The notes beneath the pieces were generated by a model. It was not told the DNA's origin. It worked only from the letters and a program-made list of their open reading frames with translations, and made no database searches. Below are positions 1 to 33,392 of a stretch of 33,392 nt of DNA, in pieces (the stretch's first letter is position 1; every line of letters starts with the position of its first letter). Source of the stretch: Bdellovibrionota bacterium (GTDB lineage: Bacteria; Bdellovibrionota_C; UBA2361; OMII01); contig JBIKWQ010000033.1 of NCBI GenBank assembly GCA_044356215.1, positions 1 to 33,392 of the forward strand. Reading direction: 5' to 3'. Position numbers and translations under genes: made by a program.

Positions 1-13
1 CAAAATATTTTTT

Positions 14-99
14 ACCACAGAGGACGCAGAGGACACAGAGAAAACTCCATAATTGCCCATAAAATGGCCGTTCTCTGTGTCCTCTGCGTCCTCTGTGGT
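14..99. repeat. REP/MITE-like palindromic repeat, copy 1 (perfect 29-bp inverted repeat, 28-nt loop)
   Basis: ACCACAGAGGACGCAGAGGACACAGAGAA (14-42) is the exact reverse complement of 71-99. The arms have an internal 9-nt (A/G)CAGAGGAC periodicity. It lies just 3' of the coupling-protein gene and could also terminate its transcript. Confidence 0.9.
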
Positions 100-133
100 G
101 ATAAAGAACTGCAACGCAATACCGGCGAAATAG

Positions 134-2242
134 TTACTTTCGAATCTTAAAAGGCCCAGTTTTCGGCGGCTGAGCCCCCTGCCTCCGCCGCTTTTCACGC
201 TCCGCTGGCGATAAAGGCTTCGCAACCGTTGTAACAGCGCCTCTTGAGCGACTAAGGGCTTCATCGGTTTTAATCTTAAATGAAGCTGCGGCGCCCTCTC
301 TCTGCTCCCGCTTGTCGGTTTGCCCGACCGTCGACCCTTTCGGCCTTAGCCCTCGATCCTTGGTATCCCCGGCTCCTAAATCACTCTTGGGTTTAGGCGC
401 AAACCGCTCAGATGTTTCGCCTTCCTCACGAGCTAGAACACGCTCATCAACCCAATCTGCCAAACCGATCTCATCAACCTCAAAACGCTCAGGGGTGACT
501 AAAAACTCACGTCCCTCCCATTTTTCAGGGAGCTCCGCGTTGAACCAAAATGATCGGCCCTTCACAATCTTTCCATTCCCGAGATCGAACCACGCCAGCC
601 CTTTTTCCGCCGACATCTCATGCTTGAGCTCCTCGGCACTGACCAGATCTTTCTCGGCTTCAGAAAAGCTTACACTTTGCGATTCGCTTCCTGTTCTGCG
701 AGCGCTGATATCAAAAGCGCCTTTCATCGCTGAACTGCTTACTCCTGTTACAACCCCTGTACCTACCGACTTCTTTGTTGACGTTATCTTACCAAACCAT
801 TCAGTCATGTCCGCCGCGGTGCGGTTATCCCCTATCCGCATCATTACCTTTAGATTGACGTTCGCCATTACCCGCTCGTAAAACGATTCGCTTAGCCCCA
901 TCGCGGCATCTGTTAATCCACCGGTTGATTGAGCGCCAAATAGAAGAGCGAACCTTCCCCTGCGAGCGAGCTCAAATAAGTTGGCCCATGTAGGACCGAA
1001 TGTGGACGAACCTTCGTCGATGATAACTAGATGTGGGTCCTCTAAATTATGAATCCTGGAAGAAGTAATCTCTCCGATAGATACCTCTAAATCCTCGCGG
1101 AAGACCTTCACCATTCGCGCCGCGCTTTCAGCTTCCTCGAGTCTAGGCAACATGAAATAGATGATCTTTCCCCTCAGTATGGCGTCTGTGAGAACGAGAT
1201 CGGTATATTTAGAGCAGAAAACTTCACCAGCGGAGCTCCCGGCGATAGCATGAAGCTCAGAGGCGATGCCGCGCAGATTCTCGGTTATTCGCGCTGAATC
1301 AAGATTCCCTTTTGGGTTTCGGTAGCTCGACGCTAAGTGCCCAAGCTCCACAAGCGCCTGACGCGCACCTATTTTGTGAAGCATATTTCGGAGCTGCGGA
1401 TAAGCGATCTGAAAAGCGGATAGAGCGACCGCGATATCACGAATCGACCAGGACAGACCGAAGCTCTCCATCGCGCGCACCATGCGATAAATAGAGTCCG
1501 CGGCTAATCGATCATAGTGTTTAGTGGAACTCTGATCTGATGTTGGTGGCAGTCCGGCTCGAAGCACCTTACGCGCCTTCACATCGGCTCTCTGATTGGT
1601 CATGACAAAATTATATGAGTGAACTGGATCGAAAGGATCGATAACCACCAGGTCCTCGATGCGACCTGTAATTAAAGCCATCATGATAATGTGCGCTAAC
1701 GTCGCTGAATCGCGTTTGGCGTCGATAAAAGTGCAGCCACTAGCTCGGCCACGCGCCATCTGCTGAAAGATGAGTGACTCCAACCAGAGAGTCTTGCCTA
1801 CTCCAGTTTTAGCGAAGACAGCTCCATGCGTGCAGATTTCATCGTCTGATACCCATAAAGGATCGCCTGAGTCGAGTTCAAAGCCGACTAAATACCGATC
1901 TAGCATCTTTTTGTCTTTGGTCCGACATTCCTCGATTGCTTTGCTGAAGCAACCGCGATCAGGGGGCATACCCAGAACCGGTCTACCACCACGGGCTAGA
2001 GACTCCTTTTGTCGCTCATTCTCTAAGCCCATTCTTTTCCCTAGACTAAATCCACCCATGCCGAGCGCATAAGCAGGAATAATCCCAAGTCCCCACATCA
2101 AAAACGGATCAAGCCCGGCGCCAAACGGAGAAGCGGCCGCTCCTATAGCGCCAAGGGAAGCCAATCCGCCAGTAAATAAGGCGCGCTTGAGCTCTTGTTC
2201 GCTCCGGTTCCTATAGTTTCCCTGTTTATAGTCGCGCGCCAT
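134..2242 (-). CDS. Type IV coupling protein (VirD4/TraD family, DotL/TrbC-like)
   Basis: Two N-terminal hydrophobic segments, Walker A (THGAVFAKTGVGKT), FIDAKRD, GRIEDLVVID, Walker B (LVIIDEG) and ARRGRFALLFGAQS, then a charged disordered C-tail. GGAG precedes the ATG. Confidence 0.88.
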   Translation of the reverse strand: MARDYKQGNYRNRSEQELKRALFTGGLASLGAIGAAASPFGAGLDPFLMWGLGIIPAYALGMGGFSLGKRMGLENERQKESLARGGRPVLGMPPDRGCFSKAIEECRTKDKKMLDRYLVGFELDSGDPLWVSDDEICTHGAVFAKTGVGKTLWLESLIFQQMARGRASGCTFIDAKRDSATLAHIIMMALITGRIEDLVVIDPFDPVHSYNFVMTNQRADVKARKVLRAGLPPTSDQSSTKHYDRLAADSIYRMVRAMESFGLSWSIRDIAVALSAFQIAYPQLRNMLHKIGARQALVELGHLASSYRNPKGNLDSARITENLRGIASELHAIAGSSAGEVFCSKYTDLVLTDAILRGKIIYFMLPRLEEAESAARMVKVFREDLEVSIGEITSSRIHNLEDPHLVIIDEGSSTFGPTWANLFELARRGRFALLFGAQSTGGLTDAAMGLSESFYERVMANVNLKVMMRIGDNRTAADMTEWFGKITSTKKSVGTGVVTGVSSSAMKGAFDISARRTGSESQSVSFSEAEKDLVSAEELKHEMSAEKGLAWFDLGNGKIVKGRSFWFNAELPEKWEGREFLVTPERFEVDEIGLADWVDERVLAREEGETSERFAPKPKSDLGAGDTKDRGLRPKGSTVGQTDKREQREGAAASFKIKTDEALSRSRGAVTTVAKPLSPAEREKRRRQGAQPPKTGPFKIRK

Positions 2243-2290
2243 GCTTACTCCAATGAAGCCCCAAAAGACTTCAACTTTAAACTGATCGGG

Positions 2291-4336
2291 CTATTCAAAC
2301 CCTTCTACTGTCTCTTTTATTGTCGTTACATCCTCTATCCCTCGCAACAGCTTCTGATAGTCGTTTTGAGTCTCCGCTATGGTAACTCGATCAAATGTCT
2401 TGTAACGGGTCTGCCAGTTAGCCCCCCAGACCTCGCGCATCTTCCCGCCACGGAACGCCATCATTCCAGGGAGCCCCAAGAGCCCTAAATCATTGGCGCC
2501 AGCTAGCGGAGCTTTGCTCCCGAAAACCGCGAACATGGTGTGAGTATCAGGAACGGTGTAGTCACCCACCCTACTCGCCAGCCAGCCGAAACTCGATAAT
2601 GCGTAACGCAGTACGACCCAATCTCGTAGCTCATCGCTCTTTAATCCGTGAAGTATGCTCAAATTTTCTATCTCTTGATCAGAGGGTGGATCCGCAATCC
2701 GTTCGAATGCGAGGAGTGTCTCAATAGCAGAATCATCATCACCTCTGATTGTTGCAGAGATCTCCCTCTTTTGGGCGTTGCTTACCCTCTTGAGTAATCC
2801 ACGGAGCTTTACAACGACCGAGTCATCAACCAGGTTTCGCCACTCGCGAGCCACTAACCCCACTGGAAGAAAAAGGAGATCCCCTCTCCCAGCTAACCCG
2901 TTGCGCTTAAAGTTATCGGCCATTGAGCCGGTCGGATTAAAAAATTCGGCCTGCCATAGCAGGGAGAGCTCGCGAATTAACCCAAAAAGCTCTACCTCAG
3001 CGGCTATATCATGAAGATTGTCGGGGCTAGCCATCAGTAGCTCACACCACTGTCTGAGCGCGAATTCGGTAGCGTTGAAATCTGACGGAAGTCGAATCGG
3101 CGCGAACGCGCTCTTTCGGGCGGCGTATACCAGGGCGCGTCGAATCCGAGAGCGGGCTGATGTGTCGTAGTCTGAAGCGAAGGGAATTATCGAGTGTAGT
3201 ATCGATCTCGCGCACAGATGTTGAAAATTAGATCTTCGCACCCAGCGGCCACCTTCATACGAGTGCGCCATCACCTTGCCAGCCTCTAGAGCGAGAACCA
3301 ATGTACCCAATTCGTCGTCAGAAACGTCACCGAGCGCCTGTTTGTTTTGAGGCATCAGGACAGCGCCGAGATACGACCTTAGGTTGTCACTATAACTATC
3401 CGTGTTACACTCTTGACTGTCTTGAGCTACGTCGGAAGTTTCGGGCTCAGCATCGGCCACAAGTGGCGCTCGGGTCTGTAAAGCCACCCGTAGGACCTGT
3501 GTCGCGTGGTCTAATAAACCTAAATTTTCCGCCGACTCATATTGAGCACGCGCCTCCGCGTCCACGGGTATAAAAGATGCAGTATCTCTATACCTCACCA
3601 ATATTCGTACCAAGGCCAAATTGGTCGCGTTTGTAGCTTCGAACTCGCTTAGCACACCCCACAATTCAGAATCTTTAGCCGCTGGCTCGCTGCTTAACTG
3701 GGGGCATGCTAGCCCTCTTATTAGCGCCTTTGGTGCTCCGAAACGATCAACCGAATCAAGCGCGGCGCGAGCTCCTGAGTAGAACACCCTCCCGTTCCCC
3801 ATCTGACCAAGCGAGTCGTTACCCTTATAAGGCCGAAAATAGCGCAGACCCATCAGAAACGAGACTAAGCACACTGCTACGCAAAGACGCCACCCAGCCA
3901 CGCAGAGAAAAACAACCCGAAGTGCCGCGCCGTGCAAACCAATAAAGATCCTTCCTAAGGTTGAGAGTTCATCTTCAGAGATAGCAGCCGAGTTGGAATT
4001 AAGGAGATTCTGTCCGATCATAGAGGCCACGCCATCGAATCCTGAGTACTCGAAGCTGGTACCGTGTACCTTTAGCCATTCCAGGTAGTTTTGCCACTGC
4101 AGCGTATACCTGCTGGACCACTTATGGTGAAGAGCTAAAAGATCCCGGCTGACCTGCCCCGATTGGTCGAGGTGGCCGCCGCTTAGGTTGAACAGATAAG
4201 AGACAAATAGGGCTAATACAGCTAGAGCAGCGGCTGATAACAGAGAAAACGTTATCAAAAGACCGAGGGAGCGCTTGTTTCCAGACCCGAGCTCGCCAAT
4301 CTCCGGGTCGCTCGTGGCTGCCTTAAACCAATTCAC
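2291..4336 (-). CDS. Membrane protein of unknown function (N-terminal TM segments plus large soluble domain); candidate DotM/TrbA-like coupling-protein partner
   Basis: 681-aa ORF with a GTG start and GGAG upstream. Hydrophobic helices at ~aa 24-50 and ~130-165. Co-oriented with, and ends 48 bp upstream of, the T4CP gene. Function is inferred from position only. Confidence 0.7.
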   Translation of the reverse strand: MNWFKAATSDPEIGELGSGNKRSLGLLITFSLLSAAALAVLALFVSYLFNLSGGHLDQSGQVSRDLLALHHKWSSRYTLQWQNYLEWLKVHGTSFEYSGFDGVASMIGQNLLNSNSAAISEDELSTLGRIFIGLHGAALRVVFLCVAGWRLCVAVCLVSFLMGLRYFRPYKGNDSLGQMGNGRVFYSGARAALDSVDRFGAPKALIRGLACPQLSSEPAAKDSELWGVLSEFEATNATNLALVRILVRYRDTASFIPVDAEARAQYESAENLGLLDHATQVLRVALQTRAPLVADAEPETSDVAQDSQECNTDSYSDNLRSYLGAVLMPQNKQALGDVSDDELGTLVLALEAGKVMAHSYEGGRWVRRSNFQHLCARSILHSIIPFASDYDTSARSRIRRALVYAARKSAFAPIRLPSDFNATEFALRQWCELLMASPDNLHDIAAEVELFGLIRELSLLWQAEFFNPTGSMADNFKRNGLAGRGDLLFLPVGLVAREWRNLVDDSVVVKLRGLLKRVSNAQKREISATIRGDDDSAIETLLAFERIADPPSDQEIENLSILHGLKSDELRDWVVLRYALSSFGWLASRVGDYTVPDTHTMFAVFGSKAPLAGANDLGLLGLPGMMAFRGGKMREVWGANWQTRYKTFDRVTIAETQNDYQKLLRGIEDVTTIKETVEGFE

Positions 4337-4548
4337 CTGAAGCTCCCCACCTAAAACCGATCCAGAGCGATTACCCTACGGGGCTATAACCGCAGCAACT
4401 AATTAAGTAAAGTGTGCCATAGCTGCAGCACTTTGCCCATTAGTGTCGACAAGTGAGGAGGTGCTTTAGACATGTGACTCTGCATCTAAGATTGTCTTAA
4501 GCATTCTTGGCTTTAGGGCGATACGGATTATCGGGGTGTTAAATTAAT

Positions 4549-4911
4549 ATGGGTGCTAAAATGTTTAATAAATTGACGCCGTTTCTAGCTATTCCATTGT
4601 TATTATTCAGCTTTTCGGCCTTGGCTGATGCGAATTCTAAGAATCTAGGTGGCGCGAGGCCTGAGGTTGCCGCGGAGGCCGTAGCACACTATGCCCGTTC
4701 CCGAGCGCTATTAGTCTCCGCTTTGAATGAGTTCGACAAAGGACGAAAGCTGGCCAGGCCAGATGAGCTAATAGATTCCACCAAATGGCGTAACACCTTG
4801 ATAGATCGAGCCGAGGACTTAGAGAGAGTCCTCGACCCTCAGCCTCGAGCGACCCGGGGTGGCATCAAGTTCGAGGCGGATCCTCGACTTTTACCTGAAG
4901 CGAAACGATAA
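4549..4911 (+). CDS. Small exported hypothetical protein, first gene of the T4SS operon (alternative start 4561)
   Basis: Signal peptide (MFNKLTPFLAIPLLLFSFSALA), helical mature part, 38 bp upstream of the TraL-like gene. Confidence 0.7.
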   Translation: MGAKMFNKLTPFLAIPLLLFSFSALADANSKNLGGARPEVAAEAVAHYARSRALLVSALNEFDKGRKLARPDELIDSTKWRNTLIDRAEDLERVLDPQPRATRGGIKFEADPRLLPEAKR

Positions 4912-4949
4912 GAGTAGCTGATTATAGATCGAGGCAGGTAAGGACAGAT

Positions 4950-5345
4950 ATGGACGAAGGTCACGTAATTCCAGCACTTAATGAGGATTGGTCATTCGCA
5001 GGAGCAAAGCTCATGGAATGGATGGCTGGTATTACTACGGCCTTTCTGGCCAGTACGGCGGTCGAAAAACCCGCCCACTGGATGCCGTTTCTAGTCCTAA
5101 TCATGATCGGGACTACTCTTTCACTAGCGACTCTTCGGAAGAGATTTCCGGACGAGGAACGCGGGGTGATGAATCTTTTTATGACTACGTGTGGATTCGC
5201 TCCTCCTGGCATTCCGACTCCAGCGAAGCTTCAGCCACGCTGGAGCGGTGGCAGGATTCATAACTTGAAGGATAGCTCATTGTACATGCAGCTTGAACTC
5301 GACGATGTAGTCTACATGGCTCAAGTTGAGCCGAAGAAGCGGTAG
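4950..5345 (+). CDS. traL: TraL/VirB3-like inner-membrane T4SS protein
   Basis: HVIPALNEDWSFAG start, two TM helices, then RKRFPDEERG..CGFAPPGIP, which matches the TraL layout. First in the L-E-K-B-V order. Confidence 0.65.
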   Translation: MDEGHVIPALNEDWSFAGAKLMEWMAGITTAFLASTAVEKPAHWMPFLVLIMIGTTLSLATLRKRFPDEERGVMNLFMTTCGFAPPGIPTPAKLQPRWSGGRIHNLKDSSLYMQLELDDVVYMAQVEPKKR

Positions 5346-5360
5346 GTAGGGAAAGGCGCT

Positions 5361-6077
5361 ATGAGAAAGATTAAGGTCGCTGACGCAATAAAGGAAAAGG
5401 TCGCCGATACCAACCTCGCGGTGGGGCGTGATAAGAGCGACACAATTCGCCTCTGGGAGAATTACAAGGACCAATCATTAATGTGGAGATCCCTCTCCCT
5501 GATTCAATTTCCAACCACCCTGATCGCGATAGGATTTGCTATTCTAATGTGGTCAACGCGCGAGATAACCCTAACCGTTCCATCAAAGCCGATGCCGGGC
5601 ATCTACGCCGCTCAGGATATTCCGGATAACGAGTTTGTTAACGTCGCGCTTGATTATGTCAACCTGATAGCTACCTATCAGCCAAGGACCGCTAGACGTC
5701 AGTTTGAGGCCGCATCGGCTATGTTGAAAGAGCCTCTTCTGACAAAGTTTAGAGAAGAGATGATTAACTCTGAGCTGGGGGCGATAGAGAGCTCATCCAG
5801 AACTCAGGTTTTCTTCACAGATCCCCTAAAAACATCTGTATCTAGACGTGGAAACGAGGTGACTGTTTCACTTATAGGTGAGCGGTGGAAAGTGATAGCC
5901 GGAGCTGAGCTGCCGACTGTCACGAGCCGGTTTAGGGTGACGATGACAACTATTCCGAAAAACGCGATTAATCCGTACGGTATCGTTATATCAAGCGTAA
6001 CCTTTAAGTCTAATACTAAAGGTGAGCGAATCAGTGATAATGACGCCGATGACGATTCACTAGGAGCTGAGCGATAA
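5361..6077 (+). CDS. traE: TraE/VirB8-like bitopic T4SS protein
   Basis: Single TM, then EFVNVALDYVNLIATYQP (TraE-like) and a C-terminal NAINPYGIVISSV (VirB8/NTF2-like NPxG motif). Confidence 0.75.
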   Translation: MRKIKVADAIKEKVADTNLAVGRDKSDTIRLWENYKDQSLMWRSLSLIQFPTTLIAIGFAILMWSTREITLTVPSKPMPGIYAAQDIPDNEFVNVALDYVNLIATYQPRTARRQFEAASAMLKEPLLTKFREEMINSELGAIESSSRTQVFFTDPLKTSVSRRGNEVTVSLIGERWKVIAGAELPTVTSRFRVTMTTIPKNAINPYGIVISSVTFKSNTKGERISDNDADDDSLGAER

Positions 6078-6883
6078 TGAGAGCCAACATGAAGAAATCA
6101 TTTCTTGTTTTGTCTTTGGCTGTAATGGCCATTAACCTATCGAGACCTGCCCTGTGCTTTGCGCGAGATGTTGAATACTCCAGTGGAGCCGGTGAGATAC
6201 CCGTATGGATTAACCCTGGTGAGCCGACTGAGATAATTTTTGAAGGTGGCAATATCAAGAATGGTTACAAGAATAAAACTTCGCCGATTGATATTGATCG
6301 GAGAGGTTCATCGCTGGTGCTATTTGGTAAAGAGAATATAAGCGAGAACGGAGAGGCGTTGTTGGTACGTCTTGATAACGGGACCTCCTATCCTATTCGT
6401 GTTCGCAAAGCTAACTCTGATAATCCACGCGATGCTCAGGTAGTTGTTGGCGATGGAAAGGGAGCGATGGGAGGCGAAGAGGAGGTAGCGCCGCCATTCC
6501 AAGAGAGGTCTTTCGAGTACGCCCCAGCTAGCAAGGTCTCAGGACTGATGCGTGAAATGGCTTTAGTAGCTGAATTCGGCAAGGCATCGATCCCGGGCTA
6601 TCAGGTTAGTGATAAGTTTAAAGGGCAGACTGTAGTGAGTGACGGGTCGATTATCGCTAAAATTGACCGAATATTTGTAGGACCTAACCTGTGGGGATAT
6701 GTTCTTGACGCGTCTAATCTCCTAGATCAGTCACAGAAGATTAATCCGGCATCGTTTAGGATAGACGGAACAAGAGCTGTATCGGCCTCGAACTGGGAGC
6801 TATCAGCGAGGCCAATGACCGTTGAGAATCAGATCGCTGGTCGCGAAAAGGCCAAGGTCTACATCGTAACAAAGGCGCGCTAG
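6077..6883 (+). CDS. traK: TraK/VirB9-like outer-membrane core complex protein
   Basis: Signal peptide, N-domain GEPTEIIF, and a TraK-like C-domain (YVLDASN..INPASF..GTRAVS..AKVYIV). TAATG stop/start overlap with the upstream gene. Confidence 0.75.
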   Translation: MRANMKKSFLVLSLAVMAINLSRPALCFARDVEYSSGAGEIPVWINPGEPTEIIFEGGNIKNGYKNKTSPIDIDRRGSSLVLFGKENISENGEALLVRLDNGTSYPIRVRKANSDNPRDAQVVVGDGKGAMGGEEEVAPPFQERSFEYAPASKVSGLMREMALVAEFGKASIPGYQVSDKFKGQTVVSDGSIIAKIDRIFVGPNLWGYVLDASNLLDQSQKINPASFRIDGTRAVSASNWELSARPMTVENQIAGREKAKVYIVTKAR

Positions 6884-6891
6884 GAGATCAT

Positions 6892-8055
6892 ATGTTGCAA
6901 TTATTACGAGATTTAGCTTTAAAGCTCAGAAGCGACAGAAAGACTCAATTCATCGCTCTCTGTCTTCTAGGAGCCGCGGCGTACATGTTTGTGGCCGATG
7001 GTCCAGTTGCTCGCAGAGCTGCCAAGCCGAAACCCCAAGTTCAGGTGGGAGCTAACGATCCCAACGAGCGTTGGACTGATCTAGTGCAGCGTTTCAACGG
7101 ACAACTGACACAGTTACAGAATACAACCGGACAGCTACAGGAAGAGGTAGCTAATCAGAAAAAGGCGATGCAGGAGTACGAGGCCACGACAGCCGAGATA
7201 TTCAAAAAGATCTTGGAGAGGTTAGAGCAAGTGCAGTCGACCACAGCCGCGCAAAGTGTAACTAACATGGGACCTCAGGACCTTGGTGGAATTACCGATA
7301 CAGCGCCGGTAAGCGCTAACATGGATGAGCTTGAAAAAATTGAAGATGACCCGTCAGTCGCGGTTCAACCCCCACCTCAGCCAGCAAAGCAACGACTCGC
7401 TGCTATTATGCCGGGTGACTCGGTTAGGGTTAAACTCCTCGCTGGAGTTAACGCTCCAACAGACGGAACTCCTTACCCGGTGGTACTAAAGTTAGTCGGT
7501 GATGTCGTTGGTCCTGATGGCAACACAATTCCTCTTGGTGAAGGGCGTCTAATCGCCGCCGCGCAGGGATCGCTAACAGATTCAAGAGCACTCCTCAGAA
7601 TTACTCGCTTGAGTATCCGTATGCCAAATGGTCGCCGAAAAGAATTTCCAGTCGATGGATGGATCGTCGGTGAGGATGGTATTCGAGGTATGGAGGGTGT
7701 TCTGATTGATCCGATCGGCAAAGCGATCGTGGGAGCTGGAATGGCGGGCAGTCTCGCTGGATTAGGACAAGCCATGCGAGCGGCTAATACTAGAAATACG
7801 ATTTACGGGAACGGCACATCATTAGAGACAGTAGATCCAGGCGCGATTCCGCAGTACGCGGCTGGGTTGGGCGTCGCCGGAGCCGCCAATGAGTGGCAGC
7901 AGATTATCCGAGATCGTTTGAGGATTTTAGTTCCAGTAGTTCAAGTTTTATCCGGACGAGAGGCGACCGCTGTCTTCTCGCAATCGTTGGCCATTCCTGA
8001 TCTCTTGGATCAGGTAGACCAGGACCCTTCCGTGGTTTATACGGCGTTAGATTAG
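6892..8055 (+). CDS. traB: TraB/VirB10-like core protein
   Basis: N-terminal TM, coiled coil and Pro-rich linker, then PGDSVRVKLLAGVNAP..PYPVVL, RALLRITRLS and VDGWIVGEDGIRGMEG, typical of F-type TraB. Confidence 0.88.
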   Translation: MLQLLRDLALKLRSDRKTQFIALCLLGAAAYMFVADGPVARRAAKPKPQVQVGANDPNERWTDLVQRFNGQLTQLQNTTGQLQEEVANQKKAMQEYEATTAEIFKKILERLEQVQSTTAAQSVTNMGPQDLGGITDTAPVSANMDELEKIEDDPSVAVQPPPQPAKQRLAAIMPGDSVRVKLLAGVNAPTDGTPYPVVLKLVGDVVGPDGNTIPLGEGRLIAAAQGSLTDSRALLRITRLSIRMPNGRRKEFPVDGWIVGEDGIRGMEGVLIDPIGKAIVGAGMAGSLAGLGQAMRAANTRNTIYGNGTSLETVDPGAIPQYAAGLGVAGAANEWQQIIRDRLRILVPVVQVLSGREATAVFSQSLAIPDLLDQVDQDPSVVYTALD

Positions 8056-8074
8056 GTTTTTTGGAGGAGTAATT

Positions 8075-8521
8075 ATGAGACCCCTACTCGTTCTCTCTGT
8101 AGCATGTATGACCGCCGTCCTCAGTGGATGTAGCGCTATCGGACATGTGCTCAATCCATTCTATGAGACGCCGTCAGAGGTGGCGTACTTCGGCGAAAAA
8201 AATGACGGTGCTCTGCTTGGCGAAGGCAGCGGTGGTAAGGACGCAAGTGCTAGAGCTGCGTTACAAGCGATGGGCTCATATCAGCGCGCTCATTCCCCGC
8301 AGCCAAATAATCCAGTAATGCAGCCGGCCGTTGTAAGACTTATGTGGGTCCCTGATCATTTAAATTCACATGGTGACCTGGTCCCGGCCCACTACTATTA
8401 CCTCAAAGTTAAAAAGGAGCAGTGGGCGGTTAGCGATGCTTTTGAGCTAGAGGCGCAGCTTAACTCATCCACTGGAAATGCGTCAGCGATAGGTTTTGTA
8501 AGTCCGGAGGACATCCGCTAA
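8075..8521 (+). CDS. traV: TraV-like outer-membrane lipoprotein
   Basis: Lipobox LSGC. C-domain PAVVRLMWVPDHLNSHGDLVPAHYYYLKVKKEQW resembles the TraV C-terminus. GGAGG RBS. Confidence 0.75.
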   Translation: MRPLLVLSVACMTAVLSGCSAIGHVLNPFYETPSEVAYFGEKNDGALLGEGSGGKDASARAALQAMGSYQRAHSPQPNNPVMQPAVVRLMWVPDHLNSHGDLVPAHYYYLKVKKEQWAVSDAFELEAQLNSSTGNASAIGFVSPEDIR

Positions 8522-9012
8522 TGCGCGCGATTCTTGTTATTGGATTGATCTCAGTTCTCACTGCTGGATGTTCAGGGGTAAAGGAGTATCAACCAATTCC
8601 GAAAAAAAACGGTCTCTTTATGCCTTCTGTCAGAACAGCGGCGCCAGAGCCAGTGTATTCGCGCACTCGTTGGGTGAGACCACCAGAGGTCCTTCCTCAA
8701 AGGGATCTCCCCGATGGACAGAGCTCGCAGCTAGCAGATTCCCCTAGTATTAGACCGGTGTTTCAATTAACGCTCTCCAACGCCACTCTAGAGGAAACCG
8801 CTAGAGTCCTCGCCGCCACCGCTAGATATTCGAGTTATACAGCGCCATCTATCGCAAAAGATAAGATTTCTGTAAAAAACCTTGGAACAATCGACGAGCT
8901 CGCGCGGATTATAGAGAGTAAGGCCCGTGTTCAGGTCGTTGTTGACCATCAGAACAGGGAGGTCCGTTTTCTGGCCGCTCAAGTCGAGCAGCCAAGACTT
9001 TATGACGAGTAG
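8521..9012 (+). CDS. Lipoprotein with DotD/secretin-N0-like domain
   Basis: Lipobox TAGC and Pro-rich linker, then LTLSNATLEETARVLAATARY..ISVK..TIDELARII..VQVVVDHQNREVRF, the pattern of DotD/STN-type domains. Confidence 0.6.
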   Translation: MRAILVIGLISVLTAGCSGVKEYQPIPKKNGLFMPSVRTAAPEPVYSRTRWVRPPEVLPQRDLPDGQSSQLADSPSIRPVFQLTLSNATLEETARVLAATARYSSYTAPSIAKDKISVKNLGTIDELARIIESKARVQVVVDHQNREVRFLAAQVEQPRLYDE

Positions 9013-9017
9013 GTACT

Positions 9018-11759
9018 ATGAGTATCAATCGGTTACAGCGCCAGCGACTATTCCAAGATGAGGAGCTCTTTAACAAGCTGCTCCCCTTCGCGAGATATGA
9101 TCAGGAGAACCAGATCTTTGTTCACACTGACGCTTCGCTCTGGTCTATCTGGGAGCTTCAACCGAAATGGATCACAAAGGTTTCTGATGCCGAAGCTTTC
9201 CAGCTCTGCGAGCGCGTTCAGGAGATGTTGGACTCCTTAGAGCATACCTTCTCAGCGCAATTCTGCTGGATTACCACCTTCGATGTAGAGGATCTGTTGC
9301 GAGATTGCATGAATCGATATCCCCTCTCGGGTCCGTCCGGCTGGATGGCAAAGAGGTGGATCCGTTCAATCAGAATGGCGAGTCAAAGCCGCTCTCTTCA
9401 CAGACGACCACGAAAGCTCAGATTGTACGCGTGTTTTAGGTACGATCCACCGTGGCAGGGAAAGGGCTTGGCCGAGCAGCTTGCTAGGACGCTAAAAATG
9501 TTTTTCTATGGGGCCGTCGGCCAGAGCGCTGAACAGCGCTATACCGAGTACATGGGCTTCGCCAATAAATTTAAAGGCGTGATGGATGGCACAGCGGCCA
9601 AATTGGCCGACCTGGGATTCTATCCAAGACGTGTTGATGGTCAGGGCTTGATAAATGTTCTCTACCCTATCCTGAACAGGCGCAGCGTTAAGCCTGGAAA
9701 GTATCGTCGCGGCAGAGGCACAGCTATTCCGGTTCCAGAGTACGATCCAGAGGATTTACTAGCTAACCAGATCTCAGAGACCCACGTGGAGCATCCGCGT
9801 GACGGAATCATCAGAAAGGATGGACGGGTGTTCCGCTCCGTGTCGATGGTGAAACCGCCGAAGATGTGCATGCCTCTAATGATAGCGCCACTGCAGTCGG
9901 CTCCTTATGAGAATATTCTTAGCGTGACATTCTCAAAGGAGCCTAAGGAGCGTCAGCTAGAACGACTTGACAGACTAGACGGAACGCTGGGTATGCGCGA
10001 AAGGAGCTGGTCGGGACGCTCCAATCAAAAGGTAATCCATCAGATCGCGTCGATCAGACAAGCTAGGCAGGAGTTATACAACTCGCGCGAGCAGATAGTT
10101 GATGTTGGAGTTCACCAGACCTTCATATGCCAAAACGACGACGAGGCGGTTCGAGCGACATCTGAGGCGATCGCCTCATTCCCGCAGCTTAACGGAGCAC
10201 GCGGTATGGCGCACGAGATCTCCGACATGGCAGTTCTGATCAACTCACTTCCTGGCGCTTACGATCCATCGACAGACGGCTCGGGGTGGACAACCACTGT
10301 TCAGTCCTCGCGAGCGGTGCGGATGTTTCCGCTATGGGGCAATTGGCGCGGGAGCGCCGGTAGTCAGATACTCCTCCCAAGTTTGTGGAATCGAGAACTC
10401 GTCGGATTTGATTTATTCGACTCAAATATAGCCCCAAACGTTCTGATAAGCGGAGTATCGGGAGCTGGTAAGAGTTATCTGATGTGCTTTCTGATCACTA
10501 TGCTTAATCGCGGACACTACTCAACCCTGTCAGATGGGCGCGTAGTCGCACGAAGTCCGATCACATTTATCTTTGATAAGGGTATGGTTGGACAGCCTTG
10601 CGGATTTGAGAAGATCGCCAAGCTGTTTGGAGGAAGGATATATGAGGCGACTCCGTCAAGAGCGCCAGCGATGAACTTCTTAGCTCGTCTGGGTGAGCTT
10701 ACCCCTGACGCGCGAAGCGATGATTACAAGGATTTGATCGATATGTGCGCGGATGTTATCTGCGACATGGCAACTGATGGCAATAATGTTCCGGATAGAC
10801 TCGAACGAGGAAGCGTATCAGAGTCCCTGATTGAGGCTCATCGTATTTACAGAAGCGGTCCGATGCGTCGAGAGTTTATCTTGAGCGACGTGGTGTCTGT
10901 ATTAAGAGCGCCACGGCGCGTTGACGAGACCGACGATGGCGCGAAGAGACGCCAACGAATCGCGGCATTAATAGCAGATTATTACGGAGAAGGTACCTAT
11001 GCCAGGTTCTTTGACCGCCCTGGATCTTTAAAGCTTAAGGAGCGCTTCATAGTCTTTGATCTCAAGGCATTGAGCAGAAATCCTGACCTTCAGAGGGTGT
11101 TTTTAAAGATTGCGATGGTTTGGGCTGATACAGTAATGAATGACCCGCGTGAGCTAGATACCCGTAAGGTTCTAGTATTCGACGAGGCGCATGAGCTGAT
11201 CGGTAAAACGCAAGCTTCGACGATAGAGACAGCTTTCCGACTTTACCGAAAGCGCAAAGGAATTGTGATCGCGGCTTCGCAATCTGGAGAGGACTTCTAT
11301 GTCGGTTCTGGTGGACAGGCTATCGTGCAGAACAGCGCGCATAAGATATTTCTCCGCCAGGATCCGAATAAGTTTCACTTAACGGCGCAGGCTTTTAACC
11401 TGAGTCCTCAACAAGCGGATGTAATTATGCGGTTGAGAACGATTAAGGGTGTTGAATCGCAGTTCTACCTCTCATCGGATATCGGTGAGGGTGCTCTGGT
11501 ATTGCCCGTAGAACCAGCCTTCTATTGGGTGAGTACCAATAACGGAGACGATAACCAGCTATTTACCGATGCCATGACCCGTCACAATGACGACTTCAGT
11601 AAGGCGCTTGAAGAGGTGGTGATGGTGGCCCCGTACGGAGCCAAGGAGTTGCAACAGCGGATGATGGGAGGCGGCGGCGCAGATGATTCCGAGTCGATGG
11701 ACGTAAGCGGCGCAATCAACTCAATGATGGACAGTGGGTTTAGAGATTCAAACATGTAG
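9018..11759 (+). CDS. traC: VirB4/TraC family T4SS ATPase
   Basis: 913 aa with Walker A (NVLISGVSGAGKS), FIFDKG, Walker B (VLVFDEAH), RLYRKRKGIVIAASQ and QNSAHKIFLRQ. Confidence 0.93.
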   Translation: MSINRLQRQRLFQDEELFNKLLPFARYDQENQIFVHTDASLWSIWELQPKWITKVSDAEAFQLCERVQEMLDSLEHTFSAQFCWITTFDVEDLLRDCMNRYPLSGPSGWMAKRWIRSIRMASQSRSLHRRPRKLRLYACFRYDPPWQGKGLAEQLARTLKMFFYGAVGQSAEQRYTEYMGFANKFKGVMDGTAAKLADLGFYPRRVDGQGLINVLYPILNRRSVKPGKYRRGRGTAIPVPEYDPEDLLANQISETHVEHPRDGIIRKDGRVFRSVSMVKPPKMCMPLMIAPLQSAPYENILSVTFSKEPKERQLERLDRLDGTLGMRERSWSGRSNQKVIHQIASIRQARQELYNSREQIVDVGVHQTFICQNDDEAVRATSEAIASFPQLNGARGMAHEISDMAVLINSLPGAYDPSTDGSGWTTTVQSSRAVRMFPLWGNWRGSAGSQILLPSLWNRELVGFDLFDSNIAPNVLISGVSGAGKSYLMCFLITMLNRGHYSTLSDGRVVARSPITFIFDKGMVGQPCGFEKIAKLFGGRIYEATPSRAPAMNFLARLGELTPDARSDDYKDLIDMCADVICDMATDGNNVPDRLERGSVSESLIEAHRIYRSGPMRREFILSDVVSVLRAPRRVDETDDGAKRRQRIAALIADYYGEGTYARFFDRPGSLKLKERFIVFDLKALSRNPDLQRVFLKIAMVWADTVMNDPRELDTRKVLVFDEAHELIGKTQASTIETAFRLYRKRKGIVIAASQSGEDFYVGSGGQAIVQNSAHKIFLRQDPNKFHLTAQAFNLSPQQADVIMRLRTIKGVESQFYLSSDIGEGALVLPVEPAFYWVSTNNGDDNQLFTDAMTRHNDDFSKALEEVVMVAPYGAKELQQRMMGGGGADDSESMDVSGAINSMMDSGFRDSNM

Positions 11760-11775
11760 TTTTATGGAGAGTTAT

Positions 11776-12072
11776 ATGAGAATTAACACATTTCTTCATG
11801 GTGCGGCCCTGCTAATAATCACGGTAACTGGTGTTGGCTGTGGTTGCTGCGGATCGTCAAAGTCGGAAGTTGTTAAGCCAGCTTTAGTGGAGTATCGTGT
11901 CCAGGATGTCCCAGGTGCCGTAGAGTACATCTGGGAGGAACCGATGGTCGATGTAGTTGATATACCCCCTGGCCTCGATCCTGAGGGGCATTATTACAGA
12001 CCAGGCCATCAAGAGGTGGTAGAGGTGCGACAAGGTAGGTGGCAATACTACAAACGGCCCAATTCGAAATAG
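11776..12072 (+). CDS. Small lipoprotein, second TraV-like protein
   Basis: GGAG RBS before the ATG at 11776. Hydrophobic leader ending GVGC(GCC). C-domain PMVDVVDIPPGLDPEGHYYRPGHQEVVEVRQGRW aligns by eye with the 8075-8521 C-domain. Confidence 0.65.
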   Translation: MRINTFLHGAALLIITVTGVGCGCCGSSKSEVVKPALVEYRVQDVPGAVEYIWEEPMVDVVDIPPGLDPEGHYYRPGHQEVVEVRQGRWQYYKRPNSK

Positions 12073-12093
12073 GATAGCTACCAATAGAAAGCT

Positions 12094-12441
12094 ATGAGTC
12101 TAATAAGTGTTAAAAATCTCTTCGGCCCCCTCGGTAACAAGTTTCAGATGGGTGGGCTGATAATAGCTGTGGCTCTCGTTTTGGCTATTAGGATGGGAAG
12201 CAGCCTACCATCTAGGGGGGATGATGACCGTGGATACGACCGTTCCGGTGTGGCCCCGGCTGCGCTAAGAGATTTTAGGAGAAATGAGAAAAATCAAAGG
12301 GGCCTGCCCTCAAAGACGACCGATGACGTTCTGGATAGCCTGATCGAAGGTAAGTTGGACGACAATGAGCCCCAGGATGAAGGCCAAAACGAGAAAGGCG
12401 AGTCATTTCAGGATATTAGAAAGTCTTTGGGCCTCGAATAA
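12094..12441 (+). CDS. Small single-pass membrane hypothetical protein
   Basis: One TM (GGLIIAVALVLAI) followed by an acidic/charged tail; 21 bp after the previous gene. Confidence 0.65.
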   Translation: MSLISVKNLFGPLGNKFQMGGLIIAVALVLAIRMGSSLPSRGDDDRGYDRSGVAPAALRDFRRNEKNQRGLPSKTTDDVLDSLIEGKLDDNEPQDEGQNEKGESFQDIRKSLGLE

Positions 12442-12604
12442 GGAGAGCTCGAGCAGTTTTTAGGCGTCTCCCTCCGCTAGCCTCGGATGCATTAATTTCA
12501 AAATCTTACCTGAAGCAGAAGTCGCTTAAGTCACGATAAGACTGAGACAGTTTCATAACGGATTATAGACTGTTCGGTTTTGGGCTGCCAGAAAGGACTA
12601 ACTC

Positions 12605-13645
12605 ATGTTCTTCAATGATTTTAAAGTAAATATGACAACCACTAAGCTGCGGGCCTCATTACGACTCGTCGTAGCTACTATGACCGTTCTCGAGCCGTTT
12701 CTCTGCGGAGCGGCTTCGGCTCAATTTAATGAAGCCGACATGGTTGATTCATTCGCTCCTGCTGAGGCGAGTCCAGCGGATTTTCACAACGAAAAATTCA
12801 AAGAGGCCGAGCTGGCGTTAACTCAAGGTCTAGCAAGGTCAATCGCGCCTGTTGCTCAAGAACGAAAACAACCAAATTTAAGGCAGGTGTCTGCAGTATC
12901 AAGCCCGAAAATAAAACCAGAGGTAAACGAGAATAGACATGGTGTGCCGGTTATCACGGATGGGCTCGGTGTTACTAATACTCAGATCGATCTGGACGAC
13001 TTCGCCGATACATCGCGAATGAAGGCGGAAAAGACTGAAAGGATCGCCAAAGTTTCTAAGCCGGTCGCTCCGATACAGGCCAAACCAGATGTTAAGCCGC
13101 AGGTTCAGGTTGTCCAAAACAAAAATTCTGAACAAGAGAAAGAGATCTCCGATTTACGACGGGAGCTAGCTGAGGCTCGGAGCTCATTAGCCGCGGCGGA
13201 ACTGGAGATATCGAGATTATCCAGCATTATTCAGGACTCAAGCAGGGCGCGACTAAATATAAAAGAGTCCCCGGCACTCTCTCAGCAAAAGAAGCCGTCG
13301 CAAAGCGAAACCGTGGCGCGAATCAATAGCAGACCGCCGGTACCACAAAATACCGCGCTGGCGAGCGGGCAGGATATCGGCTCAGACTTGCAGGTAGCAA
13401 TGGTATCCGTAGACAAAGCAGACCTTAGACTAGGACCAGGAAGAAATCACTCCGCGTTGATGAGCCTCAGAAGAGGCTCTCGGCTCGCGGTCGAGGCCCG
13501 TCAAGGTGAGTGGTATCGAGTTTTCGCTCCTAACGGCCAAAGGGCATGGATCCATTCAGCTCTAGTTAAGTTCGGAGACGGCGCTGCTAGCATGAACGAT
13601 GGCAGCTCCGTCAAAGTGAAGGGATATGATAGCGGTATTAGGTAG
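12605..13645 (+). CDS. Exported coiled-coil protein with C-terminal bacterial SH3 (SH3b) domain
   Basis: Signal-like N-terminus, coiled coil EISDLRRELAEARSSLAAAELEISRL, and SH3b signature ADLRLGPG..LRRGSRLAV..GEWYRV..GQRAWIH. Start uncertain (12605 or 12632). Confidence 0.8.
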   Translation: MFFNDFKVNMTTTKLRASLRLVVATMTVLEPFLCGAASAQFNEADMVDSFAPAEASPADFHNEKFKEAELALTQGLARSIAPVAQERKQPNLRQVSAVSSPKIKPEVNENRHGVPVITDGLGVTNTQIDLDDFADTSRMKAEKTERIAKVSKPVAPIQAKPDVKPQVQVVQNKNSEQEKEISDLRRELAEARSSLAAAELEISRLSSIIQDSSRARLNIKESPALSQQKKPSQSETVARINSRPPVPQNTALASGQDIGSDLQVAMVSVDKADLRLGPGRNHSALMSLRRGSRLAVEARQGEWYRVFAPNGQRAWIHSALVKFGDGAASMNDGSSVKVKGYDSGIR

Positions 13646-14180
13646 ACCTTCTAAACTACGGATTCTTTCGCCGCTTTACGCTATCATAACAGCGCTGAGC
13701 GGCATTTATCTTCCGTCAGATGCCCAAGCTGTTCCACTGATCGGTAGCGTGGGACAACAGATTAATTCCAATTTCGTTTACCCTGTCATGGGGCCACGAA
13801 CCTCAAGTAGCTTCGGGGCGCGCTGGCATCCGGTCAAGAAGAAAGTTAAGCGCCACCATCACGGAGTTGACTTAGCCGCTCCCAAGGGCTCAATAATAAG
13901 AGCCATAGCTGATGGTCAGATAATCTATTCAGACCCGCTGGGCGGCTACGGCAATCTGATCGTGATTAAGCACGCTAATGGCCTCACTAGTCACTACGGA
14001 CACTGCGACAAAACCCGCGTCTCTGTTGGTAGAGCAGTGAGAGCTGGCGATATAATCGGCACTGTAGGAAGCTCTGGCTTGTCCACCGGTCCGCATCTTC
14101 ATTTTGAGATCCGCCAGGATGGACAGCCGAAACACCCTGAACAGGTACTCCCCGGACTAGACCTCCCAGCGGCGGGATAA
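13626..14180 (+). CDS. M23 family metallopeptidase (peptidoglycan endopeptidase)
   Basis: SSSFGARWHP, HHGVDLAAP, GYGNLIVIKH and STGPHLHFEIR zinc-binding motifs; N-terminal signal sequence. Confidence 0.93.
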   Translation: MIAVLGRPSKLRILSPLYAIITALSGIYLPSDAQAVPLIGSVGQQINSNFVYPVMGPRTSSSFGARWHPVKKKVKRHHHGVDLAAPKGSIIRAIADGQIIYSDPLGGYGNLIVIKHANGLTSHYGHCDKTRVSVGRAVRAGDIIGTVGSSGLSTGPHLHFEIRQDGQPKHPEQVLPGLDLPAAG

Positions 14181-14239
14181 CTGCCAGTCGCAGCTCATAC
14201 TGAACACGCTTAGATTTAGGACAATACTCGCCCAATGTA

Positions 14240-14390
14240 CGAGCCTAACGTTTTTTTTAATCAGCAAATTTTTTTCAATAATTATGTCACACGTCGCTTT
14301 GATGTTAGCATAACCTATGTAGAAACTGGGGCGTGAAAGACCGCCGTATTTGAAGAGATAGAAATTAACATTTAATTTAAGGATTGTTTT
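14240..14390 (+). promoter_or_regulatory. AT-rich intergenic region, probable dedicated promoter/RBS for the pilin gene
   Basis: The 210-bp gap after the M23 gene contains poly-T/AT tracts, and AAGGA lies just upstream of the ATG at 14391. Promoter boxes not resolved. Confidence 0.4.
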
Positions 14391-14834
14391 ATGAAGGCTA
14401 AAATAACATCAATGTTTAACAAGACACGTGAGGCAGCTCTGGACCTTGGCAGAAAAGTGGCGGTAGCTAAACGCGCCCCATCAGAGGCACAAGGACGCAT
14501 GATACTCTTCACGTTCGGAATTGTATGTCTTGGTCTAGCGTTTTCTGACCACGCTCTCGCGAATGACTGGGCAGCGCGTTCCGGACAGGTTGAGGATACC
14601 CGTATCGCGCAGGCGGTAGCGACTCTCTTTACCTTCCTAGAGGGAAGCTTTGGAGCGTTAATCATGGCGGCTTCCGGAATCGGAGCTGTTCTCAGCGCCG
14701 CGTTCGGTCAGTACAAGGCCGCCCTAAGCTGTATGGTTGTGGCAGTGGGAGCTTTCATCCTCCGCTCGATGATGAACACGTTCTTCAACGTTACAAGCAT
14801 CGAAGGCCAGGGCGATTTCAGCTCGGTTAACTAA
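14391..14834 (+). CDS. VirB2/TrbC/TraA-like pilin precursor
   Basis: ~57-aa leader ending HALA. The mature part has LFTFLEGSFGALIMAASGIGAVLSAAFG-QYK-AALSCMVVAVGAFIL: two hydrophobic helices with a basic loop, typical of T4SS pilins. Confidence 0.75.
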   Translation: MKAKITSMFNKTREAALDLGRKVAVAKRAPSEAQGRMILFTFGIVCLGLAFSDHALANDWAARSGQVEDTRIAQAVATLFTFLEGSFGALIMAASGIGAVLSAAFGQYKAALSCMVVAVGAFILRSMMNTFFNVTSIEGQGDFSSVN

Positions 14835-14850
14835 ACAGCTAAGTCTGTTC

Positions 14851-14914
14851 GCGCCCGCGAGGGCGCTCTGCCCCCTGATTCACCGATAAGGCTGGGTCAG
14901 GGGGTTTCCTTTTT
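14851..14914. terminator. Hairpins between the convergent pilin and pseudokinase genes; probable terminator
   Basis: GCGCCC-GCGA-GGGCGC (14851-14866, GNRA loop). CCCCCTGA (14871-14878) pairs with TCAGGGGG (14897-14904) and is followed by TTTCCTTTTT. Confidence 0.45.
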
Positions 14915-17188
14915 GTAGCTCGCTAGCCGCTCTTTAATGATCTTCAAACAGTTCTCGTCCTTCTCATCTCGCTGCCGCTCGAGTAGTACGCTGCGGTCCG
15001 AATCGACCATCGGATCTAGGCGACCATACGCTAGCGCCCGGGCGAGTGGCTCCGGGTGCTTGGCCAATAATTTCAATACATCCAGGCTTGGGCTCCATGA
15101 CGCCTTCCTGAGATACCGAGCCGCCTCAAGATTAAAGACGTCAGAGGAGTCATACGAGGACCGAGCTAAAAGAATCAGTAAGACTCCTTCAGCCGGTGGA
15201 TTCAAATTAAACCACGCCGCTATGAATGGTACCCTACTCTCAGCCGGAAGCTTCAACGCGGATAGAAGCGATATCGTCTGCTCTCGGGTGAGTCCTGTTC
15301 CGGGGACGGCGAGAGTAACGAGAAGCCGCTCCACATCTTGTCCCTTAAAGCCCTCTCGCAATTTGACTATGGCGCTTTGGCGTACCTGATCGAGCGGAAA
15401 ACTAAGCAGATCTGACAAGCGAGCGGTGTTAATCCCGCTCTCTGGGAGATCTCCCATGATCAAAGATAGCTTATCAACGCTCTTGGCTTTCGCCCAACCT
15501 GCCAGATCTAACAGATCGAACCATCCTATCAGTGAGGATAGCTCACCGCCCTTTTCAGCTAGAGCCGAAAGCAGCTCCGCCGCTGCCGCTTCGTTTACAG
15601 AAACGGCTGGTCTGACTAGAGCTACCCTGGCAAGTAACTTCGCCGGATCGCTCTCTTCGCCTAAGAATCTCCTGAACGCCTCAGCCCGCGCATTTCCAGT
15701 AACGATCTCGGCCAATCCTGACACAGCAGGGTCTCCGAGATTGACGGCTCCCATCGCTTTTACCTGAGCGAACAACGAACCAAACGGTTCAGGTAATCGC
15801 GTCATGATTTCAATCGGCATCTGTTTAAATTCGGGTGACAACCCCTTGGCTCCACCTTGCCCAAGTAGCGCTAGTAAAACCCCTGGATGAAGGTCCCTTA
15901 CACCGCTAATCTGTGAACGACCCTCTGGGACTAACTGCTCTAAAGCAAACACCAAAGCCGCGTGCTTATCGATAGGTGTCAGATCCTCCCTCCAAGCATC
16001 GGCAAAAGCTACTCTCAGAAGCGCTCCGTTAACGTAATCCGGATTAGACCCGCTCAGAAGATCGTTGAGAATAGTATTAATTGCCGAGGGTTCCCTGCGG
16101 ATCGCCGCCGCTCTGCCGACTGAGGCCATCTCTACACGATTGCGGCTCGCCCAATTGGATTCGTACTCCGCAGAGTGTTGCGGGGCGACTAACGGAATCC
16201 TCGACGCAAGCTCATAATAAAGGGCCGGATAACGATCTTTGATAAACCAGACACCTCCAGAGAGCGCCAGCAAACACAATGCAATCGGTGTGATAATGGA
16301 CGTAGGACGGGACTCTTTCGATACCCCTTTGTTCAGAACTTCAAACGACCTATGGTCACCATCTGAGCGAGCTGCGCGACCACTGCTAGAGTTGCGAACT
16401 ACCCTTCCTGAATTAATCTGTTTGGTCGGATGGTCGAGCTCACCGGTGGCTCCCGCTGAACGCGCTGAGCTACCGCCTGCCCCGAATACTCTAGCTACCT
16501 CGGAGATAGCTGGGCGGCTGCGTGGATCCGAGAGCAACATCTGTTCAACGCAGCTCTCCTGTGCCTGGGTAAGCTCCTCACGCGCGAGAGTGCGGATAGT
16601 CCGGCCTAGACCGAAAATGTCGGATGCTTGAGCCGGTGACCTACCCTTTACGTTCTCCGGCGCTAGAAAGAGATCGCTTGAGTGATGTAACGTTCCCAGT
16701 AACGGATCAACCAGCAGCACTCCATCTTGTCTTAGCACTATGTTAGCCGGTGATATGTGACCATGCGCCGCGTTTCTATCGGCGAGTTCCTGAACCCTAG
16801 CGATCAAATTCCTAATAAGCTCAATCCGGGATATATCTCGCGGCAGAGCTCCACTTTCTAGAAGATCCTTTAGCGTCTCCTGAAAGTAAGGGCGCAGCAC
16901 CATAAAACGTCCTTCGCCTGGTAGAAGCTGAACCCTCTGTTGATTATCTGATAGGGAAGCGACCGACTCTAAGTCCGCCGCGATAGAGCGGGCTAGGTTA
17001 TCTCCGAGAGGCGCCGAGAACCGCGCGAGGCTGACCTTTCCGAGAGATAGCAAAAGCGGACGGATGTCCCACGACTCAGAGCCGAGCAGAACGTTCACAC
17101 ATACAGAACCAGGTGGGAAATGGCGACTATAGCTCTCCAGAACAGCTCTCTGACTGGGGCTTAAAGTTTCGGGTGAAAGCAACCTCAA
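14897..17188 (-). CDS. Membrane-anchored Ser/Thr kinase-like protein (probable pseudokinase) with large helical-repeat C-terminal domain
   Basis: AHGHISPANI (catalytic loop), LLVDP, LAPE, SDIFGLG and DPRSRP kinase subdomains. TM at ~aa 298-316 followed by a Leu/Ala-rich HEAT-like region. The TTG start directly follows the ispG stop. Confidence 0.75.
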   Translation of the reverse strand: MRLLSPETLSPSQRAVLESYSRHFPPGSVCVNVLLGSESWDIRPLLLSLGKVSLARFSAPLGDNLARSIAADLESVASLSDNQQRVQLLPGEGRFMVLRPYFQETLKDLLESGALPRDISRIELIRNLIARVQELADRNAAHGHISPANIVLRQDGVLLVDPLLGTLHHSSDLFLAPENVKGRSPAQASDIFGLGRTIRTLAREELTQAQESCVEQMLLSDPRSRPAISEVARVFGAGGSSARSAGATGELDHPTKQINSGRVVRNSSSGRAARSDGDHRSFEVLNKGVSKESRPTSIITPIALCLLALSGGVWFIKDRYPALYYELASRIPLVAPQHSAEYESNWASRNRVEMASVGRAAAIRREPSAINTILNDLLSGSNPDYVNGALLRVAFADAWREDLTPIDKHAALVFALEQLVPEGRSQISGVRDLHPGVLLALLGQGGAKGLSPEFKQMPIEIMTRLPEPFGSLFAQVKAMGAVNLGDPAVSGLAEIVTGNARAEAFRRFLGEESDPAKLLARVALVRPAVSVNEAAAAELLSALAEKGGELSSLIGWFDLLDLAGWAKAKSVDKLSLIMGDLPESGINTARLSDLLSFPLDQVRQSAIVKLREGFKGQDVERLLVTLAVPGTGLTREQTISLLSALKLPAESRVPFIAAWFNLNPPAEGVLLILLARSSYDSSDVFNLEAARYLRKASWSPSLDVLKLLAKHPEPLARALAYGRLDPMVDSDRSVLLERQRDEKDENCLKIIKERLASYKKETP

Positions 17189-17189
17189 A

Positions 17190-18371
17190 TTAAAGCCCGC
17201 GCTCCGCTACAATCTTTTTCATTTCAGCCCTTAGAATACTGACAATCTCCTCGTATGAGAACTGGCCTAATAAAGTCTCTCCCTTTTTAAGATTCACATG
17301 ATTAGGGGCGCACCAGAGTCCAAGATCGGCATCGTCAGTTTCTCCAGGGCCATTTACACGACACCCCATCACCGCGATCGTTAACTTCTTATCCGCAAAT
17401 TCGGCGGTCATCGCCTTAACTTTCTGGGCCAATTCAACGAATGCCTCATTCTCTACTCGAGAACAAGACGGACATGAGATAATATTAAGGCCGTCGTGCT
17501 CGAACTTCGGCACAGAGCGGAAACGGCCGGCATAGACATCCTCGATGATCTTCTTCGCTACCAAGATCTCTTGGTACTTCTCAGCGTGAGGTAACGTTAG
17601 AGAGACACGAAGCGTATCTCCGATTCCATTCGCTAGTAGATTTTCAAAAGCTACCCGTGTCTTGACTTCGCCCATTGGGAGCATGCCCGCCTCGGTTACC
17701 CCTAAGTGGAGAGGTATATCGGTAAACTCGTTGGCGAACCGGCGATTAATCTCGAGTACATCGTTGGGATCTGAACTCTTAAGAGACACCACGTAGTTCT
17801 GAAAGCCAAGGTCTTCGAGATATCCGATATGTTCCCTAGCGGACGTTAGAGCCACTTCAATCGGGTCCTCTCCCTTTTCGACCTGCGCCGGATCGAGCGA
17901 ACCAAAGTTGACCCCTATTCTTACCGCCAAATCATATTCGCGCGCCACACCGACGATGTACTTGACCTTCTCCGCGACTGGTGTCTCCTTTTCGTGATGA
18001 TACAGATGCCCCGGGTTATAACGGATTTTCTGCACGTAAGGAGCTACAGCTTTCGCGAGTTTGTAGCTTTCCTGCAGGTCGACAACTAATCGTGCATTCG
18101 TTTTCGGCCTGATGGCCGCCAGTGCCTCGACATCACGACGACTGTCGATCGCGATCCTGATCACGTCAGCGCCATGCTCTTGCAGCAGGGCGATCTGCCG
18201 CATAGTGGCGTCGAGGTCCTGAGTCTTGGTGGCGCACATCGACTGAACCGATATCGGCCCCTCACTTCCGATTATTAGGTCTCCTACTCTGACAGACCTA
18301 GTTTTGCGCCTGGTTATTTTTGGACCAGCGTTAATACCTACCAACTGCTGTACTGTGTTCGAGTCGTTCAT
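17190..18371 (-). CDS. ispG: 4-hydroxy-3-methylbut-2-en-1-yl diphosphate synthase (GcpE)
   Basis: [50 protein letters not shown] and [12 protein letters not shown]. Confidence 0.97.
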
Positions 18372-18599
18372 ACTGTGATAAGCACTTCTAAAAACGCGTC
18401 ATTTGCCAAATTTAGGCTCCACGGATTAAGCCGCTATCCTGCGCGTCAAAAAGTTTACCCTGGCAGGACGGTTTAATTCACGTATAATCAAACCCTTAAG
18501 GCAACCGTTGGAAGATTATAAACGTTTTCCCCGTTTTATCAAAGAGACGCCCACTAAGGGAGGCGGGGCAAAGCATAGGAATTTTAAGTGAGGTCACTT

Positions 18600-19142
18600 A
18601 TGAGCATGAGCATCGAAGATATGGAGGAGATTTTTACCCGCATAACGGAGGAGTACGAGGAGCCGGTTCCTATCGGCGGTAGGTGTGAAAGCCGGATCTT
18701 CTATCGAGTTGAGGATTTAAGTGACGCTGACCTTAACACTTGTGCCGAGTACGTAGCCGATCGCATAAGAAATGTGGTCTCCCCAAATAAGCCTCAACTT
18801 TTCTTGAAGTTGCCGGGTGGTTATTCGTTTTTCGCCGAGCGTCTGTGCGCTGTGTATTCAGAGCTGTATAATGGCGGCAAAGAGATACCGCTAGAGCAAT
18901 ACCTTGAGAGTAAGCTCTCAAATGGACACGGAGAGAAGTACAAGGGTTATCAGACTATACTTGTCACGGACGTTATCACCACAGCGCGCTCAAGTCTTGA
19001 AGCCCATACTCGCGCTACCTTGCGAGGAATTCCCGTCTTGTGTTGGGCAACGTTGATAGATCGAACATTTGGTCCGGGCCCAGTACCTGTAGTTTCCGCA
19101 TTCACGGGCGCGTCTGTGCGAGTACTTACACAGGTGGGATAG
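18600..19142 (+). CDS. Type I phosphoribosyltransferase-fold protein (PyrE-like, degenerate)
   Basis: ILVTDVITTARSS resembles the PRPP-binding loop, with LIDR downstream. GAGG precedes the ATG at 18600 (the ORF track starts at GTG 18588). Confidence 0.65.
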   Translation: MSMSIEDMEEIFTRITEEYEEPVPIGGRCESRIFYRVEDLSDADLNTCAEYVADRIRNVVSPNKPQLFLKLPGGYSFFAERLCAVYSELYNGGKEIPLEQYLESKLSNGHGEKYKGYQTILVTDVITTARSSLEAHTRATLRGIPVLCWATLIDRTFGPGPVPVVSAFTGASVRVLTQVG

Positions 19143-19143
19143 G

Positions 19144-19767
19144 TTATCCCTTCCGTTTAAGAGGGATAACCTTACCACCGCCGACGGCGAGTTTCTGTAC
19201 TGGAACCTGCATTGGTGTTACCTCAAGCTCTGAGTTTAGGGCGACTGAGTTCTCGTCTAACAACTCTATGGTTGAGAGCACCGTAGCGCCCTCCTCACTT
19301 AATTCAGTCACTGGCCTGACCACCCTGCTCCTCTTTATAAGGAGGTCTAACTCGTGATGGACTGCTTGACCAGCTTGTACCCTGGCTTTCAGCGTCACGA
19401 GCGACACGGCTAAACCACTAGCTTTAATAAAATCTCCCCTCTCAGCGGCGGTTACGAGCTCCCTTTGGTGCAGCACCAATTCGCTCTCGCTAGCACGCCA
19501 CATAGTTTGAAATTCGTTGCGCAGGGCGAAGACATCATGGACGAGCTTCTTAGTTGAGGCGCCACCGGCTGCCTCAGAGAGCTTCTTGAGCAGAACCCCG
19601 TTAACATCTCGCCACTCGGATACCTGAGCCGCTGATAGTTCCGGGGTAGCGCCTTCAACGCGCGCCATCGCCTGCCCTGCTGAATTGGAGTAGAGGCGCA
19701 GTGCGCGGCGACTTTTCTGAATTAACGCCACTACCCGAGAGCGAAAGGATTCGGATTCCACAGGCAC
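19144..19767 (-). CDS. Hypothetical helical/coiled-coil protein
   Basis: 207-aa ORF co-oriented downstream of tgt; no recognisable motif. Confidence 0.65.
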   Translation of the reverse strand: MPVESESFRSRVVALIQKSRRALRLYSNSAGQAMARVEGATPELSAAQVSEWRDVNGVLLKKLSEAAGGASTKKLVHDVFALRNEFQTMWRASESELVLHQRELVTAAERGDFIKASGLAVSLVTLKARVQAGQAVHHELDLLIKRSRVVRPVTELSEEGATVLSTIELLDENSVALNSELEVTPMQVPVQKLAVGGGKVIPLKRKG

Positions 19768-19841
19768 CCCCTTTTAAAAACCAAACAAGCCAACAGGTGT
19801 ACCAGCCTTATAGTCGAAAATCAAGAAGATTAAGTTCAAGA

Positions 19842-20975
19842 TTACGCCAGCGCGTGCAGGTCAAGCTTTGCCCACCTGACCTTAATACGATTGTAGAGCG
19901 CATCGAAGCTGCCGTCTTCTATAGAGGCTCGGATTCTACTCATAAAATCGAGGTAGTGTGTCAAGTTGTGGATGCTCGCGAGCTGAGGCCCTAGCATCTC
20001 GCCTACTTTAAAAAGGTGTTGTATGTAGGCGCGCGAATAGATGCGACAGGCCAAGCATCGACAGGTGGGATCTATCGGGCCCGTATCCTCAGCGAATTGA
20101 GAATTTTTAATATTGAAAAACGGGACATCCGCGTCGACAAAAACCCGCCCGAACCTTCCTGAGCGAGTTGGCATAACACAATCAAAAATATCCACACCGC
20201 GAGACACCGCCTCTATGATGTCTTCCGGTGTCCCAACCCCCATAAGGTAACGAATGTGCGTGTCGGGGAGCTGTGCAGCGTGATAGCTCAACACCTCGTA
20301 CATATCCCCCTTAGGCTCACCAACACTCAGGCCCCCGATGGCGTATCCATCAAATGGGATCTCTCTAATCTGCTCCGCCGACCTCGTCCTCAGCTCCCTG
20401 TGCAGAGCGCCCTGAGTAATACCAAACATGCACATTTCAGGGTCGGTTCTGGCGTCTAATGAACGCCTCGCCCATCTGAGCGTCATTGCTAACGACTTCT
20501 CGATCGTAGCGAAATCAAGGGTACTAGCTGGGCATTCGTCGAGAGCCATTGCGATATCAACCCCCATGGTCTGCTGTACCTCAATAGATTTCTCCGGGGA
20601 AAGAAACTGCTTTGAACCGTCAAGATGCGACCTAAATTCGACTCCATCCTCCGTGATGGAGCGGATCCCCTTTAGGCTAAAAACCTGGTATCCACCAGAG
20701 TCGCTTAGAATCGGGCCTTTCCACCCTGAAAACCTGTGAATCCCCCCAACCCGTTTGATACGTTCATGACCTGGCCTTAACCAAAGATGATAGGTATTCA
20801 CGAGCATTACCGACGCTCCGCATTCAGCGAGCCGCTCCACATCAACACCCTTTACTGACGCCTTAGTTCCTACAGGCATAAATGTTGGAGTCTGAAACAC
20901 GCCACTGCGGGCGCGAAACTCGCCTCTGCGAGCCTCTCCGCATCTGGTTTTCAATGTGCAGCGTAATTCACTCAT
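19842..20975 (-). CDS. tgt: tRNA-guanine(34) transglycosylase
   Basis: TPTFMPVGT, NTYHL, DSGGYQVFSL, AIGGLSVGE, YLMGVG, DCVMPTR and zinc site CRCLAC..H. ATGA overlap with queA. Confidence 0.97.
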   Translation of the reverse strand: MSELRCTLKTRCGEARRGEFRARSGVFQTPTFMPVGTKASVKGVDVERLAECGASVMLVNTYHLWLRPGHERIKRVGGIHRFSGWKGPILSDSGGYQVFSLKGIRSITEDGVEFRSHLDGSKQFLSPEKSIEVQQTMGVDIAMALDECPASTLDFATIEKSLAMTLRWARRSLDARTDPEMCMFGITQGALHRELRTRSAEQIREIPFDGYAIGGLSVGEPKGDMYEVLSYHAAQLPDTHIRYLMGVGTPEDIIEAVSRGVDIFDCVMPTRSGRFGRVFVDADVPFFNIKNSQFAEDTGPIDPTCRCLACRIYSRAYIQHLFKVGEMLGPQLASIHNLTHYLDFMSRIRASIEDGSFDALYNRIKVRWAKLDLHALA

Positions 20976-22012
20976 AGAACAAACATCCCATCTCCGTAGC
21001 TCAAGAAGCGGTATTGGTTGTTTAGAGCCTCTTGGTAACTACTGTGAAGTCTATCAAACCCGAGGAGAGCTTCAACCAGAAGTAGGTGTGTTGTTTTCGG
21101 CTGATGAAAGTTTGTTACCAGATTATCAACGATATTAAACTGGAAACCAGGCTCGATAAATAATTCCGTACTTTCAAGACTATCAGACGGCTTCTCACTC
21201 AAAGCGGCGCTTTCTAGAGCCCTAACTACCGTCGTTCCAACCGCTATCACTCGACCTCCTCGCGCCTTGGTTTCTAGAAGGCTATCCATTACCGCAGCCG
21301 AAACAACGAATCGCTCCTGGCCAGGCTTTCTGAGTTGCCCGTTGACGAAGATAGGCTGAAAGCTAGCTGTACCAACGTGCAAAGTTACGTGATCAATCTT
21401 ACACTGAGCTTCCTCCTTCATCCTGTTAATTAAATTCTCAGTAAAGTGGAGAGAAGCCGTCGGAGCCGCCACAGAGCCCGGATGAACGGCGAATATACTC
21501 TGATAGTCTAAACGGTCTTGCTCGTCTCCTCTGCCGTGCCTTATGTAAGGGGGGATCGGCATCGTTCCATGGTCGTTAAGTAGGCGCTCGATCTCATCAT
21601 CTGACGCAGCGTTAAACCGGAGAAGCAGACGGTCATCGGTTGGCGCAGGCAGAACTAGGGCTTGAAGACTCTCGCTAAAAAATAGCTTTTCCGCCGCTCT
21701 AATCTTGCGCATCGGAAAACCGAGAGCGGTCCACTTGTGTCGCTCAACCTCCTCCAGAAGAACAACCTCGATCTCGTATCCATCTGGCCCCTCAAGCTTG
21801 CCAAAGAGACGCGCTGGTATGACCTTGGTGTTGTTAAATACAAAGTGATCTCCTGGCCTAATGTAATCAACGATATCATCAAACGTTCGGTGTTGGATCT
21901 CGCCGGAAGCGCGTGACACGACCAACATCTTAGCGGACTCAGGTGGATGCGCCGGCCGCTGCGCGATCCTATCCTCTGGTAGTTCATAGCTGTATGGGTT
22001 GGCTCTGATCAC
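20972..22012 (-). CDS. queA: S-adenosylmethionine:tRNA ribosyltransferase-isomerase
   Basis: IAQRP, NNTKVIPARL, PIPPYI, GSVAAPTASLHF, TLHVG, AVGTTVVRALES, TNFHQP and YRFLSYGDGM. Confidence 0.97.
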   Translation of the reverse strand: MIRANPYSYELPEDRIAQRPAHPPESAKMLVVSRASGEIQHRTFDDIVDYIRPGDHFVFNNTKVIPARLFGKLEGPDGYEIEVVLLEEVERHKWTALGFPMRKIRAAEKLFFSESLQALVLPAPTDDRLLLRFNAASDDEIERLLNDHGTMPIPPYIRHGRGDEQDRLDYQSIFAVHPGSVAAPTASLHFTENLINRMKEEAQCKIDHVTLHVGTASFQPIFVNGQLRKPGQERFVVSAAVMDSLLETKARGGRVIAVGTTVVRALESAALSEKPSDSLESTELFIEPGFQFNIVDNLVTNFHQPKTTHLLLVEALLGFDRLHSSYQEALNNQYRFLSYGDGMFVL

Positions 22013-22039
22013 AACTTCTCACATCTTCAGAAAACGAAA

Positions 22040-22792
22040 CTAAGGCTTTTGATCAGATCGACCAAAAGCCTTCATGAAATCAATCGGCATCGGGAAAAGG
22101 ATTGTCGAATTATTCTCAGAGGATATCTGCTTAAGAGTGTCGAGGTATCTCAACTGTAACGCTATGTTCTCTTTCGCCATGATCCCCGCTGCGGCTGTAA
22201 TCTTCTCCGCCGCCTGATACTCACCCTCCGCTTGAATAATTTTAGCGCGACGCTCTCGTTCGGCTTCGGCTTGTTTCGCCATCGCGCGACGCATCTCTTG
22301 TGGAAGGTCGATATCTTTCACCTCCACTGCCGCAACTTTGATGCCCCACGGATCCGTGTGGCGATCTAGTATCTCCTGAACGCGGGTATTAATTTGGTCG
22401 CGTTTCGCCAAAAGATCATCAAGCTCCGCCTCGCCACAAACGCTTCGCAGAGTTGTCTGCGCGATCTGAGATGTAGCGTAGAGATAGTTCTCGACCGTCA
22501 GGACAGCCTTTGATGGGTCAACCACTCTAAAATACAAAACCGCATTGACCTTAATAGATACGTTATCACGAGTGATAATATCCTGAGGTGGTATATCCAT
22601 CGTGATAACGCGCTGATCGACGCGAATAAGCTCATCGATAAAAGGCAAGATAAAGTTAAGACCCGGCTGTCTGATGCCACGAAATATACCGAAACGGAGC
22701 AGAACCGCCTTCTCGTAAGCCTTGATCGAAAACGCGCTTAGATAAAATAACGCGACTATCCCAACAACGGACAAAAACACCACTCCGGCCAT
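22040..22792 (-). CDS. SPFH/stomatin-like (slipin) membrane protein
   Basis: N-terminal [43 protein letters not shown] and LQLRYL. Confidence 0.93.
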
Positions 22793-22878
22793 TTCACACC
22801 CCTCTGCTAATTTAATTCGGGAACCTTCAAGAATCTAGATCGTACAAGCGTCTTGGACAATGCACGTAATTCACCGGA

Positions 22879-23349
22879 TCAGCCAAGTACAGGCATTAGG
22901 CGCTTTAGATGCTCCCAAAAGTTCCTTTTTTTTAACGGGTCTGAAGCGATCTCTGATAACGAATAACTCCAAATAACCGCGGTCTGGTTAAAACTCTCGA
23001 AGGTACCAGGCTGCCTGTTAGTGCCTAAAATTAGGACTGCTGTAAAGCGCGAGCTAGCTGAGATATCTCTAATCAGATCACCGGATAGCTTCGCTGAATC
23101 AACACACGAGACTTCGTACCGATCAGGGGATAGTTTGAGCCCTTTGCCGCAAATTGCTTCAACGAGTGTGCGTTCTGATTCATCGAGGTTTTTCTCAGTT
23201 TGAACGATAAGAGCCAGCTTATTCTCGGTAGTCGTCTTGAGCGACGGGGATCTCCGCGTTATTGCGGATCTCGGAATGCCACCTGGGTACAGCTTGCTTA
23301 ATCTGTCCAGGATCCCAAGTATCTGAGTATTTGAGAGCGCATCACTCAT
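22879..23349 (-). CDS. Hypothetical protein with degenerate uracil-DNA glycosylase (family 4)-like C-terminal fold
   Basis: LVEAICGKGLKL..YEV, AVLILG and WSYSL..DPLKKRNFWEHLK echo the UDG C-terminal half. The ATG at 23349 immediately follows the coaBC stop. Confidence 0.55.
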   Translation of the reverse strand: MSDALSNTQILGILDRLSKLYPGGIPRSAITRRSPSLKTTTENKLALIVQTEKNLDESERTLVEAICGKGLKLSPDRYEVSCVDSAKLSGDLIRDISASSRFTAVLILGTNRQPGTFESFNQTAVIWSYSLSEIASDPLKKRNFWEHLKRLMPVLG

Positions 23350-23350
23350 G

Positions 23351-24580
23351 TTAAACAACACCGACTATAATCTGATCCCATATCCCGCGAGAGATCTTAT
23401 TCTTACTTGATTGCTGGAGTTCGACAACGTTCTCTCGTGATACTACCCAAACACGATTCGTATCCCGATCAAAAGAATCTTGGGCTAAATTAGCGATGAT
23501 AAAGTCCGCGCCTTTCTTTGATAGTTTTGCCCTTGCTTCCTCAATCAGGGGAGCCTCGCCTTGAGTCTCTACCGCGAATCCTACTAACAACGGCCTCGGT
23601 GAATCCCCTCTTTTTGACCCCAATTCGGCTAGGATATCCGGATTAGGCACTAATTCTATCTCTGGCACTCCGCCACTTTTCTTAAGCTTCTGCTGCGCCC
23701 CCTGCCTCGGCCTGAAATCCGCCACAGCGGCGGCTTTAACAATTATGTCCTGACCTGGCTCTCCGGAACTACTGTAAACGCTGTTCAGAATTGTTTGGCG
23801 CATCTCCTCCGCGGTGGTCACAGGGTGCCGTTTCACGGCGGACGGCAGCATGGGCTTAAAGCTTAAAGGACCATGCACTAAAGTCACATTGGCGCCCCTT
23901 CTAAACGCCTCGCGCGCCATGGCTATACCCATCTTCCCAGAGGACCTATTTGATAGAAATCGTACCGGGTCGATCGCCTCTCTGGTGGGCCCCGCTGAAA
24001 TGAGTACCCGTTTTCCAACGAGATCGCGCGGTCCGATTGCTCTCTCTACCTCAAAAAATATCTCTGAGCAGGCCGCCAATCGACCCCTTCCCTTCCAGCC
24101 GCAAGCCAAATCACCACTATCCGGTTCCACTATGAACATCCCCCTTGCTCGTAGGCTCTCAAGGTTCTCTTGAGTCTGAGGGTTTTCGTACATATTTACA
24201 TTCATCGCCGGAGCTATAACCACCGGTGCCTTTGTCGCTAAGACAACCGCCAAAAGATTTGACTCCGCAAAACCAAAAGCAAGCTTAGCAACACAGTCAG
24301 CCGTCGCGGGCGCCACCAAAATCACGTCCGTCCAATCAGCTAGTTCTATGTGTCCAATAGCTCCGGGTTGATGCTCCGACCAGAGGCTTGTGTTTACTGG
24401 ATTGCCTGTTAGCGACTGAAATGTTAGCGGAGATATAAAACGTGAGGCCGATTCAGTCATTACCACACGGACCGAATAGCCACGCTTCATAAAATGTCTG
24501 GCGATCTCGGCTGCTTTGTAACTGGCTATTGAACCGGTCACACCTAAAACGAGCCGTTTCCTATGTTTTGTTTCTCTCAT
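23351..24580 (-). CDS. coaBC: Bifunctional phosphopantothenoylcysteine decarboxylase/synthetase
   Basis: GVTGSIASYKA, HIELA, APAMN, LACG..GRGRL, GPTREAIDPVRFLSNRSSGKMG, AAVADF and VGFAVET. Confidence 0.97.
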   Translation of the reverse strand: MRETKHRKRLVLGVTGSIASYKAAEIARHFMKRGYSVRVVMTESASRFISPLTFQSLTGNPVNTSLWSEHQPGAIGHIELADWTDVILVAPATADCVAKLAFGFAESNLLAVVLATKAPVVIAPAMNVNMYENPQTQENLESLRARGMFIVEPDSGDLACGWKGRGRLAACSEIFFEVERAIGPRDLVGKRVLISAGPTREAIDPVRFLSNRSSGKMGIAMAREAFRRGANVTLVHGPLSFKPMLPSAVKRHPVTTAEEMRQTILNSVYSSSGEPGQDIIVKAAAVADFRPRQGAQQKLKKSGGVPEIELVPNPDILAELGSKRGDSPRPLLVGFAVETQGEAPLIEEARAKLSKKGADFIIANLAQDSFDRDTNRVWVVSRENVVELQQSSKNKISRGIWDQIIVGVV

Positions 24581-24793
24581 AGCCCGCTAAGACTAGCCTG
24601 ATAGGAGGTTGTAGTAAATAAACTCGAGACTAAGTGCCTGGAACTAATCATTAATTTATTCCAGATAAGCTCCTAGTGGTTTCTATTATAAAGCGAACTG
24701 ATGTCTCGTCTAAGAGCATCCAAATAGTTAGGGTTAATGGGTATCTTTGTAATGACTGCAACAAGCCAAGAAATCCGGTGAAGTAGTTACGTA

Positions 24794-27700
24794 ATGATAA
24801 TTAGGCACTTAAATAAAATGGACAGGCTTGCTAGGTGGCGGAAGTGCCATTCTGATAGGCGCGCATTTCGAGGACTGGCCGCTACAATTCTTTCTTGCGT
24901 CTATTTCGCTTTCTTAATGGCTTCATCACACGGCCAGCAAGCTGGCTCAGGAGCTGGGCCGAGCGGGCCATCGGCGATTGGCAATGATTGGCGAATTTTT
25001 CTGTCGCGAACTGTAACCAAGGGAAACTTCGGAGGTCTGAGGGCTGCTGATGAGATCTGCCAGAGAGAGGCTAGCGAGGCGGGTTTCGATGGTAACTGGA
25101 TCGCTGTTCTATCGGATGACGACACCATTGCCAGAGACAGATTGCTACAGCTTAATCTGGGATTAGAGATTGCCGCTGAAATCCGAGATCTGAGCCCCAG
25201 GCGCGATGTCGTTGCTAACGGAACTGACGGGCCAACAGGATTGTGGGGCGGCGCTCTGCAAAAGGGGATTTTTTATCACGCGGACTCTGAGCTCTGGAGT
25301 AAAGGTACGCTTCCCTCCACCGTATGGACTGGCTCACGCGCAAATGGAAGCAAGCTGGCTGCTTGTCCTGGATGGTCTAGTCTTGATGGGTTCGCTGAGA
25401 CAGGAATAGTTGGTGCCGTTGACTATCGGTGGATTAACACGCATGTGATCACGCAGTATCCTAACTATACTCCATGTTCGACTGATGCTTTGTTTATCTG
25501 CATCGGAAGAATGAATGATCCAGTGGTTCCAGTTAGAGATCCGCCACAAACAGCGACGCCGACTGAGACTCCTGTAGACACCCCTACTAGCACGCCAACA
25601 GATACTCCAACTAGCACTCCAAGTGATACGCCCACTAGTACTCCTACTGACACACCGACTCACACTCCAACAGATACACCGACGGGGACCCCGTCAGATA
25701 CTCCAATAGACACGCCAACGAATACTCCAACGAGTACCCCATCAGAGACTCCCACAGATCAGCCGACATCGACTCCAACAAACACGCCAACTGATACTCC
25801 AACTAATACTCCAACAAGTACTCCATCAGAGACTCCTACAGATCAGCCGACATCGACTCCAACAAACACGCCAACTGATACTCCAACGAGCACCCCTTCA
25901 GAGACTCCCACAGATCAGCCGACATTGACTCCAACAAACACACCAACTGATACTCCGACTAATACACCAACGAGCACTCCGTCAGAGACTCCTACAGATC
26001 AGCCGACATCGACTCCGACAAACACGCCAACTGATACTCCGACTAATACACCAACAAATACTCCAACGAGCACCCCTTCAGAGACTCCCACAGATCAGCC
26101 GACATCGACTCCGACAAATACACCAACTTATACTCCAACTAATACACCAACGAGCACTCCGTCAGAGACTCCTACAGATCAGCCGACATCGACTCCGACA
26201 AATACACCAACTTATACTCCAACTAATACACCAACGAGCACTCCGTCAGAGACTCCTACAGATCAGCCCACATCGACTCCAACAAACACGCCAACTGATA
26301 CTCCAACTAATACTCCAACGAGCACCCCTTTAGAGACTCCCACAGATGAGCCGACATCGACGCCAACTGATACGCCTACCGATTCTCCATCGGTGACCCC
26401 AAGCAACACTGCTACTGAGACTCCGACTGACTCACCTACTAGCACACCAACAGATACGCCATCTCAAACGCCAACTAATTCGCCGACCGCTACGCCGAGC
26501 ATGACTCCAACGAGGACCCCGACCTATACCCCGTCGATAACTCCAACAGACGAGCCCACACCAATCCCTACCGGCACACCGACCGAGACCTCGACTCCAA
26601 CACATACATTTACTCCGACCAACACTCCAACTCCTCCCCCTGCGTGGTCAGACGATCGAGAGCTGGTCATATTCGTTTCTAAAGACGGGTTCGATCTCAA
26701 TGCTGAGTACAATGGTAAAGTTGGGGGAACCAATGCCGCGGACGAATTCTGTAAGATACAGGCCGGCAAGGCGGGAATGGACGTGGTCTCATCTCTCTGG
26801 AGGGCAGTCATATCCGCCAGCTACCAGGACGCTCGGTCCGTAACCGGAGTATCGGAAACCTCGGCACCGATCTTCAACACTCAAGATGAAGTGGTGGCTA
26901 CTAATCGAGGTCAACTATGGAACAGGGATAAGGATCTATTTAACGCGGTGCGTTACGATCAATTCGGTTCTATTCATGTAGTATCGGTGGCCTCTGGATC
27001 AACTGACCAGGGGACGTTTATTCCAAGCGGTTGTGATGACTGGCGCGATAGCGCTGGCAATCTAGGTATCGGGCAAGGTAATAGCGGCTCGGTGAAGAGC
27101 GACTGGATTACCGGCTTGGATGTCGCTACCTGTAATGAGCCATTTATCTACTGCATTGGAAATCGTCCAACTCTTACCCCGACAAATACCGCCACGCCAA
27201 CGCCGACCGACACTCCTACTGATACCCCAACAGCCACGGCAACGGCCTCTGCTACGTCAACAGAAACTCCGGTCAGTACTCCTACGGAAACCGAAACGCC
27301 GACTCCCGAACCAACCAACCCGGAAGCCACAGCTACTCCATCAGTAACGCCGACTTTTACCTACACGCCATCGCTTACCCCAACGAAACCACCAAGCGAC
27401 ACCCCGCCTGGATCCAGTCAGAAACCTCTTCCTCCAGCGTCGGACGGAGGTGACCCAATCCCAGGTCTACCGACACCTCCGTATAGTCTTGTGTCGACAA
27501 GACCTATTCCCGATTCTACGATTGGCGGAGAGGTATTAGTTAACAAAAAACCTCTAGAGGGCGCGTTGGTATATATACCCGAATTGGTAGAGCTGCTTAT
27601 AACTGACAAAAACGGGTTCTTCTCCGTGTCGCGCGTTGAACCCGTATCGAGGCCGGTCACACTAAAGGTCCGAAGTGTAAGGCTACCTAATGGTGGATAT

Positions 27701-28231
27701 GACATTCCATCGCGCGCGGGCTTATTCGTTCAACTAAACGCGCCTAGTTACAATAAGTATAATCCGGCTAATTGCCCCCAGAAGGATAAGATACTTCAGC
27801 TATACAAAGCTGCCAGTAGTCTAAAGTCAATGTATAGAAACGCGGTGCGAGACCACCGCATCCTAGTCGCCGCGTCACGTAAGGACTCGAAAGTTAACCC
27901 CCGGCTCGGGGCTTTGACGCGCTCTTACTATCACGGGAGCTTCTACATGGACTTAAGCTCCATGATGCCCGATGTGCAAATCAGCTGCACCAAGACGACG
28001 CGGGGCTGCCTGAGAGTAAAATTAACAGATATATCACGGCGTATGAAGTTCTCTGGATATCAACTACGTCGCGAATCACTTTTAATAAACCAAGCTCTTC
28101 GAAATGAAGGCCTCCGGCCGGACACCACATCAAAGAAGGTGATTAAGCGAATCAGAGCTAACTCCCAATCGCTCCTTAGCCACATAAATCAAATCCCTCG
28201 TGAAACCTATAAATGCTCCGGTGGAAATTAA
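24794..28231 (+). CDS. Large secreted Pro/Thr-repeat protein with two DUF1554/endostatin-like domains, a carboxypeptidase-regulatory-like domain and a basic Cys-containing C-terminal domain
   Basis: Signal peptide. [22 protein letters not shown] and [18 protein letters not shown] domains, each ending in an F(I)xCIG-like motif. Long xTPT repeats. [25 protein letters not shown]. Confidence 0.85.
25550..26640 (+). repeat. Coding tandem repeat: 12-bp xTPT units nested in ~84-bp higher-order units
   Basis: The core T(C/T)AGAGACTCC(C/T)ACAGAT starts at 25742, 25826, 25898, 25982, 26078, 26162, 26246 and 26330 (spacings 84, 72, 84, 96, 84, 84, 84). Confidence 0.9.
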
Positions 28232-28866
28232 CTGAGGAAAGGATTGCTCTTTCTCTCAGCACCGATTGTTGTGTCATCTCCGTGGCCGCTTAAGACCCGT
28301 GTACTATCGGGAAGGGTCAAAAATTTAGAGCGGATTGTCTGTAGAAGCTGTTTGTGGTCTCCTCCTGGCAGATCAGTTCGGCCGATCGAGCCCTGAAAGA
28401 GGACGTCTCCGCTTATTATCACGGACTCAGCTTGAAAGTAGAAACTAACGTGTCCAGGTGAATGTCCCGGCGTATGGATCACTTTAGCCAAATTATTACC
28501 AACCGAGACCTCTTCTCCGCCGCTAACCATCGTGCTGGGCTCAGGGCAAGCCGGCCAATCGCTCGCTGAAAGCCCGTACATCATGGCGATATCCGGAAGC
28601 TTTTCGCGAAACATCCGCTCATCAGGATGAGCGTAAAGAGGAACGGGAAATTTTTTTAACAAGGGAGCGACACCTCCGCAGTGATCAAGGTGTGAGTGCG
28701 TCAGCCAGATTCCCTTAACAGACACCCCTCTATCTACACATACTTTATGTATGCGATCACTATCCCCGCCTGGATCTACTATCACCGCGTCTTTTGTCTC
28801 GGAGCAAATTAATACTCGCGCGTTTTGGCTGAACTCGGTAACAGGAATCGTTATTATCTTTAACAT
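28228..28866 (-). CDS. MBL-fold metallo-hydrolase (glyoxalase II/YcbL-like)
   Basis: [31 protein letters not shown] and SGHG..TTIGAE. Confidence 0.93.
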
Positions 28867-28870
28867 AATC

Positions 28871-30114
28871 TTATTTGCGCCTTAGAAATTTAAGGATGCC
28901 ATCCGCTATGCCAGCAGCCAGCATCGAACGAAAGCCAGTATCTCCTAGTTTTCTACCTTCGATTGGATTATCAACGAAAAACATCTCTATAAGCGAACAC
29001 GGCATGTGTGCTCCTACGAGCACGAAAAATGGGGCTTTCTTTACCCCTAAAGAACGCAGCTCTTTATGGGACTTCATTACTTTTGATCGGAGTGACGTCT
29101 CTACCTCACGAGTTAGGTGGATTGAATCCTCGAGTTTCCCACTCTGAATTAAGTCGCTAAGCATAAACGATAAATCGTCAATACGATCACCAGCCGCGAC
29201 CCCGTTCTCTCTTTCCGCGAGTTTTCTGCTAGCCTCATCGTTAGTGTTATCGAGGTAATAAGCTTCCAAGCCCGCAGCATCGTGCTTCTCCGAAGCATTG
29301 ACATGTAAACTTACAAATACCGCGCCACCCTTTCTGTTTGCAAAGGCTGTTCTTCTGGCTAACGGGACAAACTTATCCTCTTCTCTCGTCAGTTGTACTT
29401 TTAGTTGATGACGACGCTCCAATAGAGCCTTTACCCTCCTGGCTATATCGAGCGTTATCTCCTTCTCCTCGCCTCCAAAGGGCGATACGGCTCCAGAGTC
29501 TCCACCACCATGACCCGGGTCAAGGACGATAACCGGTCCACTGTTAGCCCTAGTCCGGGCATCTCTGCCGCTAATTAAGCGGGGTACCTCCCTATCTTGA
29601 GAAGGCAAGAACCTTTTAAAAGTGCCGTTTCGTAAGCCTTGGAGGCGCTGCGTCGCCAGTTGGAATGCGCGACCTGGCGATCTTGCGGCGATCTCATAGT
29701 GAGATCTGGCCGCGTTATAGGAGCCAGCATAGAGATCTATGTCACCTGCGATTATGTTAGCGTCCTCGGCGCCTAGAGATTGAACAGCAAGCGCGGGCTT
29801 TATCATCAGCGCCGCGGCCGAGAGATAAGATCTATTTTTTGTTGACCTGTACAGCCTTAATTGGGTCTCAGCCCCAAGCACCCGTAGTTCAGTGGCCTCC
29901 GCGCCGCGTGTTCTGTCCACTACTTCGCGGATTCTTGACGCTAGGGCATCCCAGCTTTTTATGTGTGACGACTCTTCACCTGTCGGATCGATATTCCGGA
30001 GTCTAAAATACTCACCTCGAAGCTTAACGAGCGGGCTAGTCGGGGCCGCCATCACGAACGCCGGAAGCAGAACAACAAAGAGCGCCAGATATTTAACAAG
30101 AGACTTAATCTCAT
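28871..30114 (-). other. Amidase_3 (AmiA/AmiC-like) N-acetylmuramoyl-L-alanine amidase moiety with TPR-like N-region and embedded signal peptide
   Basis: IVLDPGHGG, EKEITL, LTREED, FVSLHVNAS, APFFVL and LIEMFF. The hydrophobic LALFVVLLPAFVMA sits at the junction with MutS. Confidence 0.85.
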
Positions 30115-32695
30115 AAAGAGTCTCAAGCGCCATGCGCGGTGAGAGAGAATCGGGATCAATGTTTTTTACATACTGCTTTAGCCGTAAATCCTCCGGGTCG
30201 CTCTTAGGTGCTGGAATAGTCACTACAGCGGGCTCAAAAAGCGAACGTTGCGGGTTCGTTTGGTATTCCACCGCTGAGGGTCGGGCTGGAATTTGAATCA
30301 AGATCTCTGCAGCTCTCGACAAAACCGATCCGGGTAGTCCGGAGAGTTTTGCTACCTCAAGGCCATAGGAGCGCGGAGCAGGACCGTCCTGGATAGCATG
30401 CGTGAACACCACACGATCGTCTTCCTCGACTGAACCCACAGAGAGATTGCGAATACGGCTCGACACCCTCTCTAAAGCCGTAATCTCGTGATAGTGCGTG
30501 GCGAATAAAGTTCGGCATCCGACCTCGAAAGACAATCGCTCAAGAATAGCTTGTGCCAGCGACTGCCCATCTGTGGTGGCGGTCCCCCTTCCTAGCTCGT
30601 CTATTAGCACCAGCGACCGCTCTGTGGCGTGGCTAAGTATATGAGCCGCTTCGCGCATCTCCACCATGAATGTCGACTCACCCTCATGAAGATCGTCCGC
30701 TGCGCCGAGCCGCGCGAAGATCCGATCAACGATGCCAATCTGCGCGGAGCTAGCAGGTACGTATGATCCCATCTGCGCCAAAACTGTAATTAGCGCGATC
30801 TGTCTAAGATAAGTCGATTTACCGCCCATATTAGGGCCAGTGATAATAAAGCAACGAGGCGCTTCAGCCCCAAAGGCTACGGAGTTCGGAATAAAGCTAC
30901 CGCCTAATATACGCTCGATAATCGGGTGACGACCACGATCTATCGATAAGACGCCCCCTTCGTCGACCTCAGGAGCAATCCATTGATTTACCTCCGCCGC
31001 TCTTGCCAGAGCCCCAAGCGCATCTAAAATAGAGAGCGACGAGGCTACCTTTCTTAGAGTCTCAACATAGATCGCCGCCTTATCGCGGAGTTCGGCGAAA
31101 AGTTTCATTTCTCGACGTACCTGGCGGTCCACCGCGGTTACAACCTGGTCCTCATATTTCTTTAGCTCTGGCGTCGTAAATCTCTCAGCGTTAGCTGTGC
31201 TCTGCCGTCGTTGGTAATGTTCCGGCACCTTAGATCCGTGCGCGGTTGGTACCTCAATAAAAAAACCGATCACATTATTCGACTTGACCTTCAGACTATT
31301 GATTCCCGTTGAACTTCTCTCAACCGACTCAAATTGAGCACGCCACTCATCAGCATTAGCTCTAACAGCGCGAATCTCGTCTAATTCTTGGTCGAACCCT
31401 GATTTAAAAATACCGCCGTCATTAGTAACATAAGGTGGAGAATCGACAAGCGAATCGCGCAACAGAATCCGTAAGTCAATCGGCACCGCTAAGCTGGCTA
31501 CGGCTTGTTTAATATCGTCGGATTGACAGTGTGCAAGCGCGTCCTGAAGCACCGGTATCTGCTCAAGCGTATCCCGAATCGCTCCAAGATCTTTAGGCGA
31601 GGCTACGCCAAGTTGCAGCCGGGCCGCTAACCGCTCGAGGTCGCTTAGACCACTTAGCACCTTGCTAATAGTGCCATAAAACTCTTTAAGCTCGAAAACT
31701 CCGGCTTGTCGCGCCTTAATTCGAACTAAATCAGCCAAAGGCGATACGATCCAAGACTTGAGCAACCTGGCCCCTCCAGGCGTCTCCGTTGCGTTAAGAA
31801 ACCCGAAGAGAGTCCCATTAGACGAGCCGTCCTTAGTGTTCTGTACTAACTCAAGATTACGCCGCGTCGCCGCATCTATTACAACTTGCCCAACTCCTCG
31901 CTGCAGCGATACCTCTCGTACAGGTAGCGAATTACCAAGTGATATCTCATCTAGATAATTTAAGAGCATGCGGGTCGCTCGCTTTGCCGCTGGACTAAGC
32001 GCATGGAATTCAGCTTGGGCATCTGTAGCCATGGCCTCCTCCGCGGCTACTGACCCTATAGCTTCAGGTCGAAACCGAATTGCTGCGGATCCAACAACCC
32101 CCTCAATGCCCCGAACCCACGAGGTTCGCCGATCGATCTTCTCGCCAGCTATTGACCGTGCAACAACAACCTCACGAACCATCCACCCGCCTAACTCACG
32201 CGGCAAGTTCACTAGATCTACCCCTTCCTTAACTCTGACGATTCCGGTCTGAGGGTCGGTACAAACAATCGCCGCGGAGCGATTTAATGAGTCAAGGGCG
32301 ACCGCCGCTATTAAGCTCTCTGTTGAGTCTGAGGATACACTCGTAAAGAGTCGCATGCCCGGTGTAACAAACCTCTCAAGAACTCGGTCAACTCCTTGAC
32401 CAGAACCCGTTTGGCTTACTACCGCCACCGAGAAACCGAGCGGCAGCAGCCGATCTATGTACCCATCGAGGACCGAGAGAGGCACCCCGCACATGGGGAC
32501 TGGCTCTGGGCTGTTTTTATCCCGAGACGTTAAAGTCAGATTAAGAGACTTAGCGACGGTAATAGCGTCGTCGTAAAAGAGCTCGTAAAAGTCCCCCACC
32601 TGAAAAAAGAGCAGCGCATCTGGATAACGCTCCTTGAACTCAAGGTAGCGCACCATCATCGGCGGAAGATTGTCTTTAGTCGCTGGATATCCCAC
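28871..32695 (-). CDS. mutS: DNA mismatch repair protein MutS, read in frame into a C-terminal N-acetylmuramoyl-L-alanine amidase
   Basis: PPMMVRY, GDFYELF, TGPNMGGKSTY, GESTFMVEM, DELGRGT, FATHYHE, SYGLEVA and the MutS-terminal LSPRMALETLY. No stop before the amidase part. Likely start is GTG 32695 (the ORF extends to 32776). Confidence 0.9.
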   Translation of the reverse strand: MGYPATKDNLPPMMVRYLEFKERYPDALLFFQVGDFYELFYDDAITVAKSLNLTLTSRDKNSPEPVPMCGVPLSVLDGYIDRLLPLGFSVAVVSQTGSGQGVDRVLERFVTPGMRLFTSVSSDSTESLIAAVALDSLNRSAAIVCTDPQTGIVRVKEGVDLVNLPRELGGWMVREVVVARSIAGEKIDRRTSWVRGIEGVVGSAAIRFRPEAIGSVAAEEAMATDAQAEFHALSPAAKRATRMLLNYLDEISLGNSLPVREVSLQRGVGQVVIDAATRRNLELVQNTKDGSSNGTLFGFLNATETPGGARLLKSWIVSPLADLVRIKARQAGVFELKEFYGTISKVLSGLSDLERLAARLQLGVASPKDLGAIRDTLEQIPVLQDALAHCQSDDIKQAVASLAVPIDLRILLRDSLVDSPPYVTNDGGIFKSGFDQELDEIRAVRANADEWRAQFESVERSSTGINSLKVKSNNVIGFFIEVPTAHGSKVPEHYQRRQSTANAERFTTPELKKYEDQVVTAVDRQVRREMKLFAELRDKAAIYVETLRKVASSLSILDALGALARAAEVNQWIAPEVDEGGVLSIDRGRHPIIERILGGSFIPNSVAFGAEAPRCFIITGPNMGGKSTYLRQIALITVLAQMGSYVPASSAQIGIVDRIFARLGAADDLHEGESTFMVEMREAAHILSHATERSLVLIDELGRGTATTDGQSLAQAILERLSFEVGCRTLFATHYHEITALERVSSRIRNLSVGSVEEDDRVVFTHAIQDGPAPRSYGLEVAKLSGLPGSVLSRAAEILIQIPARPSAVEYQTNPQRSLFEPAVVTIPAPKSDPEDLRLKQYVKNIDPDSLSPRMALETLYEIKSLVKYLALFVVLLPAFVMAAPTSPLVKLRGEYFRLRNIDPTGEESSHIKSWDALASRIREVVDRTRGAEATELRVLGAETQLRLYRSTKNRSYLSAAALMIKPALAVQSLGAEDANIIAGDIDLYAGSYNAARSHYEIAARSPGRAFQLATQRLQGLRNGTFKRFLPSQDREVPRLISGRDARTRANSGPVIVLDPGHGGGDSGAVSPFGGEEKEITLDIARRVKALLERRHQLKVQLTREEDKFVPLARRTAFANRKGGAVFVSLHVNASEKHDAAGLEAYYLDNTNDEASRKLAERENGVAAGDRIDDLSFMLSDLIQSGKLEDSIHLTREVETSLRSKVMKSHKELRSLGVKKAPFFVLVGAHMPCSLIEMFFVDNPIEGRKLGDTGFRSMLAAGIADGILKFLRRK

Positions 32696-32840
32696 GAAAA
32701 GCCCCCGAAGCCAAACGGTTAAAACCCCGATATAAAACCACTCTCTGATTAGGAATGCAAACTCACCAATTAGCAAAGTAAGCAGAATTTATTCCTCTGT
32801 ACCGAATTTTTTTCGACCCAGCGGCATCTGAATTGTTAGT

Positions 32841-33212
32841 ATGAAGAATCTTCTCTTAATCGATGATGACCCCGGAGTTCTTAGGGCGCTCTCGCTCCTT
32901 TTGCAGGCCTTCGGATACACGGTAGAGGCATTCTCCTCGGCCCTTGAGGCCTTTGAGTACCTGCGCAAGCCAAACCGCATCGAGGTCGTTCTAAGCGATC
33001 TACGGATGCCTGGTCTATCGGGGGAGGATGTTCTTAGGCATGTAAGAGCTGAGTTCGCTGAGCTGCCTGTTCTTATAATGTCAGGACACGCCACTGATGG
33101 AGATATCAGTAGGTTAAAAACGTTGGGGTTAAACGCCTTTCTTCCAAAGCCCTTTACACCCGCTCAGCTAAGCGCGGCGATGGCTACATTGGCGAATACG
33201 AAGGCAGCCTAG
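32841..33212 (+). CDS. Single-domain response regulator (CheY-like receiver)
   Basis: LLIDDD, LSDLRMPG (phospho-Asp), MSGH and KPF. Confidence 0.92.
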   Translation: MKNLLLIDDDPGVLRALSLLLQAFGYTVEAFSSALEAFEYLRKPNRIEVVLSDLRMPGLSGEDVLRHVRAEFAELPVLIMSGHATDGDISRLKTLGLNAFLPKPFTPAQLSAAMATLANTKAA

Positions 33213-33308
33213 AACGTACGCAGATGCACAAACGGCGTTATCGCCAGGCTATTTAGCCGATTTATTAGGGCGTCGCAGTGTTTTTGGTAAGCTGCTGAGA
33301 CAATTAGT

Positions 33309-33392
33309 AAAATATTTTTTACCACAGAGGACGCAGAGGACACAGAGAAAACCCCATAATTGCCCATAAAATGGCCGTTCTCTGTGTCCTCT
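33309..33392. repeat. REP/MITE-like palindromic repeat, copy 2 (truncated by the window end)
   Basis: 33309-33392 matches 2-85 in the same orientation with one mismatch (T46 vs C33353). Confidence 0.9.

What the first reader, a model, noticed from the sequence alone, without database searches (positions are those of the whole stretch)
134..14834. Candidate new T4SS class: chromosomal, relaxase-less mosaic of an F-type core with Dot/Icm-like parts
Seen: a tightly packed operon in F-plasmid order (TraL-TraE-TraK-TraB-TraV..TraC) with a DotD-like lipoprotein inserted, a second TraV-like lipoprotein, SH3b and M23 genes and a pilin, plus a divergent coupling-protein operon. No frameshifts are evident. 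Seen: no relaxase, integrase, rep/par, TraN/TraG/TraH/TraU/TraW/TraF, VirB6-like or VirB11/DotB gene in the window, and the cluster abuts ispG/tgt/queA/coaBC. Established: F-type conjugation needs TraN/G/H/U/W/F and a relaxase, while DotD and DotL/DotM belong to type IVB systems. Inference: a domesticated, minimised machine repurposed for protein secretion or cell contact (for example predation, antagonism or host interaction) rather than DNA transfer.
Basis: partly seen in the sequence, partly recalled or inferred. Interest (0 to 1): 0.88.

Follow-up and report, generated by a model that had tools for sequence, protein, structure and literature searches.

The report
Chromosomal F-type secretion machine, lineage-wide
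This is an intact but very divergent relative of the F-plasmid mating machine that sits permanently in the chromosome of nearly every species of an uncultured Bdellovibrio-like lineage, so it most likely serves the cell itself, for export or cell contact, not a mobile element.

Summary
Window 134-14834 encodes an intact F-order core (TraL-position gene, TraE, TraK, TraB, TraV, TraC). It also has an N0-domain lipoprotein, an SH3b/M23 pair, a pilin-like gene and a divergent coupling-protein operon.

1. The window is a whole contig that ends in a dispersed repeat 17 bp past the T4CP stop codon, so absences in the window prove nothing. Long contigs of five relatives show housekeeping genes beyond the T4CP.
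2. The system is not fully minimised. A conserved 160-aa gene completes the T4CP operon (own genome, C99). An unlinked locus (C46) encodes a thioredoxin-like protein, a 577-aa protein and a TraG_N/VirB6-like protein.
3. Dot/Icm "mosaicism" is weak: one N0 fold and an 83-residue DotL match.

TraC is single-copy in 121 of 124 genomes of the whole GTDB phylum at 56-94% identity. The nearest full-length outside relative among the representatives of 15 billion proteins is 30% identical and F-type. MOBH relaxase was found in 0 of 47 genomes, MOBF in 2 and PF03432 in 8.

Verdict: a vertically inherited, relaxase-less, F-derived T4SS. That is a new variant of a known kind (compare Patescibacteria). 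The substrate is unresolved. This scan had flagged the same system on three other genomes.

The parts
1..117 (.). Copy of a dispersed ~117-bp hairpin repeat. It ends the contig 17 bp past the T4CP stop codon and is not part of the machine.
   Evidence: blastn of 1-117 against the genome gives 154 hits on 75 contigs, 35 of them touching a contig end. The predicted hairpin is -65.6 kcal/mol. One copy lies at C99:4039-4155, just upstream of the p160 gene.
134..2242 (-). Type IV coupling protein (T4CP, VirD4/TraD class).
   Evidence: TraG-D_C 24 bits, over the cut-off. SXT_TraD 60.9 bits and TrbC_conju 50.8 bits. The only PDB match is DotL 6sz9, E 2e-12 over residues 120-202. Walker A GVGKT and Walker B IIDEG are invariant in 14 orthologues. 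Present in 44 of 47 genomes that are at least 94% complete.
2291..4336 (-). orf681: a membrane-anchored protein of no known family and the first gene of the T4CP operon. It sits where the MobH relaxase sits in SXT-type F-like plasmids.
   Evidence: No Pfam, NCBIfam or PDB sequence hit. AF2 model pLDDT 78. No Foldseek match. In VIA-align, residues 218-456 resemble HD-domain folds at middling Z 8-9. There is no invariant Tyr or H-D pair. hhalign against a plasmid MobH gives probability 0.1%. The gene is syntenic in 28 loci at 26-43% identity.
4549..4911 (+). orf120: a small secreted protein and the first gene of the core operon.
   Evidence: N-terminal signal-like hydrophobic segment. Conserved in 38 loci, median identity 64%. 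No family hit.
4950..5345 (+). TraL/VirB3-position gene. The assignment rests on position only.
   Evidence: Lies directly upstream of TraE, as in F. 131 aa with one hydrophobic segment. 0 of 10 orthologues hit a Tra family.
5361..6077 (+). TraE (inner-membrane, VirB8-class component of F-type systems).
   Evidence: Pfam TraE 25.8 bits against a cut-off of 24.8. One TM segment.
6077..6883 (+). TraK (VirB9-class outer-membrane core component).
   Evidence: TraK_C E 0.0032 in the window. TraK_N or TraK_C is the only family hit in 9 of 10 orthologues, best 28.4 against a cut-off of 28.5.
6892..8055 (+). TraB (VirB10 class).
   Evidence: Pfam TrbI 56.5 bits against a cut-off of 35. NCBIfam F-type TraB 47.3 bits.
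8075..8521 (+). TraV lipoprotein (VirB7 class).
   Evidence: Lipobox LSGC. Pfam TraV 19.6 bits in the window. 10 of 10 orthologues hit TraV only, 3 of them over the cut-off.
8521..9012 (+). Lipoprotein with a C-terminal N0 (secretin/DotD-type) domain, at the place where SXT-type plasmids carry dsbC.
   Evidence: Lipobox TAGC. AF2 pLDDT 96-97 over residues 80-150. Foldseek hits: Legionella Dot OMC chain 6x62, E 5.9e-4; DotD 3ady, E 0.021, rmsd 2.5 over 81 columns; secretin N0 and STN domains in between. Plasmid gene order.
9018..11759 (+). TraC (VirB4 ATPase).
   Evidence: TraC_F_IV and P-loop_TraG. TIGR02746 205.9 bits is the best family. Walker A GAGKS and Walker B VFDEAH read. 121 of 124 genomes. 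At most 26% identical to plasmid TraC.
11734..12072 (+). orf112: a small lipoprotein directly after TraC.
   Evidence: Lipobox GVGC. Conserved in 48 loci, median identity 55%. No family hit in 0 of 8 orthologues.
12094..12441 (+). orf115: a small, poorly conserved membrane-anchored acidic protein.
   Evidence: Found in 18 loci at 29-45% identity. No family hit.
12605..13645 (+). Secreted coiled-coil protein with a C-terminal SH3b domain.
   Evidence: SH3_3 E 1e-9.
13626..14180 (+). M23 peptidoglycan endopeptidase. By inference it is the wall-opening enzyme of the machine.
   Evidence: Peptidase_M23 E 5.5e-34. Syntenic in 38 loci.
14391..14834 (+). Pilin-like protein (VirB2/TraA type).
   Evidence: A leader of about 55 aa ending in A-x-A, then two hydrophobic helices with 20 invariant columns. 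TrbC/VirB2 pilin hit at E 0.0058 in 1 of 7 orthologues. PDB VirB2 8exh at E 5.2 only. It carries the deepest contig cover in all 4 RNA libraries.
14897..17188 (-). orf763: kinase-like N-terminus, one TM segment and a helical-repeat C-terminus. It is a conserved neighbour, but membership of the system is uncertain.
   Evidence: Weak LanL kinase-domain hit, E 4.6e-4. The motif HGHISPAN sits where kinases have HRDxKxxN (my reading). Syntenic in 24 loci at 26-57% identity.

Best explanation
A host-owned type IV secretion machine derived from an F-type (MPF_F, SXT-like gene order) conjugation system. It is fixed in the chromosome and inherited vertically across a whole small Bdellovibrionota-like phylum.

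Shown:
- An intact core: TraE, TraK, TraB, TraV and the TraC ATPase.
- A T4CP ATPase with invariant Walker motifs.
- A pilin-like gene, an N0-domain lipoprotein and an M23/SH3b wall-hydrolase pair.
- Near-universal single-copy presence and housekeeping-level conservation.
- No conserved relaxase and no integrase.

Inferred working:
- TraK/TraB/TraV plus the N0 lipoprotein form the outer-membrane core.
- The TraL-position protein, TraE and TraC form the inner-membrane platform that polymerises the pilin. The TraG_N/VirB6-like protein encoded at the unlinked C46 locus probably belongs to it.
- M23/SH3b opens the cell's own peptidoglycan in place of the usual lytic transglycosylase.
- The T4CP, with its two lineage-specific operon partners (membrane-anchored orf681 and the 160-aa p160), selects a substrate and feeds it to the channel for delivery to the outside or into a contacted cell.

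It is not a self-transmissible element. Whether the cargo is protein or nucleoprotein is open.
For: Synteny and flanks:
- The gene order is kept in 56 loci of other species.
- The flanks differ between families: ileS/ftsJ, ETF, PBP2/RodA, or flagellar genes. None holds conjugation genes, in 5 of 5 long contigs.

Distribution:
- TraC is present in 41 of 41 relatives and 121 of 124 genomes of the phylum, including 73 of 73 high-quality genomes, at 56-94% identity and in single copy.
- Two of the three TraC misses do have the T4CP.

Conservation and composition:
- TraC median identity is 84%, against 81% for ispG next door. The two track each other (r = 0.93, n = 18).
- GC is 0.47-0.53 in the cluster, as in the flanks and within the range of the contigs overall.

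Isolation in sequence space:
- Among 1.84 billion representatives, the only full-length relative at 50% identity or more is the clade's own representative. The next is 30% identical.
- All 53 proteins scanned score best as TraC-F-type.
- The clade has SH-aLRT support of 100 on a stem of 1.44 substitutions per site.

Relaxases:
- 0 of 5 genomes for PF03432, PF08751, PF03389 and PF07514.
- In 47 genomes at least 94% complete: TraI_2 in 0, TrwC in 2, PF03432 in 8. The hits are scattered, and none lies on the contig that holds that genome's TraC.

T4CP operon:
- T4CP is present in 44 of 47 genomes.
- p160 is present in 114 of 124 genomes, often within about 15 kb of TraC.

Second locus:
- TraG_N-like gene in 109 of 124 genomes; 2 of 17 members are over the Pfam cut-off.

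Expression hint:
- Contigs at 98% identity or more from 4 of 4 metatranscriptome libraries lie on the core operon. The deepest lie on the pilin gene.
Against: - No substrate, effector or target is identified.
- The RNA-library contigs cannot prove transcription, because DNA carry-over is possible.
- The second locus is never on the TraC contig in the genomes I compared.
- The one genome that lacks TraC, T4CP and p160 (G095, one contig, 82% complete) still keeps the TraG-like module. The link between that module and the machine therefore rests on weak homology and co-occurrence.
- TraL, orf112 and the pilin are assigned by position or topology only.
- One family (G084, G085; 94-97% complete) has TraC and p160 but no detectable T4CP, so coupling-protein dependence is not universal.
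- The tree has no non-F outgroup and a midpoint root.
- Relaxase families MOBV, MOBC, MOBT and MOBB were not searched.
Confidence: 0.62

Rival explanations
1. A chromosomal DNA export, DNA uptake or Hfr-like exchange system. On this reading the T4CP operon is a DNA-processing module: orf681 acts as an unrecognised or degenerate relaxase-like protein and p160 as an ssDNA-binding partner. The machine then moves chromosomal ssDNA out of or between cells, as the gonococcal F-like island does (recalled, and described in PMC12857230).
For: - The order orf681-T4CP-p160 mirrors mobH-traD-148-aa gene in a P. aeruginosa F-like plasmid.
- The middle domain of orf681 resembles HD folds at Z 8-9. That MOBH relaxases carry an HD domain is my recollection.
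- The nearest Atlas clusters to p160 include one in which 12% of members carry Whirly, score 0.85.
- An earlier scan note (e1-3347700) reported an ssDNA-binder-like fold.
- The T4CP is extremely conserved.
- The review text on the GGI was seen in passages.
Against: - TraI_2 (MOBH) is found in 0 of 47 genomes.
- hhalign gives probability 0.1% for orf681 against MobH and 1% for p160 against the plasmid's 148-aa protein.
- orf681 has no invariant Tyr or H-D pair.
- There is no inverted repeat in the divergent intergenic region 4300-4600.
- The HD-fold Z lies in the range that unrelated helical models reach (note).
- The Whirly lead is below the tool's own 0.9 line.
Confidence: 0.2
2. A pilus-only device. 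On this reading the machine only builds a conjugative-type pilus, used for adhesion, surface attachment or aggregation, and translocates nothing.
For: - The pilin-like gene has the deepest cover in 4 of 4 RNA libraries.
- One family keeps TraC, the pilin and p160 but has no detectable T4CP.
- F-like systems that act in biofilm formation are in print (PMC12491478, abstract in the listing).
Against: - The T4CP is kept in 44 of 47 genomes with hundreds of invariant positions, including both Walker motifs. A pilus-only role does not explain that.
- Its two operon partners are conserved with it.
Confidence: 0.1
3. An ordinary integrative conjugative element, or its decaying remnant, whose relaxase and TraN/G/H/U/W/F genes lie just beyond the contig end.
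For: - The window ends 133 bp past the T4CP gene, in a repeat that breaks the assembly.
- Sporadic relaxases exist in the lineage: 2 of 47 genomes for TrwC and 8 of 47 for PF03432.
Against: - In 5 of 5 relatives with long contigs, the DNA beyond the T4CP holds p160 and then housekeeping genes.
- All genes are intact.
- Presence is near-universal and single-copy, not patchy.
- Composition matches the genome.
- No integrase was found in the window.
- TraC is as conserved as ispG.
Confidence: 0.03

Closest known systems
MPF_F (F-type) conjugative T4SS, SXT/R391/IncA-C-like gene order (for example the F-like cluster of P. aeruginosa plasmid NZ_CP017294)
   Same: - The core order is the same: traL-traE-traK-traB-traV ... 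traC, followed by a small gene. A relaxase-position gene, T4CP and a ~150-aa gene form a unit.
- TraC, TraE, TraB, TraK and TraV match F-type profiles.
- TraC and all 52 outside relatives scanned score best as TraC-F-type.
   Different: - TraC is only 22-26% identical to plasmid TraC. The T4CP is about 24% identical, in short pieces, to the plasmid TraD.
- There is no MobH or other conserved relaxase.
- No TraN, TraH, TraU, TraW_N or TraF is detected.
- An N0 lipoprotein stands where the plasmid has dsbC.
- M23/SH3b and the pilin replace trbC-traU-traN downstream of traC.
- The T4CP operon is divergent from the core operon.
- The system is chromosomal and fixed in the lineage.
Patescibacteria chromosomal T4SS (PMC12102498; outline and abstract read)
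   Same: It is widespread across its phylum, chromosomal and phylogenetically distinct. Most clusters have no relaxase, and it is interpreted as co-opted from conjugation.
   Different: That system descends from the monoderm MPF_FATA class. This one descends from the diderm F-type, with an outer-membrane core (TraK/B/V), and it keeps a T4CP.
Neisseria gonorrhoeae GGI F-like DNA-secretion system (PMC12857230, passages read)
   Same: It is a chromosomal F-like T4SS used for something other than plasmid mating.
   Different: [quoted passage not shown] That the GGI is a horizontally acquired island is my recollection. Here no relaxase is conserved and the cluster is lineage-wide.
Legionella Dot/Icm (type IVB)
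   Same: - An N0-domain lipoprotein with a DotD-like fold.
- DotL is the only solved T4CP matched by sequence.
- The system is vertically inherited in an order (10.1101/852004, title and abstract in the listing only).
   Different: - The ATPase is F-type TraC, not DotO.
- The rest of the core is TraE/K/B/V.
- No DotM-like match for orf681.
- The N0 fold is shared with secretins, STN domains and Xanthomonas VirB7.

Membership tests
MPF_F (F-type) T4SS | The VirB4 is of the TraC-F type. | tested here: met
   The best NCBIfam family is TIGR02746 at 205.9 bits, against 107 for VirB4_CagE, 46.5 for the MPF_G model and 29 for the Bacteroidetes model. It is below the equivalog cut-off of 567. Pfam TraC_F_IV is over its cut-off. 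In the tree the clade joins the group that holds the canonical F-type TraCs, on weak support (87), with no non-F outgroup.
MPF_F (F-type) T4SS | TraL-TraE-TraK-TraB-TraV core in F order. | tested here: met
   TraE and TraB are over their cut-offs. TraK and TraV are weak but are the only families hit in 9 of 10 and 10 of 10 orthologues. TraL is assigned by position only.
MPF_F (F-type) T4SS | F-specific periplasmic proteins: TraN, TraH, TraU, TraW, TraF, TrbC. | tested here: not met
   0 of 5 genomes over the cut-off for PF06986, PF06122, PF06834, PF12477 and PF13728. TrbC (PF09673) was not searched. There are two weak leads at the C46 locus. One is a thioredoxin-like protein without CxxC. The other is an Atlas score of 0.83 to TraW-like clusters for p577.
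MPF_F (F-type) T4SS | TraG (VirB6-class) polytopic protein. | tested here: inconclusive
   In the own genome PF07916 scores 22.8 bits, under the cut-off of 36.1, at C46. Homologues in G056 reach 41-46 bits. The family is present in 109 of 124 genomes but is unlinked to the core.
Conjugative element (ICE or plasmid) | A relaxase associated with the T4SS. | tested here: not met
   0 of 5 genomes for four relaxase families. In 47 genomes at least 94% complete: 0 for TraI_2, 2 for TrwC and 8 for PF03432. MOBV, MOBC, MOBT and MOBB were not searched.
Conjugative element (ICE or plasmid) | An integrase or att sites, patchy distribution and foreign composition. | tested here: not met
   No integrase family in the window. 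121 of 124 genomes carry it. GC matches the flanks and lies within the range of the contigs overall. att sites were not searched.
Type IVB (Dot/Icm) T4SS | DotD, DotL/DotM and a DotO-type ATPase. | tested here: inconclusive
   An N0 fold like DotD's, but also like secretin and STN domains. A DotL match over 83 residues only. Nothing DotM-like is listed for orf681. The ATPase scores as F-type.
Lineage-fixed, relaxase-less chromosomal T4SS (as in Patescibacteria) | Near-universal, chromosomal, phylogenetically distinct VirB4 with no conserved relaxase. | tested here: met
   The comparison paper is PMC12102498 (abstract).

The most novel reading that the evidence does not exclude
This is a ninth, diderm, host-owned MPF lineage: an F-pilus-derived injection machine that an entire predatory or epibiotic phylum needs for its lifestyle. 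Its new substrate-recruitment module (membrane-anchored orf681, T4CP and p160) loads a nucleoprotein or effector cargo without any relaxase. Expanded TraG/VirB6-like paralogues provide variable contact or target specificity.
Probability: 0.22. Interest if true: 0.85.

Novelty: new variant of a known kind. Interest (0 to 1): 0.62.

Why it matters
Chromosomally fixed, relaxase-less T4SSs are known from a few lineages: Rickettsiales, Legionellales and Patescibacteria. In each of those the machine is central to how the organism lives on other cells.

Here the same evolutionary step has been taken from an F-type ancestor, in an uncultured, Bdellovibrio-like freshwater lineage. The VirB4 is as conserved as core metabolism. 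The usual F-specific pilus and mating proteins are gone, and the coupling-protein operon has two partners of unknown family.

The system offers a natural minimal F-type core and a test case for what a T4CP recognises when no relaxase is present. It is also a strong candidate for the key contact or feeding organelle of this lineage.

I found no description of it in three full-text searches. A term search of a 2025 T4SS review found no mention of Bdellovibrio or predation.

Tried and rejected
- DotM or any solved fold for whole orf681. The PDB profile search gave nothing. Foldseek gave nothing at E 1e-3 or better. VIA-align gave only middling HD-like and helical-bundle matches.
- Homology of orf681 to MobH and of p160 to the plasmid's 148-aa gene. 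hhalign probabilities were 0.1% and 1%, against single-sequence templates.
- p160. No Pfam hit for three orthologues from relatives. No PDB hit with the profile. 618 homologues, of which the 120 listed are unnamed or called 'hypothetical protein'.
- Pilin profile against the PDB. Only VirB2 8exh, at E 5.2.
- PF28212 (TraW-like) is not in the local library.
- oriT-like inverted repeat in 4300-4600: none found. No sigma-70 promoter match there either.
- Complex prediction for T4CP(95-702) with p160. The queue was full at every try and the job was never run, so no binding claim is made.
- RNA libraries showed no contig on 134-4336. The tool warns that an uncovered part is not evidence.
- The ORF 1..264(-) is most likely spurious. 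It overlaps the T4CP 3' end and the repeat, and has no family hit.
- VirB11/DotB was not searched genome-wide.

Full report
**What the window is.** The 33,392-base window is an entire contig (C120) of a 131-contig, 3.24-Mb metagenome-assembled genome that is 96% complete. The T4CP gene ends at base 134. Bases 1-117 are a copy of a dispersed hairpin repeat: 154 blastn hits on 75 contigs, 35 of them at contig ends, predicted hairpin -65.6 kcal/mol. This repeat breaks the assembly.

Assignments that pass or come close to curated thresholds:
- T4CP: TraG-D_C over the cut-off; SXT_TraD 60.9 bits.
- TraE: over the cut-off.
- TraB/TrbI: 56.5 against 35.
- TraC: TraC_F_IV 56.2 against 28.1. TIGR02746 at 205.9 bits is the best family, but under its equivalog cut-off of 567.
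- SH3_3: E 1e-9.
- Peptidase_M23: E 5.5e-34.

Weaker assignments:
- TraK and TraV are sub-threshold in the window. They are the only families hit in 9 of 10 and 10 of 10 orthologues.
- The TraL-position gene, orf112 and orf120 hit nothing.
- orf163 is a lipoprotein whose C-terminal domain models confidently (pLDDT 96-97) as an N0 domain. The best match is a chain of the Legionella Dot outer-membrane complex (E 5.9e-4). The DotD crystal structure matches at E 0.021. Secretin N0, STN and Xanthomonas VirB7 domains are also listed.
- orf147 has a leader of about 55 residues and two invariant hydrophobic helices, the layout of VirB2/TraA pilins. Sequence support is marginal.

**Beyond the contig end.**
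- In five relatives with long contigs, the DNA past the T4CP holds a conserved gene of about 160 aa and then ordinary chromosomal genes. These are ileS, ftsJ and sulfate-activation genes in G001; a PKD/GSDH protein, FMN reductase and ETF in G002 and G005; PBP2/RodA in G004; and a response regulator, hemF and flagellar genes in G003. No conjugation gene appears.
- The 160-aa gene (p160) is 71-92% identical among four of these relatives (G001, G002, G003, G005). Its own-genome copy lies at C99:4306-4779, directly behind another copy of the contig-ending repeat. The real order is therefore almost certainly orf681-T4CP-[repeat]-p160.
- p160 is present in 114 of 124 genomes (72 of 73 high-quality) in single copy. 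It often lies on the TraC contig, even where the T4CP has moved away.

**Distribution and inheritance.**
- The gene order from the T4CP operon through the pilin gene is kept in 56 loci from other species. ispG follows in the same genus and beyond.
- A TraC orthologue is found in 41 of 41 sampled relatives. It is found in 121 of 124 genomes of the whole GTDB phylum (one class, 36 families), in 73 of 73 high-quality genomes, at 56-94% identity.
- Two of the three misses carry the T4CP, so their TraC is merely unassembled.
- Only G095 (one contig, 82% complete) lacks TraC, T4CP and p160.
- TraC (median 84% identity) is as conserved as ispG (81%). The two track each other (r = 0.93, n = 18). As neighbours they are not independent, so the phyletic pattern is the stronger argument.
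- GC is uniform.

**Place among T4SSs.**
- Against 72,556 plasmids, the 30 best TraC hits are 21.8-26.4% identical. 28 of the 30 are annotated traC or TraC family.
- Against representatives of about 15 billion proteins, the only full-length relative at 50% identity or more is the clade's own cluster. The next is 30% identical.
- All 53 proteins I scanned (52 outside relatives and the clade's own representative, chosen from about 100 full-length hits to fit the size limit) score best as TraC-F-type. Six are over the equivalog cut-off.
- A quick ML tree (63 rows, 838 columns, LG+G4) makes the clade monophyletic with SH-aLRT 100, on the longest internal branch (1.44 substitutions per site). It joins the group that contains the canonical F-type TraCs with weak support (87). 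No non-F outgroup was available and the root is at the midpoint.
- This refutes "nested in an ordinary ICE clade". It does not establish a class outside MPF_F.

**What is missing and what is not.**
- Relaxase profiles PF03432, PF08751, PF03389 and PF07514 find nothing in five genomes, including 3-, 5- and 1-contig assemblies.
- In 47 genomes at least 94% complete, TraI_2 hits 0, TrwC 2 and PF03432 8. The hits are scattered, and none lies on the contig that holds that genome's TraC.
- TraN, TraH, TraW_N, TraU and TraF profiles give 0 of 5 over the cut-off.
- TraG_N does hit. In the own genome a 1116-aa polytopic protein at C46:40791-44141 scores 22.8 bits, under the cut-off. Homologues in G056 score 41-46 bits, over it.
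- That gene is preceded by a 577-aa secreted Cys-containing protein and a 393-aa secreted protein with a CxxC-less thioredoxin-like C-terminus. Tblastn finds the thioredoxin-like and TraG-like genes together in 8 of 12 loci from 11 other genomes, with an ORF of similar size between them in most.
- The TraG-like family is in 109 of 124 genomes and is tandemly expanded in other orders.
- The order thioredoxin-fold protein, large periplasmic protein, TraG recalls traF-traH-traG of F (recalled). Sequence support for the first two is absent. The only lead for p577 is an Atlas score of 0.83 to TraW-like clusters, and the locus is unlinked to the core.

**The coupling-protein operon.**
- The T4CP is kept in 44 of 47 genomes. 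It has hundreds of invariant columns, including both Walker motifs.
- Its only solved relative by sequence is DotL (83 residues). Its best NCBIfam hits are SXT-type TraD and IncI-type TrbC, far below their cut-offs. It is about 24% identical, in pieces, to a plasmid TraD.
- orf681 has N-terminal membrane helices, a disordered but invariant G-N-G-R loop, a helical middle domain that resembles HD folds at middling Z (8-9), and an untested C-terminal beta domain.
- In the P. aeruginosa F-like plasmid cluster the unit is mobH-traD-148-aa gene. That is the same layout as orf681-T4CP-p160, but profile comparison finds no homology.
- orf681 has no invariant Tyr or H-D pair. I therefore read it as a non-catalytic, lineage-specific T4CP partner and leave "degenerate relaxase" as a minority view.

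**Expression hint.** Four metatranscriptome libraries from four studies each hold short contigs, almost all at 98% identity or more. They lie on the core operon and, with the highest depth, on the pilin gene, which lies outside the stretch used to find the runs. Contigs from RNA libraries cannot exclude DNA carry-over.

**Literature.**
- Three full-text searches found no paper describing this system.
- A term search of the 2025 T4SS nomenclature review found no mention of Bdellovibrio or predation (passages only).
- The closest precedent in kind is the Patescibacteria T4SS paper (abstract and outline read).
- This scan had already flagged the same system on three other genomes. I re-tested two of their claims, the second site and the 121 species, and both agree.

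**Verdict.** The "Dot/Icm mosaic", "no VirB6" and "protein rather than DNA" parts are not. It is a new variant of a known kind.

Noticed in passing
window 1-117 and 33309-33392: A ~117-bp near-perfect hairpin repeat (MITE/REP-like). It gives 154 blastn hits on 75 of 131 contigs, 35 of them at contig ends, with a predicted fold of -65.6 kcal/mol. It is a main cause of the fragmented assembly.
   Followed up: partly
window 28871-32776 (-): One uninterrupted 1301-aa ORF joins a complete MutS (domains I, III, IV, V) to a C-terminal Amidase_3 (N-acetylmuramoyl-L-alanine amidase) domain. Hydrophobic segments lie at about residues 890 and 1250. This is an odd fusion, or two genes read through.
   Followed up: no
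G000:C99:4306-4779 (off window): p160, a 159-aa protein of no known family, follows the T4CP in relatives. It is 65-89% identical to the own-genome copy across the other loci and present in 114 of 124 genomes. The Atlas's nearest clusters are phage hypothetical proteins, and one of them carries Whirly in 12% of its members.
   Followed up: partly
G000:C46:37868-44141 (off window); L071/L072 for G056: The TraG_N/VirB6-like proteins occur as tandem paralogues in other orders of the phylum. G056 has at least five in a row and G098 has duplicated pairs. Their C-terminal halves are long, variable and low in complexity. This recalls the multiplied VirB6 genes of Rickettsia (recalled).
   Followed up: partly
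genomes G084, G085 (family f18); G095: One family keeps TraC and p160 but has no detectable T4CP, even with a profile. One single-contig genome lacks TraC, T4CP and p160 yet keeps the TraG-like module. These are natural contrasts for function.
   Followed up: partly
window 14897-17188 (-): A conserved neighbour with a kinase-like N-terminus in which the catalytic-loop Asp position reads His (HGHISPAN), followed by a TM segment and helical repeats. It may be a pseudokinase regulator.
   Followed up: no
window 18588-19142 (+): A 184-aa protein with a weak phosphoribosyltransferase-like hit. It is the most conserved gene of the neighbourhood: 60-95% identical across the loci, in inverted orientation in two of them.
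   Followed up: no
window 24794-28231 (+): A 1145-aa secreted protein that combines DUF1554 (known from Leptospira) with an endostatin/collagen NC10-like domain.
   Followed up: no
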